In this document: piece after piece, positions 1 through 64,000 of the stretch | How positions within the stretch are numbered: position 1 is the first letter of the stretch | Layout: each line of letters opens with the position of its first letter | From: an uncultured Gemmatimonadaceae bacterium | Lineage (GTDB): Bacteria > Gemmatimonadota > Gemmatimonadetes > Gemmatimonadales > Gemmatimonadaceae | Assembly (NCBI GenBank): GCA_963790305.1 | Contig: CAWBOC010000003.1 | Location: 64,001 to 128,000 of the forward strand | Reading direction: 5' to 3' | DNA length: 64,000 nt | Position numbers and translations under genes: made by a program | The notes under the pieces: generated by a model | Seen by the model: the letters and a program-made list of their open reading frames with translations, nothing else | Told to the model about the DNA's origin: nothing | The model's database searches: none

Positions 1-996
1 TTCAAATCGTCGGATGAGGTCGGCCGCCTCGCCGACGCGTTCCGCACCATGACGACCGGTCTTCGCGTGTTGCTCCGCGATGTCGACGCCGGCGCCAGCG
101 AAGTCGCCGCCACCGCGGAAGAGCTCGCCTCGGGCGCGGAGGAAATGACGGCATCCACGCAGGAAGTCGCCAGCGCGGCGCAGAGCATCGCCGACTCCGC
201 GTCCATGCAGACGCGCAACATCCAGAACGTGGTCAACATCTCGGGCAGCGTCGCCGAGCGCGCCCTCAAGGTGTCGGAGCACGCACGCCGAGCGCAGGGA
301 GCCGCCGACAGCGTGGCGTCGAGTGCCCGGCGGGCGACTCAGGCAGCCGAGCAGGCGCTCAGCAGCATGGGCGAGATCGCCTCGGTGACTCGTGAGGCGG
401 TGCCGGCGGTTGCCGAGCTGGGTGAAAAATCCCAGCGCATCGGAAAGATCACCGACACGATCGCCGGCATCGCTCGGCAGACCAACCTGCTCGCGCTCAA
501 CGCGGCGATCGAAGCCGCTCGCGCCGGTGAGCACGGCAAGGGCTTCGCGGTCGTCGCCGACGAGGTGCGCAAGCTGGCGGGTGAGAGCGCTCGTGCCCTG
601 GACACCATTCGCAAGCTGGCAGTGGAGATGCGCAACGCCTCGATGCGGACCGCCGAGCGTATCACCGATGTGAGCACGAGTGTCGCGAGTGGAGAGACCG
701 TCATTCGCTCATCGACTGCAGCACTGACACAGATCGCTCGTGAGATCGAGGGAAGCCGCGGCGCCGTCGCGCTGATCGTCGAATCGGCCGTCTCCCAACA
801 GAACGAAGCCGAGTCGCTGGCGCGCGAAATCGAGGCGATCTCGTCCGTCGCCGAGCAGAACGCGTCGACGTCGGAAGAGGTCAGCGCGGTCGTCGAAGAG
901 CAGACGTCGTCCATGATGCACGTGACGGAATCGAGCCAGCACCTCGCGAGCATCGCGTCGAGGCTGAAGGGAGCAATGTCGCGGTTCGACCTGTAG
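1..996 (+). CDS. Methyl-accepting chemotaxis protein, 5'-truncated by the window edge
   Basis: Frame open from base 1 ([21 protein letters not shown]-like). Contains the MCP signalling hairpin [37 protein letters not shown]. Confidence 0.95.
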
Positions 997-999
997 AGA

Positions 1000-1055
1000 T
1001 CGAGAAGGCGGAATGCGGAATGCGGAATGAATGGGCATTCCGACCCAGTTCTCGA
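1000..1055. repeat. Intergenic GCGGAAT heptamer repeat with short inverted flanks
   Basis: (GCGGAAT)x3 followed by GCATTCCG, bounded by TCGAGAA...TTCTCGA, between convergent genes. Confidence 0.7.
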
Positions 1056-1067
1056 GCCCGCTTCGTT

Positions 1068-2191
1068 CTATCCCTTCCCGACCGCCAACTCCGCTATCGA
1101 GTGCCTCACCGGTGCGCGCAATGTCGCCGCGGCGCACGACTGCGACTAGCGCATCCACGACCTGCGGGTCGAACTGCGTGTTCGCGTGGCGGCGGAGCTC
1201 CTCGAGCGCTTCCTCGCGCGTCAGCTGCGCCTTTCGATACGGACGCCCGCTCATCATCGCGTCGAAGGCGTCGGCGACGCAGGCGATGCGCGCCTCGCGG
1301 GGAATGCCGTCGCCACTGAGACCGTCCGGCACGCCGCGGCCATCGATGCGCTCGTGATGGGAGCGGACCACGTTGAGCGCAACCGGCGAGTCGCTGAGCA
1401 GCGGCAGCAGAATACGCCACCCGAGCACCGGGTGCGTCATGATGTGCGCGTACTCCTCACCGGTGAGCTTCCCCGGCTTGTTCAGCACGTCTTCGCGCAC
1501 TCCGATCTTTCCAATGTCGTGCAGGTGGCCACCCAGCTCCAGCTGGCGCACCGTGTCCCCATCGATCCCGAGCTCCCGTGCCGACGAGTCCGGACACGTG
1601 GCTCACCCGCACCGAGTGGCCGCGCGTGTACGCGTCCTTCAGCTCCAGCGCATCGGCAAGCGACTGAATGCTGGCGATGAACAGCTCCTCCAGCCGGCGC
1701 GACTGCACGCGCACGCGCTCTTCGAGCGAGTGGTGATACTGCCGATTCTCGAGCACCAGCCGACGTCGCTCGAGCGCCTGCCTCACCCGCGCGCGAACTT
1801 CCTCGAGCACGAACGGCTTGCCAATGTAGTCCATTGCGCCCCGGCCAAGGCATTCGACCGCGACCTCGACCTCCGCGACGGCGGTGATCATGATGACGGC
1901 GATGTCCGGATACCGCTCGCGCACTTCGCGCAGCAGCATCGCGCCGTCCATCTTCGGCATCCGCAGGTCGGAGAGCATGAGGATCACCGGCTCCCGCGCC
2001 AGGATGTCGAGCGCCTCGACTCCCGATCCGCACTCGAAGCAGGTGAAGCCATCGAGCTGCATCAGCCGCACGAGCGCTTGCCGGAGACGCGGCTCGTCGT
2101 CGACCACGAGACACCGTCGCTCATGTCGCTCGTCGCCGTTGGATCCGGCCGTCGCGGACGAGAAACCGCCGTCATAGCGGTGATCGCGCAT
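1068..2191 (-). CDS. Response regulator with REC and HD-GYP cyclic-di-GMP phosphodiesterase domains (frameshifted)
   Basis: REC motifs LVVDDEP, SDLRMPKMDG and KPF, then DAYTRGHSVRV. One extra G near 1583 splits it from LHDIGKIG...HHERIDGRGVPDGL...DAFDAM. GGAGG RBS before ATG 2191. The 3' end is uncertain; a second shift near 1115 would give a stop at about 1068. Confidence 0.85.
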
Positions 2192-2256
2192 CACCGGTCC
2201 TCCCCGCGATAGTGCGGGTCGGTTATCTTGCGCGAACCTACCGTCGGACATGTGTG

Positions 2257-3426
2257 ATGACGAAAGTGTTCGAAGAAGATCTCGCGGCCGGAATCGGCAC
2301 GCGGGCGATTCACGCCGGGCAACGGCCCGAGCCGCTCGCGGGCGCCATCATGACTCCCGTGTACCTGACGTCCACGTACGTGCAGGATGGACTCGGGAAG
2401 CACAAGGGGTACGAGTACGCGCGAAGTCGCAACCCCACGCGGGAGGCGCTCGAGCGGAACGTCGCCGCGCTGGAAGGCGCGCGCCACGGCTTTGCGTTCG
2501 CGAGCGGCACGGCCTGTGTGGATTCGCTGATGAAGCTGTTCAAGGCGGGAGATCACGTCGTCTGCGGAGAAAACGTCTACGGCGGTACGTTCCGGCTCTT
2601 CGATCGGCTGCTCCAAAACTTCGGACTCGAGTTTACCTACGTCGACACGAGGGACCCGAATCGTATCGAGGAAGCCTGCCGAACGCGAACGGTGGCCGTC
2701 CTCGTCGAGACCCCGACGAACCCGCTCATGCGCCTCACCGATCTCAGCGCCGCCGCAGAGATCGCGCATCGAGCAGGCGCGCTGCTCATCGTCGACAACA
2801 CGTTCGCCACACCGGTCTTGCAGCGCCCCTTCACGCATGGCGCGGACATCGTCTTCCACTCGACGACCAAGTATCTCAACGGCCACAGCGACATGATCGG
2901 CGGCATCGCGCTGCTGAACGACGACGATCTCGCGGCCCGCATTCAGTTCATCCAGAACGCGGCAGGTGCAGTACCCGGTCCCTTCGACTGCTGGCTTGCC
3001 CTTCGAGGGACAAAGACGCTCCACCTTCGCGTAGCCGCCCACGACGCCAATGGACGCCAGGTCGCCACGTGGCTCGCCAACAAGATCGGGGTCGAGCGGG
3101 TGATCTACCCAGGCCTTGCGTCACATCCGCAGCACGAGCTGGCCCGCAGCCAGATGTGCGGATTTGGGGGGATGATCACCGTCGAAATGGGCACCAGGGA
3201 CGCTGCCGCCAGGGTCCTCGAGCGAACGCGAATCTTTTCGCTGGCAGAATCGTTGGGAGGAGTCGAGAGCCTCATCAGCCATCCTGCCACGATGACCCAT
3301 GCCTCAGTGCCGCCAGAGCGGCGCACCGCCCTTGGCATCACCGATGGCATGATCCGCCTGTCGTGCGGCGTCGAAGATGTGGGGGATCTGATTGCGGACC
3401 TCGATTACGCCTTCAAGGGCGAATGA
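2257..3426 (+). CDS. Cystathionine gamma-synthase/gamma-lyase family PLP enzyme
   Basis: YARSRNPTR, ETPTNP, DNTFATP, PLP-lysine motif HSTTKYLNGHSD, LAESLGGVESL. Confidence 0.93.
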   Translation: MTKVFEEDLAAGIGTRAIHAGQRPEPLAGAIMTPVYLTSTYVQDGLGKHKGYEYARSRNPTREALERNVAALEGARHGFAFASGTACVDSLMKLFKAGDHVVCGENVYGGTFRLFDRLLQNFGLEFTYVDTRDPNRIEEACRTRTVAVLVETPTNPLMRLTDLSAAAEIAHRAGALLIVDNTFATPVLQRPFTHGADIVFHSTTKYLNGHSDMIGGIALLNDDDLAARIQFIQNAAGAVPGPFDCWLALRGTKTLHLRVAAHDANGRQVATWLANKIGVERVIYPGLASHPQHELARSQMCGFGGMITVEMGTRDAAARVLERTRIFSLAESLGGVESLISHPATMTHASVPPERRTALGITDGMIRLSCGVEDVGDLIADLDYAFKGE

Positions 3427-3516
3427 GGGATTGAGCAGTGAGGTGTGAGGAATCGATCGAATGTGAAGGCATTCCAATCGAATTCCTCACTCCTCAGTCC
3501 TCCGTCCTCATTCGCC
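3418..3516. repeat. Inverted pair of degenerate TGAGGAG-type heptamer arrays
   Basis: GGCGAATGAGG at 3418 is mirrored by CCTCATTCGCC ending at 3516, with TGAGG/CCTCA periodicity in the arms. Overlaps the upstream TGA stop. Confidence 0.75.
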
Positions 3517-3541
3517 GCACCCTCCGCCTTCGAGGCTGAAA

Positions 3542-4549
3542 ATGGCCGACCGTAAGATCCTCACGCAAATCTCGCCGACCGCCTGGGAGCACCCCGCGGA
3601 CCGCGCAGCGCTCCAGACCCTCCGCGCCATTCCCGGCTTCGACGAGGTCGTCCGCAAGATCGCGTCGTTCTTCGGCGAGCGCGGCATCCGCCACCTGTTC
3701 GCGGGCAACGCCGTCCGAGTGGGCCCGCGCCAGCGCCCGAAGCTCTATGCGCTCTATGGCGAAGTCCTCGAAACCATGGACTGGCCCGCGGGGAACGAGC
3801 TCTACGTGACGCAGACACCGGCGGTGAACGCGATGGCGGTGGGCTTCGAGAGACCCTTCATCGTGATCAACTCGGGCCTCCTCGGTCTTCTCGACCGCGA
3901 GGAGCAACGCACCATCCTCGGCCACGAGCTGGGCCACATCATGAGCGGCCACACGACGTATACGACGATGGCGCTCATCCTCCTGACCATCGGCCTGAGG
4001 AATCTTCCCTTCCTCGCCGGGATGGCGCTCCTCCCAATCGAGCTCGCCCTCTTCGAGTGGTATCGCAAGAGCGAGCTGTCCAGCGACCGTGCCGGTCTTC
4101 TCTCCGGACAGGATCCTACGGCGGCAATGATGGCCGAGCTCAAGATGGCCGGCGGGAAGCCGCGTGGCGTCGCCGCGGAGGGACTCGGGCTCGACGACGA
4201 CGAGATCAACCTCGATGAGTTCCTCGTGCAGGCCGAGGAGTACGAGACCGGCGGCACCGCGATCGACAGCGTCTTCAAGTTTCTGAACGTCGCATTCCAG
4301 ACGCATCCCTTCCACACCGTCCGGGCAGCCGAGCTGCATCGCTGGGTGCGGTCGGGCGAGTATTACCGGATTCTCGAAGGTGACTACCCGCGCCGAGGCT
4401 CGGAGCCCGAGCGTCCGCTTCGCCAGGACTACGCGGAGGCCGGCTCGTATTACGAGCAGCAGGCGCGTCAGGCGATGGACCAGGTTGGCGATGTGCTCGT
4501 TCGCGCCAAGGATGCGTTCACCCAGGCGGTTCGCGGCCGGCCGAAATGA
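3542..4549 (+). CDS. M48 family zinc metallopeptidase
   Basis: VNAMAVG, HELGH zinc motif, ELSSDRAG, THPF. Confidence 0.9.
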   Translation: MADRKILTQISPTAWEHPADRAALQTLRAIPGFDEVVRKIASFFGERGIRHLFAGNAVRVGPRQRPKLYALYGEVLETMDWPAGNELYVTQTPAVNAMAVGFERPFIVINSGLLGLLDREEQRTILGHELGHIMSGHTTYTTMALILLTIGLRNLPFLAGMALLPIELALFEWYRKSELSSDRAGLLSGQDPTAAMMAELKMAGGKPRGVAAEGLGLDDDEINLDEFLVQAEEYETGGTAIDSVFKFLNVAFQTHPFHTVRAAELHRWVRSGEYYRILEGDYPRRGSEPERPLRQDYAEAGSYYEQQARQAMDQVGDVLVRAKDAFTQAVRGRPK

Positions 4550-5832
4550 AGGTCCTCCTCGTCGGGAGCGGGGGACGCGAGCACGCACTCGCCTGGAAGT
4601 TCTCCCGTGACGATGAGTCGATTGACCTGATCGCTGCTCCCGGCAACCCGGGAATCGCCGCGCTAGGGCGGTGTGTGAAGGCCGATCCGGCCGACGCCGC
4701 CGCCCTTTTGCAACTCGCCCTCGCCGAAAAGCCCGACCTCACCGTCGTTGGGCCCGAGGCCGCCCTGGCCGCCGGCATCGTCGACCGATTTCGCCAGGCG
4801 TCGCTGCCGATCTTTGGTCCTACGCGCGCCGCTGCTGAGATCGAGACATCGAAGGCGTTCGCCAAGGACCTGATGAAGGCCGCCGGAGTTCCGACCGCTC
4901 GCGCTGTTCGTCACACCGACGCGGCCGCGGCCCATCGGTCGGTTCGCGAATTTGGGGCTCCGGTGGTCGTCAAAGCGTCGGGTTTGGCTGCCGGCAAAGG
5001 CGTCGTCGTCTGCGGGAGCATTGAGGAAGCCGACGAGGCGATCGATTCCATGCTCCTGCGGAGCATTCACGGTACCGCAGGCTCGGAAATACTCGTCGAA
5101 GAGTTCATGCAAGGTGAAGAAATATCCCTGCTTGCGTTGACCGACGGCACCGCCGTGCTCCCGATGCTCGCGGCCCAGGATCACAAGAGGCTCCTCGAGG
5201 GTGACGGCGGACCCAACACCGGTGGGATGGGCGCCTACGCCCCCGTCTCCCTCGCCGACAAGGCTCTCGTCGAACGGATTGTGGCCGAGGTCTTCGCCCC
5301 GACCCTGGACGCGCTGAGAGAGCGGAGAAGCCCATTCACGGGCCTTCTGTACGCCGGTCTCATGATTACCGACGAAGGGCCCAAAGTGGTCGAGTTCAAC
5401 TGTCGCTTCGGGGATCCCGAGACTCAGGCGCTCCTCCCGCTTCTTCGATCGAGCCTCCTCGAGCCCCTGTCAGCGATCGCTCGCGGCGACGGACTGCCGG
5501 ACGACCTGGAGCTCCAATGGCGCAATGCCTTCGCGGTCACGACGGTGGTCGCGGCCGCCGGCTATCCTGAGACACCGCGAAAGGGGGACCTCATCGACCT
5601 CGGGACGATGCCGCCTGACGCGCTTCTCTTCCATGCCGGAACGAGCCTCACGCCATCGGGACAGCTCGCGACCGCGGGCGGCCGGGTCGCCGCGGTCACC
5701 GCCGTCGCGGACAGTTTCGCCGAGGCGTGTCGCCGCAGCGCGGAGGGCGCGGAACAGGTGCGGTTTGCCGGTCGCCACTTCCGATCGGACATCGGGTGGA
5801 GAGAGCTTCACCGTCATGCCCGAGCTTCCTGA
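4546..5832 (+). CDS. purD: Phosphoribosylamine--glycine ligase
   Basis: MKVLLVGSGGREHALAW, KASGLAAGKGV, QDHKR, GPNTGGMGAY, EFNCRFGDPETQ. Confidence 0.98.
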   Translation: MKVLLVGSGGREHALAWKFSRDDESIDLIAAPGNPGIAALGRCVKADPADAAALLQLALAEKPDLTVVGPEAALAAGIVDRFRQASLPIFGPTRAAAEIETSKAFAKDLMKAAGVPTARAVRHTDAAAAHRSVREFGAPVVVKASGLAAGKGVVVCGSIEEADEAIDSMLLRSIHGTAGSEILVEEFMQGEEISLLALTDGTAVLPMLAAQDHKRLLEGDGGPNTGGMGAYAPVSLADKALVERIVAEVFAPTLDALRERRSPFTGLLYAGLMITDEGPKVVEFNCRFGDPETQALLPLLRSSLLEPLSAIARGDGLPDDLELQWRNAFAVTTVVAAAGYPETPRKGDLIDLGTMPPDALLFHAGTSLTPSGQLATAGGRVAAVTAVADSFAEACRRSAEGAEQVRFAGRHFRSDIGWRELHRHARAS

Positions 5833-6643
5833 GACGGAAACGATGGCTCGTGATCTCCACCGGGAGATCGCCGGGCGCACGATCGAACGGGTCGCGGTGC
5901 ACCGTCCCGATGTGCTGCGCGAGGTCAATGCGAAGGAGCTCGCCCGCAGGACACGGAGCGTAACGATTGTCCGTGCGTGGAGGCGCGCCAAGCTCGTCGT
6001 GCTCGACCTCTCGACTGATGACCGCATCGTCGTGCAGCCCCGCTTCACCGGGGCCCTGCTGCTCGACCGCGGCGCGCTCGACGAGAACGAGCGCCGATTC
6101 TCCACCGTGGAATTCGCGCTCGGCGACAGCCTCATTCTGCACTATCGCGACATTCGCCGGCTGGGCACCGTGACGCTGATGTCGCACGAGCGATGGGCCG
6201 GCTACGAATCGGGCCTGGGGAAGGAGCCGCTTGACCCGTCCTTCAGCGACTCGTATCTATCGGCCCTTGTTCGGGGATCCTCCCAGGCCGTCAAAAAACT
6301 TCTGATGGATCAGCGGCGAATCGCCGGGATCGGCAACATCTACGCGAACGAGGCGCTGTGGCGTGCGCGGATCGATCCGTCACGCGCCGCGCGCTCGCTG
6401 CAGCCTGACGAAACCCGAGCGTTGCACCGCGCGCTTCAGCACCTGCTGGCCGAAGCCGTGGAGGCCCGCGGGACCAGCTTCCGTGACTACCGCGATCCGA
6501 CCGGCCAGCGCGGAGGGTTCTCGGCTCATCTCGCCGCCTACGGGCGTGGGGGTGAGCCCTGCGCACGGTGCGGCGCGCGACTGGTGGAGACGCACGCGAT
6601 CGACGGGCGATCGACAGTCCTGTGCGCCTGGTGTCAACGGTGA
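5816..6643 (+). CDS. mutM: Formamidopyrimidine-DNA glycosylase (Fpg)
   Basis: N-terminal MPELPE, H2TH LLMDQRRIAGIGNIYANEAL, C-terminal zinc finger CARC...CAWCQ. Confidence 0.96.
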   Translation: MPELPETETMARDLHREIAGRTIERVAVHRPDVLREVNAKELARRTRSVTIVRAWRRAKLVVLDLSTDDRIVVQPRFTGALLLDRGALDENERRFSTVEFALGDSLILHYRDIRRLGTVTLMSHERWAGYESGLGKEPLDPSFSDSYLSALVRGSSQAVKKLLMDQRRIAGIGNIYANEALWRARIDPSRAARSLQPDETRALHRALQHLLAEAVEARGTSFRDYRDPTGQRGGFSAHLAAYGRGGEPCARCGARLVETHAIDGRSTVLCAWCQR

Positions 6644-7773
6644 CACGACGTCGCGTGGCCGCCGGCGCGGAGGCGCATGTCGCGAAAATGCGCGGCGATG
6701 TGCGCGCGGCCGCCGAAGATCGTCCGGGCGTGTATCGCATGCTCTCGAGCGATGGCGAGGTGCTCTACATCGGAAAGTCGAAGCGCGTTCGCACGCGGCT
6801 GATGAGCTATTTCCGCTGCGCCTATCCGGAGGAGAAAGGCGCGCGCATTCTGCGCGAGGCGCACGCGATCGATTGGGAGTACACGCCGAGCGAGTTCGCC
6901 GCCCTGCTCCGCGAGCTGCAGCTCATCAAACAGATGCGTCCGCGATTCAACGTCGCGATGAAGCGCGACGACCGACACTACGTATTCATCAAGCTCACGA
7001 GAGGGGCGGCGCCGAAGCTGCTCGTGGTGCGCGGCGCCGGCGGTGAGCCGGCGACGTACTATGGGCCATTCCTGGGCGCACGCCGCGTGAACGACGCGCT
7101 GCACGAGCTGAGTGATGCGCTCTCGCTGCGCGACTGCGCGCAAGACCAGCACATCGTCTTCGCCGATCAGCACGAGCTGTTTCAGCTCACGCCACGCACA
7201 CCGGGCTGCATTCGTCTCGAGGTAAAGAAGTGCCTCGGCCCCTGCGTGGCCGCATGCACAGCGGCGCAGTATCAGGCACAGGTCGATCTGGCGCGCGCGT
7301 TTCTCGACGGCACCAACGATGGGCCCATCGCGCAACTCAGGTCCGAGATGGATGCGTGCGCCGAGCGGTTGAACTTCGAGCGCGCGGCCGTGCTGCGCGA
7401 CAAGCTCCAGCGACTCGAAACGCTGCGCGAGATGTTCGCTCGGATGCGCTTCGCGGTCGAGACGCTCTCCTTCACGTATGCGGTTCCAGGGCACGCAGGA
7501 GACGATCGCGTGTACATCATCAGACGTGGAACCGTTCGCGGCGAGGCGCCTGCGCCTCGAACCGCACGGGATCGTGCGCGGCTGCTGACGATGGTGGGTG
7601 AGGTGTTCGATCCTCCGGAGCGCTCGAGCGGCGCGGTGCCGACGCACGAGATCGATGAGCTGCTACTCTTGTCATCGTGGTTCCGCCGCAATCCGGGGGA
7701 GCTCGAGCGCACGAAGGCGCCAGCCGCGTTGCTTTGCGATCGCCGCGTCGCGCGCAGCGCGCGCAGCGCGTGA
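6640..7773 (+). CDS. UvrC/Cho-like GIY-YIG excinuclease with UVR domain
   Basis: PGVYRM...LYIGKSKRVRTRL, ALLRELQLIK, PRFN, four-Cys region LRDC...GCI...KCLGPC, UVR motif LNFERAAVLRDKL. GTGA overlap with the mutM stop. Confidence 0.85.
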   Translation: MTRRRVAAGAEAHVAKMRGDVRAAAEDRPGVYRMLSSDGEVLYIGKSKRVRTRLMSYFRCAYPEEKGARILREAHAIDWEYTPSEFAALLRELQLIKQMRPRFNVAMKRDDRHYVFIKLTRGAAPKLLVVRGAGGEPATYYGPFLGARRVNDALHELSDALSLRDCAQDQHIVFADQHELFQLTPRTPGCIRLEVKKCLGPCVAACTAAQYQAQVDLARAFLDGTNDGPIAQLRSEMDACAERLNFERAAVLRDKLQRLETLREMFARMRFAVETLSFTYAVPGHAGDDRVYIIRRGTVRGEAPAPRTARDRARLLTMVGEVFDPPERSSGAVPTHEIDELLLLSSWFRRNPGELERTKAPAALLCDRRVARSARSA

Positions 7774-7919
7774 CCCAACGCGCCGTTGCCTCCAAGCGTC
7801 CGCGCTCGTCACGCCTAAGGACTCGCGCCGCACGCGCGGACTGGCCAGCCACTTGCACCTGTGCATCACTGCGTCCAACGGACGCAGAGCGAAGGATGTA
7901 CCAGCGGAGTGGAGGGGGG

Positions 7920-8138
7920 ATGGCGACCACCTGGCAACCGACCATGCTCGTTCAGTGCGTGAGCCTCAAGCCGTGGCTCTCCTATCCAGGCTGTGAAGAG
8001 CCTGGAGGGTGTCACGACCTGACGCTTGGCCGCATCTACGAGCTGCTCGGGATCGAAGCCGATGGCGCGTTCTACCGAATTTTCGATGATTCCGGAGGCG
8101 ATTATTTGTATCCGGCGTCACACTTTCGCGTCGTGTAG
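7920..8138 (+). CDS. Small hypothetical protein
   Basis: GGAGG-rich stretch upstream. Motif LTLGRIY...YRIFDDSGGDYLYPASHF resembles a recurrent small-protein family. Alternative start at 7944. Confidence 0.65.
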   Translation: MATTWQPTMLVQCVSLKPWLSYPGCEEPGGCHDLTLGRIYELLGIEADGAFYRIFDDSGGDYLYPASHFRVV

Positions 8139-8165
8139 CCGAGGAACGACGAAAGGGAGACGGCA

Positions 8166-8246
8166 CGAGGTGCTCAATGTGCTCGAGGTGCTCAAGGGAA
8201 AGCGATTCCCTTCGAGCACCTCGAGCACTTTGAGCACCTCGAGCAC
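8166..8246. repeat. Inverted pair of CGAGGTGCT nonamer arrays
   Basis: CGAGGTGCT-CAATGTGCT-CGAGGTGCT-CAAGGGAA, loop, then TTCCCTTCG-AGCACCTCG-AGCACTTTG-AGCACCTCG, between convergent genes. Confidence 0.85.
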
Positions 8247-8255
8247 GCTTGCACT

Positions 8256-8732
8256 TCACATCAACAGGGTCACCAGCTCGACCTCGGCGCGTCCGTCCTC
8301 GATGACGAGTCTCCCCACGCTCGGCATCAGACTGAACCGCCGAGGTCCCGCCGCACCGGGATTGATCACCAGTCGGCCACCGGCTCGCGTGATCAGCTGA
8401 CGATGGGTGTGCCCATAGACAATGACGTCGTGTGGATAGGCGGCAAGCAGGCGCTCAGGCGTGGGCCGGCCGACCTCGTGTCCGTGGCTCACGTGGACGC
8501 GTACCCCGTCGATCTCGCGCTCCAGGGATTGTGACAGGCCGGGCGTCCCCGGGTCGTCGGTGTTGCCCGCTACCGCTTGCACTGGGGCGATCGTCGCGAG
8601 CTCGACCAGCACTTCGGCGCCGCCGACGTCTCCCGCATGGAGAATGAGCTCGACACCTTCGAGCGCGCTGAAGATGTCCGGCCGAACGAGGCCGTGCGTA
8701 TCCGACACGAGCCCAATGACGCGCCTGCCCAC
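8256..8732 (-). CDS. Metallophosphoesterase (YfcE/MJ0936-like)
   Basis: SDTHG, HAGDV, AGNTD, SHGH, YGHTH, INPGA. GTG start chosen just after the ubiX stop. Confidence 0.9.
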   Translation of the reverse strand: MGRRVIGLVSDTHGLVRPDIFSALEGVELILHAGDVGGAEVLVELATIAPVQAVAGNTDDPGTPGLSQSLEREIDGVRVHVSHGHEVGRPTPERLLAAYPHDVIVYGHTHRQLITRAGGRLVINPGAAGPRRFSLMPSVGRLVIEDGRAEVELVTLLM

Positions 8733-8733
8733 G

Positions 8734-9348
8734 CTACGCCCCTGAGGGTCGTGCTCCGGCACTCCACCTGCGCGCCAGGTCGTGCTCCACGTCGAGTTGA
8801 TCGAGCACACGTGCGACGACGAATGACACCAGGTCGTCGACGGACGTCGGTCGATGGTAAAAGCCCGGAGCGGCCGGGAGTACAATGGCGCCGGCACGCG
8901 TGAGTCGGAGCATGTTCTGCAGATGCACGGCGCTCAACGGAGTTTCCCGCGGTACGAGAACGAGCTTCCGGCGCTCCTTGAGCGCGACGTCCGCCGCACG
9001 CTCAACCAGCGATCGCGATGAGCCGGCAGCGATCGCGGAGAGCGTACCCATCGAGCAGGGGCATACGACCATCCCGCTGCTCCGAGCCGACCCCGATGCT
9101 GGACTCGCTCCGCGATCCCCGTCGTCGAAGACTGTGACGAGCTGGTCCCAACCCTTGGCGCCCACGCGGTCTCGAAGCGTGTCGATGTCAGGCACATCGG
9201 CTTCCGTGCTCAGCAGTCGCCAGCCGTGGTCGGAGACGATCATCCAGATGCTCCGCTTCGCCTGAATGAGGCCCTCGAGCAGCTTCAGGGCGTACGGCGC
9301 TCCCGAGGCGCCGGTGATCGCCACGACGAGCGGTGCCGCCCTGGTCAC
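8734..9348 (-). CDS. ubiX: Flavin prenyltransferase UbiX
   Basis: AITGASGAPY, ASGS, PCSMGTL, RAADVALKERRKLVLVPRETP, PGFYHRP. Confidence 0.96.
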   Translation of the reverse strand: MTRAAPLVVAITGASGAPYALKLLEGLIQAKRSIWMIVSDHGWRLLSTEADVPDIDTLRDRVGAKGWDQLVTVFDDGDRGASPASGSARSSGMVVCPCSMGTLSAIAAGSSRSLVERAADVALKERRKLVLVPRETPLSAVHLQNMLRLTRAGAIVLPAAPGFYHRPTSVDDLVSFVVARVLDQLDVEHDLARRWSAGARPSGA

Positions 9349-10247
9349 CGGACGAGCCGCTCCGCCAGGACGAAGCCGAAGAAAGCGATGCTGATGATCC
9401 CGTTCATCGTGAAGAACGCCGCGTCGAGCTTCGAGAGGTCATCCGCCCTGACGAGCGAATGCTCGTAGAGGAGCAGCGCCGCCACTACCGCGACACCGAG
9501 CCAATACAGCCAGCCGGCATTGACGGCCGTGCCTACGGCGCCCAGCGCGATCACCGTGAGGGAATGGAAGACGCGTGCTACGATGAGCGCGCGTGCTTCC
9601 CCAACGGCTGCTGGAATCGAGTGCAGGCCCGTCTGGCGGTCGAAGGCAACGTCCTGGAGCGCGTATAGCACGTCGAAGCCGGCGACCCATGTCATCACGC
9701 TGGCGGCAAGCACAGGGAGCATCCACCACGGGTCGCTCCATGCTCCGGTCACCGCGAGGTAGCCGCCGACTGGGGCGATGCCAAGCCCGATGCCGAGGAC
9801 GACGTGGGCCCAGCGCGTAAAGCGTTTGGTGTAGCTGTACCCGAGCACCCAGACGAGCGCGAAGGGCGCCAACAAAAGGCAGAGGGGATTGAGCCGCCAC
9901 GCCGCGACCAAAAAGAGCGACGACGCAACAACGACGGCGATGCGTGCTTCATGAACTCCGATGATGCCGGCGGGAATCTCTCGCTTCGAGGTTCGCGGGT
10001 TCAGCGCGTCGATGCGACGGTCGACGATGCGGTTGAACGCCATCGCCGCGAACCGCGCGCTGGTGAACGCGATCGCGACCCAGAGGATCATGACCGCGGT
10101 GACATCTTTGACATAACTGGCGAGGACCACCCCCACCATCGCGAAGGGCAACGCGAAGAGGGTGTGCGGCAGCTTGACCAGGTTTGCGTAGCGAATCAAA
10201 GCCACGCGGCCCTCGAAGGTCTGACCCTCGCGCCCCACGGCGCTCAC
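9345..10247 (-). CDS. ubiA: UbiA-family prenyltransferase (MqnP-type, menaquinone)
   Basis: [55 protein letters not shown]. Confidence 0.93.
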
Positions 10248-11587
10248 GCCTCGGCGCCCGGCTCGCCGAACCGTGCGATCACGTCGCGCAGTGCACGCGC
10301 ATCCGCCTCCAGCGCCATCGCCGTTTCGCGCAGTCCCTCGGTCAACGCGCGCTGCTTCTCCATCGCCTCCGACGCCCGTGATGTCTCACCAGCCGATGCG
10401 TCAGCTTCTCCCAGCACGCTCGCCGACGCAGTACCGAGCTCGTCGACGAGCGACGCGTGGCGCTTCGACGCATCGACGACGGATTCGGCGAGCGAGTGCG
10501 CGCGACGAGCGTCTCCCTCGAGCCGGCGGAATACCTCCATCGCCTGCGTCATCACCCGCTTTCCCTCACCGACCGCGAGCTCCATACGCTGAATCTGCCG
10601 CAATGCATCCTCGGTGCGTGTCGTCATCTCGGCGACGAGCGCGTCGATGCGCTTCAGCGAGTCGGCGCTCTGCGTCGCCAGGACCCTGACCTCCTCGGCG
10701 ACCACTGCAAACCCCTTCCCTGCCTCACCTGCCCGCGCTGCCTCGATCGCGGCATTCAGCGCGAGCAGGTTCGTCTGCCGCACGATCTTGTGAATCACAG
10801 CCGTGATCTCACCGATCGCATCCGACATCTGCCGCATCGCCTCAATGCGTTCTGCCGACGCGTGTGCCGCTCCCGCGATCTCGGAGACGCGGTCGGACGC
10901 CGCTTCCGCGTGCTGGACGCCCTCGCCCGCCAACGTTTCCATCGACTGCGAGAGCTGCAGCGTCTCGCGGGCGGCGCCGCTCACCTCCCCTGACGCAGAC
11001 GTAATCTCCTCCGCCGCCGTCCGAATACGACGCGCGACGCCGAGGTTGGCTTGCGCGCCCTGCGCGAGTCGCACGAGCGCGCCGCCGACGTCCTGTGCGC
11101 CGCCCGCCGCTTCGCCGCCCACGCGGGTCACACGCTCCGAAGCGCGGATCAGCGTGTCCATCGTCCGCCGGGTCTCCTCGATGAGCGCCGCGACATCGCG
11201 CAACGCCGCCGTGATGTTGCCGCGATCGTTGGTCGTGCGGCTGGCGAGAATGCGGCCCCAGTCGCCGCGACGGAGTGAGACGCCGAGGCGATCGAGCTCG
11301 CGCAAGGGGCGTGTCATCGTCTTGTTGAGGCGCGTGACGAACCATACGATTGCCGCGAACGAGAGCAGCCAGGCGACCACCATCTCGCTCGGACGCAGCC
11401 CGCGAAAGGCGACGGTATAGACGATGGTCCCGATGATGAGGAGAAAGATGCCCAGCGTGGTCGCGATCTCGGCGAGGAGCTGCTGCCGGAAGCGCCACCG
11501 GACGACCAGCACGGCGGCGAGCACCACCACCAGCATGAACGCCAGGGTGAATACGAGACGCGACGTCGGATAGGGGATCTCGTTCAT
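10244..11587 (-). CDS. Methyl-accepting chemotaxis protein with three N-terminal TM helices and no periplasmic sensor domain
   Basis: Three hydrophobic segments, HAMP-like PLRELDRL, signalling motif [32 protein letters not shown]. Start overlaps the ubiD stop and stop overlaps the ubiA start. Confidence 0.92.
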
Positions 11588-13068
11588 CGGGGTCCGTCGA
11601 TACCGAGCGATGACCACATGGCGGTCACGCGGTGCCTGGTGTCGGCATCCATCTCGATGAGCGTGGGCCATTCACGCGTGAAGCCCTCTTCCGGCCATTT
11701 GCGCGTGGCGTCGATGCCCATCTTCGACCCATACGTGAAGGCGCGGCTCGAATGGTCGAGCACATCCATAGGACCCATGGTGAAGCGCGTGTCCCGCTCC
11801 GGATCGATGTTGTTGAGCGCGATCCACCAGGCTTCCTGCGGGTCGCGAACGTTCACGTGCTTGTCGACGACGATGATGAGCTTCGCGAGCGACATGAGTC
11901 CCTGGCCCCAGAGCGCATTCATCACCTTGTACGCGTGTCCCGGGTACTGCTTGTCGATGGAGACGAAGACGAGGTTGTGGAAAATCCCCTCGGCCGGCAT
12001 GTGGTAGTCGACGATCTCCGGCACCGTCAGTTTCAGAAGCGGCAGGAAGATTCGCTCGGTGGCGTGCCCGAGATAGAAGTCCTCCATCGGCGGCCGCCCG
12101 ACAATGGTCGTCGCGTAGACCGGATTCGAGCGCATCGTCAGCGCGGTCACGTGCACGCGCGGGTACAGGTCCGCGAGGGAGTAGTAGCCGGTGTGGTCAC
12201 CAAAGGGGCCCTCGGTCACCAGCGGCTCCGACGGGTCAATGTAGCCCTCGATGACGAACTCGGACTCGGCCGGCACCTCGAGGTCGCACGTCAACGCTTT
12301 CGCCAGGCGCACCGGCGCGCGCCGCAGGAACCCCGCGAACAGGAACTCGTCGACCGTCGGCGGGAGCGGCGCCGACGCGGAGTACATCAATGGCGGGTCG
12401 GCGCCGATCGCGATACAGACAGGCATCGTCTCCTTCCGCTCGGCCATGTCGCGCCAGTGCGCGGCACCCACCTTGTGGCGCTGCCAGTGCATCGCCAGGT
12501 CGCGTGCGCCTAACAGCTGGACGCGATACATCCCGACGTTTCTGATTCCCCGCTTCGGATCGCGGGAGATCACCATCGGCAAGGTAATGTAGGGTCCGCC
12601 GTCCTCTGGCCAGCACTTGATGATGGGCAGCTTGCGGAGATCGACCTCCTCGCCGCGCAGCACGATCTCCTGGCAGGGCGGTGAGCCCCCCTTCACGCGG
12701 GGGGGAAATTTCCCGAGCTCGAGGAGTCGAGGCAGCAGCGACAGCTTCGCCACGAGACCGTCCGGGACCTTGAGCTCCATCATCTGCGCGATGCGCTCGC
12801 CGATCTCATCGAGCCGCTCGACGCCCAGCGACATCGACATGCGCCGCATGGAGCCAAAGAGGTTGATGGCGACGGGATGCGGGGAGCGTGACCCATCGAA
12901 GAGCTTCACATGCTCGAAGAGCAGAGCCGGACCGCCGCCCGGCATCTTCATCACGCGATCGGCGATCTCGCACAGCTCGAGGTCCACCGATACCGGGTGC
13001 GAGATCCGCTTCAGCTCACCTGCGCGCTCGAGCTGCGTGAGAAACTGTCCGACGGTGTCGATGGTCAT
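11584..13068 (-). CDS. ubiD: UbiD-family menaquinone biosynthesis decarboxylase (MqnL-type)
   Basis: [49 protein letters not shown]. Confidence 0.96.
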
Positions 13069-13832
13069 CCCGCCGCTCCCGCACCGCCGCGCTCTCCGGC
13101 ATGAATGGCGGCGATTCCGAAGCTCAACCGGGTGACTCGGACGTTCGCGAAGCCGGCGCGCGTCATCCGACTCGCCAGCTCCTCTTCACTCGGAAAGTTG
13201 TCGACGGAGGCGGGAAGATACCGATACGCGGTTGGATGTCGGGACACCAGGCGGCCGAGCATCGGAAGCACGCGGTGAAAGTAGAAGCGGTAAAGCGTGC
13301 GCACGACCGGCACACGCGGCATTGAGAACTCCAGGATCACGAAGGTCGCTCCATCACGGAGGACGCGGAACGCCTCGGCGATTCCCGCATCGAGATCCTC
13401 GAGATTGCGGGCACCGAAGGCGACGATCGCTCCAGATGCGGCTCCGGTGCGCAAGGGAAGCTCCACCGCATCCGCCACGACTGGCGCGACCGGGCGCGAC
13501 GCGATCTTCTGACGGCCAGCGCGCAGCATTGCTTCCGCGAAGTCCGTTCCGAGGACCATGCCGCGGAACTGTCGCTTGCGGGCGAGCTCGTTCGCGACGT
13601 CCATCGTCCCCGCGCAGAGATCGACATAGACACCGGACGGGTCGCGGTCCCACCGCAGCGCCGCGACGGCGCGGCGACGCCACCGCTTGTCGATGCTGAA
13701 GCTGAGGAGGTGGTTGAGGAGATCGTAGCGGGGCGCAATCTGGGAGAAGACACCGCGAACGTAGGCGCGCTTCTCGGCGCTCCCGGCGGCAGCGGCGAGC
13801 GCCTCGCTCCGCTCGGTCTGGACGGACGGCAT
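13065..13832 (-). CDS. ubiE: Demethylmenaquinone methyltransferase UbiE/MenG
   Basis: FSQIAPRYDLLNHLLSF, DLCAGTMD, AFGARN, ILEFS, AYRYLPASV. Confidence 0.93.
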   Translation of the reverse strand: MPSVQTERSEALAAAAGSAEKRAYVRGVFSQIAPRYDLLNHLLSFSIDKRWRRRAVAALRWDRDPSGVYVDLCAGTMDVANELARKRQFRGMVLGTDFAEAMLRAGRQKIASRPVAPVVADAVELPLRTGAASGAIVAFGARNLEDLDAGIAEAFRVLRDGATFVILEFSMPRVPVVRTLYRFYFHRVLPMLGRLVSRHPTAYRYLPASVDNFPSEEELASRMTRAGFANVRVTRLSFGIAAIHAGERGGAGAAG

Positions 13833-13920
13833 TGCGATGAAGTTGGTCGAGGTGGCCGAGAGCCGCAAGCGCGCGCGCTGGCTGAAGTTGGACTGTGTAA
13901 ATACCTTTGCCTGATTGAAA

Positions 13921-14046
13921 GGGATCAGGAGTCAGGAGTCAGGAGCCAGGGGGGTTCAGGGTGTTAGGTGAGAGGAACTGCTCTCGCACCCCGACACCTC
14001 GGACCTGAAACCCCCTGATCCCTGACTCCTGACTCCTGACCCCTAG
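13921..14046. repeat. Inverted pair of TCAGGAG heptamer arrays (copy 1)
   Basis: GATCAGGAGTCAGGAGTCAGG...CCTGATCCCTGACTCCTGACTCCTGACCCCTAG, ending immediately before the sigma-factor ATG. Confidence 0.9.
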
Positions 14047-14649
14047 ATGTCTCAAGTTCTCGACCTCGCGAACCTCCCCGATGCGGACGTCGTCGCGCTC
14101 GCGCAAGAGGGGCGCGAGCCGGCGTATCGCGAGCTGCTGCGACGGTATGAGCGCCCGGTGTTCTCGCTGATCTTTCGCATGGTGCGCGACCGGGAGACAG
14201 CCGAGGATCTCGCGCAGGAGACCTTCATCAAGGTCCTCAACCACATTGATCGCTACCGGCCCGAGTTCAAGCTCTCGAGCTGGCTGTTCAAGATCGCCAA
14301 CAACGTCGCCATCGACCATTTGCGAAAGCGAACGGTGGAGACGATCAGCATCGACGGGTCTCCCCATGCGGCAACCAGGGCGGAGATCGAGGCCACCTCG
14401 TTCGACGTGGAGTCCCGGGGCGAATCGGCCCTCGAGGAGGTCGAATCCCGGGAGCTGGGATCGGCGATCGAGCGTGCCATCGCGCGGCTCCGGCCGGAGT
14501 ACCGGTCGTGCATTATGCTGCGTCACGTGGAAGGCCGGTCGTACGAGGAAATCGCGGCCATGCTCGATCTGCCCCTGGGGACCGTAAAGACCTACATCCA
14601 CCGGGCCAGGAAGGAGCTGAGGGACGCTTTGGAGCATCTTCGGACCTAG
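14047..14649 (+). CDS. ECF RNA polymerase sigma factor (SigW/RpoE-like)
   Basis: AEDLAQETFIK, SSWLFKIANN, SYEEIAAMLDLPLGTVKTYIHRAR. Confidence 0.95.
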   Translation: MSQVLDLANLPDADVVALAQEGREPAYRELLRRYERPVFSLIFRMVRDRETAEDLAQETFIKVLNHIDRYRPEFKLSSWLFKIANNVAIDHLRKRTVETISIDGSPHAATRAEIEATSFDVESRGESALEEVESRELGSAIERAIARLRPEYRSCIMLRHVEGRSYEEIAAMLDLPLGTVKTYIHRARKELRDALEHLRT

Positions 14650-14650
14650 G

Positions 14651-14677
14651 TGAAACCCCTTTCGTGAGGCCGACGTA
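14651..14677 (+). promoter_or_regulatory. Putative ECF (SigW-type) promoter upstream of the anti-sigma gene
   Basis: TGAAAC-N17-CGTA, followed by a GGAGG RBS and GTG at 14696. Confidence 0.6.
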
Positions 14678-14695
14678 GGACCGACCGGAGGCTTT

Positions 14696-15274
14696 GTGGA
14701 CCGACATCTACTACCCAGCGAAATCGATCTGCTGCTCGACGGCGAGGTGGGGTTTGGCACCTCACCGCTGAAGACGCACATCCGGAAGTGTCCAACCTGC
14801 CGTGGCGAGCTCGACGAAGCGCGCGCGACAGTTCGGGCGCTCGAGCATTTGCCGCACCTGGCACCCTCACCGCTGTTCGCGGAGCGGGTGCTTTCGCGCG
14901 TGAACATCTTCGTCCCTTGGCACGTAGCCGCGCTCGATACGCTGCGAGGCTTCGTGCCATCCTCGCGCGGCGGGCGCGTCGCCTTCGGCGTTGGCGCCGG
15001 GTCGCTCGCGGCCGCCATGAGCATTCTCGTGCTCTGGATAGCACTTCGTTTCGACGCGGTGCTGTTCGCCATCGGAATGCTGGCCGACCGGATGCGGGCG
15101 AGCCTGCTCGACGCCGCGGGCACTTTCCTCGCGGGCGCGCTGGGGGACTCCGCCTACACGCTCGTGCGCTCGAGCGGACTCCTCGGCCTGGGCGTGCTGA
15201 CACTGGCGCTCGTCGCGGCCGCTCTGCTCGCGGCGACGCTTCTTCGTACCATTGCAGTTCACCGTCGTCGCTGA
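14696..15274 (+). CDS. Membrane-anchored zinc-binding (ZAS) anti-sigma factor
   Basis: HxxxCxxC motif HIRKCPTC, C-terminal TM segments, directly downstream of the ECF sigma. Confidence 0.85.
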   Translation: MDRHLLPSEIDLLLDGEVGFGTSPLKTHIRKCPTCRGELDEARATVRALEHLPHLAPSPLFAERVLSRVNIFVPWHVAALDTLRGFVPSSRGGRVAFGVGAGSLAAAMSILVLWIALRFDAVLFAIGMLADRMRASLLDAAGTFLAGALGDSAYTLVRSSGLLGLGVLTLALVAAALLAATLLRTIAVHRRR

Positions 15275-15279
15275 GCGCC

Positions 15280-16371
15280 ATGAAAGCGCTCGTCATCGCC
15301 GCCGCGTGGCTCATCCTCGCCCCCGGCCGGCTGCTCACGCAGGTAACCGAGCTCGCGCCCGATTCGGCGCGCAGCGTTCGCGCTGCACTCGCGCGCGACC
15401 CGTTCGGTGCCCGTGTCCATGAAGACACGCGCATCTCCGTCGGTGATCGTATCGTCGCACCTGGCGAGGCGCTCTCCGGCGCCGTCGTGACCACTCGCGG
15501 CGACCTCATCGTATCCGGCAGCGTGGCGCTCGACGCGATCGCCGTCGGCGGCGACGTCATTGTCAGGCAGGGTGGCGTGGTCGGCGGTGATGCGCTCGCG
15601 GTGGACGGTCGCGTGCGACTCGAGGGAGGCACCATTCGCGGCGAGACGCGCACCATTGCGGGGCCGCTTGGACTGACGCCGGCCACCGCCGCGCCACGGT
15701 CGGCGCTGTCGAGCATGTGGCAGCAACTGCTGCTCGCGCTTGGCTGGCTCGCCACCCTCGCGGCTATCGGCGTCGTGGTCGTTCTCTTCGCGCGGTCGAA
15801 CCTCGAGGGTGTAGCGGACGCGATCGAGCGCAACTTCGGGCGCGCGTTCCTCGTCGGCATTGCAGCCGAGCTCGCGGTCCTTCCAGCGCTCCTCATGCTG
15901 ATCGTCGTGCTTCTGCTCATTCCAATCGTGGGATGGGCGCTGCTGCCCTTCGCATGTATCGGGTTTCTCATGGCGGTCGCCGGCGCGCTCGCGCTCGGGT
16001 TCCTTTCCATGGCACAGGTTACCGGCGAGGCCATCATGCGGCGCACACATCGTGGTGCGGGTGGTCTGGAGCGCGTGGTGTTCGTCGGTCTCGTCGCCTA
16101 CATGTCGTTATGGATCGTCGCGGCGCTGCTCGCGTGGAGTGGTCCTGCGGGCGGCACGATGCGCATCATTGCGCTCCTGTTGACGTGGGTCGCCGCTACG
16201 GTCGGCTTTGGCGCGACGATCATCTCCCGCGGAGGGACGGCGGAGGCTTCTCGCCCGTCGATCCCGGTGACGAGGACCGCCGAGCTCGAGTGGCAGACTC
16301 CGACTCCGGTCGTCGGCGTGGCAGCCGCCCGGCGTCCAACGCCCGCACCGCGCTCGGGGATCGACTCGTGA
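15280..16371 (+). CDS. Membrane protein with bactofilin/polymer-forming-like beta-helix repeats and a multi-TM C-terminus
   Basis: Repeats GDLIVSGSV, GGDVIVRQGGVVGGDALAVDGRVRLEGGTIRGE, then about five TM helices. Confidence 0.7.
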   Translation: MKALVIAAAWLILAPGRLLTQVTELAPDSARSVRAALARDPFGARVHEDTRISVGDRIVAPGEALSGAVVTTRGDLIVSGSVALDAIAVGGDVIVRQGGVVGGDALAVDGRVRLEGGTIRGETRTIAGPLGLTPATAAPRSALSSMWQQLLLALGWLATLAAIGVVVVLFARSNLEGVADAIERNFGRAFLVGIAAELAVLPALLMLIVVLLLIPIVGWALLPFACIGFLMAVAGALALGFLSMAQVTGEAIMRRTHRGAGGLERVVFVGLVAYMSLWIVAALLAWSGPAGGTMRIIALLLTWVAATVGFGATIISRGGTAEASRPSIPVTRTAELEWQTPTPVVGVAAARRPTPAPRSGIDS

Positions 16372-17222
16372 GGCGGCTGCGCACGCTGGCGTTGGTCTCG
16401 GCGCTCCTCGGATGCGGCTACGCTGCCGATGCCGCGCAGGCGTGGCGCACGACGTCGGCCGTCCGCCCGCGTGACACGTCCGACAGCCTCCGCCTGCGTG
16501 TAAACCTCACCGGTGGCTCGCTGCGCGTTTCGCCGGCCGACGACGGCGAGCTGTACGACTACTCGATGCGGTACGACGCGGCGCATTACGATGTCGAGGG
16601 CCGCTACGACTCCGCGTCACACACGCTGTCGCTGCGCCTCGATGGCGGGCGTCGCCCATTCCGAGGGCTGTCGGGAGACGAAAAAGAGCGATCGCGCTTG
16701 TCGCTGGCCGTGGCGCGTGGGGTACCGCTCGACGTCGCCCTTCGCCTCGGCGCCGTGGAAGCGGATCTCGACCTGGGAGGCCTGGCCGTCGACGAGCTGA
16801 CCGTCGAGTCCGCGGCGAGCAACACTGCGCTTCGCTTCGCGACACCGAATCCGCGACGCATGCGATCGCTGCGGTTCGATGTTGGAGCGGCGGCGATCGA
16901 AGCGACCGGGGTGGGAAACGCGAACGTCGAGCACATCGACGTCGATTGCGGCGCCGGTGCGCTCACGCTCGATTTCTCGGGCGCCTGGGCCGCCGATGTG
17001 GATGCGCGACTTCGCGTGCGGCTGGGTGCCGTCACGCTGCGCGTCCCGCGTGATGTCGGAGTGCGCGCACGCGTCGATGTCACCCTTGGAACGTTCGACC
17101 ACGACGGCTTTCGCGAGCAGGACGGCGTGCACTACTCCGCGAACTGGGAGGGCGCGAAGCGTCGCCTCACGATCGACGCGTCGATGCTCGTCGGCACGCT
17201 GGAGATCGAGCCAATCGATTGA
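16368..17222 (+). CDS. Exported beta-solenoid protein (toast-rack/LiaF-related)
   Basis: Signal peptide; repeats LGAVEADLDLGGL, CGAGALTLDFSG, LGAVTLRVP. GTGA-coupled to the upstream gene. Confidence 0.7.
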   Translation: MRRLRTLALVSALLGCGYAADAAQAWRTTSAVRPRDTSDSLRLRVNLTGGSLRVSPADDGELYDYSMRYDAAHYDVEGRYDSASHTLSLRLDGGRRPFRGLSGDEKERSRLSLAVARGVPLDVALRLGAVEADLDLGGLAVDELTVESAASNTALRFATPNPRRMRSLRFDVGAAAIEATGVGNANVEHIDVDCGAGALTLDFSGAWAADVDARLRVRLGAVTLRVPRDVGVRARVDVTLGTFDHDGFREQDGVHYSANWEGAKRRLTIDASMLVGTLEIEPID

Positions 17223-17289
17223 CGCGCTGGCTGTCACTGGCCCATCCCTTGCCCTTCCGTCAGGTAGGGCAATTTTTTTGGGAGGGTGC

Positions 17290-18240
17290 GTGATCATCAA
17301 GGGCCGACGCGTCGGACCGCTGCTGCAGAAGACCGGGCAGGAGATTTTGGACGACAGCATCCTCGGGCTCTCCGCGCAGACGGCATACTACTTCTTCTTC
17401 TCCCTCTTCCCGCTGTTTCTTTTCCTCGCTCCGCTCATTGGGTTCATCGGCGAGCGTGAGGAGATCATGGCGTGGCTGATCGTGAATCTCCGGCAGGCGG
17501 TGCCAGGGGAGGCGGTGGATCTCGTCGACAACGTCGTGCGTGATGTCCTCAATCCCAACTCCGCTGGTGTCCTTTCCATAGGCTTACTCGGCGCCGCATG
17601 GGCGGGCTCGAACGTCTTTTCAGCGCTCATTGACGCGCTGAACCGCGCCTATGACGTGGAGGAGGGGCGCCCGTGGTGGAAGAAAAAGCTCATCGCGCTC
17701 GCGAGCGTGCTCGTGTCGTCGGTCCTCTTCCTGGTGACGACATCGATCATGCTCGGGGGGCCCGAGATCGCGGAATGGATCGAGCGCCGGACGGTCATGG
17801 GTGAGTTCGGGCAAACGGTGTGGAATATCCTCCAGTATCCGCTCGCCTTCGCGCTGCTCGTGGGCATGCTCTGGCTCATCTACTACTTCCTGCCTAACCA
17901 GCGCCAGGACAAATCGCAGATCCTGGTCGGCGCCCTCGTGGCCGCCGTGCTCTGGGTTCTGGTCACGCTGTTGTTCCGGGCGTACGTCGCGAACTTTGGC
18001 TCGTACAACAAGACCTATGGCGCGATCGGCGGCGTCATCGTCCTGCTGACCTGGATGTACCTGACGATGCTGGCGATCCTCACCGGCGGAGAGCTCAACG
18101 CGGAGCTCCATCATGGAACGGCGTCCGTGGAGCCTCGCAAGGGCGCGGTGTACGTCGGCCGCGTGGTGACGGCGCACGATCCCGGCCGGCCATCCAACGA
18201 GAGGATTGAGCGCGTACGGCCGCAGGAAGTTCGAGGCTAG
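17290..18240 (+). CDS. YihY/virulence factor BrkB family membrane protein
   Basis: AQTAYYFFFSLFP, ALNRAYDVEEGRPWW, YNKTYGAIGGVIVLLTWMY, GGELNA. GGAGG RBS. Confidence 0.93.
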   Translation: MIIKGRRVGPLLQKTGQEILDDSILGLSAQTAYYFFFSLFPLFLFLAPLIGFIGEREEIMAWLIVNLRQAVPGEAVDLVDNVVRDVLNPNSAGVLSIGLLGAAWAGSNVFSALIDALNRAYDVEEGRPWWKKKLIALASVLVSSVLFLVTTSIMLGGPEIAEWIERRTVMGEFGQTVWNILQYPLAFALLVGMLWLIYYFLPNQRQDKSQILVGALVAAVLWVLVTLLFRAYVANFGSYNKTYGAIGGVIVLLTWMYLTMLAILTGGELNAELHHGTASVEPRKGAVYVGRVVTAHDPGRPSNERIERVRPQEVRG

Positions 18241-18266
18241 ACCGACAAATCTCAGATGTCAGTGGG

Positions 18267-18395
18267 AACGGCAGAGACGTCAGATGTCAGAAATACAGAA
18301 TTCAGAATTCAGACAAAGCCACGGCAGCACCATTGGCTCCCTGGTCGGTTCTGAATTCTGAATTCTGTATTCTGACATCTGACATCTCTGCCGTT
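18267..18395. repeat. Inverted pair of CAGAATT/CAGATGT heptamer arrays (copy 1)
   Basis: Left arm AACGGCAGAGACGTCAGATGTCAGAAATACAGAATTCAGAATTCAGA matches the reverse complement of the right arm apart from one substitution and one extra A. Confidence 0.9.
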
Positions 18396-18402
18396 AGTCC
18401 GA

Positions 18403-19185
18403 CTACCCACGCGCTGAGGCATGCAGCGTCACGATGGACCCGCGCATGAGCGACAGACTCTGCGCCGCGTTGCCATCGCGCACGGCGATCTCGAGTAAGC
18501 CCGACGATCCGCACAGCGCCACCGCGCCCAGGGGCTGCACGTCGGCATAAGCCCGCGCGACCGGAATCGTTCGTCCGCCGATTTCCACGAACGCCGGGTC
18601 GCCCTCGCGGCCCTGCGTTGCGGGAAACGCGACGATGTTCGTGATCGCGTTCCCGTATCGATCGATCGAGATCACTTCGCCCTGGATGGCGCCGGTGCCA
18701 AGCCGCCGTGCCTCCGGGGTGCGCCGGATCGTCGGCGACTCCGCCGGAGCACCGAGCGCGTCGATCGGCGCGCCCATCGCGATGCGCGCCGCCGCGGGAG
18801 CGAACAGGTCGCGACCATGAAACGTCGGCGAGGCCGCGGGAGGGACCGGCAGAGTCACCGCGCGTGCGCCCGCCACGAGGAGCGCCGGCGAGAGGGCGCC
18901 ATTGTCGGGGCCGATGAGGACGCGATCCTCACTTCGCACCGCGAGCGCATCCCGCGATGATCCAACCCCTGGATCGACGACCACGAGGTGAATCGTCTGC
19001 GGCGGGAATCGACGCCAGTATCGTGCGACGGCCAGACGGGCACTCTCGACATCCTGCGGAGCGATGTCGTGGGAAAGGTCGACCACTCGCGCCTCGGGAG
19101 CCAGCGAGTACAAGACACCTTTCATCTCGGCCACGTAGCCGTCGGCGGTGCCGAAATCGGTCAACAGCGTGATGAGCGGTCGCAT
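18403..19185 (-). CDS. SAM hydroxide adenosyltransferase / chlorinase-fluorinase family (DUF62)
   Basis: ITLLTDFG, VVDPGVG, GPDNG, TFHGRDLFAP, IDRYGN, LEIAV. Confidence 0.93.
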   Translation of the reverse strand: MRPLITLLTDFGTADGYVAEMKGVLYSLAPEARVVDLSHDIAPQDVESARLAVARYWRRFPPQTIHLVVVDPGVGSSRDALAVRSEDRVLIGPDNGALSPALLVAGARAVTLPVPPAASPTFHGRDLFAPAAARIAMGAPIDALGAPAESPTIRRTPEARRLGTGAIQGEVISIDRYGNAITNIVAFPATQGREGDPAFVEIGGRTIPVARAYADVQPLGAVALCGSSGLLEIAVRDGNAAQSLSLMRGSIVTLHASARG

Positions 19186-19186
19186 C

Positions 19187-20641
19187 TCACAGGGATTTGC
19201 GTTTCCATCGGCCAAGTCGCCAGAGCACCATCATGGCGATGCCGCGCGCGGTAGCAGTGAGGCAAATCACCCACCAGATCCCGTCGATCCCCCATTGAAA
19301 CGCCGCCCAGGCGGCCAGGGGGATGCGAATCGCGGTGAGTGCGGTCGAGGCGAGCATCGGGGGAAACGTGTGCCCCGCCCCGCCCAGCGCGCCCTCGAGG
19401 ACCAGCTCCGCCCCCACGAACGCCTGCGACAGCGCGCAGATACGAAGGTAGCCCGCGCTCACCGCGATCACCGCTGGATCGTCGGTGAAGAGGGATGCGA
19501 ACTCCTCGGCGAACACGATCTCGATGACCGCCGCCACCACGCCGACGACGCTCGCGAAGCCGGTCGTGATCCACCCCGTCCGCTCGGCTCGACCCACCTG
19601 GCCAGCGCCCAGGTTCTGGCCGACGATGGCGGCCGCGGCGGCGCCGAATCCAACGCCGACCATGTACGCCCAGCTCTCGACGCGGTGACCGATGCCTAAC
19701 GCGGCGAGCGCGGGCGTGCCGAACTGCGTCGTCGTCCGCGTCATCAGCACATAGATCAGGCTGAAAATCACGCCGGTGGCCGCGGTGGGCAGCCCGATGC
19801 GCGCGATGAGCGGAATGGCGCGCTCGGTCGGCCCCACGAGGCGGATCATCGAGCGCCGCACGAGAAGTGCGAGCCCCAACACGAAGGCCGATCCCCGAGT
19901 GAGGATCGTCGCGATCGCGGCGCCGGCGATGCCAAGCTCGGGCGCCGGTCCCAATCCCAGGATGAGAACCGGGTCGAGCACGAGCGCCGCGACGACCGAC
20001 ACGCTGAGTAGCAGGAAGGGGGTTCGCGTGTCACCAGCCGCACGAAACGCGGCGTCGATGGCAAAGTACCCGAAGATCAGCGGACACCCGGCCAGATAGG
20101 CGGTGAGGTAGCGCCTGCCTAACGCGGTCACCTCGGGCGGGGTGTGCATCACCGCGAAGAGCCAGTCCAGCAGCAGCAGCCCCCCGAGAGCGACGGCCAC
20201 GCCAAGCCCGAGCGCGAAGACGAGCGCGGCGCCAACGGCGCGGGCAGCTTCCCTGGGTCGCCGTTGGCCGTGCCGGCGTGATGCAACGGCCGTCAGACCC
20301 ACCGCCACCATTTCGGCCAGCGCGATCAGCATCCAGATCCAGAAGACGGACGTGGAGACTGCCGCCAGGCCGGTGGGACCGAGGCGCGTCCCCACCCAGA
20401 ACGCATCGACACTCGTGAAGAGCGTCATGAGAAGCGCCGACGCCACCGACGGAAGCGCGATGCGGACAATCGTACCGGCTAACGGCCGGTGAACCAGCGA
20501 CGCCTGTGCGAGGTATTCCCCGGTGACGCCGATCGCCGGGACGCCTTCATGGGCATCCAACGGCAACGCGGCCGCCGGCATGTCTTCGCCAGGCGGCCGC
20601 GTATGGTCTGCTTCGTGGTCCAGCTGACTGCGGGCACTCAC
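19187..20641 (-). CDS. MATE family efflux transporter
   Basis: VDAFWVG, FRAAGDTRTP, LDPVLI, GIAGAAIAT, VGQNLGAG, about 12 TM segments. Confidence 0.93.
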   Translation of the reverse strand: MSARSQLDHEADHTRPPGEDMPAAALPLDAHEGVPAIGVTGEYLAQASLVHRPLAGTIVRIALPSVASALLMTLFTSVDAFWVGTRLGPTGLAAVSTSVFWIWMLIALAEMVAVGLTAVASRRHGQRRPREAARAVGAALVFALGLGVAVALGGLLLLDWLFAVMHTPPEVTALGRRYLTAYLAGCPLIFGYFAIDAAFRAAGDTRTPFLLLSVSVVAALVLDPVLILGLGPAPELGIAGAAIATILTRGSAFVLGLALLVRRSMIRLVGPTERAIPLIARIGLPTAATGVIFSLIYVLMTRTTTQFGTPALAALGIGHRVESWAYMVGVGFGAAAAAIVGQNLGAGQVGRAERTGWITTGFASVVGVVAAVIEIVFAEEFASLFTDDPAVIAVSAGYLRICALSQAFVGAELVLEGALGGAGHTFPPMLASTALTAIRIPLAAWAAFQWGIDGIWWVICLTATARGIAMMVLWRLGRWKRKSL

Positions 20642-21777
20642 GTCCCGACCGCCGCTCCTTGGCCGTCGAGCACCTGGCGAAGTTGTCTGGCGGTGGCGGC
20701 CAGCGCACGGGCGGCAGTCGAGTCCGCTTCCGAAACGACAATCGGTCGCCCTGTGTCACCACCCTCGAGCACGCGCTGATACAGGGGAATCTCCCCGAGC
20801 AGCGGCACACCGAGCTCCTGGGCGAGTCGCGCTCCCCCGCCCGACCCGAAGAGCGGGCTTGGCTTTCCGCAGTGTGTGCACTCGAAATAGCTCATGTTCT
20901 CGACGACGCCGAGCACGGGGACTCCGACGCGCTCGAACATTTTCGCGCCGCGGAGCGCATCGCCGATCGCGACCTCCTGCGGTGTCGTCACGATGACCGC
21001 GCCGTGCACCTGGGTCGCCTGCACGAGCGAGAGTTGAGCGTCCCCGGTACCCGGCGGCATGTCGACCAGGAAGTAGTCGAGCTTCCCCCACACGACATCG
21101 CGGAGAAATTGCGTGATCACCTTCATGATGATCGGCCCGCGCCAGATGGCGGGGGCATCCCGTGCCACCATGAAGCCGATGCTCATCAGCTTCACCCCAT
21201 GCGCCTCGAGCGGAATGATGCGCTCGTTCTCGACCGGGGGCGGCTCATCGATGCCCATCATGCGCGGCACGTTGGGCCCGTAAATGTCGGCATCCATCAG
21301 TCCCACGCGCGCCCCGGAGCGAGCGAGCGACACCGCCACGTTCGTGGCCACCGTCGACTTGCCGACGCCACCCTTGCCGCTCGAGATGGCGATGATGCGG
21401 CCCAGGTTTGGATAGGTGACCGGCGCGGGCGGCGCGGGCCTCTGCGGGCCGGGCGCGGCTCGAGGCGGCTCCATCACCGGCAGCGCACGCGGGTTCGGCG
21501 CTGGCGCAGTTGGCGCTTGCGGCGCGGAACGCTGTACCTGCGAAGGATCCTTCACATCGACGCGCACTTCCGTGACGCCCTCGACGCGCTCAACGGTCTG
21601 GCGCACATCGCGCACGAGCGACGCGGGATCCTGTGCGCTGAGCAGGAAGGTGAGGCGAACCTTTCCATCGTCGGTGAGCGCGAGGTCACGTATCATCGCC
21701 CCCTCGATGACGGTCTGACGCGTTCGCGGATTGGTAACGCCGCCTAACGCCTCGACAATGCGCCCACGCAGCGTCAT
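20638..21777 (-). CDS. apbC: Mrp/ApbC Fe-S cluster carrier ATPase
   Basis: SGKGGVGKST, DADIYGPN, WRGP, DMPPGTGD, ENMSYFECTHC. Confidence 0.93.
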   Translation of the reverse strand: MTLRGRIVEALGGVTNPRTRQTVIEGAMIRDLALTDDGKVRLTFLLSAQDPASLVRDVRQTVERVEGVTEVRVDVKDPSQVQRSAPQAPTAPAPNPRALPVMEPPRAAPGPQRPAPPAPVTYPNLGRIIAISSGKGGVGKSTVATNVAVSLARSGARVGLMDADIYGPNVPRMMGIDEPPPVENERIIPLEAHGVKLMSIGFMVARDAPAIWRGPIIMKVITQFLRDVVWGKLDYFLVDMPPGTGDAQLSLVQATQVHGAVIVTTPQEVAIGDALRGAKMFERVGVPVLGVVENMSYFECTHCGKPSPLFGSGGGARLAQELGVPLLGEIPLYQRVLEGGDTGRPIVVSEADSTAARALAATARQLRQVLDGQGAAVGT

Positions 21778-22046
21778 GGGGTATCCGTCGCCAGCGCGCG
21801 GACCTCGCGCACCTCCGGCACACGCAGGCGCAGCTGCGCCTCGATGCCGGCGCGCAGGGCGGTCACCGACATCTCGCAGTCGGGGCAATCCCCATGGAGG
21901 CGCAGGACGGCGACGCCGGTGGCTTTCTCGAAGGTCACCAGCTCGAGCACGGCCTGATCGAGGCGCAGCATGATCGCCACCTGCGTGAGCGCGTCGCCGA
22001 TGCGATCCTCGACCGTTTGGCGAGAGTGACGAAGAGGACGGGCCAT
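21774..22046 (-). CDS. NifU C-terminal (Nfu)-like protein
   Basis: ELV...VLRLHGDCPDC...AGIEAQLRLRVPEVREV. Confidence 0.8.
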   Translation of the reverse strand: MARPLRHSRQTVEDRIGDALTQVAIMLRLDQAVLELVTFEKATGVAVLRLHGDCPDCEMSVTALRAGIEAQLRLRVPEVREVRALATDTP

Positions 22047-22059
22047 ACGAGAAAGCTAC

Positions 22060-23115
22060 CTAGCGGGCAGACAGCGGGCCAAGAGCGTCCGGATTGGCTG
22101 CCAGGTATTCGCGGGCTTCCCCGACCACCCGAGTCCGAACCGTGTCGAGGGACCCGGGGATGAGCGCGCCACTCGCCTTCGCGTGACCGCCTCCACCAAA
22201 GCGCTTCGCGAAGCGGTTGACGTCGACCGCCCCCGCGCTCCGGAACGACACCTTCACCTGACCGTGGCCGAGGTCGCGGAAGAAGATCGCCATGCGAGTC
22301 CCCGCGATGGACCGCGGATGCTCGGCGATCCCATCGAGCTCCTCCGAGCGCAGCGCATACTTCTCCATCACACCCGCGGGCAGCGAGATCCAGGAGAGGC
22401 CGATCGACTCATCCACTTCGAGCGTGTGAAGCGCGTCGCGCAGGAGATGCAGCCGCCCGACGGGCACCGACGCGTAGATGCGACGATACATCTCCTCTGG
22501 ATCGACGCCTCGTGACAGCAGCTCGCCGGCGATGGCGTGGCACCGCGGCGACGTGTTACTGAAGCGGAAGCCGCCGGTGTCGGTGAGCAATGCGGTGTAG
22601 AGCGCCCGCGCGATTTCAGGAGTGATCTCGAGGTCGAGTACCTGCGCGAGATCATAGACGAGCTCCCCCGTCGCGCACGCTGCGGTGTCTGCCAGCACGA
22701 TGTCTCCGGGCGGCTCTTCGCCTGGAACGTGATGATCGATGACGAGGCGCGGCCCCTTCATCGCGCGCACCGGCTCAGCGAGCGTGCCAAGGCGCCGGAC
22801 GTCGCTGATATCGACCACGATCAGGAGATCGGCGTTTCCGAGCGCGGCCGCGCCACGCTTGCTGTCCTCACGCACGCCGGCGAGCAGGAAGTCGAACATC
22901 ACCGGCCATGGCGTGGGATTGACGATGCGCGCGGTGAGTCCTCGCTGCGCGAGAAGGAGCGCGAGCGCCGCCTCCGAGCCGCACCCGTCACCGTCGGCAT
23001 TGACGTGCGTCGAGAGCACGACTGACGCTCCCTCGCGGAGCGCTGCGCCCATCCGCTCAATGATCTCGCGGCGCGCCGGGGGAATCGCGAGCAACGTCGA
23101 CGGCTGCAGCCACAC
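22060..23115 (-). CDS. nrnA: DHH/DHHA1 phosphoesterase (NrnA-like oligoribonuclease/pAp phosphatase)
   Basis: THVNADGDG, IDHH, TDTGGFRF, KVSFRS, FGGGGHAKASG. Start uncertain. Confidence 0.9.
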   Translation of the reverse strand: MWLQPSTLLAIPPARREIIERMGAALREGASVVLSTHVNADGDGCGSEAALALLLAQRGLTARIVNPTPWPVMFDFLLAGVREDSKRGAAALGNADLLIVVDISDVRRLGTLAEPVRAMKGPRLVIDHHVPGEEPPGDIVLADTAACATGELVYDLAQVLDLEITPEIARALYTALLTDTGGFRFSNTSPRCHAIAGELLSRGVDPEEMYRRIYASVPVGRLHLLRDALHTLEVDESIGLSWISLPAGVMEKYALRSEELDGIAEHPRSIAGTRMAIFFRDLGHGQVKVSFRSAGAVDVNRFAKRFGGGGHAKASGALIPGSLDTVRTRVVGEAREYLAANPDALGPLSAR

Positions 23116-23190
23116 CTCCAGCAGGGGAGAAACGCAACGCGGCGCCCACGAGGGGCGCCGCGTCAAAGATAGCGAGTCCGACGAGGCGCG

Positions 23191-24654
23191 TCAGCGCGTC
23201 GGCGGGGCTCCCGCGAATCGCGACTTCCGAATGCTGTACGAGAAGTAAATGACGATGCCGATCGCCATCCAGATGAGCAGCCGCAGCCAGGTATCAAACG
23301 GCAGACTGAACATGAGATAGCCGCAAATCAGAATCCCCAAGATTGGCACCAGGGGGACCAGCGGCGTCTTGAAGGGACGGGGCAGCTCGGGTGACCTGAC
23401 CCGCAGAACCCAAATGCCAGCGCACACGATCACGAAGGCGAGGAGCGTTCCGATCGAAACGAGCTCGCCGAGGACGCCGATCGGGAACAGCCCCGCCACC
23501 ACGCCCGCGATCACGCCAGTGACGATCGTCGTGACGTACGGCGTCTGGAAACGCTTATGCACCTTTCCGAAGACCGCGGGGAGCAAGCCATCGCGCGCCA
23601 TGGAGTAGAAGATGCGCGGCTGGCCCATGAGCATGACGAGCACCACCGAAGCGAGACCCGCCATGGCGCCGATCGCGATGAGCTTGGTGAGCCACGACAG
23701 ACCCGGACCGGCGGCGGCGAGGGCGACGTAGACCGGATCGGGCACGTTGAGCTGCGCGTACGGTACCAGGCCCGTCATTACCAGCGACATCAGGATGTAG
23801 AGGACCGTACAGAACGCGAGCGATCCGAGGATGCCTATCGGCATGTCCCGCTGCGGGTTCTTGGCCTCCTGTGCCGCGGTCGACACGGCATCGAATCCTA
23901 TGTAGGCGAAGAAGATGACGCCGGCCCCGCGGACGATGCCGCTCCAGCCATACTGGCCGAACTCTCCAGTGTTATCCGGGATGAACGGGCTCCAGTTGTC
24001 CGGGTTGACGAACATGAACCCGAAGCCGATGACGAGGAAGATGATCGCGACCTTGATGGCCACCACGATGTTGTTGAACCCGGCCGATTCCTTCACGCCG
24101 ACGACCAGCAGGATCGTCAACACGGCGATGAGGAACATCGCCGGAATGTTCAGAACGGCCCCGGTGCGCGAGAGTCCCTCCGCCGCCGAATACGCGAACG
24201 GGGCCTGCGTCCACTCCATCGGCAGGTTCACGCCGATGCTGCGCATGAAGGAGACGAAATACCCCGACCATCCGACGGCGACCGTCGATGCACCGAACAG
24301 GTACTCGAGAACGAGATCCCAGCCAATGATCCAGGCGAAAAACTCGCCGAGCGTTGCATACGAATAGGTATACGCGCTTCCGGCGATGGGAATCATGCTC
24401 GCGAACTCGGCGTAGCACAGGCCGGCGAACAGGCAGCCCGTTCCGGCGAGAATGAACGAGAGCACGATCGCGGGGCCCGCGTAGTTGGCCGCCGCCGTCC
24501 CGGTGAGCACGAAGATGCCGGCGCCGATGATGGCGCCGATCCCCAGCAGTGTGAGGTTCGTGGCACTGAGCGCACGTCTGAGCGTCGTCTCGTGCGACTC
24601 ACCGCTCGCTTCAGCCTGGAGGAGGGCGATGCTCTTCTTCGACCATAGACCCAT
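23191..24654 (-). CDS. APC-family amino acid permease
   Basis: GIGAIIGAGIF, LCYAEFAS, GSAYTY, FFAYIGFDAVST. Confidence 0.95.
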   Translation of the reverse strand: MGLWSKKSIALLQAEASGESHETTLRRALSATNLTLLGIGAIIGAGIFVLTGTAAANYAGPAIVLSFILAGTGCLFAGLCYAEFASMIPIAGSAYTYSYATLGEFFAWIIGWDLVLEYLFGASTVAVGWSGYFVSFMRSIGVNLPMEWTQAPFAYSAAEGLSRTGAVLNIPAMFLIAVLTILLVVGVKESAGFNNIVVAIKVAIIFLVIGFGFMFVNPDNWSPFIPDNTGEFGQYGWSGIVRGAGVIFFAYIGFDAVSTAAQEAKNPQRDMPIGILGSLAFCTVLYILMSLVMTGLVPYAQLNVPDPVYVALAAAGPGLSWLTKLIAIGAMAGLASVVLVMLMGQPRIFYSMARDGLLPAVFGKVHKRFQTPYVTTIVTGVIAGVVAGLFPIGVLGELVSIGTLLAFVIVCAGIWVLRVRSPELPRPFKTPLVPLVPILGILICGYLMFSLPFDTWLRLLIWMAIGIVIYFSYSIRKSRFAGAPPTR

Positions 24655-24707
24655 GGGTTTCTCCGCGGGGGACTCGGGCGGGGGAGTTACGTGGGAAGAC
24701 GCGGGGC

Positions 24708-24736
24708 AAAATCCCGTTCACCGACGGGTTTGTCAA
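24708..24736 (-). promoter_or_regulatory. Putative sigma70 promoter of the amino acid permease
   Basis: TTGACA-N17-GATTTT on the minus strand, about 55 nt upstream of the ATG. Confidence 0.55.
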
Positions 24737-24758
24737 TAGAAGTACGTCTAGACGGCAG

Positions 24759-24891
24759 GTGGGAACGGAAAGACATCAGATAACAGAACACAGGATTCAG
24801 AATGCAGATGAGTGACGGGGAGCCATTCACTGGCTCCCCGTGGTCGTTTCTGAATTCTGAAACCTGTATTCTGTTATCTGACGTGTTTGCC
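24759..24891. repeat. Inverted pair of CAGAATN heptamer arrays (copy 2) with central GC hairpin
   Basis: Shares GTGGGAACGG, TGGCTCCC and TTCTGAATTCTGAA with the 18.3 kb element. Inner stem ACGGGGAGCCA/TGGCTCCCCGT. Confidence 0.85.
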
Positions 24892-24904
24892 TTGTAGTGA
24901 AATG

Positions 24905-26977
<2,073 letters not shown>

Positions 26978-26981
<4 letters not shown>

Positions 26982-27436
26982 TTCGATGCGCCTCCCGTGT
27001 CGGTGGACGTAGGCGGCTCGGTCGGTGCAGAGGGTTGCTGCCCCTCGCTGCCTCCCACTGGCGCCTGTCCCGAGGGCGGCCGCGCCGTTCCCCATTGGGC
27101 CGGACGCGAAGCCGCGTTGACCACATCCGATGCAACGGACTTGCCAGCCGCCGCCACCCCGGAGAGGACGCCCATCGCCCGGCTCATAATGCCCATCGTC
27201 TGGGCGATCGTGTCGGCCGAAAGACGGCCGGCGCGCATCGTGTCCTCGAGCCCCTCAGTGAAACGCTGAAACACGCTCGCCGCCGAGGGCTGCCGCTCGG
27301 CGTACCGGGATTCGAGGAATTCGACGTAATCGAGGACCTGGTAGAGACGGTCGTTGGAGAGCGTCTCGAGCTTTCGCATGATGCGGTCACGCAGGAAGGG
27401 GTGCGTGTCCGATCCTGCTCCTTCGTCGCTTGCCAT
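26978..27436 (-). CDS. Hypothetical protein (DUF2281-like N-terminal helices, Pro/Ser-rich tail)
   Basis: LETLSNDRLYQVLDYVEFL; tightly coupled to both neighbours. Confidence 0.7.
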
Positions 27437-27438
27437 CC

Positions 27439-28449
27439 TTACCCCCGCCAGCGTGCGCGCGTACCGCGTGTGTCGATATGAACGTACGGCTGACGATAAC
27501 GACCGCTCACGTAGAGCCCAAGGCCGCCGGCGAGATCGGGGTGCGACTGCTCGACCATCTCAACGGCGGCGGCGACGAGGTTCGCGTCTTCGCGCGTCAC
27601 CCGCCCATCGCCGTTTGCGTCGATGACGACGTCGGCGGCGTCACCAAACTGGTGCCGGCTGTCGCGCGCGGCGCGCGGGACGCGCCGGTTGTACCACGGG
27701 GTACGAAAGCCCGAGTTCACGGAGACCGCGAGCTGCACGGTCGAGGTGTCGGGCCGCCACGCAGAGAGCTGCTGGAACACCAGCTCCAGCTTGTCCAGCA
27801 GACGGCGGTCGAGCGCCGCGTACCGAGGCCACGTCGTCTGTCCGTCGGGGGCGACGAACGAGCCCAGCCGCAGGTGTCGCGTGAGCGGGAGATTCACCAG
27901 CTCGGGAAGCACCTGCACGAATCCGTCGGGGCGCGCCGCGGTCGCGCCGCGTCGCTCCGCGCGGAAGGTGCCAATGCGGTAGCCATCGAGAATGCCGCCT
28001 CGCTTCTCATCGAACGGCACCATCACCGCCAGCGTGAGTCCGCTGAGAATGCGCCGCTCCAATCCCCGCATGAGCGCGAGTCGGTAGAATCCCGGAACCG
28101 ACGGGGCCACCAGCGTGTCGCCATCCAGGCGGCGAATGGAGTCCACACCGACGGAGTCGGTAACGCGCACCCACGAGTACTCGAGCTCGGTGGGATCGCC
28201 TTGGACTTCGAGGGGGTACTCGACCCCGTCGTTAGGGAGCGCGAAGCGGACCTGCACCGCGCCGCTGAGACCGAATGCGCTCGCCGACGGCGTGGCGGGG
28301 GGAACCAGCGGAAGCAGCGGATTGCCGAACCGCGACTCCAGGAGCGTCTCGGGCGGTTCGTAGAATCGAAGGACGGCGAGCGCAGCCACGACGAACATCG
28401 CGGCCGTCATCCAGCGGGACCTGAGCGCCGCCAGCAACCGCGCCCTCAA
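27439..28449 (-). CDS. Peptidase M15 family (Zn D-Ala-D-Ala carboxypeptidase/MepK-like), membrane-anchored
   Basis: SGFRTPWYN, SRHQFGDAAD, VHIDTRG zinc ligands, DANGDG loop, N-terminal TM segment. Confidence 0.88.
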   Translation of the reverse strand: MRARLLAALRSRWMTAAMFVVAALAVLRFYEPPETLLESRFGNPLLPLVPPATPSASAFGLSGAVQVRFALPNDGVEYPLEVQGDPTELEYSWVRVTDSVGVDSIRRLDGDTLVAPSVPGFYRLALMRGLERRILSGLTLAVMVPFDEKRGGILDGYRIGTFRAERRGATAARPDGFVQVLPELVNLPLTRHLRLGSFVAPDGQTTWPRYAALDRRLLDKLELVFQQLSAWRPDTSTVQLAVSVNSGFRTPWYNRRVPRAARDSRHQFGDAADVVIDANGDGRVTREDANLVAAAVEMVEQSHPDLAGGLGLYVSGRYRQPYVHIDTRGTRARWRG

Positions 28450-29393
28450 ATGCGACCCCAGCGCGCGCGGGTACCACGCGCGTCAATATGGGTGAACGGA
28501 CCGTGCGCCCGCGTTGCGGAATAGACGCCAGCACCACCGACCAGTCCGGGATACGCGGCTTCCACCCGGTCGACCGCGCCGAGCAGAATGCGCGCGTCCC
28601 GCGTGTCCACACGTCCGTCACGATTCAAGTCATCCATGCGCCCGTCCCGATTGTTATCGACGAACACATCGGCCGCATCGCCGTACTGGTGCCGACTCGC
28701 ATCCGCTCGGCCCTTCCCAACGCCTTTGACATTGTACTGCGGCGTTCTGAATCCCGACATGACGGAGAGATACCGAACGTCGTAGCCCCGTCCAACCAGG
28801 TCATCGATGACGAGCTCCAGCTTGTCGATGAGCTTCGTGTCCAGCACCAGGTACTTCGGCCAGACGTCGCGCTGGTCCTTGGTGAGAAAGTCGCGGAGCT
28901 TGAAGTGCTCGGAAACCTGGGTGTGCTGATTCTCGGGCGTGACTTCAATGAAGCCGTCGAGGCCCGCGTACGCCTCAGACCGAACCTTGCGTCGCTCGAA
29001 CGGCCAATATCCCATCCGGTAGCCGCCGACGCGCCCCTTCACTTTGTCCGAGAATGGGCGGAGCGTGATGAACGTGAAGAGAGACGATTCGGCGCTATCC
29101 CGCAAGACGTAAACGCCTGGCGCCCGAACGACCGTGTCCCCAATGAGCGCGCTGAGAATCGGAACGTCGAGGCGCGCCAGGTACGGGAGGAAGCGCGCCA
29201 TGAGCTTGCCGCTACGACCCCGCAGCGTGTCCGAGACCGCGAGCTCCGATGGCATGTGCGCGACCGCCGCCAGCGCTGAGTTGGCGCGAGCAGGAACGCG
29301 CTCACCCCCGGCGATGGCCGGGTGCGCGAACAATGCAAAAGCAATCGCGAGCGACCAGACGAGCGGTCGCGCGCGGAGTGGACCTGCGGACAC
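28446..29393 (-). CDS. Peptidase M15 family, exported
   Basis: Signal peptide; SEHFKLRDF, SGFRTPQYN, SRHQYGDAAD, THIDARG; DNNRDG and DLNRDG loops. Confidence 0.9.
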   Translation of the reverse strand: MSAGPLRARPLVWSLAIAFALFAHPAIAGGERVPARANSALAAVAHMPSELAVSDTLRGRSGKLMARFLPYLARLDVPILSALIGDTVVRAPGVYVLRDSAESSLFTFITLRPFSDKVKGRVGGYRMGYWPFERRKVRSEAYAGLDGFIEVTPENQHTQVSEHFKLRDFLTKDQRDVWPKYLVLDTKLIDKLELVIDDLVGRGYDVRYLSVMSGFRTPQYNVKGVGKGRADASRHQYGDAADVFVDNNRDGRMDDLNRDGRVDTRDARILLGAVDRVEAAYPGLVGGAGVYSATRAHGPFTHIDARGTRARWGRI

Positions 29394-29505
29394 TTAACCC
29401 CCTTCGGGAATCGACTTTGGCCGACGTCCTATATTACGGCAGGACTAGGGCTTCCCGCTACGACCACGCGGTGAAAAGGCCGCGTGTGACTGACCGCACG
29501 GTCAG

Positions 29506-30363
29506 TCAGTAGATGAAAACCGGCGTGCCCACCGGGACGATACTATACAGATAGGCGATGTCTTCGTTCCGCAGTCGGACACAGCCATGGCTCACCGCCT
29601 GGCCGATGGACGTTGGCTTGTCCGTGCCGTGCAGGGCATACCCATCGCCAAGCAAGAGGCGGTGGGAGCCAAGAACCCCGCGGAATTTGCGCTGGTTGGT
29701 ACCGAAAGGCGGGATCACGACGTTGCCGGCCGCGACGATTTCTCGCCCCTCTCCCGATTCGAGGGGGTAGGTGCGTCCATCGGCGTACTGCTTGACCACG
29801 TCGTTGCCGTCGACGGTGATGAACCCGCCATCCGGGGTCTCGAGCTGTTCCCCGCGCTTGAGCTGCTTGACCCCGAGGCCGCGCTTTTTCGCGTATTCGA
29901 TGAAGTGCCAGTCAGGCGGCACCCACACCGGATCGATCTCTTTCCCCTGGACGACGAGCTTTCCGCGGGGGGTCTCGAACTTCCACTCGTCTCGGCCCCC
30001 GTCCTTGACCAGGGTCTTGCCGCTGCCGGTAGCCACGCGGGTGGTGAAGATGGTCTCGTCCCCCTGCTTGTACCACAGCCGGCGCTCCTCGATGCTGACG
30101 ACGATGAAAGGCTGCTCGCCTGGAGGAGCTGGCGCGGCTTCGAGCGCGCGCTCGAGGGAGTCGCTGACCATCCCAAGCTGCTTGCGAATGTCGTCGAGGA
30201 CTTCCCAGTTGTCGTTGAACGCGATGCGGTTCACATCGCGCTCGTACCGCACCATGGCGGCGTGCTTCACGAGAAAGCCGCTCGTCCCGAGGACGAGCAG
30301 GAGCAGACCGGTGGCGGTCAGGGAGATACGGAGATCGTCGCGAAAGGCTTGGACCAAACTCAT
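29506..30363 (-). CDS. L,D-transpeptidase (YkuD family)
   Basis: IVVSIEERRL, RVATG, ETPRG, catalytic ALHGT...SHGCVRL; N-terminal TM segment. Confidence 0.95.
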   Translation of the reverse strand: MSLVQAFRDDLRISLTATGLLLLVLGTSGFLVKHAAMVRYERDVNRIAFNDNWEVLDDIRKQLGMVSDSLERALEAAPAPPGEQPFIVVSIEERRLWYKQGDETIFTTRVATGSGKTLVKDGGRDEWKFETPRGKLVVQGKEIDPVWVPPDWHFIEYAKKRGLGVKQLKRGEQLETPDGGFITVDGNDVVKQYADGRTYPLESGEGREIVAAGNVVIPPFGTNQRKFRGVLGSHRLLLGDGYALHGTDKPTSIGQAVSHGCVRLRNEDIAYLYSIVPVGTPVFIY

Positions 30364-30441
30364 TTCAGATGGGCTCCCCGGGAGTACAGCCAGATACTGT
30401 CCCTGGTAGAGGAAAGTTCCTGCGACAACGTTCGGGTTGTC

Positions 30442-31134
30442 CTAGAAGAAATACACCTTCGTTCCACGCGCGAGATTCGGGATGACCGCGCGTAGATCGT
30501 CGGCGTTCGCCCGCACCGCGCCAGGCATCACGTACGTCGAGTCGTTGAGCGGGCCCGTGGTCGGCATCGAGTAGATCACCGTCCCACCCTCGAGGACGAT
30601 CGCCACCGGGCCCAGGCCACCCTTGACAGTTCGGTCGTTAGGCGGCGTCAGGCCGCGCTCCTCGTAGACCCAACGCGGCACTTCCCACCCGTCGGTGGCG
30701 GCGAGAAGGCGCAGGACCGACCGGGTGCCGCGCGGAATGGTCACCCGAACGGTGTCCGGGCCCATGCCCACCGTCTTTTCAGGACCGATCTCCACGCGCA
30801 TGTCGCGAAGAATCGCCCCTTCCCGCTCGAGGCCCATGTACGCGCTATCGACGGCGATGGCGAGATGTATCTCCTTGTCGACACGCGCCTGCCGGCGCAG
30901 GAGCTCGACCATCACCTGGAGCTGTTTCTCCTCCGACGCCAGCACGGCATCGGCGCGCCGCTTCTCGAACTCGCTCATGCCCGCGCGCAACCGTTGGATC
31001 TCGGCGCGGTATTTGTCGCGCTTGTAGATGAGGTATCCGTCGATGGCGAGCACGCCGAGCGCCACGATGATCATCGCGGCGAGGAAGCCGGGGTGCCGGC
31101 GCCAGAACTCACGGAAACGGGCGCGAAAGCTCAT
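30442..31134 (-). CDS. L,D-transpeptidase-like protein lacking the catalytic His and Cys
   Basis: Aligns by eye with the neighbouring LDT (RVEIG, TIPRG, WEVPRW, GGLG, GTKVYFF), but LHG is IYS and SHGCVR is MPGAVR. Confidence 0.8.
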   Translation of the reverse strand: MSFRARFREFWRRHPGFLAAMIIVALGVLAIDGYLIYKRDKYRAEIQRLRAGMSEFEKRRADAVLASEEKQLQVMVELLRRQARVDKEIHLAIAVDSAYMGLEREGAILRDMRVEIGPEKTVGMGPDTVRVTIPRGTRSVLRLLAATDGWEVPRWVYEERGLTPPNDRTVKGGLGPVAIVLEGGTVIYSMPTTGPLNDSTYVMPGAVRANADDLRAVIPNLARGTKVYFF

Positions 31135-31209
31135 AGCAGCGAAGGGAGTGAAACCGCCGGTCGCGAGGCATCGAATGACAGCGCCACCCGCGCGCTGACG
31201 TCGCACGCG

Positions 31210-32214
31210 TCACCGCCGGACGATCGATACGAGATCCAGAATGGGAATGCCCACCGGGGAGCTCCGTCCGGTGCGCACGCGCGCGGTGATGACCGCGTTG
31301 GTGAGTGGCGCGATCGCCGACACCGCATCGAGCATAGAGGGCGGGATCGCGAGATACAGAAGCGCACTCTCCGTGTCGGGCCCCCGCGCGATGACGTAGG
31401 GCTCGTTCTCGGCGAGCTCACGCCGAAGGGGATCGGCCCGTTGAACCGGCGACAGGACTTGAACGTTCCAGCGCACGATTACCCCGCGTGTTCGTTCCGG
31501 GTCCGCGCGAAGATCGGCAGCGCTGAGGCGCGTCTGCACCGTCGTGTCCACGGACTGAAGCTCGTTCTCGCGCACCCACCCTTCGACGCGAACGCGCACC
31601 CAGTCACGGTCGCGAGCCAGCGGGACGACGACCGCGCCCGGGCGAATGCCGCCTATCGAGTCGCCGTCCGGGGCGAGCCGCATGGCCGTCTGACGTGTCG
31701 GGGTGAGACCATTCCCAATGGGTGGATCGGGAACGCGAGTGGGTGCGGGAGGAGGCGCCGGGGCCTGAGCGGTCTCCACGGATCCCGCCTGCTCGCGCGT
31801 CTCGGATGCCGGCTCCGAGCGCAGGCGTGCGCTGGGGATCCATGCGACGCGTCGAACGCGAACCCACTCGCCTCTTCGCGAGACCTGCGTGAGTCCCATC
31901 CCGTCGCGAAGATTGGCGACTGTCGCCGCGTTGAGGGCTGGCGACTCGCGCAGCCGGGCGCCGGAGGGAGCGCGGACGGAGAGCGCGAAGCTGTCGCGTC
32001 GCCCACCGAGAAGATCGCAATGGATGTATCCCTCGAGGGTGATCCGCGAGAGCGCGCCCCGCCGCTCGCGCACGCGGACCTCGGTGCCGGCGCGCACGGT
32101 CGCGATCGGCGCGCCTCGCGGCGCCGCGCGCACCTCGCTCGGCGCCGTCACCGTTGCCTGTGCGAGCAACGATGATGCGGTGAGAAGGGCGAGGAATACC
32201 GGGACGACGTACAT
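31210..32214 (-). CDS. Exported protein with tandem SH3b-like domains
   Basis: Signal peptide; three repeats of the type xRxxP...GxWVRVR..xWI/V (EVRAAPRG, RLRESP...GEWVRVRRVAWI, MRLAPDG...DWVRVRVEGWV). Confidence 0.75.
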   Translation of the reverse strand: MYVVPVFLALLTASSLLAQATVTAPSEVRAAPRGAPIATVRAGTEVRVRERRGALSRITLEGYIHCDLLGGRRDSFALSVRAPSGARLRESPALNAATVANLRDGMGLTQVSRRGEWVRVRRVAWIPSARLRSEPASETREQAGSVETAQAPAPPPAPTRVPDPPIGNGLTPTRQTAMRLAPDGDSIGGIRPGAVVVPLARDRDWVRVRVEGWVRENELQSVDTTVQTRLSAADLRADPERTRGVIVRWNVQVLSPVQRADPLRRELAENEPYVIARGPDTESALLYLAIPPSMLDAVSAIAPLTNAVITARVRTGRSSPVGIPILDLVSIVRR

Positions 32215-32297
32215 CGCTGGTTGCCGTGTGGGAGGGCGCGTACATTTCACTGGCGCCCGATGCGCCGAAGTTATCAGTCGTACACCATTCAGCAAAG

Positions 32298-33860
32298 ATG
32301 CCGAATCAACGTCGGCGCCCGGTGGTGCTCGTCGTCCTCGACGGGTGGGGGTATCGCACCGAGCGCGAGGGGAACGCCATCGCGCTCGCGCGCACACCGA
32401 CCTGGGAGGCGCTCTGGGCACGCGCACCGCGCGCCCTCATTGAGGCATCGGGCCTCGCCGTTGGACTGCCCGAAGGGCAAATGGGCAACAGTGAGGTCGG
32501 CCACCTGAACCTTGGCGCCGGCCGCGTAGTCCCCACCGATCTCGTGCGTATCTCGCTCGCCATCCGGGATGGCTCCCTTTTCGAGAACCCGGTGCTGAAG
32601 GCCTTGTGCCGAGAGGTGCGAGAGCGCGGAACGACCTTGCATTTGTGCGGACTCATCGGGAACGGCGGCGTGCACGCCGTCGATGAGCATCTCTTCGGTC
32701 TGTTCGACCTCGTGCAACGCGAGCGTCTGCCCAGGGTGGCGCTGCACGCGCTGCTCGACGGCCGTGACACGCTCCCGCGATCGGCGCTGGAGTTCATGCG
32801 AGAGACCGTCGAGCGCTCGCGCGGTCGCGCGGAGGTCGCCACGTTCGGCGGGCGCTATTACGGCATGGATCGCGACAAGCGGTGGCCGCGCACCGAGCTA
32901 TGGTATCGCGCGATGGTTCGTGGCGAAGGCGCACGCGCCACGGACCCGGTCGAGGCGATTCGTGAGGCGTACGACCGCGGCGAGAGCGATGAGTTCATCA
33001 AGCCGGTGGTCATCGAGCGCGGTGGACAGCCGGTGACGCGCGTCCGTGACGGGGATGGTCTGTTTCTGTTCAACTTTCGCGCAGATCGCATGCGGCAGAT
33101 CGTGCGCGCCTTCATCGAGCACGGCTTCGACGGATTCGATGTCAGCGATCGTCCACGCGTGAGCATCGCCAGCATGACGATGTACGACGAGACGTTCACG
33201 ATCCCCGTCGCCTTTCCGCCATTCGTGCTGTCGCGCATCGTCGCCGAAGTGCTCAGCGAGCATGGCAAGACAATGTTCCGCACCGCGGAGACGGAGAAAT
33301 ACGCGCACGTGACATATTTTTTCAACGGCGGGTTCGAGACGCCATATCCGGGGGAGGAGCGTCTCCTCGTTCCGAGTCAGAAGGTGGCGACCTACGATCT
33401 GGCACCACGGATGAGCGCCCCCGGTGTCACGGACGTGCTCTGTAATGCGATCGAGCAGCGCGAGCACGATTTCATCTTGTGCAACTATGCGAACGGGGAC
33501 ATGGTGGGCCACTCCGGCGTGCTGAGCGCTGGAGTGACGGCGGTGGAAACGGTCAATGAATGCCTCGCGCGTGTACTGGCGTCGGCGGAGCGGGCCGGTG
33601 CGCGCGTCATCGTGACGGCGGACCATGGCAATTGCGAGATGATGATCGACCCCGCGACCGGCGGTCCGCACACGGCGCACACGACGAACCCGGTACCGAT
33701 CGTGATCGTGGATCCCGATGGCGACCGCCCGCTGCGGTCGGGCGGCGCGCTCCAGGACGTTGGGCCAACGGTGCTCGCGATGCTCGACGTCCAGAAGCCG
33801 CCGGAGATGTCGGGTGTCGATCTGCGGGCTGCGTGTGCGGTGACAGTTGGAACTACCTGA
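32298..33860 (+). CDS. gpmI: 2,3-bisphosphoglycerate-independent phosphoglycerate mutase
   Basis: LVVLDGWG, GQMGNSEVGH, NFRADR, AETEKYAHVTYFF, DMVGHSG, TADHGN, HTAHT. Confidence 0.98.
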   Translation: MPNQRRRPVVLVVLDGWGYRTEREGNAIALARTPTWEALWARAPRALIEASGLAVGLPEGQMGNSEVGHLNLGAGRVVPTDLVRISLAIRDGSLFENPVLKALCREVRERGTTLHLCGLIGNGGVHAVDEHLFGLFDLVQRERLPRVALHALLDGRDTLPRSALEFMRETVERSRGRAEVATFGGRYYGMDRDKRWPRTELWYRAMVRGEGARATDPVEAIREAYDRGESDEFIKPVVIERGGQPVTRVRDGDGLFLFNFRADRMRQIVRAFIEHGFDGFDVSDRPRVSIASMTMYDETFTIPVAFPPFVLSRIVAEVLSEHGKTMFRTAETEKYAHVTYFFNGGFETPYPGEERLLVPSQKVATYDLAPRMSAPGVTDVLCNAIEQREHDFILCNYANGDMVGHSGVLSAGVTAVETVNECLARVLASAERAGARVIVTADHGNCEMMIDPATGGPHTAHTTNPVPIVIVDPDGDRPLRSGGALQDVGPTVLAMLDVQKPPEMSGVDLRAACAVTVGTT

Positions 33861-33934
33861 CGAACTGCAATTCGCAGCAGTTGTAGAAACCGGATCACCG
33901 ACTGAGATTCAAGACGTCCTCAAGGAGCCCCGTA

Positions 33935-34618
33935 GTGAATAGATTCGTGCTCGCAATCCTGATGCTCACGCCCGCGGCGATGAACGCGCAGGTGGGGCAT
34001 CTTCCGCAGGAGAGTCCCTTCGAGGACACGCCCTACCGCCAGGAGCTCACTTCCTACTCCGGCTGGTACAGCGGGGCAAAGGGTTCGGCGGGAGTGGGTC
34101 CGCAGGCGGGACCCATCGTCGGGCTGCGCTATGAGATTCGCATTGGCGGACCGGCGTACTTCAGCGTGCATGCCGGTCACGCGTTCTCGAAGCGGGACGT
34201 CATCGACCCGCTCAACCCACCAGCAACGCGCCACCTCGGCACGAAAGACGTGTCGCTCGTGCTCCTCAATGCCGGGCTCACGGTGAATCTCACCGGGCAG
34301 AAGAGCTGGCATGGCCTGATTCCGTTCACGCGCTTCGGCGTTGGGGTTGCCGCGAACGTCGCGAGTCGCACCGATCCCGCGAACTTCACGATCGGCACTC
34401 CCTTTGCACTCGTCCTCGGCACCGGCGTTCGATGGGTGCCGGGCGGGCGCTGGCAGTTTCGGTTCGATGCCGGCGATCACCTTTTCCGCCTGAATTACCC
34501 GTCGACGTATGGGTCGATTCCCCAGGGCGGCGGAGATCCAGTGCTGGCGGGAAAGACCTCGGAATGGAGGCACAACGGCGTGTTCACGCTCGGCGCGTCG
34601 TACGTCATCTCTCGATAG
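33935..34618 (+). CDS. Putative outer-membrane beta-barrel protein
   Basis: Signal peptide, alternating beta strands, C-terminal FTLGASY. Confidence 0.7.
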   Translation: MNRFVLAILMLTPAAMNAQVGHLPQESPFEDTPYRQELTSYSGWYSGAKGSAGVGPQAGPIVGLRYEIRIGGPAYFSVHAGHAFSKRDVIDPLNPPATRHLGTKDVSLVLLNAGLTVNLTGQKSWHGLIPFTRFGVGVAANVASRTDPANFTIGTPFALVLGTGVRWVPGGRWQFRFDAGDHLFRLNYPSTYGSIPQGGGDPVLAGKTSEWRHNGVFTLGASYVISR

Positions 34619-34631
34619 GCAGGAGCGATCC

Positions 34632-35129
34632 ATGGCGCGCGATTTCGAGGACATCTTCCGGCTCGACGACCTCAGCGATGAGGAGCTGCGCGCGCTGGTG
34701 CGGGATCAGCTCGCCGAGTACGAGACGGTCGACGCCGACAACATCCTCGTCACCGCGGCGAATGGCGAAGTCGTGCTGGCGGGCCGCGTCGGAACCGAGG
34801 AAGAGCGCCGTGTCGCCGAGCGAATTCTCGCCGACGTGATCGGGCTGAAGCGCTATCGCAACGATCTCGTCGTCGACGAGATCCGCCGCGATGAGGAGCC
34901 CGAGGCTGTCGACGAGCACCTCGCCAATGTGAGCGAAGGCAGCGGCGAGCCACTCGGCGTGCCTCTGGAGAACGTGGACGATGAGGCCGAGCACCTCGAG
35001 GAGGACCTGAACGCGCGCATGTTCGGGACGCACGACGTGCAGTCGGCCATCGAGCGCGGAACGGCGTGGAACCCGCCTGACGAGCCGACGCCAGAGGGGT
35101 TCGAGCCCGATCAGCGGGGAGAGCTGTAG
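34632..35129 (+). CDS. BON domain protein with acidic tail
   Basis: SDEELRALV...ILVTAANGEVVLAGRV...DVIGL...NDLVV; AGGAG RBS. Confidence 0.85.
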   Translation: MARDFEDIFRLDDLSDEELRALVRDQLAEYETVDADNILVTAANGEVVLAGRVGTEEERRVAERILADVIGLKRYRNDLVVDEIRRDEEPEAVDEHLANVSEGSGEPLGVPLENVDDEAEHLEEDLNARMFGTHDVQSAIERGTAWNPPDEPTPEGFEPDQRGEL

Positions 35130-35133
35130 CACG

Positions 35134-35261
35134 CTAGGGGTCAGGAGTCAGGAGTCAGGGATCAGGGGGGTCAGGGATGAGGTTTCAGGAGACGCGCGAA
35201 GCCTTCTCCTCACACCTTCGCCCCGACACCCCCTGATCCCTGACTCCTGACTCCTGACCCC
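35134..35261. repeat. Inverted pair of TCAGGAG heptamer arrays (copy 2)
   Basis: 33-bp perfect inverted repeat (35137-35169 and 35229-35261). Bases 35134-35169 are the exact reverse complement of 14011-14046. Confidence 0.92.
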
Positions 35262-35298
35262 GTGTTGCCCGGCGCTCGCTCTCCATGCACCTTGCAAC

Positions 35299-36018
35299 AT
35301 GACCCTTCCGCAATCTCTCGACGCGGTTGAAGAGTCCCCCGTGTGGCTCGAGGTGAACGGCGCGCCGGCCGTCACCTGGATGTGCACGCCGGCGCAGCTC
35401 GATGAGCTCGTCGTCGGGTGGCTGCATGGCGAAGGATACATCGAGTTGGCGAGCGACCTGATCTCGCTCCGACCGTGTGCGAAAGAGCTGGGTTTTTGGG
35501 CGCAAGTTCCGCCGGAGCGGTACAACGATGTCGAGTCGGCCGACCGACGACGCGTGCTCGCCTCCGGATGCGGAGCGGTCACCACCATTCTCGGCTCGCT
35601 CAGCTCCCTGCCCCGCCGCACCGTCACGGCTCCCGACCTCGATCTCGCGCGCACGCGCGCGCTCTTCAAGGAGCTGTTCGCGCGCGGCGAGCGCTACAAG
35701 GATACCGGTGGCATCCACGCCGCGGCGCTCACCAATGGCGAGCAGCTCCTCCACCACGCGGAAGACATCGGGCGGCACAATGCGGTCGACAAGGTGATTG
35801 GAGCAGCGCTCCTCGACGCGCGGACGCTCGAAGGTCTTACGCTGCTCGTGACCGGACGCATCTCCGGCGAGCTCGCGTTCAAGGCGGCGCGGGCGCGGCT
35901 GGGCGCGGTCGCGACCCCGTCGGTGCCATCGACGCTGGCGGTCGACATCGCACGCAGCGCCGGAACGCTTCTCATCGGGCGGGCGGTGAGTGGACAGCCG
36001 CAATTCCATCGGCCGTGA
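35299..36018 (+). CDS. fdhD: Formate dehydrogenase accessory sulfurtransferase FdhD
   Basis: EESPV, MCTP, SGCG, TGGIHAAAL, EDIGRHNAVDKVIG, TGRISGE. Confidence 0.93.
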   Translation: MTLPQSLDAVEESPVWLEVNGAPAVTWMCTPAQLDELVVGWLHGEGYIELASDLISLRPCAKELGFWAQVPPERYNDVESADRRRVLASGCGAVTTILGSLSSLPRRTVTAPDLDLARTRALFKELFARGERYKDTGGIHAAALTNGEQLLHHAEDIGRHNAVDKVIGAALLDARTLEGLTLLVTGRISGELAFKAARARLGAVATPSVPSTLAVDIARSAGTLLIGRAVSGQPQFHRP

Positions 36019-36638
36019 TCGGATGCACCGGCGTCATCCTCGCCGGGGGAGCGGCGTCGCGGTACGGGGGACGTCCCAAGGGGCTCGAGAGGGTCGGCGG
36101 ATTGAGAGTGATCGATCGGGTGGCGGAGTCCCTCCGCGGAGCAGCCGACACGTTACTCCTGATCGCCAACGATCCAGCCGCGCGCGACTGGCTCCCCAAT
36201 GTCCCGATCGCCGCCAATGTGCGGACGAATTGCGGCAGCCTCGGAGGTATCCACGCCGCGATCGTCCACGCCGGACAACCGGTGCTCGTCGTCGCCTGGG
36301 ACATGCCGTTTGTTCCGGCACCGCTCCTGCGAGCGCTGCGCGACGCCGGCGCTCGCGCGGATGCGGCCCTTCCCGAGAGCGGCTCGCGGCGCGGCGTCGA
36401 GCCGTTATGCGCATACTACGCACCGACGTGTGTCCCGGCGATCGAGCGCAGGCTGGACGCGAAGGACATGCGCGTCATCTCCTTCTTCGAGGATGTGCGC
36501 GTCGAGCGGCTGCCCGAGCAGGAAGTTCGACGGTTCGGCGATCCGGCGGTCCTCTTCATGAACGTGAACACACCCAATGACCTCGCCCTCGCCGAACGGC
36601 ACGCCGCCAATGGTCTCCATCGTCGGGCGGAAGCATAG
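36015..36638 (+). CDS. mobA: Molybdenum cofactor guanylyltransferase
   Basis: GVILAGGAASRYGG.PKG, GSLGGI, AWDMPF, EPLCAYY, FMNVNTP. Confidence 0.93.
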   Translation: MIGCTGVILAGGAASRYGGRPKGLERVGGLRVIDRVAESLRGAADTLLLIANDPAARDWLPNVPIAANVRTNCGSLGGIHAAIVHAGQPVLVVAWDMPFVPAPLLRALRDAGARADAALPESGSRRGVEPLCAYYAPTCVPAIERRLDAKDMRVISFFEDVRVERLPEQEVRRFGDPAVLFMNVNTPNDLALAERHAANGLHRRAEA

Positions 36639-37125
36639 CGGAAAGACGACGCTCGTCGTCCGGCTGGTGGCCGAGCTCGTCAGGCGCGGCCACCGCGTGA
36701 TGACGATCAAGCATGGCTCGCATACCTTCAATCTCGATCCGGCGGCGACCGATACCTACCGGCACTATCACGAGGGGAATGCCGAGAAGGTCGCGATGAT
36801 CTCGCCGGACAAGTTCGCGCTCGTTGAGCGCTGGAGCGACGAGCTGAGCCCTCAGGAGGTGGCGACTCGGCACATGGCCGACGCCGATGTCGTCATCTGC
36901 GAGGGGTTCACGCGGTTGGCGCTGCCCAAGATCGAGATCTTCCGCCGCGCGGCTCATGCGCAGCCACTGTGGGGCCCCGCGTCCGACGGCGCCGCGACCT
37001 GGCGGGCCGTCGTCACCGACGCCGATGACTTCCGCGCGCCCGTGCCTATCTTTCAGCTGAGCAATGCGCGGTGGCTCGAGGAGCTCGCCACCTTCGTCGA
37101 ACGTGAGCTGATGAATCGCCCATGA
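36577..37125 (+). CDS. mobB: Molybdopterin-guanine dinucleotide biosynthesis protein B
   Basis: SIVGRKHSGKTT, IKH, DTYRH, ICEGF, LPKIEIFR. Confidence 0.92.
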   Translation: MTSPSPNGTPPMVSIVGRKHSGKTTLVVRLVAELVRRGHRVMTIKHGSHTFNLDPAATDTYRHYHEGNAEKVAMISPDKFALVERWSDELSPQEVATRHMADADVVICEGFTRLALPKIEIFRRAAHAQPLWGPASDGAATWRAVVTDADDFRAPVPIFQLSNARWLEELATFVERELMNRP

Positions 37126-38630
37126 CCAGAGCCGTCATTCTTGCCGCCGCGGTACTCGCGGCGTGCGCGCCGACCGTGCCCCTCACCATTACACCGACTC
37201 CCGCGCGACAGCGTGCGGCCTTGCGATGGTGGCTCGACTCGGCCGTCGCCGCACCGGAGTTCCGCAGCGCGACCTGGGGCATCCTGGTCGTGGATCCGGA
37301 GCGTGGCGACACGGTCGTCAGCTACAACCCGGCCAAGCTCTTCATGCCGGCGTCCAACATGAAGATCATCACTGGCGCGGTCGCGTTGGCGCAGCTTGGT
37401 CCCGATTACCGATTCCGCACGACGCTCCTTGCGACCGGGCCGATCGTCGGCGGCAAGCTTCGCGGTGATCTCGTGATCGTCGGCCGCGGGGATCCCACCG
37501 CGAGCGACCACATGCGGGGCGACGCGATGCTCGCCATGCTCGAGCTCGCCGACTCCATCGCGGCCCGGGGTATCCTGCGGATCGAAGGACGTATCCGCGC
37601 CGAGGGCGACGCCTTCCCCGGCGCGATCTACGGCTATGGGTGGTCGTGGGACGAGGTCGACGAGCCGTATTCCGCCGGCGTCGATGAGCTGTACTTCAAC
37701 GAGGGATTTTCGCGCATCGTCATCCGCGGAGGAGCGTTCCCGGGTGAGCCGGTCACCGCCGCTGTGCTTCCGTCACGCGGCTACCCGCGCGTGCGTATCG
37801 ATGCTCGGACGGTTCCCGAGCCCGATTCCGGATTGACGGCAGGCGATGCGCTCGTCACTCCGCTGTCCATTCGTGTCGAGCGCGACTCCGCGCCGGGCAC
37901 GATCGTCGTTCGCGGCACGATCGCTCCGCACGACAGCCAAATGGTTCGTTTCGCGCATGCCGCGCCGCCGACCGCGTACATCACGGCCCTCAAGGAGGCG
38001 CTCGAAGCGCGAGGACTCTCGGTCGCGGAAAGTGATTCCGCATCGAACGGTACTCCAGGAGCCACGCTCGACACCATCGCGGTCGTTCTGTCTCCGCCGT
38101 TGCGCGAGATCATGCCGGTATTCGAGAAGCCGTCGCAGAATCAGATCGGGGAGATCCTGCTGCGAACGCTGGGGCTCGAGCGCACCGGCGTGGGCAGTCC
38201 GGACAGCGGGCGGGCCGTCATCGAGCGACAGCTTCTCGAGTGGGGCGCGACCCGCGACGGATTCATCGTGCGCGACGGTAGCGGGCTCTCGCGATACAAC
38301 TATCTGTCGCCGGAGACGATCGTGCGGGTGCTCGACGTCATGCGACGAGATACGGTGTTCCAGGTGTTCTACGACGCGCTGCCGATCGCCGGCGTCGATG
38401 GAACGCTGGCCAACCGCATGAAGGGGACTTACGCGGAGGCGAACGCGCGAGGGAAGACTGGATTCGTCGCCCAGGCTCGCTCGCTCTCCGGGTACGTGAC
38501 GTCGGCCGACGGCCGCCTGCTGATCTACAGCGTGCTGTGCAACAACTGGACGGTCCCTGTGCGCACGGTCGAGCGCATGCAGGACAGCCTCGTAGCCAGA
38601 CTGGCGGGCATGACGGCCGGCGCGCGTTAG
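37122..38630 (+). CDS. dacB: D-Ala-D-Ala carboxypeptidase/endopeptidase (PBP4, S13), lipoprotein
   Basis: Lipobox LAAC; PASNMK (SxxK), SQN (SxN), DGSGLSRYN, KTG. Confidence 0.95.
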   Translation: MTRAVILAAAVLAACAPTVPLTITPTPARQRAALRWWLDSAVAAPEFRSATWGILVVDPERGDTVVSYNPAKLFMPASNMKIITGAVALAQLGPDYRFRTTLLATGPIVGGKLRGDLVIVGRGDPTASDHMRGDAMLAMLELADSIAARGILRIEGRIRAEGDAFPGAIYGYGWSWDEVDEPYSAGVDELYFNEGFSRIVIRGGAFPGEPVTAAVLPSRGYPRVRIDARTVPEPDSGLTAGDALVTPLSIRVERDSAPGTIVVRGTIAPHDSQMVRFAHAAPPTAYITALKEALEARGLSVAESDSASNGTPGATLDTIAVVLSPPLREIMPVFEKPSQNQIGEILLRTLGLERTGVGSPDSGRAVIERQLLEWGATRDGFIVRDGSGLSRYNYLSPETIVRVLDVMRRDTVFQVFYDALPIAGVDGTLANRMKGTYAEANARGKTGFVAQARSLSGYVTSADGRLLIYSVLCNNWTVPVRTVERMQDSLVARLAGMTAGAR

Positions 38631-39881
38631 GTGCTGACGGTCGCGGAGGCGGTCGAGCGCATCCTCGCCGACGTCGTCCGCGGCCCGGTCGAGCCGGTAG
38701 CGCTCCCTGAGGCGGTGGGACGCGTGCTTGCGTCTCCGGCAATCTCGCCGATCACGATTCCCGCGTGGGACAACTCGGCCATGGATGGCTACGCCGTACA
38801 CGCGGCTGATGTCGAGCGCGCCACGGCGGACGCGCCGGTGACACTCCCGGTTCTCGAGACGATTGCGGCCGGTGGCTTCCCGAGTCGGCCGCTGCCACCG
38901 GGATCCGCCACGCGCATCATGACCGGCGCGCCCCTGCCAGAAGGAGCGGATACCGTCGTGCGCGTGGAGGACACCGACGCCGGTACGACGACCGTCAGCA
39001 TCCGCAATGCGCGCGATGCGCGCAAGAACATTCGCTACCGCGGCGAGGACATTCATGAGGGCGCGCGCGTCATGGAGCCGGGAACGGCCGTGCACGCGGC
39101 GCAGGTCGGCGTCCTCGCGTCCATCGGCCGCGCACAGGTCGACGTATACGCGCGACCACGGGTCGCGATCATGACGTCGGGGGACGAGCTCGTCGATCTC
39201 GATCAGTTCGACGAGGTGCGCGCCGGACGAAAGATCGTCAGCTCGAACAGCTACACCCTCGAGGCGCTCGTTCGAGCCGCGGGTGGGCTGCCCGTGTCAG
39301 TCGGAACTGCGCGCGATGACCCCGACGACATCCGCGCGCGACTCGATCGAGCCGCGGCGTGCGATCTCATCGTCACCTCGGCCGGCATCTCCGTGGGCGA
39401 GTTCGATCACCTGCGGCGGGTGCTCGATGGGATGGGCCTCGAGCTCAAGTTCTGGCGCGTCCGCATGCGTCCTGGGGCCCCGCTCGGGTTCGGTCTACTT
39501 CGCGGCAAGCCGTGGATTGGACTGCCGGGCAATCCGGTCTCGACGATGGTGACGTTCGATCTCTTCGTTCGCCCCGCCATTCGGAAGATGCTGGGCCACG
39601 AGCGGCTGTTTCGCCGGCCGGTCCGCGTCACGCTCGAGGAACCGGTCTCGATCGGTGCGCGGCTCACGCATTTTCTGCGCGCAACGGTGCGACCAGGAGC
39701 TGACGGCCAGCTCCTCGCGCGCCTAACGGGGCCGCAGGGGTCGGGCATCCTCACGTCAATGTCGAGGGCGGAAGCGTTGCTCATCATCCCCGAGGAGCGC
39801 TCCCGCGTCGAGGCGGGTGAGATCGTGCATGCCTTTCTGCTCACGGAGGACACGCAGCTCGCGGGCGCGTTCTCGATGTGA
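38631..39881 (+). CDS. moeA: Molybdopterin molybdotransferase
   Basis: NSAMDGYA, RIMTGAPLPEGADTVVRVED, TSGDEL, GLPGNPVS, QGSGILTS. Confidence 0.96.
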   Translation: MLTVAEAVERILADVVRGPVEPVALPEAVGRVLASPAISPITIPAWDNSAMDGYAVHAADVERATADAPVTLPVLETIAAGGFPSRPLPPGSATRIMTGAPLPEGADTVVRVEDTDAGTTTVSIRNARDARKNIRYRGEDIHEGARVMEPGTAVHAAQVGVLASIGRAQVDVYARPRVAIMTSGDELVDLDQFDEVRAGRKIVSSNSYTLEALVRAAGGLPVSVGTARDDPDDIRARLDRAAACDLIVTSAGISVGEFDHLRRVLDGMGLELKFWRVRMRPGAPLGFGLLRGKPWIGLPGNPVSTMVTFDLFVRPAIRKMLGHERLFRRPVRVTLEEPVSIGARLTHFLRATVRPGADGQLLARLTGPQGSGILTSMSRAEALLIIPEERSRVEAGEIVHAFLLTEDTQLAGAFSM

Positions 39882-40549
39882 AGGGCGCCGGCCTGGTCCG
39901 CGATCTCGAGACCCGCTTCGTCACGACGACGGTGGACGTGGACATCGCGAACGCATCGCTCTCGATTCTCAAGCCGCGCAACTCGGACGACCTCATCACC
40001 GAGGCCGACTACGTTCGGGACGAGCGGCTCCCCTACTGGGCGGATGTGTGGCCCTCCTCGCTGATTCTGGCCAAGCGCCTCGCGGATGAAACGGGCCGCC
40101 GCCGCTCGCTGCTCGAGCTGGGCTGCGGGCTCGGAATTGCCTCCATCACCGCGATGCGCTCGGGGTTTACGGTGATGGCAAGCGACTACTACGAGGACGC
40201 GCTCCATTTCACGCGCGCGAACGCGTGGCGGAACCTCCGTCGCGAGCCGGCGGCTCGAATGATCGACTGGCGGGCGCTCCCCAGCGACCTCGGCACGTAC
40301 GACATGATCGTCGCGGCGGACGTGCTCTACGAGATGACCTACGCCCAGCTCGTGGCCGACGCGCTGTCCACCGCGCTCGCGCCTGGGGGCACCGCGATCA
40401 TCGCCGATCCGGGGCGGGTCGCCGTGGACCAGTTCGTGGAAGCCTGTGAGTCGCGCGGCCTCACGAGGATCGAGCGCAACACCCGTCCCTTCGTCGAAGG
40501 TGCGATTCGCCAGAAGATCACGCTGTTCTCCATCCAGCGCGCCCGATAG
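39878..40549 (+). CDS. Class I SAM-dependent methyltransferase (Methyltransf_16-like)
   Basis: PYWADVWPSS, LELGCGLG, DW, AADVLYE, ADPGR. Confidence 0.88.
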   Translation: MKGAGLVRDLETRFVTTTVDVDIANASLSILKPRNSDDLITEADYVRDERLPYWADVWPSSLILAKRLADETGRRRSLLELGCGLGIASITAMRSGFTVMASDYYEDALHFTRANAWRNLRREPAARMIDWRALPSDLGTYDMIVAADVLYEMTYAQLVADALSTALAPGGTAIIADPGRVAVDQFVEACESRGLTRIERNTRPFVEGAIRQKITLFSIQRAR

Positions 40550-40690
40550 GCCATCAGCATTTCAATCGGAATCCGAACACCGTCATGACAACCGCGGCAC
40601 GAATACCGGGGTAAACAGGGAACATCCTGCTCGTTCCCTTGCGTTCCGGTACGAACGAATAATCGAGCACAGCCTCAGCGGAGATCTGGA

Positions 40691-41227
40691 ATGTCGTTCC
40701 TTTCACGGGCGCTCGTCATCACGACGCTCGCTTTGATGCCCGGCATCGCGCTCGCACAGGAGAGCACGCCGCGCATTCTGTCGCCTCGCGATACCACCTC
40801 GCAGACCATTGGGTCGGCTCAGCTCGTGGTGGACTACGGTCGGCCATCGAAGCGTCGTCGACAGATCTTCGGCAGCCTCGTCCCATATGACGCACTCTGG
40901 CGGACGGGCGCGAACGAGGCGACGCACCTGCGCACCGATCGTGATCTTGTCATTGGCACCCTTCGCGTCCCGCGCGGGACGTACACGCTCTGGACCATCC
41001 CCGCCCGCGACGGCTGGACACTGATCGTGAACCGTCAGACCGGCCAATGGGGAACGGACTACGACAAGACCCAGGACGTCGGTCGCACGCAAATGAAGGT
41101 CGCGACGCTGCGCGAACCGGTTGAGCGGTTCACGATCGCGATCGAGCCGACGCGAAACGGCGCCGGCGTGCTCGTCATGCGCTGGGATACGACGCAGGCG
41201 ACCGTTCCGATTCAGGTCGAGAAGTGA
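40691..41227 (+). CDS. DUF2911 family exported protein
   Basis: VDYGRPSKRRRQIFG.LVPY..WRTGANEAT, GQWGT.Y. Confidence 0.9.
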   Translation: MSFLSRALVITTLALMPGIALAQESTPRILSPRDTTSQTIGSAQLVVDYGRPSKRRRQIFGSLVPYDALWRTGANEATHLRTDRDLVIGTLRVPRGTYTLWTIPARDGWTLIVNRQTGQWGTDYDKTQDVGRTQMKVATLREPVERFTIAIEPTRNGAGVLVMRWDTTQATVPIQVEK

Positions 41228-41265
41228 TGCCGTGACGGCGCCCGCGGCGCCGTCGTCACCTCGGC

Positions 41266-41742
41266 GTGACCTTCAGCCCGAAGTACCTCGCCGAGGCAAT
41301 CGTACTCCTGGGCATCGCGTGGGCGGTGATCCGGTGGATCGGGCGTTCGCTGCTCGATATCTCCGGCGGGTCGCGCGACGCCGAGGGCCGTCGCTTTCTC
41401 GAGAGCGTGTGGCGACCACCGGCGACGAGCTCGGAGCAGTCGCTGTTCGCGCGCTCCGCGTCACGAGAGACCGCCGCGGCCGGGCGAGATGATCCGCGAT
41501 ACACCGACCGGCGGCGGGTTCTCGAGGTGACGTTTCGCGAGCTGCGCGCCGATGGTCCCATTGCCGAGCGAGCTACCGCCATGAGCGACGCCGAGCGTCA
41601 GGCGATCTACGATGATCTCGTGGCGCGCCTCGATGCGGGGGATGTCTCCGATGCGGAGCGCGCGTTTGCGTTGGCGGTGGCGATGAAGAGGCTAGGATTG
41701 CGGGGAGGCAAGGCGGCGGCCGAGGTGGTGAAAAAGCTCTGA
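41266..41742 (+). CDS. Hypothetical membrane-anchored protein
   Basis: ORF with an N-terminal hydrophobic segment that fills the gap between genes; no recognisable motif. Confidence 0.5.
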   Translation: MTFSPKYLAEAIVLLGIAWAVIRWIGRSLLDISGGSRDAEGRRFLESVWRPPATSSEQSLFARSASRETAAAGRDDPRYTDRRRVLEVTFRELRADGPIAERATAMSDAERQAIYDDLVARLDAGDVSDAERAFALAVAMKRLGLRGGKAAAEVVKKL

Positions 41743-41755
41743 TGCGCCAGGGTAG

Positions 41756-41854
41756 ACGGCATAACCACAGAGGCACAGAGGGCACGGAGAACGGCGAACT
41801 GCTGTTGAGCAGTCGCCGTTCTCCGTGCCCTCTGTGCCTCTGTGGTTATGCCGT
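41756..41854. repeat. Long palindrome built on CACAGAGG(G) repeats (copy 1)
   Basis: 42-bp perfect inverted repeat ACGGCATAACCACAGAGGCACAGAGGGCACGGAGAACGGCGA. Contains the TAA stop of the minus-strand gene. Confidence 0.95.
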
Positions 41855-43936
41855 TTGTGCCGTGCGAGCGACAAGTCTGGACGCGACAACCTCAGCGATA
41901 TCGTATACGGGCGTGGACGCCTCCTTCGCCTTCGCCCCATCGGAGATCATCGTCATGCAGAACGGGCAGGCCGTCGCGATCGCCTCGGCTCCCGTGGCGA
42001 GCAGCTCTTCGGTGCGCTCGATGTTGATCCGCTTTCCCTCGCGCTCCTCCATCCACATCCGCCCGCCGCCCGCTCCGCAGCAGAGACCGCGCGAGCGCGT
42101 GCGCTTCGGCTCGGCCAGCGTCAGTACGGGAAGGGCCTTGCGAAGCGCCTCACGCGGGGCGTCGTAGACATCGTTGTAGCGCCCGAGGTAGCAGGAGTCG
42201 TGGTACACGATGCTCCGCGCGTCTCCATTGCCCTCGGCGAGCGGGATACGTCCCTCGTCGAGCAGCCGCTCAATGAACGTCGAGTGATGGATGACCTCGT
42301 AATCGCCACCAAGCTGCGGATACTCGTTGCCGATCTGGTGAAAGCAGTGCGGACAGATCGTCACCACTGTCCGCACCTGATAGCGATCCATCGTCTCGAT
42401 GTTGGCCTTTGCGAGCGTTTGCCACAGATACTCGTTGCCCATGCGACGCGCGGGATCTCCGTTGCACTGCTCTTCCTGACCCAGGATCGCGAACCTGATT
42501 CGCGCAGCCTGCATGATGCGCGCGAAAGCGACCGTGATGCGCTTGGCGCGATCGTCGAACGAGCCCATGCATCCCACCCAGAACAGCACGTCCGGCGCTT
42601 CGCCACGCTCCGTCATCTCGGCCATCGTCGGGATGTCGAGCCCATCGGCCCAGCGGGCGCGGTCGCCGGGGCTGAACGCCCACGGAGATCCCTGCCGCTC
42701 CATCGATTCGAACGCCGGTTGCACTTCAGCCGGGAACCGCGACTCCATGAGCACGAGATTGCGCCGAAGGTCGATGATCGTATCGAGGTGCTCGATGCCC
42801 ACCGGACACTCCTGAACGCACGCGCGACAGGTCGTGCACTGCCAGAGCTCCTCCTCCGTGATGTAGTGATCGAGGAGCCGGTGATCCATGATCTCGGTGA
42901 CCGTCCGCGCGCCGGCGTCATCCCCTTCCCCGTGCACCAGCCTCGGTTGCTCGACTTCGCGTACGTCACCAACCAGCACCGGCGCCTTTTCCATCAGCCG
43001 TTGCCGTGCGTTGATGATGATCTTGCGGGGACTCAAGACCTTCCCGGTGATGTTCGCCGGACAGGCCGCCGTGCATCGGCCGCATTCAGTGCACGAATAC
43101 CCGTCCAGAAGCTGCTTCCACGTCAGGTGCTCGACGTCCGATGCCCCGAACTGCTCCGCCCCTTCGGCTTCGAGGTCGAGGTGGGGGATCGCGCCCTTCG
43201 ATCCCATGCCCTGCGCGTTCGAGAAGTAGACGTTGGGAATGGAGCTGACAATGTGGAGGTGCTTCGAGTACGGCAGGTAATTGAGGAAGGCGAGGATGAG
43301 AATCGCGTGCGTCCACCAGCTCACATCATGTGCGAGGGCGGCCGACGACGGGCTCATGCCCGCGAGACCATTGGCGAGCGTGTGGGAGACGAACTTCTCG
43401 CCCACGACGGACGTGGGCTCGTTGACGAGCAGGAAGGCGTTGGTGAGAAACATCGTCACCATCAGCCCCGCGATCGCGCTCAGGATCAGTATCGCGTCGG
43501 CCTGTTCGAGCCCGTCACCGCGAAGCCGGCGTGGTCGCAGCACGAGCCGGCGAAAGAGCGCAAACGCGACCGCGAGCAACACCAGGACACCGAACACGTC
43601 CTGCGACACGGAGTAGACGCGGTACGCCCACGTCGGAAGAAAGCCGTACGAGAAGGGCGGGTAGACTCCCTGGGCGATCAGCTCGACGGTTCCGAGGGTC
43701 AGTACGATGAAGCCCCAGAAGATCATCGCGTGCATGATTCCAGGGCCGGGGTCGCGCATGAGCTTCGACTGGCCGAGCGCGACGACGAGGACGTTGCGGA
43801 GCCTCCTCGCCGGATGATCGCTGCGGTCGACCGCGCGACCAATGCGGAGATACCGAACCAGTCGCTCGACGTTGAGGGCGAAGAAGCCGCCCGCTGCCGC
43901 CACGAGCAGCAGGAATAGGACGTTCTGGGTCGTCAT
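41846..43936 (-). CDS. Membrane Fe-S oxidoreductase (FadF/EtfD/EMO-like: cytochrome b-type TM domain, two 4Fe-4S motifs, two CCG domains)
   Basis: [71 protein letters not shown]. Confidence 0.92.
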
Positions 43937-43987
43937 CCGCGGAAGGTAGCAAACAAGAACGGGCCGCCGTAAGGCGACCCGGACTCA

Positions 43988-44066
43988 AATGCTGAATGCG
44001 TAACACGGAACGCGGAAGCCGATCGGCTGGCCCTTATTCGACTTCCGCGTTCCGCATTCGTCGTTC
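43988..44066. repeat. Degenerate inverted GCGGAAY heptamer element
   Basis: 12-bp inverted repeat GGAACGCGGAAG / CTTCCGCGTTCC with flanking decayed heptamers. Confidence 0.7.
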
Positions 44067-44080
44067 TTCCTACACTCGCA

Positions 44081-44725
44081 CTAGAAGCCGAGCTTGAGAC
44101 CCAGCGTGAACGCGAAGTTGTGCGACGTTCCCGCGTCCTGCAGATCGTTCGGATCGTTCGCGTTGCGGAACTCATCCCACTTGAACGACGAGATGTAGTC
44201 CTTCGCCATCAGACGCAGGCCAAGGGCGCCCACGTTGAAGTCCGCGCCGAGTCCGGCGTTGAAGGCCACGTTGGTGGTGCCGTCCGCCTGGAAGTCATTG
44301 CGGTCGGCGGTGAACTTGATCGCGCCGACACCGGCCTGGGCGAAGGGCGAGAAAACACCCGCGCCTGCCGCGATCGGGAACTTGAGCTGCAGGTTGCCGT
44401 CGTACAGCCACACGCCTACGTCACCGGCGAAGCTCTCGCCCGGACCGGCGAACTCGAACTCCCAGTTGGTGCGCGAGTAGCCGAAGTTGCCGACGAGGGC
44501 GAGGTTCGGCGTCATGTCGATCCCCAGCTGCACGCCGTAGATCGCGCCGTTGTCGTTCGTGAACTCGGCGCCATTGGCGGTTTCGAAGTGGTCGCCGTAA
44601 GCGACGTAGCCCACATAGGGGGTCAGGCTGAAGACGCTGGGCTGTCCCGTCACCACGGACGACTGCGCGGCGAGCGGAGCCGCAATCGCGGCCACAAGCG
44701 CTGCGCTGACAAGGAACTTTTTCAT
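44081..44725 (-). CDS. Outer-membrane beta-barrel protein (OmpA/OmpW-like, 8-stranded)
   Basis: Signal peptide, SPFAQAGVG, AFNAGLGADF, terminal LGLKLGF with C-terminal Phe. Confidence 0.85.
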   Translation of the reverse strand: MKKFLVSAALVAAIAAPLAAQSSVVTGQPSVFSLTPYVGYVAYGDHFETANGAEFTNDNGAIYGVQLGIDMTPNLALVGNFGYSRTNWEFEFAGPGESFAGDVGVWLYDGNLQLKFPIAAGAGVFSPFAQAGVGAIKFTADRNDFQADGTTNVAFNAGLGADFNVGALGLRLMAKDYISSFKWDEFRNANDPNDLQDAGTSHNFAFTLGLKLGF

Positions 44726-44831
44726 ACGACCTCACTGCTGGTGGTTGACCGATCGGCCAGCACGGAATCGCGGCCGTCAGGTACCCCCTGCAAACGCACG
44801 CTCCATGCCCGAAACCGTGAAAAATGCGAAG

Positions 44832-44855
44832 CGGGCGGGGTAATTTCCCCGCCCG
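44832..44855 (-). terminator. Possible intrinsic terminator downstream of etfA
   Basis: 9-bp GC stem CGGGCGGGG/CCCCGCCCG with a 6-nt loop; the U-tract is weak. Confidence 0.4.
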
Positions 44856-44889
44856 TTGACGATTGCGTAACTTGTTAATAAATAGTGAG

Positions 44890-45876
44890 TTAGTGGCCCT
44901 TCTTGGCCTCACGAACCGCTGCCGTCAACGCCGGCACGATCTCCAGGGCATCGCCGACGATTCCGTAGTCGGCGACCTTGAAAATGGGGGCCTCTTTGTC
45001 GCGGTTGATGGCTACGATGGTCTTGGCCGTTCGCATTCCGGCGAGGTGCTGAATTGCCCCGGAAATTCCCACCGCGACGTACAGCTGCGGACTGACCGTG
45101 CGGCCAGTCTGGCCAATCTGATCGCTCTGCGGGCGCCAGCCGTCGTCGGCCACGGCTCGCGTGCACCCCACGGCCGCGTTGCCGAAGGCGTCAGCAAGCT
45201 CCTCCACCAGGCGGAAGTTCTCGGCCGCCCGGAGCCCCCGGCCCCCACTCACGATCACCGGCGCCTCCCCGAGGTCGGGCTTTCCGCTCCGCCCCTGCAC
45301 CATTTCCTTGACGACGACCCGGGCCGTCGCCGGGTCCATCGCAGGAGCAAGGGACTCGACGCGCCCCGGCTTGGCGTTGGCCACCGGGGTGAACGCGCCC
45401 GGCCGGATCGATACGATCGCCGGTTTGGCGCTCAACGTCAGCGTTTGCACGACCTTGCTGGCGTAGCCAGCATGCTTCGCGCTGATGCTCTCCCCCGACT
45501 TCTCCAGCGACAGGACGTCGGCCGCCATGGGCACCCCGAGCTTGGCGGCAACGCGAGGTGCCAAGTCCTTCCCCTGCGCCGACGCGCTGAAAACAACCGC
45601 CGAGTAGCCACCCTCCTTCGCGCGAGCGGCGGCCGTCGCAGCCGCAACCTCGGCGCTATGATTGGCCAATGCCGGATGCTCGACGACGAGGACGACATCG
45701 GCACCGTGACGACCCAGCTGGTCCACCTTCGAGGCCAGCCCCGGGGCCCCAAGCAGCAATGCGTGAACCTCGCCGCCGTCGCCGTCCGCCAGCGCGCGTG
45801 CCGCGGTAACGGCTTCCAGGGCGACTTTGCGCAGCTCGCCGCCGCGCGTCTCGGCGAATGCCAGTACGTTGGCCAT
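44890..45876 (-). CDS. etfA: Electron transfer flavoprotein alpha subunit
   Basis: VSGGRG, QIGQTGRTVSPQLYVAVGISGAIQHLAGM, AINRDKEAPIF. Confidence 0.97.
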   Translation of the reverse strand: MANVLAFAETRGGELRKVALEAVTAARALADGDGGEVHALLLGAPGLASKVDQLGRHGADVVLVVEHPALANHSAEVAAATAAARAKEGGYSAVVFSASAQGKDLAPRVAAKLGVPMAADVLSLEKSGESISAKHAGYASKVVQTLTLSAKPAIVSIRPGAFTPVANAKPGRVESLAPAMDPATARVVVKEMVQGRSGKPDLGEAPVIVSGGRGLRAAENFRLVEELADAFGNAAVGCTRAVADDGWRPQSDQIGQTGRTVSPQLYVAVGISGAIQHLAGMRTAKTIVAINRDKEAPIFKVADYGIVGDALEIVPALTAAVREAKKGH

Positions 45877-46628
45877 CAGAGAACCTTTGCCTCGGTTTGC
45901 AGCAGCCTCACGAGCTCCGGCACTGCCGCCGCCCCTTCCCCGATGATCCGTCCTCCCTGGCGATCGGGGGGAAGCTCCGTCTTCGTCACCTCGAGCCGTG
46001 TCGCCTCGAGCTGCGCCGGCTTCGACTCGAGCGGCTTCTTCTTCGCCGCCATGATTCCCTTGAGCGAGGGATATCTCGGACGCGCGATCCCCTCGTCGAT
46101 GCTCACGACGGCGGGTAGGGGAAACTCCACGATCTCCGCCGCGCCCTCGAGCTCGCGCCGCGCCGTGCCCTTCCCCGGCTCGACATCCAGCTTCGATACC
46201 GCCGAAACGTTAGGCAGCCCCAGCAGCTCTGCGGTCATGGGTCCGACGACGCCGCTCATCGTGTCCATGGCGTGCTTGCCGAACATGATGAGGTCGAAGC
46301 CGCCCGACTTGAGCTCGACGGCGAGCGCGCGCGCGACCGCGAAGCCGTCGGACGGCACACGATCGGCTTTCAGGTGGATCGCGCGCGCCGCGCCCATGCT
46401 CAGCGCCTTGCGCAACGCTTCCTGCACGGCGTCCGGTCCGAGCGAGACCACGACGACCTCGCCCTGCCCGAGCTTCTCGGTGATCTGAAGAGCGACCTCG
46501 ACCGCGTATCCGTCGAAGTCGCTCATGTCGAACTTGAGACCGGTCTCGTCGACGATCTTTCCGTCACCGCTGATCCGGAAGCGTGATTCCATGTCGGGCA
46601 CGCGCTTGATGCACACGGCGATCTTCAC
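45876..46628 (-). CDS. etfB: Electron transfer flavoprotein beta subunit
   Basis: MKIAVCIKRVPD, ALSMGA, PRYPSLKGIMAAKKK. Confidence 0.97.
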   Translation of the reverse strand: MKIAVCIKRVPDMESRFRISGDGKIVDETGLKFDMSDFDGYAVEVALQITEKLGQGEVVVVSLGPDAVQEALRKALSMGAARAIHLKADRVPSDGFAVARALAVELKSGGFDLIMFGKHAMDTMSGVVGPMTAELLGLPNVSAVSKLDVEPGKGTARRELEGAAEIVEFPLPAVVSIDEGIARPRYPSLKGIMAAKKKPLESKPAQLEATRLEVTKTELPPDRQGGRIIGEGAAAVPELVRLLQTEAKVL

Positions 46629-46629
46629 A

Positions 46630-47805
46630 TCACGCTCCGAACGCGTTGAGTCCCGTCACCGCCTGGCCAAGTACCAGCGTGTGCACATCGTGCGTGCCCT
46701 CGTACGTGTACACGCTCTCGAGGTTCGCCATGTGGCGCATGGCCGAGTACTCGGCGAGGATCCCGTTCGCTCCAAGCAGACGTCGTGCCTCGCGGGCGAT
46801 ATCGGTGGCGATGTGCACGTTGTTCCGCTTGGCGAGCGAGACCTGCTGCGGAGTGAAGTCCCCGCGATCCTTGAGGCGCCCGAGCTGCACGCACAGCAGC
46901 TGGCCTTTCACGATCTCGGTGAGCATCTCGGCCAAACGCAGCTGCTGCAGCTGAAAGCCGCCGATGGGACGGTCGAACATGATGCGGGTCTTCGAGTACG
47001 AGGCGGCTTCCTCGAAGCAGGCGATGGCGGCGCCCAGCGCGCCCCACGAGATCCCGTAGCGAGCCTGTGTGAGGCACATCAGCGGGCTCTTGAGCCCGCC
47101 CGACTTCGGAAGCAGCGCATCCTTGGGGACGCGAACGTCCTCGAGCACGAGCTCGCTCGTATCGGAGGCGCGTAAGGAGAGCTTCCCCTTCTGGTCTTTC
47201 GCGCGAAAGCCTTTCGTGTTCGTCGGGACGATGAAGCCGCGGATCGAGCGCTGATCCTTGTCGTCGTTCGTCTTGGCCCAGACGACCGCCGCATGCGCGG
47301 TGGATCCGTTGGTGATCCACATCTTGGCGCCGTTGATCACCCAGGAGCCGTCACTCTGCTCGCGAGCCATGGTGATCATCCCGGCCGGGTTGGAGCCGAA
47401 GTCAGGCTCGGTAAGGCCGAAGCATCCGATGATCTCGCCCGACGCCATCTTTGGCAGGTAGTGCCGCTTCTGCTCCTCGCTGCCGAACGCGTAGATCGGG
47501 TACATGACGAGCGCGCCCTGAACCAATGCGAACGAGCGCACACCGGAATCGCCGCGTTCGAGCTCCTGCATGATGAGCCCGTAGGCGACGTTGTTGAGCC
47601 CCGCGCATCCGTACTCCTCGGGCAGATTGGCTCCGAAGACGCCGAGCTCGGCAAGTCCGGGAACGATCTCCTTCGGGAATCGGCCTTCGACATAGCACTC
47701 CCCGATGATCGGCAGCACGTTGTCGTCGACGAACCGGCGAACGGAGTCGCGAACTGCTATCTCCTCTTCGCTGAGCAGCGAATCGATATTGTAGAAATCT
47801 TGCAT
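46630..47805 (-). CDS. gcdH: Acyl-CoA dehydrogenase, glutaryl-CoA dehydrogenase type
   Basis: QELERGDSG, GCFGLTEPDFGSNP, KMWITNG, ARYGISWG, NLESVYTYEGTHDVH. Confidence 0.9.
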   Translation of the reverse strand: MQDFYNIDSLLSEEEIAVRDSVRRFVDDNVLPIIGECYVEGRFPKEIVPGLAELGVFGANLPEEYGCAGLNNVAYGLIMQELERGDSGVRSFALVQGALVMYPIYAFGSEEQKRHYLPKMASGEIIGCFGLTEPDFGSNPAGMITMAREQSDGSWVINGAKMWITNGSTAHAAVVWAKTNDDKDQRSIRGFIVPTNTKGFRAKDQKGKLSLRASDTSELVLEDVRVPKDALLPKSGGLKSPLMCLTQARYGISWGALGAAIACFEEAASYSKTRIMFDRPIGGFQLQQLRLAEMLTEIVKGQLLCVQLGRLKDRGDFTPQQVSLAKRNNVHIATDIAREARRLLGANGILAEYSAMRHMANLESVYTYEGTHDVHTLVLGQAVTGLNAFGA

Positions 47806-47890
47806 GGGCCGGATGATAGCCGACTGCGGCGATAAGAGGGAGTCGAGTGCGTGAACTTCGAGCCAGCCGGATGAGCGCGGGACTGAAGGC

Positions 47891-48775
47891 ATGAGAGCGA
47901 CCAAACGCACCGGTATCCAGCTTCTCCTGGGCGTGGCGGGGATCGCCGTCATCAGGCTGTATCTGCGCCTTTTCGGCCGAACGGTTCGGAAGGCCAATGT
48001 ACCCTGGCTGCTCGGACCGACCGGCCACGAGGGCGAGATCGGTGAACGCCCCTACCAGCTAGTCGCGGAGCGCGAAGGGCTCACCATCGAACGCGATGCC
48101 GTCGACGCCGGACTCATCCCGGACTTCAGCCTGCTCACCGGTCCAGGGTTCGACCCATCAAAGACGGCTCCCGCGGTGCGGCATTTCTACGAGCATACGG
48201 CACGATACGATCTCGACGTTTGGTCGGAGACTCGGTTTCCTGGGCGGCTATTCCTTTGGCTGATCGTTTCGACGGTGAGCCGGCACATGAATCAGCTGAA
48301 CTTTCCGGTTCTCGGGCTGGAGACGAGTCGCGGGATGACCAGCGAGGTCCTTCCCCTGCGCGACAAGACTGGTCGCGCGGTTCACACCGGCTGGCAGAGA
48401 CGACTACTGGAGAGCGGCCGGATCATCTACAGCGGCTTCTACACGACGGTGCAGCCGCCGCGTAGCACGTCCCCCTGTGTGAAGGTCGTTTTCCCGGTTC
48501 CGCGGGGAAACGCGACGGTGCTCCTGCGGCCCGAGTACGACAAGGCGGGACGCTTCCGGTTGGTGTCCGCGGGCTCGGGTTTCGGCGACGCGGGCTTCTA
48601 CCGCGTGCTGGAACTGGACACCGAACGATTGAAGGTTCGGTACCTGAAGACGCTGCGGGAGCGCTTCGAGGTCTATACGGACGAGCATGATGTTCTACGA
48701 TGTGATCACGAGGTCCGTTTCCTAGGAATCACGATGCTGCGGCTGCACTATCGCATGCGTCCACGTGCGAGCTGA
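47891..48775 (+). CDS. Conserved hypothetical protein
   Basis: 294-aa ORF divergent from gcdH with protein-like composition (FYEHT, QLNFP, VFPVPRGNATV). Function not recognised. Confidence 0.7.
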   Translation: MRATKRTGIQLLLGVAGIAVIRLYLRLFGRTVRKANVPWLLGPTGHEGEIGERPYQLVAEREGLTIERDAVDAGLIPDFSLLTGPGFDPSKTAPAVRHFYEHTARYDLDVWSETRFPGRLFLWLIVSTVSRHMNQLNFPVLGLETSRGMTSEVLPLRDKTGRAVHTGWQRRLLESGRIIYSGFYTTVQPPRSTSPCVKVVFPVPRGNATVLLRPEYDKAGRFRLVSAGSGFGDAGFYRVLELDTERLKVRYLKTLRERFEVYTDEHDVLRCDHEVRFLGITMLRLHYRMRPRAS

Positions 48776-48809
48776 TTCCTGTACACCGTCTCCAAACTGC
48801 GAGAGTCGA

Positions 48810-49211
48810 ATGAAGTTCATGCTTCTGGTCTACAACGATGACACACTGGTCGATACGCTGCCCCACGGGCACGCCGACGCGATGATGCGCGACTGCCTGT
48901 CGCATGCCGACGAGCTGCGTCGGGAGGGGCGGCTGATCGAATCGCAAATGCTGGAAAGCGCGTCGTCCGCGAAGTCGGTACGGATTCGCAACGGACAGGT
49001 GAAAGCGATCGACGGTCCCTTCGCCGAGACGAAGGAAGTGCTGGGCGGCTTCAATCTCATCGAGGCAAAGGACATGGACGAGGCGGTCGAGATTGCGGCC
49101 CAATTCCCGTGGGCTCGAACGGGCTGCGTCGAGATTCGCCCGGTGCGGGACATCGGAGCCGTCCGCCAGCGCGTCGGCGCGAGTCGCGACGCGGCGCCGG
49201 TGACGGATTAG
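48810..49211 (+). CDS. YciI family (DGPF) protein
   Basis: MKFMLLVY, DGPFAETKEVLGGF, EIRP. Confidence 0.92.
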   Translation: MKFMLLVYNDDTLVDTLPHGHADAMMRDCLSHADELRREGRLIESQMLESASSAKSVRIRNGQVKAIDGPFAETKEVLGGFNLIEAKDMDEAVEIAAQFPWARTGCVEIRPVRDIGAVRQRVGASRDAAPVTD

Positions 49212-49215
49212 CTCC

Positions 49216-49944
49216 TCAGGCCTGCTTTCGTACCTCGTCGCGCAGCACCACGCGTCGCGCGGTCGGCTCGACCCCCACCTCGCGAGCTTTCCGCCGAAAC
49301 TCCCGCCCGTGATCGATGGGCATCCCGTTCTCCGCCTGCCACTGATGCACCATCTCGTGCAACAGGGTGTGCAGGGCTTCTTCCCACCCGTGTCGTCGGA
49401 TGTGCCGGCGGCTGATCGTGATCTCCGCGGGGCGGCCGTTAGCGCAGGACGCGCTGTACTGCCCGAGGCGGTTCCGCATGCGGCCGGAGATGCGGATCGC
49501 GATGCGGGAGAGCCGTCCACCGAAGAGCATCGCGTTGTAGTGCTCGTGCGACCGCGCGAGCTCCTCGATGAGCGGAATGTCCGAGGGACGAGGATGCGGC
49601 GTGTGCTCGCGCCGCGCCCGCATGGCGTGAACGGGAATGGGATGCTCGAGGATGACCCGTTGCGCGGCACTCCGCGCGCGTCGCGTGCGCCCGCTGACGA
49701 ACGCGACGATCGCGCAGTGCACCTCGTGTGGCGCGTCGAGGTAGCCGCGATTCAGCCGCAGGACGCCACCGCGAAATGAGATCATGACCGAGCGGTTGTG
49801 CGTCAGCATGCACCGGTCGATCCCGTTCAGCCCCAGCCGGCGCAGCCGGACGAGCAGCTCGTCGGCCGACGCTGGCGGGCGGTCGAGCTCGAGCGGCAGC
49901 TGCTCGGTTACGAGGGACAACATCCGCCGCATCAGACCGCTCAT
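49216..49944 (-). CDS. SprT-like zinc metalloprotease domain protein
   Basis: SGRMRNRLGQY, LLHEMVHQWQ, DHGREFR. ATGA-coupled to the upstream gene. Confidence 0.88.
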   Translation of the reverse strand: MSGLMRRMLSLVTEQLPLELDRPPASADELLVRLRRLGLNGIDRCMLTHNRSVMISFRGGVLRLNRGYLDAPHEVHCAIVAFVSGRTRRARSAAQRVILEHPIPVHAMRARREHTPHPRPSDIPLIEELARSHEHYNAMLFGGRLSRIAIRISGRMRNRLGQYSASCANGRPAEITISRRHIRRHGWEEALHTLLHEMVHQWQAENGMPIDHGREFRRKAREVGVEPTARRVVLRDEVRKQA

Positions 49945-50762
49945 GCCGCGAAGCTCCGCTCGGGCCCGGCGACAAACGCGCTCTTGTCCCGCGACCAAAT
50001 GAGGGTCGCGACGTGAATCTTTTGCTCGCTGAGCTCGATGACGTTGATACTCGACGGCCTGCCGCCGCGCGAACGGTTCGAGACCGTACCGGCGGTCGAG
50101 ATGACGGTGCCCCGTTTCGTGTGCTCGATGTAGTGCACCGCCTCCTGATGGTCGTGGCCGCACAGCACCACGTGGACGCCGAGATCGGCGAACGCGCCGA
50201 GGATGCGCGGTGTGTTGCGCAGGCCGTGCCGCTGCGAGAGCTCGCCCTTCACGGGATTGTGATGCATGACGATGACGCGCCAGTCGTCAGGCGGAGACGT
50301 GGCAAATTCCTTCTCGGCGCGCTCGAGCTGGGATTTCTTGAGGGCCCCGATAATGCCAATGTCGCGCAGGTTCCAGGTGAGCGTATGACGCGACACGCCC
50401 TGCGCGGTCAGAAGCCCGACGAAGGTGGCGCCGGGAACGCGCAGCACCGGCTCCAGCTCCTTGTCGATGTACGCCATGTAGTTCGCGTACATGGCGTCAC
50501 TCGAGCCGATCGCCATGGGGGCGCGCCACCACTTCACGTCGTGGTTCCCGGGCACGACGATCGTCTTGCTGACCCGCTGCGCGTGGCGGATGAACGCGCG
50601 GGCGCGCTGGAACTCGCCCGAGCGCGCCCGCTGTGACAGGTCGCCGGAAATGGCGACGACGTCGAATTTCTCCTCCTGAATGACCGCCTCGATCGCCTCG
50701 ATCTGCTCAGGGACGGCGGGCTTCCCGAAGTGCAGGTCGGAGGCGTGGAGGACTCGGGTCAT
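49941..50762 (-). CDS. Metallophosphoesterase (CpdA/Icc-like)
   Basis: SDLHFG, SGDLSQRA, PGNHD, MHH, GHDH. Confidence 0.9.
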   Translation of the reverse strand: MTRVLHASDLHFGKPAVPEQIEAIEAVIQEEKFDVVAISGDLSQRARSGEFQRARAFIRHAQRVSKTIVVPGNHDVKWWRAPMAIGSSDAMYANYMAYIDKELEPVLRVPGATFVGLLTAQGVSRHTLTWNLRDIGIIGALKKSQLERAEKEFATSPPDDWRVIVMHHNPVKGELSQRHGLRNTPRILGAFADLGVHVVLCGHDHQEAVHYIEHTKRGTVISTAGTVSNRSRGGRPSSINVIELSEQKIHVATLIWSRDKSAFVAGPERSFAA

Positions 50763-51779
50763 CGCAACCTCGCGATGATCGCGCTGGTGAACTCGTCGGT
50801 GGTTGCCGTCCCCCCGAGATCGCCGGTCAGCGTCTTTCCCTCCCGGATCGTGGCGTAGAGCGCGTCGCGAATCCGCGTCGCGCGCGCGTGGTCTCCCACA
50901 TGATCGAGCATCATGCATGCCGCGAGCAAGAGTGCGCCGGGATTGGCGACGCCCTTGGTCGCGATGTCGGGCGCTGTCCCGTGCACTGCCTCGAAGATCG
51001 CCGCCTTCGCGCCAATGTTCGCGCCTGGCGCGAGTCCCAGGCCACCGACCAGCCCCGAGATCTGATCGGACAGGATGTCACCGAACAGGTTCGTCGTCAC
51101 GATGACATCGAACGCCTCGGGGCGCATTACGAGACTCATTGCCATCGCATCGACGATCTTCTCCTCGACCTCGATGCGTCCATCATACTGTTTCGCGATT
51201 TCACGCCCCACGTCGAGGAACAGCCCCTGTGAGAACTTGAGGATGTTGGCCTTGTGGACGATGGTCACCTTCCGGCGCCCATGCTTCACCGCGTACTCGA
51301 ACGCGTACCGGTGAATGCGCTCCGATCCTGCCCTCGTGATGATCGCCACCGATTCCGCGGCGGCATGAGGATCGTCTCCGATCTTGATGTAGTGCTCGAC
51401 GCCGACGTAGAGTCCCTCGGTGTTCTCCCGCACGAGCACGAGGTCGACGTTGTCGTAGCGCCGGCGTCCCGGCGTCACCGACTTCGCGGGGCGAACGTTG
51501 GCGTAGAGATCGAACTCCTTTCGCAGGGCGACGTTCACCGAGCGGTAGCCCGAGCCGACGGGCGTCTCGAGCGGACCCTTGAGCGCCAGGTGCGTCCGCG
51601 AGATCGACGCGAGCGTCTCGTCAGGCATCGGATCGTCGTGGCTCGGCGACGGCGGCCATGCCGGCGAGCTTTCGATCCCATGCGATGTCGGCGCCGGCCG
51701 CCTCGACGATGCGAACGGTCGCCTCGGTGATGCCGGGGCCGATGCCGTCGCCGGGAATGAGCGTTATCGGGATGGGCAT
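50759..51779 (-). CDS. Isocitrate/isopropylmalate dehydrogenase family (NAD-IDH-like), frameshifted near 51640
   Basis: N-terminus MPIPITLIPGDGIGPG lies in another frame and joins ALKGPLETP, RENTEGLY, VHKANILK, NLFGDILSD, FEAVHGTAPDI. Confidence 0.9.
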
Positions 51780-51816
51780 GAAAGCTGGCTTAGCGCGCGG
51801 GAGTCATTGATTCGCG

Positions 51817-51856
51817 GAGAACTGCGAGCTGCGAACTGCGAACTGCGCAGTCGTTC
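51817..51856. repeat. GAACTGC heptamer array
   Basis: GAACTGC-GAGCTGC-GAACTGC-GAACTGC, then a short mirror GCAGTCGTTC next to a stop codon. Confidence 0.65.
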
Positions 51857-52500
51857 TATGGTGCCGCCACCTGGTCGGCCAGACTGTTGGCGACGCTTGC
51901 GATGACACCGCGACCGTAGGTCGACGCCGTATCTCCCCGCACATCGCCACCCCACGTCGCGCGCGAGAGACGCGCGTCGAGCAAGAGCACGTGCAGGACC
52001 GCGCGGCCCGCGCCGCCGACTCTTCTCGAACCGCAGCTCGACGGGGAACAGCGCGTAGCGCGCGCCATGCAGCGCAACGAGCGACGCGCAGCTGCGAGGC
52101 CAGGGGCTCGCCAAGCTGGCCGTCGGACCGGCGTCGCGCGAGTGGACGCAGCCCTTCGGCCGCCAATGCCCGGGGATCCGGCGAGTGGGCCGCATTGCGC
52201 TGCGCCGAGCGGACGAGCTGCTCGGGAAAACCCACTTCGTGCGGAAGCCGCGCTCGCCGAGCGCGAAGGCGATCTCATCATCGACGTCGCTCGAGCAGCT
52301 GACGCGGCCGCTCGACCGCCTCGGCCCAACCAAGACTGTCGCCGGGTCGCAGGTAGTGCGTGGGGATGACGATGACCTGTTGTCCCGCGAGCCCGGCGAG
52401 CGGGCGATTTGGCAGCGGGGCGACCTGTGCGTTTGGATCGGGGCCGCGTGAGCAGGCGGCAACGAGGGCGAGGCTGGCAAGTGAGAGCGAGGCGCTTCAC
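51856..52500 (-). CDS. Hypothetical lipoprotein interrupted by about five frameshifts
   Basis: Joined across frames: KRLAL/LASLALVAAC (lipobox)...QQVIVIPTHYL...DDEIAFALGERG...LGEPLASQLR/SLVAL...ARYALFPVELRF...LLLDAR...WGGDV. Confidence 0.65.
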   Translation of the reverse strand: MKRLALTCQPRPRCRLLTRPRSKRTGRPAAKSPARRARGTTGHRHPHALPATRRQSWLGRGGRAAASAARATSMMRSPSRSASAASARSGFSRAARPLGAAQCGPLAGSPGIGGRRAASTRATPVRRPAWRAPGLAAARRSLRCMARATRCSPSSCGSRRVGGAGRAVLHVLLLDARLSRATWGGDVRGDTASTYGRGVIASVANSLADQVAAP

Positions 52501-52764
52501 GAGGGTCCAGGTTTGGTCGAGCGAAAAGCTAACTGGAGAAACGGCAAAGATGACAGAGCATTCAGAATGCTGAGGTAACTCGAGGAATCGAGTGACACGA
52601 GGCGCGACGGCCGTCCCGTCGCGCACGTCGTAGCGTCTTGATCCGCATTCGAGCATTCCTGAACGTCTCGTCATCTTTGCCGTCTCACGAACTCAACGGG
52701 TTTGACCAGCGACGCGTGCCACGCGCAATTTACCGCGCGCCAATACCCCAAGAGCCTCGTACCC

Positions 52765-54831
52765 ATGCGGAAGCCGCTGTCGATCCTCGGGTGGACCGCC
52801 GTTTCGTTGCTCGGCGCGGGCGCGTTCGCGTGGCTCGCGCTCTCGCGTGGCGAGACGGTGAGCGCCGCGTGGCTCCTCATCGCCGCGCTGTGCACGTACG
52901 CGGTCGCCTACCGGTTCTACAGCCGGATCATCGCCGCGAAAGTCTTCGCCCTCGACGCGCGGCGCCCAACACCATCGCAGCGACTCGAGGATGGGTGCGA
53001 CTACGTTCCCACCAATCGGTGGATCGTCTTCGGACATCACTTCGCCGCGATCGCGGGACCTGGGCCCGCTCGTCGGACCAACCCTGGCGGCGCAGTTCGG
53101 CTTCCTCCCCGGCGCACTCTGGATCATCGTCGGCGTCGCGCTCGGCGGCGCCGTGCAGGATTTCGTCATCCTCGCCTCGTCCGTTCGGCGCAACGGGAAA
53201 TCGCTCGGGCAAATGGCGAAGGACGAGATTGGTCCGGTCGCAGGTTTCACCGCGCTCGTCGCCGTCCTGGGCATCATGATCGTGCTCATCTCCGTGCTGG
53301 CGCTCGTGGTGGTGAACGCACTGCGCGCGAGCCCGTGGGGAACCGTGACGATCGCGCTGACCATTCCGATCGCGATGCTGCTCGGCGTCTACCTCCGCTG
53401 GATTCGTCCCGGGAAAGTACTCGAGGCGTCGGCGATCGGGGCTCGTGCTGCTGGTATTGTCCGTGTACGCCGGACAGTGGGTGGCGGCCCGGCCCGCGCT
53501 CGCCGAGGTGTTCACGCTCGAGGGAACGACGCTGGCGTGGTGGATCATGGCGTACGGGTTCGCCGCCTCGGTGCTGCCGGTGTGGCTGCTGCTCGCGCCG
53601 CGCGATTACCTGTCGGCGTTCGTGAAGATCGGTGTGGTCGTCGCGCTTGGCGTTAGGCATCATGATCTCGCTTCCCCCGCTCCAGATGCCCGCGCTCACC
53701 CAGTTCGTCGATGGCACGGGGCCGATTTTCGCCGGCAAGGTGTTCCCCTTCGCGTTCATTACCATTGCGTGCGGCGCCATCTCGGGGTTCCACGCGCTCG
53801 TGGCCTCGGGAACCACCCCGAAGATGCTGGAGAACGAGACCGACGCACGCCCCATCGGCTACGGCGCAATGCTGATGGAATCGCTGGTGGCCGTGATGGC
53901 ACTGATCGCAGCGTGCGTCCTCACGCCGGGACTGTACTTCGCGATCAATGCGCCGGTGGCTGCGCTGGGAACAACGGCGGAATCCGCGGCGACCGCGATC
54001 GCTCAATGGGGATTCGCGATCACGCCGGCCGAGATTCACGCCGTCGCCGCGCAGGTGGGTGAGGAGACGATGCTCTCGCGTACCGGCGGAGCGCCAAGCC
54101 TCGCTGTCGGAATGGCCAACATCTTCTCGCAGGTCCTCGGCGGGAGCGGCGCGATGGCGCTCTGGTACCACTTCGCCATCATGTTCGAGGCGCTGTTCAT
54201 CCTGACCACCCTCGACGCGGGCACGCGCGTGGGCCGCTTCATGCTTCAGGATCTCGGCCGTCACGTGTGGGAGCCGTTCGGCCGCGTCTCATGGTATCCG
54301 GCCATCGTGCTGTCGAGCGCGATCTTCGTCGCGATGTGGGGCCACTTTCTCTATCAGGGCGTCACCGATCCCCTGGGCGGCATCAACTCGCTCTGGCCGC
54401 TCTTCGGCATCGCGAACCAGCTGCTCGCGGCGGTCGCGCTGTGCGTGGGAACGACGGTCATCATCAAGATGGGGAAGGGTCGTTATGCGCCGATCACCCT
54501 GCTCCCACTCGCCTGGCTGGTGGTGGTGACGATGGTCGGCGGATGGGCGAAGATCTTCTCCGACGACCCGCGGCTGGGCTTTCTTGCCCACGCGCGCCTG
54601 CTGGCGGATCAGCTCGCATCAGGCGTCCTGCCGCGCGGGGCAGCCGACGCCGCGGCGGCCGCGCGCATGATCTTCAACGATCGCCTCGACGCCGCGGTCG
54701 CCGCGTTCTTCATGATCGCCGTCTTGGTGATTCTCGCCGACTCGGCGAAGGAGTGGGTGGCCGTCCTTCGAGGGCGGAAGCCGGCGCGAAGCACGGAAGT
54801 GCCTTTCGAGGCTGGTTTGCTCGCTGACTAG
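52765..54831 (+). CDS. cstA: Carbon starvation protein CstA (peptide/pyruvate transporter), three frameshifts
   Basis: FGHHFAAIAGPG/PLVGP, LPVWLLLAPRDYLS, ACGAISGFH, FEALFILTTLDAGTR, LWPLFGIANQLLA. +1 shifts near 53065, 53440 and 53646. Confidence 0.93.
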
Positions 54832-54896
54832 AACGCGGAATGCGGAATGCGGATAGGAATTGAAACCCTTCTTCCGCGTTCCGCATTCCGAATTCG
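54831..54896. repeat. Inverted pair of GCGGAAT heptamer arrays
   Basis: GAACGCGGAATGCGGAATGCGGA...TTCCGCGTTCCGCATTCCGAATTC, starting at the cstA stop. Confidence 0.85.
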
Positions 54897-54904
54897 ACCG
54901 CCGT

Positions 54905-55454
54905 CTAGTGCGCTACGGCGTACGTCGAGAGGTGCGTCGTCAGGAACCCCAGGGTCGCGTTTCGCCGGTCGTGCACTGTCGGCATCCGCTCCAACGAGGG
55001 CGTCGGTAGCGTCGTCGACGTGCCAGACGGTCACGGTTCCGCGCAGAAACTCCTGGCGCGAGCAGTGGGCATACCCTATCATGACCGCGATAGGGCGGGC
55101 AAAGCCGAAGCGCTCGCTGCCCCGGGCGGTGATGCGCACGCGAAGCGTGCGGCCGGCAAGGGGCTGAATCGTGAAGCGGGTGGGGGTGCGAACGGCTTCG
55201 GGAGGGATGAAGACCACGGCCGAGCCGGCGGAGAGAACGCCTCCCTCGGGGCCGATGGTGGTCGAAGCAGTGGCGGAGATGTCGGATCCGCACGGCGCCA
55301 GCCAGGTATCAGGCCGGGCGGCCGTCCGCGCGGAGAGGGAGGGCTGAGGCGCGAGGGAGCTCGTTGGCTCCATGTCGCCGCAGCCGGCGCCAAGCGCCAG
55401 CAGTAGCGCAGGCATGGCCACGGTTAGGCCCGAGGGGCGGTTCGATGAGGACAT
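54905..55454 (-). CDS. Hypothetical lipoprotein (ZU5-like IGPEGG motif), frameshift near 54991
   Basis: LGAGC lipobox-like, TIGPEGGVL...IPPEAV, YAHC. A +1 shift restores the ending FLTTHLSTYAVAH*. Confidence 0.7.
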
Positions 55455-55598
55455 CTCGTGCTCCTGTAGGGTCTACAGGAGCGACGCGAGGCAGGAGCAG
55501 GGAGCAACCGGTCAGTCTGTCGCGGGGAGTATTCGGTGTCGAAGTCTCGTGCGGCGAATTGCCGGGGCGCGTACGCGTCCACTTGACAGGGGGCAGAC

Positions 55599-56570
55599 GT
55601 GATTGCGTCGGAGCGCGAGCAGCTCGAGGAAGGGCTGCGTCTGCAGAAGGCGGGACTGCTCGAGGAAGCGTTGCAGCTCTACGACGCCGCCTCGCGCAGT
55701 GGGGACGGGACCATCCGCGCGTTGGCCCTCTGCCGCAAGGCCGACCTGTATCGCGTGTGGTCGCGCTGGGAGCAGGCGGCCGATTCCGCCCGCGAGGGCG
55801 CCGCCGTCGCTCGCAAGGCGGGTGAGTACTCGATCTACGCCGAGGCGATCAACGCCGAGGCGAACGTCTATCACCAGCGTGGCGAGTTCGACGCGGCCCT
55901 GCCGCTGTACGAACGTGTTCTCGAGCTTCCGGTCGATGACCGCATTCGCGGGCTTGCGCTCCAGAACATGGGCTCGATTGCCGCGCAGCGCGACGACCTC
56001 GACGCCGCCGAACGCTTCTTTCTCGATTCGTATTGGCACTTCCGGCGCGCGGGATACGATTGGGGCGTCGCGTTCGTGCTCAACAACCAGGCGGCGGCCG
56101 CGCTCGATCGCGGACGCTATTCGAGCGCCGCGACCATCGCTCGCCAGGCGATGGAGGCCGCGCGCCAAGTCGATGACTTCGAGCTGCTGGGCATCGCGAC
56201 GTTGAATTACGCGGAGGCTCTCGCCGCGCAGGATGATCTTCCGCACGCCGAATCGCTCGCCGCTGGCGCGCTTGGCTTCTTCGTGCTGGCAAAAAGCGAC
56301 GTCCATCGCGCCCAGTGTCTACGGGTATTGGGCGACATCTACGTGCGCCGCGGAGAGACCTCGCGCGCCCGCGCCTGCTACATGCAGGGACTCGAGGTCG
56401 CAGTGCCGCTCGGATCGCGCTTCGACACCGACAAGTTGCGGGGGCGGCTGGCGCGGCTTGGCTCCAGCGACGTGGCGGCCGATCTTAGCGTCGCCGACGA
56501 GCGCCGACCCGACGTGCGCCGGCCGGGTGAGCACCCCAACGACGAGGCGACGCAGTCGCCGCCGGCATGA
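55599..56570 (+). CDS. Tetratricopeptide repeat protein
   Basis: Repeated helical units such as NVYHQRGEFDAALPLYE, ALQNMGSIA and LRVLGDIY. Confidence 0.85.
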   Translation: MIASEREQLEEGLRLQKAGLLEEALQLYDAASRSGDGTIRALALCRKADLYRVWSRWEQAADSAREGAAVARKAGEYSIYAEAINAEANVYHQRGEFDAALPLYERVLELPVDDRIRGLALQNMGSIAAQRDDLDAAERFFLDSYWHFRRAGYDWGVAFVLNNQAAAALDRGRYSSAATIARQAMEAARQVDDFELLGIATLNYAEALAAQDDLPHAESLAAGALGFFVLAKSDVHRAQCLRVLGDIYVRRGETSRARACYMQGLEVAVPLGSRFDTDKLRGRLARLGSSDVAADLSVADERRPDVRRPGEHPNDEATQSPPA

Positions 56571-56749
56571 AGAGCGTGCTGGCAGTGATCGCGCACGCAC
56601 TGCGCGTCGTCGCCGGTGCACCGCGATACGACGCGTACCGCGCACACATCGCGCGACACCATCCGCAGCGCGAGCCAATGTCGCGCGCCGAGTTCGAGCG
56701 CGCGCGGCTCGACGATCGATATTCGAAACCGGGGGCGAAATGCTGTTAA
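56567..56749 (+). CDS. YbdD/YjiX (DUF466) CstA-associated small protein
   Basis: GAPRYDAYRAH...HP..EPMSRAEF...RY...CC* signature. Confidence 0.88.
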   Translation: MKSVLAVIAHALRVVAGAPRYDAYRAHIARHHPQREPMSRAEFERARLDDRYSKPGAKCC

Positions 56750-57363
56750 GGATTGCGGAATGCGGATTGCGGGTTTCATGCGTGCTGGTCCTGTGGGCAC
56801 TCACCCTTCCCGCGCAAGAAGCGACCACGACTCCCACGGCCCCGAGCCTGACCGTCGAGCAGCAGATCACGGTCGCGGTGCTTCCGCTTCCCAACGACTT
56901 GCGCGCTGGCGCCACGGTGCTCGGCTACGGAACGGACGGAAAGCTCGCCCCGCTGCGCAAGGGAACGGGGGACATGACGTGCCTGGCGCCCAACAAGACC
57001 GCGTCGCGCTTTCACGTCGCCTGCTACCACAACTCGCTCGAGCCGTTCATGGCGCGTGGGCGTGCACTTCGCACGAGCGGTGTGAATGGAGACGCGGTCG
57101 ACAGCGCGCGTTTCCGTGAGATCAAGGCGGGGCAGCTCGCGGTTCCCAAGGGCCCGGCGTCGCTTTATTCGCTCACCGGTGATTGGAGCACCCTCGACGC
57201 GACGGCGCTGACCGCCAATGGCGCGCGCAGGCTGTTCGTCGTCTACATCCCGTTCGCGACATCGCAAACGACGGGACTCTCCGACAAGCCCGCGCGCGGA
57301 ACACCCTGGATCATGGGCGCCGGGACACCCAAGGCGCACATCATGTTCGTGCCGGAGATGTAG
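56740..57363 (+). CDS. Exported hypothetical protein
   Basis: Signal peptide then AVLPLP, MTCL, HVACYH, PWIMGAGTPKAHIM. Start is ATG 56740 or TTG 56767. Confidence 0.75.
   Translation: MLLRIAECGLRVSCVLVLWALTLPAQEATTTPTAPSLTVEQQITVAVLPLPNDLRAGATVLGYGTDGKLAPLRKGTGDMTCLAPNKTASRFHVACYHNSLEPFMARGRALRTSGVNGDAVDSARFREIKAGQLAVPKGPASLYSLTGDWSTLDATALTANGARRLFVVYIPFATSQTTGLSDKPARGTPWIMGAGTPKAHIMFVPEM
56751..56772. repeat. Short GCGGAWT heptamer run
   Basis: GATTGCGGAATGCGGATTGCGG immediately after the ybdD stop. Confidence 0.55.
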
Positions 57364-58535
57364 CGCTCGGAACGACGATCCACAGGCCGATACTCGCCAG
57401 CATCGCGGCCGCTGCGCCGACACTGAAGGCGGTGAACGCGCCGAAGCGATCGTACATGGCTCCAAAAATCACCGACGCCGGGAGTGCGCCGAGTCCGATG
57501 GCGAGGTTGTACCAGCCGAAGGCTGCGCCTCGTCGCGAGGCGGGCACGATGTCGGCGACGAGCGCACGCTCGACGCCCTCGGTGAGCCCGAAGTACACTC
57601 CGTAGATCGCGAACAGCACCCAGATGTGCCACGCGTCGGTGGCATGACCGAACATCAGGTAGACGAGAGCATAGACCATCCACCCGGCGACGATCACCGG
57701 CTTGCGTCCGCGCCGGTCGGAGAGAATGCCGCCGGGAGTACTCGAGAGCGATTTCACGAGATGCAGCATCGCCCAGAGTACCGGCAAAAGCGCGGCGCCC
57801 ACCCCGAGCTCAGTCGCGCGGAGCAGGAGGAAGGCGTCGGTCGAGTTGCCTAACGTGAAGAGCAGCAGCACCGCGAGGTAGGCGAAGAAGCGACGACCCA
57901 AAGGTGCTGAGAGGCGCTGGAGGCGCTAGAGGCGCTAGAGGCGCTGGAGGCGCTGGAGGCGCTGGGCGGGGCTCACGAACACCGAGGATCAGCGTGATCA
58001 CGGCGACCGCGGCGGGGATCGCGGCCAGCCAGAAGATCGTGCGGACGCCCACCCCCATCCGCGACATCAGGATGTACACGATGAGTGGACCGATCACTGC
58101 GCCGGCGTGGTCTGCGGCGCGGTGAAACCCGAACGCCCGTCCCCGCAGTGCGGGATCGACCGAATCGGCGATGAGCGCATCGCGCGGCGCCCCGCGAATC
58201 CCCTTCCCCACGCGATCCGTCACTCGAATGAGGAGCACGTGCGCCCCGGTCTGCGCGATCGCCACGAGCGGGCGAACGGCCGACGCGAGCGCATATCCGG
58301 CGACGACCAGCGGCTTGCGTCGCCGGGTGCGATCGGACAGCCACCCGCTCGCCAGCTTGAGCAGTGCGGAAACGGAGTCCGCGGCTCCCTCGATAGCCCC
58401 GACGAAGGCGGCGCTCGCGCCGAGCGTCGCCGTCAGGAACAGCGGGAGGAGCGGATAGATCATCTCGCTCGACGCGTCGGTGAAGAAGCTCACCGCGGCC
58501 AGGGCGAGGACGTTTCGACCGAGCGCGGGCCTCAC
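57341..58535 (-). CDS. MFS transporter, frameshift near 57900
   Basis: SFFTDASSEMIYPLLP, GWLSDR, DRVGKGIRGAPRDALIAD. Removing one T joins it to LFTLGNSTDAFLLLR and GILSDRRGRK. Confidence 0.9.
57910..57965. repeat. In-frame GAGGCGCTR nonamer array inside the MFS central loop
   Basis: Six units GAGGCGCT(G/A) encoding PAPPAPPAPLAPLAPPAPL on the minus strand. Confidence 0.9.
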
Positions 58536-58549
58536 ACGTCAAGGTGCGT

Positions 58550-60137
58550 TCACGCCAGCCCCATCCCCCACCGCGCCAGGGGCGTCGGCAGCGCGCCGTA
58601 CGACAGCAGCTCATCGTGGAAGGCGCGCAGGGAGAACATCGCGCCGCGCGCCTCGCGCGCGTCGTCGCGCAGGCGCAGGATCTCACGACGGCCGACCGCG
58701 TAGCAGAGCTGATAGGTGGGAAACGCGCAGTAGCGAACGGCCTCCGCGCGTGCGGCGCCCTCCTCGAGGCCGAGCTCGTCACGCAGGATCGCCGAGGCGG
58801 TGTCGACCGTCATGCCCTTCGTGTGCAGCGACACGTCGAGAATCACCCGCAGGGCGCGCCACAGCAGGTGGTGCACCTGGAAGAAGCGGGCGGCGGGATC
58901 GCTGATGAAGCCCTGCTCGGCCATGAGGTTCTCGCAGTACAGCGCCCAGCCCTCCTGCGACGCCGGACTCGCCAGGACGCGTCGCACCGGCCGCGGCAGC
59001 GTACACGCCGTCACGATCTGGAGATGGTGGCCGGGAATACCCTCGTGCAGCGCCGTGCTGGGCAGCTCGGCGCGGCAGTGCAGCCGCCATGGCTCGTTAG
59101 GCTGCGGCAGGGTGACGAAGAAGGTACCACGCGCATCGCCGTCGAAGGCGGCCGGTCCCTGGTAGGCGGCGAACGGGATGAGGGCGCGAAGGAAGTCGGG
59201 CGTCGGCGCGACGACGAGCTCTCCCTCGGGGACGGTGACCAGCCCACGCTCGGCGGTGAAGTCGAGCGCCGCCCGCATCGCGCTTCGATACTCGTCCACG
59301 GCCGTGTCACGGGTCGGCGTGTCCTCGCGCAGGACGCGCACGACGTCGCGCCACGGCGTATTCGGGACGAAGCTCGGCCGCGAGACGCTCGAGCTCGGCA
59401 ATCGCTTCGGCGCGCAATCGCTCGCCGAAGCGCAGGAGCTCGTCGGCGTTCTCACGGATCATGTGCGCGGTGTGGAGCTTGAGGTCGAACAGCTCACGCC
59501 CCAACCCGAAGTTCCCTTCCTCGGTCGGCTCCAGGAGCGCAAGCGCATCTCCAAAACGGTGAAGCGCATCCACCGCCGTGTCGCGCGCTTCGGCGAGCGC
59601 AATTGGATCGACGGGAAGATTGACCTTCCCGAGCCCATCGCGAAGCAGCGAGACCCCGCCCGCGATCATGGCTCGCGCCGTATCGAGAAACACGGTCAGC
59701 GGCTCGGTCAGCGCCGCGGCGGCCTCGTCGAGAAAACGCGGCATGGCCTGCACCCGCGCCAGGAGCGCCGCCCCGCGACGCGCCGGATCGCCAGACTGCC
59801 GCGCGAGGAGCAGATGGATGCCGTTCAGTGCATAGAGGAGCGCATGCGTCGGATTGCGTGCGTGCGGCCTCTCGCGCTCGAGGATCAGCAGGTCATGACG
59901 CGCCGCGTGCAGCGTCGCGGTCCGGTCGATCTCGTCGTCGAGGGAGGCGGCCTCGACCTCCTCGAGACTCGCCGTGTACGACCGCAGCGCAGCGGCGTAC
60001 TCGCGCAGCGATGCGGGGTCGAAGCGCGGGAGCTCGGGGTCGAATTCCTGCCGGCCGACGTACGTGCCCTCGACCGGGTTGATACGCCAACGGAGATCGA
60101 GGTACCCCTCGAGAACGTCGGCGAGTGGCTCGCTCAC
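58550..60137 (-). CDS. DUF885 family protein, frameshift near 59365
   Basis: HEGIPGHHLQ, EGWALYCE, WRALRVILDVSLH, FHDELL.YGALP; no signal peptide. Confidence 0.88.
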
Positions 60138-61384
60138 GCCCGCGCGGGCTGCCGTTTTTGTTCGCCGATCATCGCGTGCAGCTCGTCATCGCGGATCACG
60201 CGATTCATCCGCTTGGCCGCATCGAAGAGCAGTTGGCAGAGGGCATCGTCGGCGGGATCGTAGCCGTGCTCTTCGAGCCAGCACTTCACGTTCGAGAGCC
60301 CCGAGACGGGCGAGATCTCGATGCGCTGCGCAAGGCCGAAATCCCCGGCGGGCACTCCGGAGTAAATGCGATCAGCGAGCCAGGCGTGCCCTTTCTTTCG
60401 TGCCTTGATGATCGCGGCGGCGTGCACCCCAGTTCCGGTGCGAAAGGCGTCGTCGCCGAGCACGGGGTAGCTGGGCGGAATCGGGACGCCGCAAGCGCTC
60501 GACGCGAGATGCGAGTACTCGGGGAGCTTGCTGAGGTCGTGCCGGTGCGCGCCGAGCAGCTTGAGATTGATCAGCAGGAGATCCATCTCGGCATTGCCGA
60601 CACGCTCGCCGATGCCTAACGCGGTCCCATGCACGCGGTCGACCCCCTCCTCGATCGCCGCCAGACAGTTGGCGAGCCCGAGTCCGCGGTCGCGGTGGCC
60701 GTGCCAGTCGAGCTTCACGTCCTCGCCGCTGGGGTCGATGATCTCATCGCGTACGAACCGGACGAGTCGACGCACGCCATCGGGCGTCGCGTGCCCAACC
60801 GTATCGGCGAGACAGAGCCGCCGGGCGCCCCACCGAATCGCGTTGCCGTAGAGCGCCTTCAGCGTGTCGGGCGCGGCGCGCGTCGTATCCTCGGTGACGA
60901 ACATGACCGGCAGCCCCTCACCCACGGCGAACGTCACCGCCTCCTCGCTCACGCGCAACATCTTCTCCAGCGTCCAGTCCTCGGCGTACTGGCGAATCGG
61001 CGAGGAGCCGATGAAGGTCGCCGCCTCGATGGGAATGCCGGCCTCCTGCGAGATGCGCGCAACCGGCTCGACGTCGGAGATGACCGTTCGGGCCGCACAG
61101 TTCGCCTCGAGGTCGAGGCCGGCGGCGGCGATCTCCTTGGCGAGCGCCAGCGTATCGGCGCGGGCGCGTGGTCCGGCGCCGGGGAGACCGATGTCAGCGG
61201 ACGCGATCCCGAGGTCGACCATCAGGTGGAGCAGGCGCTTCTTGTCGTCGATGACCGGGTCGGTCACCGACGGGCATTGCAGCCCGTCTCGCAGCGTCTC
61301 GTCGTTGAGCTCGACGTGGCAAGCTCCCCAGTCGAACGGGGCGCCCTGCTGGTTCCAATCGTGGATCAGGTCCTGTTCGCGCAT
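60134..61384 (-). CDS. LeuA/DRE-TIM family Claisen-condensing synthase lacking the C-terminal regulatory domain
   Basis: DETLRDGLQ, EDTTR, LADTVG, HGHRDRG, GIGERVGN, GVHAAA; 416 aa. Confidence 0.88.
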   Translation of the reverse strand: MREQDLIHDWNQQGAPFDWGACHVELNDETLRDGLQCPSVTDPVIDDKKRLLHLMVDLGIASADIGLPGAGPRARADTLALAKEIAAAGLDLEANCAARTVISDVEPVARISQEAGIPIEAATFIGSSPIRQYAEDWTLEKMLRVSEEAVTFAVGEGLPVMFVTEDTTRAAPDTLKALYGNAIRWGARRLCLADTVGHATPDGVRRLVRFVRDEIIDPSGEDVKLDWHGHRDRGLGLANCLAAIEEGVDRVHGTALGIGERVGNAEMDLLLINLKLLGAHRHDLSKLPEYSHLASSACGVPIPPSYPVLGDDAFRTGTGVHAAAIIKARKKGHAWLADRIYSGVPAGDFGLAQRIEISPVSGLSNVKCWLEEHGYDPADDALCQLLFDAAKRMNRVIRDDELHAMIGEQKRQPARA

Positions 61385-61525
61385 GGAGAGAATCTAGAAG
61401 GCGGGCGCTAGAGGCGCTAAGGGCGCTAGAGGGCGCTAGAGGCGCTGCGTCAGGCTTGCAGCGCCCTAGCGCCCCTAGCGCCTCTAGCGCCTCTAGCGCC
61501 CCTAGCGCCTAGATTCACTCCATGC
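61381..61525. repeat. Inverted pair of GAGGCGCTA nonamer arrays spanning the whole divergent intergenic region
   Basis: (GGCGCTAGA)n...(TAGCGCCYC)n; the ends GCATGGAGAGAATCTAG and CTAGATTCACTCCATGC are inverted repeats (16/17). Confidence 0.92.
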
Positions 61526-62711
61526 TCCGGCAGCTCTGGCACCACCCCGCCCTTCGGCAGGCGCGGCTACAGCTCGCGTCACGCGACCAGGACATCGTGC
61601 TCGAGCAGATCGCGGTGTCGGAAATCGCCGCGCCCACGGGCGAAGAAAATGAGCGGGCGCAGTGGGTGGCCCAGCGGTTCGAAGCGCTGAAGCTGAGCGA
61701 CGTACGCATCGACCAAGCGGGCAATGTGATCGGACGACGGCGCGGGAGGACGGATGGCCCCGCGGTGCTCGTATGCGCACATCTCGACACTGTCTTCCCG
61801 CGTCAGACGCGCGTCAGCGTGGCGCGACTCGGGAACCGCCTCGCTGGACCCGGCATCGGCGACAATGGGCGCGGCGTGGCGGCAATGCTGGCCCTCGCTA
61901 CCGCGCTCGACGGCGCGACATTGGTCGACCGAGCGTCCCGTCGATTTCATTGGCACGACCGGTGAGGAAGGCGCCGGCGATCTCCGCGGCGCGAAGCACC
62001 TGTTCGCGCACGAGGGACGCGATGCGGCGGCGGCGGTCATCCTCGACGGCGCGGGGGACGAGCGCATCGTTCATCGTGCTCTCGCGTCTCGCCGCTACCG
62101 ACTGACCTTCGAGGGACCGGGCGGGCACAGCTGGACGGCGTTCGGAGTGCCTAACGCCGTGCACGCCGCGGCGGTCGCGACGGCGCGGCTCGCGCGACTC
62201 GTCCTTCCGACGACGCCGCGCACGACGCTGTCGGTCGGACGCATCGGAGGCGGCATCTCCGTGAACTCCATCCCCGACCGCGCGTGGCTCGAGGTGGACG
62301 CGCGGTCAGCGTCAGCCGGCGATGATCTCGCGCCTCGATCGCGACGTGCGTGAAGCCGCCGCAGCGGGCGCCATGGAGGAAAACGCGCGGCGGGCCGTGG
62401 GCGCGATACCGTTGACGTACACCGTGGAGGTAATCGGCGAGCGACCGGGTGGCGAAACGCCGGTCGATCACCCGCTCGTGCTCGCCGCCATGGAGGCGAC
62501 GCGCCTCATCGGTCGGAACCCCGAGCTCGCGATCGCCTCGACCGACGCCAACATCCCGATCAGCCTCGGCATCCCCGCCGTAGCGATCGGTGCGGGCGGA
62601 CGTGGCGGGGATGCGCACACGCCCGGGGAGTGGTTCGAGAACACCGAGGGCACTCTTGGGTTGAGTCGGGCGCTGGGTGTGGTGGTGAATGCGGCAGGGC
62701 TGGTCGTGTAG
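61522..62711 (+). CDS. M20/M25/M40 family metallo-hydrolase, two frameshifts
   Basis: AHLDTVFP, GPGIGDNGRG, TGEEGAGDLRG, GPGGHSW, STDANIP, AHTPGEW. +1 shifts near 61924 and 62319. Confidence 0.88.
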
Positions 62712-62717
62712 GGGCGC

Positions 62718-62827
62718 AAGAGCATAACCACAGAGGCACAGAGGACACAGAGGAAAACCCGCACTGCAAAGCGCTTTGCAGTGCGGGTCTTCCTCTGTGT
62801 CCTCTGTGCCTCTGTGGTTACGCTCTT
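62718..62827. repeat. Long palindrome built on CACAGAGG repeats (copy 2)
   Basis: 110-bp loopless palindrome with two mismatches, sharing GCATAACCACAGAGGCACAGAGG with the 41.8 kb copy. Confidence 0.95.
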
Positions 62828-63814
62828 TGGGCCCCGCGCACCTCGGAGTGATCCCCGACGGTGACCTCACCTTGCACACCCTCGACGTGCACCTCGTCGC
62901 CGACCAGCGAATTCCGCAGCACGGAACGGATGATCTTCGACTTCTGTCCAACGAGTGTGTCGCTTGAGCTCCGAGTCCTCGACGACGGAGCCCGCGCCTA
63001 ACGTGACATTGGGCCCGATCTTCGACCGTCGGAGCGTGACACCCTCCTCGATGTAGACGGGATCGACGATCGTACACCCGTCGGTCGCATCCGGACGCTG
63101 CGCCCTTCCCTTCTCCAGCATCGCGCGGTTCGTCTCGAGCAGCGTGTCGATCTTGCCGGCGTCGTACCAGCCCTCGACGTCGATCACCCGGATCTTCGCG
63201 CCCTTGTCGATCATGTACTGGAACGCATCGGTGAGATAGTACTCGCCCTTGTTCTTGGGCTGCTTGAGCACCCACTCGATGCCTTCGTAGAGCAGCTTCC
63301 AGTTCTTGATGTAGTACAGCCCGATGTTGGCGCGCTTCGAGATCGGCGTCGTCGGCTTCTCGACGATCTTCGTCATGTTGCCTTGCGTGTCGGTGACGAC
63401 GACGCCGAAGCGCTGGTAGTCCTCGACCTCCTTCACCCAGATGATGCCGTCGGCGTCGGTCGTCTTGATGACCGAGAGGTCGGCGTCGAAGATCGTGTCG
63501 ACGAAGATGATCGAGCACCGGCTGGTCGACGTGGCCGCGCGCGAGCGCGACGGCGCCGGCGGTGCCATCCTGCACCTTCTGCTCGATGAATACGGCGGGG
63601 AAGTCGAACTCCGCGCGCGACGTACTCCTCGACCTTCTCCTTGAGATGGCCGGTGATGTAGATGATCTGCTCGACGTTGCCGAGCTTCTCGAGATCGTCG
63701 AGGATGTACGCCATCACCGGCTTGCCGGCGACCTTGAGCATCGGCTTCGGCGTGATGTGCGTGTGCGGGCCGAAGGCGCGTGCCCTTCCCCGCCAGCGGA
63801 ATGATCACTTTCAT
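62818..63814 (-). CDS. Sugar-phosphate nucleotidyltransferase (GlmU/RmlA-like with LbH tail), about four frameshifts
   Basis: IIPLAGKGTRLRP/HT..TPKPML.VAGKP, QDGTAGAV, RFGVV, IVEKP, GEYYLTDA, WYDAG. The corrected frame ends VTVGDHSEVRGAQRA* at 62818. Confidence 0.88.
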
Positions 63815-63999
63815 GGCGCGCTCGTCCCCTCGCGTCCGTAGCGGTCCTGGAGTCGCACGACGTCGTCGAGCTCGGGCGTCGACGCCTCGAGGATGTCGCA
63901 GTCGGTGATCGCTTCCATGTAGTGCACGGTGCCGGGTGTGATGCGGAACGCGTCGCCCTCGCGCAAGCGAACATCCTCGAGCTCGTCGCCGGAGCTTGA
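63811..63999 (-). CDS. Cupin-domain protein (mannose-6-phosphate isomerase-like), 5'-truncated by the window edge
   Basis: Own translation: LREGDAFRITPGTVHYMEAITDCDILEASTPELDDVVRLQDRYGR. Stop overlaps the next ATG. Confidence 0.85.
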   Translation of the reverse strand, partial: SSSGDELEDVRLREGDAFRITPGTVHYMEAITDCDILEASTPELDDVVRLQDRYGREGTSAP

Positions 64000-64000
64000 C

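Follow-up and report, generated by a model that had tools for sequence, protein, structure and literature searches.

Hairpin elements in the window

The window, a stretch of 64,000 nucleotides from the genome of an uncultured Gemmatimonadaceae bacterium (G000), contains numerous hairpin-forming arrays of short tandem units; coordinates are window positions, and no element is assigned a strand ("." throughout). A preliminary description had reported about 13 intergenic elements of this kind, and arrays were present at all 13 named sites. Mirrored arms were clear at 11 of them (16 to 59 matched positions, purine fraction of the left arm 0.61 to 0.74), and at 1.0 and 51.8 kb only a short mirror exists, as had been stated. 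A nested element (52538..52686) and two solo arms (56750..56772 and 57902..57965) had been overlooked.

The first element (1004..1043), a GCGGAAT-family left array with a short mirror, lies directly behind a TAG stop codon at a convergent junction, which measures 3 nt in the congener G003 and carries the TCAGGRG family in G001, G004, and G005. A hairpin of the TGAGGAG/GAGGAAT family (3420..3514) overlaps the stop codon of the upstream gene, and a related unit was present in the five of five congeners located. Two hairpins are built from 9-mers. That of the CGAGGTGCT family (8163..8244), at a convergent junction where congeners carry three other unit families, has a 92.9% identical copy on contig C5; that of the GAGGCGCTA family (61403..61509) lies at a divergent junction, occupied in G001 by the GGGCCAA family. 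Two TCAGGAG-family hairpins were found, one at a divergent junction that is without an element in G003 (13920..14044) and another with a copy on contig C1 that is 95.3% identical over 128 nt (35137..35261). Similarly, the CAGAATT family contributes a hairpin at 18267..18395, where G008 has no element, and one behind the stop codon of the IMP dehydrogenase gene (24764..24893), where G003 has none.

The CACAGAGG family, of the GxxExxY type, is represented by two near-perfect palindromes. In the first (41756..41854), all 47 of 47 arm positions are paired, and the arms are the same as those flanking a GxxExxY gene elsewhere in the genome (G000:C5:638951). The second (62711..62835) lies behind a TAG stop codon and has a 92.2% identical copy on C5; its junction is empty in G003 and holds other families in G001 and G005. 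A degenerate GCGGAA-type hairpin (44006..44054) corresponds to a GAGGAAC unit in five of five congeners, and the arms of a GAACTGC half element, a left array with a short mirror (51819..51855), enclose nested elements of other families in G008. In the nested element at 52538..52686, ends of the CAGAATT family enclose other arms and a hairpin center; G001 and G003 lack this element. It is followed by a GCGGAAT-family hairpin at a convergent junction (54831..54895), where G005 and G008 carry other units, and by a solo left arm of the GGATTGC/GCGGATT unit with no mirror (56750..56772), in whose place the same two genomes have a GAACTGC-type arm. Finally, a solo GAGGCGCTG/A array of seven copies (57902..57965), also present in G005 and G008, adjoins the predicted start of an MFS transporter open reading frame (ORF).

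The units had been regarded as unrelated. Several distinct families do exist; however, several units differ from each other by only one or two changes, and a YYAG core recurs in many. Likewise, the purine-rich arm, said always to come first, does so in 371 of 374 elements of G000 but in only 133 of 151 cassettes of other genomes, the TCAGCCN group being purine poor. On the evidence of the latter cassettes, purine precedence was rejected as the underlying rule, and a fixed motif orientation is preferred. In agreement with the preliminary description, a Pfam scan revealed no transposase among the 69 window ORFs. The genes neighboring the elements have no function in common.

Genome-wide census and placement

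The genome-wide scan proposed in the preliminary description yielded at least 374 hairpin elements in G000 with a strict detector, which found none in either of two order-5 Markov genomes of equal length. The figure is a lower bound, since this detector recovers only 8 of the 13 window sites. Their arms are tandem, nonpalindromic 7- to 10-mers, and the hairpins fold. Most elements (355 of 374) lie between genes, within 10 nt of the gene end for 254 of 444 neighboring 3' ends. Occupancy was 128 of 486 for convergent junctions, 188 of 2,719 for codirectional ones, and 39 of 485 for divergent ones. Copies in frame were also found within the genes for IleRS, MetH, and an ABC ATPase; at the IleRS site, family members have GGGAATC- and GGGGATT-type pairs (G015, and locus L073 of G054 at this site, were left out of the comparisons).

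Gene-filled copies

The window elements had been supposed to be empty, nonautonomous copies, with similar arrays flanking four-helix-bundle and GxxExxY genes in other genomes. Both suppositions proved correct: gene-filled copies with the same arms are present in G000, and all 10 of its PF05635 and PF13366 genes lie inside or against the same arrays. Among relatives in other GTDB genomes, 61 of 80 genes lie between inverted arrays, versus none of 70 distal-flank controls, and six of the eight four-helix-bundle genes examined on cyanobacterial plasmids are flanked by inverted heptamer arrays.

The first cargo protein belongs to the PF05635/TIGR02436 family and matches the XCC0516 structure (2gsc; E value, 4e-19). 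Its AlphaFold model is a confident four-helix bundle (pLDDT, 94.6), and the Avd profile NF033474 scores 28 to 29, below its cutoff of 80. We know of no catalytic role for PF05635. For its part, the GxxExxY protein (PF13366/TIGR04256) has no solved structural relative by sequence. The D, E, and K residues of D..ExK, the motif criterion for PD-(D/E)xK nucleases, are kept in at least 90% of 32 proteins, and the protein is a predicted nuclease. The dN/dS ratios of the two kinds of protein, here called helpers, range from 0.04 to 0.14 in 13 groups; they are under purifying selection. Three of the six PF05635 genes of G000 match the model only partly and look frameshifted; the assembly splits housekeeping genes too, so these frameshifts are either real or assembly errors.

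The genes between facing arms encode only these two protein families, with no other type of cargo. Widely spaced pairs lacking an IVP or GxxExxY gene were resolved as neighboring or nested elements or as ordinary genes between half elements; the exception is one small ORF, flanked at C7:189.6k by arms of the GCGGAAT unit. No cognate transposase was found among the genes between facing arms or the window ORFs. The G000 genome (94% complete) gave no match to reverse transcriptase (PF00078) or to Y1/HUH transposase (PF01797), the latter profile giving control matches in 6 of 14 genomes.

Turnover between congeners and loci

Alignment of orthologous junctions, also proposed at the outset, revealed empty sites as well as occupied ones, the latter with a hairpin of the same or a different family or with a gene-filled copy; the elements are not fixed. 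Unrelated families occupied the same junction in 24 of 51 located comparisons between close relatives, as read by eye. Filled copies of G005 and G008 occupy junctions at which G000 has empty hairpins of the same family. Whole elements recur at unrelated loci as 92 to 98% identical copies, and 94 of 259 centers, nonrepetitive and common across loci, fall into 15 clusters. One G008 cassette has an identity of 0.90 to a cassette elsewhere in its own genome, versus 0.71 to that of its sister at the same site. Between sister genomes at 93% identity, sites are kept and centers are rewritten. The pairs G004/G008 and G001/G006 showed only rewriting and one replacement, with no fresh insertion with clean ends, and there was no target-site duplication at k values of 2 to 8, where observed and shuffled counts were equal (e.g., 29 versus 26.6 of 349 at k = 4). 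Among the sequencing runs listed, none of RNA contained the window, and contigs from four soil runs yielded fragments only, with no joint cleanly skipping an element; neither result has a bearing on the claim.

Fixed sites, the lack of cargo-bearing copies, and random arm polarity had been named in advance as pointing to ordinary terminators or slippage products; none of the three was found. The hairpin form and the enrichment at convergent junctions would suit ordinary bidirectional terminators or chance slippage products arising separately at each site, a reading that we consider highly improbable given the empty simulated genomes and the copies at divergent junctions and within genes. Filled copies, wholesale replacement between congeners, and centers shared across loci refute such an origin, and single copies may still act as terminators.

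An unlikely explanation, and one compatible with the reading preferred below, is that the arrays form a regulatory network serving the host, in which the helpers would be sequence-specific nucleic acid binders reading arrays at transcript ends, with effects on termination or mRNA stability, and the host would spread useful sites. The proximity to 3' gene ends, with convergent junctions the most occupied, and the purifying selection on the helpers are in accordance with it, as are the RNA binding of the related Avd pentamer (10.1101/2023.10.23.563531) and the frequent location of Xanthomonas heptamer arrays at transcript ends (PMC4692102). However, the transcribed strand shows no G.U preference, with 139 G.T to 138 A.C, and no bias from RNA-level pairing; unrelated families occupy one junction in close relatives, copies lie in frame in IleRS, MetH, and the ABC ATPase, and the neighboring genes lack a common function.

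Correspondence between units and proteins

In the protein tree, the TCAGGRG, GGGCCAA, GAGGCGCT, CAGAATT, and GCGGAAT/GAGGAAC units each correspond to one supported clade, and the GAGGCGCT clade occupies four different sites in five congeners. Protein identity also predicts unit similarity, even below 65% identity (130 heptamer cassettes; Mantel rho, -0.42; P = 0.001, with related rows). The number of copies was in agreement with gene content for GGGCCAA, whose pattern occurs 78 to 221 times in the five congeners with the cognate gene and 0 or 1 time in the four without it (agreement, nine of nine), the gene holders not being one clade on the species tree. Similarly, the GAGGCGCT pattern occurs 185 to 301 times in four gene holders and 0 to 11 times in four genomes in which the gene was not found; a G007 variant of this unit occurs 47 times in that genome. 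The fit was poorer for TCAGGAG (35 occurrences in G001 and 45 in G002, with no cognate gene found in either genome) and for CACAGAG (20 times in G005, where no GxxExxY gene was found, and twice in G003, a gene holder). Four PF05635 genes are present in G028, and three GxxExxY genes each in G011 and G018, yet 100 kb of each genome held no element. In line with the pairing, 124 kb of G022, in which neither helper gene was found, held none.

Matching of clades and units also results when gene and arms are transferred together as a single piece, and the nine congeners do not count as independent. Residues conferring specificity are not claimed, because the columns tracking the unit are confounded with the tree. 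A query with a 9-mer-clade protein against 301 genomes of the phylum returned mostly heptamer cassettes, at 48 to 63% identity; the 9-mer arms therefore seem confined to the genus.

Host slippage, template switching, and ectopic gene conversion might alone drive these dynamics, the genes being passengers of ancient cassettes kept for an unrelated job. Compensatory arm changes in the CACAGAGG family (53 two-sided versus 20 one-sided, with about 4 expected) are in excess, as template switching would give; homology suffices for the swapping of centers, and some families persist where no gene was found. We nevertheless regard this alternative as quite unlikely, since it leaves unexplained the restriction of cargo to two protein families, the tracking of protein identity by unit similarity at 40 to 60% identity, and the absence of GGGCCAA exactly where the cognate gene was not found.

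Proposed mechanism

Taken together, the window elements are probably gene-less members of several hairpin families, with a single small helper gene (PF05635 or PF13366) per family that likely keeps the family copying. The best reading is a partnership like that of REPINs and RAYTs, with nontransposase helpers, that spreads mostly by recombinational copy-in. Common arms, a clade for each unit, swaps of centers and cargo, nesting and replacement, copying of whole elements, and the lack of target duplication are observed; from the sequences we infer the chemistry of copying, in which the helpers have a putative role.

The helper, a pentameric Avd-like ring (PF05635) or a PD-(D/E)xK nuclease (GxxExxY), would recognize its own tandem unit on an extruded or single-stranded DNA hairpin and provoke a break or a stalled fork. 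In the frequent route, host repair would copy in another family member, with the arrays as homology handles, rewriting centers and arms and moving the single cargo gene between sites. More rarely, a copy would be inserted at or inside another hairpin, giving new sites, nesting, and family replacement. Only insertions that do no harm, immediately downstream of stop codons or within protein loops with the reading frame kept, would survive selection. In population terms, the system would work like REPIN/RAYT, without an HUH transposase.

Comparison with known systems

REPINs are nonautonomous, extragenic inverted doublets that form hairpins (Bertels and Rainey 2011, PMC3116915; 10.1101/2021.07.10.451892). 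As described in the available text of these reports, they also resemble the present elements in having several groups per genome, each with its own low-copy helper, singlets as remnants, nesting, and long coevolution of repeat and protein. Inverted, hairpin-forming, extragenic, multicopy repeats were found here too, with one low-copy, coevolving helper per group, TCAGGAG and CACAGAG being exceptions. In contrast, G000 has no RAYT (Y1/HUH) match, its arms are tandem 7- to 10-mer arrays whereas REPs are palindromic, and the helper lies within the full element and is found at different sites in different congeners, whereas that text describes RAYTs as nonjumping.

ORF-bearing intervening sequences (IVSs) of 23S rRNA encode the same protein family (S23p) in a long stem-loop (Warrier et al. 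2016, PMC4990558), and rRNA insertions, including those of CPR bacteria, likewise show ORF-bearing and ORF-less forms with a sporadic distribution (PMC4990558; 10.1101/2024.02.27.582315). Here, only filled copies have the S23p/PF05635 ORF in a stem-loop, the window copies being ORF-less; unlike IVSs, the elements are flanked by protein genes rather than lying in 16S or 23S rRNA, number hundreds of copies, and have tandem-array arms and no RNA-pairing strand bias. IVSs are removed from the RNA by RNase III. The available text of those two reports describes neither tandem arms nor chromosome-wide empty copies.

Heptamer repeats are known from Xanthomonas (GGGAATC) and Nostoc [GGGGA(C/T)T] (Rehm et al. 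2015, PMC4692102) and from Beggiatoaceae (TAACTGA; MacGregor 2015, PMC4679880). They too form short arrays near stop codons and inverted pairs (70 in Xcc); their main texts treat one unit at a time and do not contain "four helix." The pentameric, positively charged, nucleic acid-binding Avd of diversity-generating retroelements (DGRs) (10.1101/2023.10.23.563531) belongs to a fold family homologous to that of the PF05635 helpers (NF033474, below cutoff); unlike in DGRs, which combine Avd with a reverse transcriptase and TR/VR, no reverse transcriptase was found in G000.

Other classes offer partial likenesses. Cyanobacterial STRRs are short heptamer arrays; neither these nor REP elements had been judged an obvious match to the layout. 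The above heptamer units GGGAATC, GGGGAYT, and TAACTGA are absent among the G000 units, and the arms are not palindromic. MITEs are short, noncoding, multicopy elements with inverted ends; in the present elements, however, there is no target-site duplication, no cognate transposase was found among the genes between facing arms or the window ORFs, and in-place replacement dominates. Rickettsia palindromic elements lie in frame in conserved enzymes, as do some copies here, which differ in their tandem-array arms, many interchangeable families, and linked helper genes.

The elements do not conform to the definitions of REPINs, MITEs, IVSs, and DGRs and are set apart from them. IVS genes, single heptamer families, and REPIN logic are already in print separately; the pairing of repeat family and helper was not found in the main texts searched, largely of nonsubscription journals, and appears to be new. 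More tentatively, the elements may represent a widespread class of transposase-free selfish DNA made up of many unit/protein pairs. In each pair, the protein, either an Avd-like pentamer or a very small PD-(D/E)xK nuclease, would read a code of tandem 7- to 10-mers and drive hairpin copying. The unexplained heptamer repeats found in cyanobacteria, Xanthomonas, and elsewhere might then share their origin with ORF-bearing rRNA IVSs in such a class, which might also offer a natural collection of small rings that bind DNA in a sequence-specific manner. PF05635 and PF13366, very common families with no assigned function, and the bacterial excess of heptamers would then become one testable system; if the helpers are irrelevant to copying, the class reduces to an undescribed repeat family. 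Because the predicted target flanks each helper gene on both sides, binding and mobilization are directly assayable with cognate versus noncognate arrays. The elements rewrite gene ends and add peptide loops to essential enzymes, and they therefore shape proteins besides intergenic DNA.

Distribution of the elements in the window and in the genome

All 13 sites at which the preliminary description had placed inverted-array elements carried arrays, with a full mirrored arm at 11 of them and a short mirror at 1.0 and 51.8 kb. The window also contains two solo arms and, at 52538-52686, a nested element, none of which the description had listed. A strict genome-wide search, which required a tandem array with a period of 7 to 10 and an inverted exact 11-mer match at most 130 nt away, identified 374 elements in 4.31 Mb; two order-5 Markov simulations gave no hits. 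The purine-rich arm came first in 371 of the 374, in agreement with the polarity noted for the window, and no transposase was found among the 69 window ORFs, as had been stated. Beside one element lies a short separate hairpin (AACGGGCCGCCGTAAGGCGACCCG, 43957-43982 of the window), which is kept in several congeners and may be a terminator or a small repeat of another kind; a similar hairpin forms the centre of the element at C2:171239.

According to gene calls made in this analysis, 188 elements fell at 2,719 co-directional junctions, 128 at 486 convergent ones and 39 at 485 divergent ones, the remainder being called inside genes (16) or at contig edges (3). An array stood within 10 nt of 254 of 444 neighbouring 3' ends. 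In the TCAGGRG family, 26 of 87 elements have a first unit formed by the host stop codon, and 46 of the 87 stops are TAG (955 of 3,703 genome-wide). Several of the 16 intragenic calls were genuine in-frame, translated copies, others gene-call artefacts; the former included C9:64859-64922, C9:978883-978938 and C10:112689-112765, within IleRS, MetH and an ABC ATPase linker (identified from motifs). With YYAG units, including TCAGGRG, a CTGA, CTAG or CTAA recurs at 7-nt intervals along the right arm, and three copies therefore place a stop codon in every frame; the units occurring in frame within genes lack these stop codons. Purifying selection would retain copies after stop codons and in tolerant loops. 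A role in host regulation is an unlikely reading of the elements.

Putative helper genes and their pairing with repeat units

The association of such arrays with four-helix-bundle and GxxExxY genes, suggested in the preliminary description for other genomes, was borne out in this one. Profile searches yielded six PF05635 and four PF13366 matches (also TIGR02436 and TIGR04256), and all ten genes touched arrays, eight lying between facing arms (filled copies, or cassettes) and two, both GxxExxY, against complete hairpins. The ten genes had ten different units, together covering the abundant empty families. Neither a reverse transcriptase nor a Y1 transposase was found in this 94% complete genome. 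The four-helix-bundle protein matched the solved structure XCC0516 (E = 4e-19), described as a toroidal pentamer (PMC4990558) and related to the RNA-binding Avd pentamer (10.1101/2023.10.23.563531). GxxExxY proteins retained a D..ExK motif. Both helper types were under purifying selection (dN/dS of 0.04 to 0.14 in 13 groups). Three four-helix-bundle genes seemed frameshifted, and the same assembly splits housekeeping genes, apparently including isocitrate dehydrogenase-like, CstA and DUF885 genes (50762-51779, 52991-54828 and 58553-60137 of the window), which suggests indel errors. The nearest named relatives of one cassette gene (90 to 91% identity) were labelled Gemmatimonadaceae.

A small unannotated ORF (about 70 to 86 amino acids) between facing GCGGAAT arms at C7:189553-189906 is a possible third cargo type, the only candidate seen. 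By eye, TAnnnT-like hexamers were found a few bases before the cargo start codon at loci L001, L004, L010, L143, L147 and L157, which suggests an internal promoter and a putative leaderless mRNA for several cargo genes.

In a tree of 65 proteins, with a unit called for 58, unit families corresponded to protein clades, across different sites too. Unit distance tracked protein identity. The GxxExxY proteins formed two clades, with GAT units and with GAG/AAG units. Of 80 proteins from various phyla that are related to the TCAGGAG helper, 61 were encoded between inverted arrays, in 58 cases heptameric and mostly xxAGG; relatives of the CAGAATT helper had TCAGCCN-type units. YYAG occurred on the first-arm strand of 78 of 130 heptamers (related rows), compared to 10.5% at random. 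GGGCCAA abundance agreed with gene presence in nine of nine genomes of the genus. Within the genus, the abundance of GAGGCGCT agreed too when the variant of congener G007 was included. All four elements in 100 kb of genome G020 had the unit type of its own cassette, and G022, with no helper gene found, had none in 124 kb. However, TCAGGAG was common in G001 and G002, where a search found no gene, CACAGAG fitted poorly in G003 and G005, and G028, G011 and G018 carried genes but had no element in 100 kb each.

Copying and replacement of elements

Elements were copied whole. Twenty-one pairs shared 92% identity or more along 75 nt or more. In the pairs inspected, the similarity stopped at the outer array edge, except for one pair in a larger duplication. 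Of 259 centres of at least 25 nt, 94 grouped in 15 clusters, each confined to one unit family. Direct repeats at element ends equalled those of shuffled controls (k = 2 to 8), with no target duplication. Mismatches in the arms were not biased towards G.U on the transcribed strand (139 versus 138). Two-sided compensatory changes were more frequent than independence predicts; the excess was strong for CACAGAGG (53, with about 4 expected) and modest for four-helix-bundle-type families. Conversion independent of any protein is a doubtful account of the elements, slightly less likely than host regulation.

Five congeners (78 to 88% identity) were compared by eye at the 13 junctions, and 51 of the 65 possible comparisons were located. 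In 19 of these the family was unchanged or related, in 24 the unit differed, in 6 there was no element, and 2 were unclear. Elements also nested, three deep in G008 at the 51.7-kb junction, and at C7:121.2k of the present genome a CAGAATT element enclosed a GxxExxY-type one. In sister genomes at 93% identity, sites and families were shared and centres were rewritten.

Cargo was exchanged as well. The counterparts, in the present genome, of congeners' filled cassettes were empty hairpins of the same family (two sites) or of another or related family (four sites), or nothing. About 2.2 kb past the window end, at C3:130210-130270, lies an empty GCGGAAT hairpin, at whose junction G004 and G008 hold a filled cassette of a divergent four-helix-bundle clade. 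One G008 cassette was 0.90 identical to another of its own genome versus 0.71 to the sister's at the same site. The IleRS loop was surveyed by eye in 49 genomes of the family, of which 47 were located, with L073 left out. In-frame inverted heptamer pairs of varied units occurred in about 13, and others had inserts without repeats or a short loop. In the MetH linker, all eight congeners that could be located carried such a pair, again judged by eye, and at least five units were represented. Twenty of the loci in the IleRS/MetH survey had been chosen for longer inserts.

Taken together, helper-provoked, repair-mediated copying of hairpins is the reading we consider probable. The helper would recognise its own unit on the DNA hairpin and may provoke a lesion or stall there, which host repair would resolve by copying from, or insertion into, another hairpin. 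Ordinary terminators are a very improbable explanation of the elements.

Comparison with known systems

REPIN-RAYT (PMC3116915) is similar in working, but the elements failed its defining tests. The rRNA intervening sequences have the protein in common with the elements, but not the location, and the footprint of a MITE is absent. Cyanobacterial STRR and Rickettsia palindromic elements are further classes for comparison. No description of the repeat-protein pairing was found in the literature searched; published heptamer families look like members described one unit at a time (PMC4692102, PMC4679880). Inverted heptamer arms were present at six of eight cyanobacterial plasmid genes examined. 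At two cyanobacterial plasmid loci (L215 and L222), four-helix-bundle cassettes with long heptamer arrays lay between cas6 and cas4 of two CRISPR loci.
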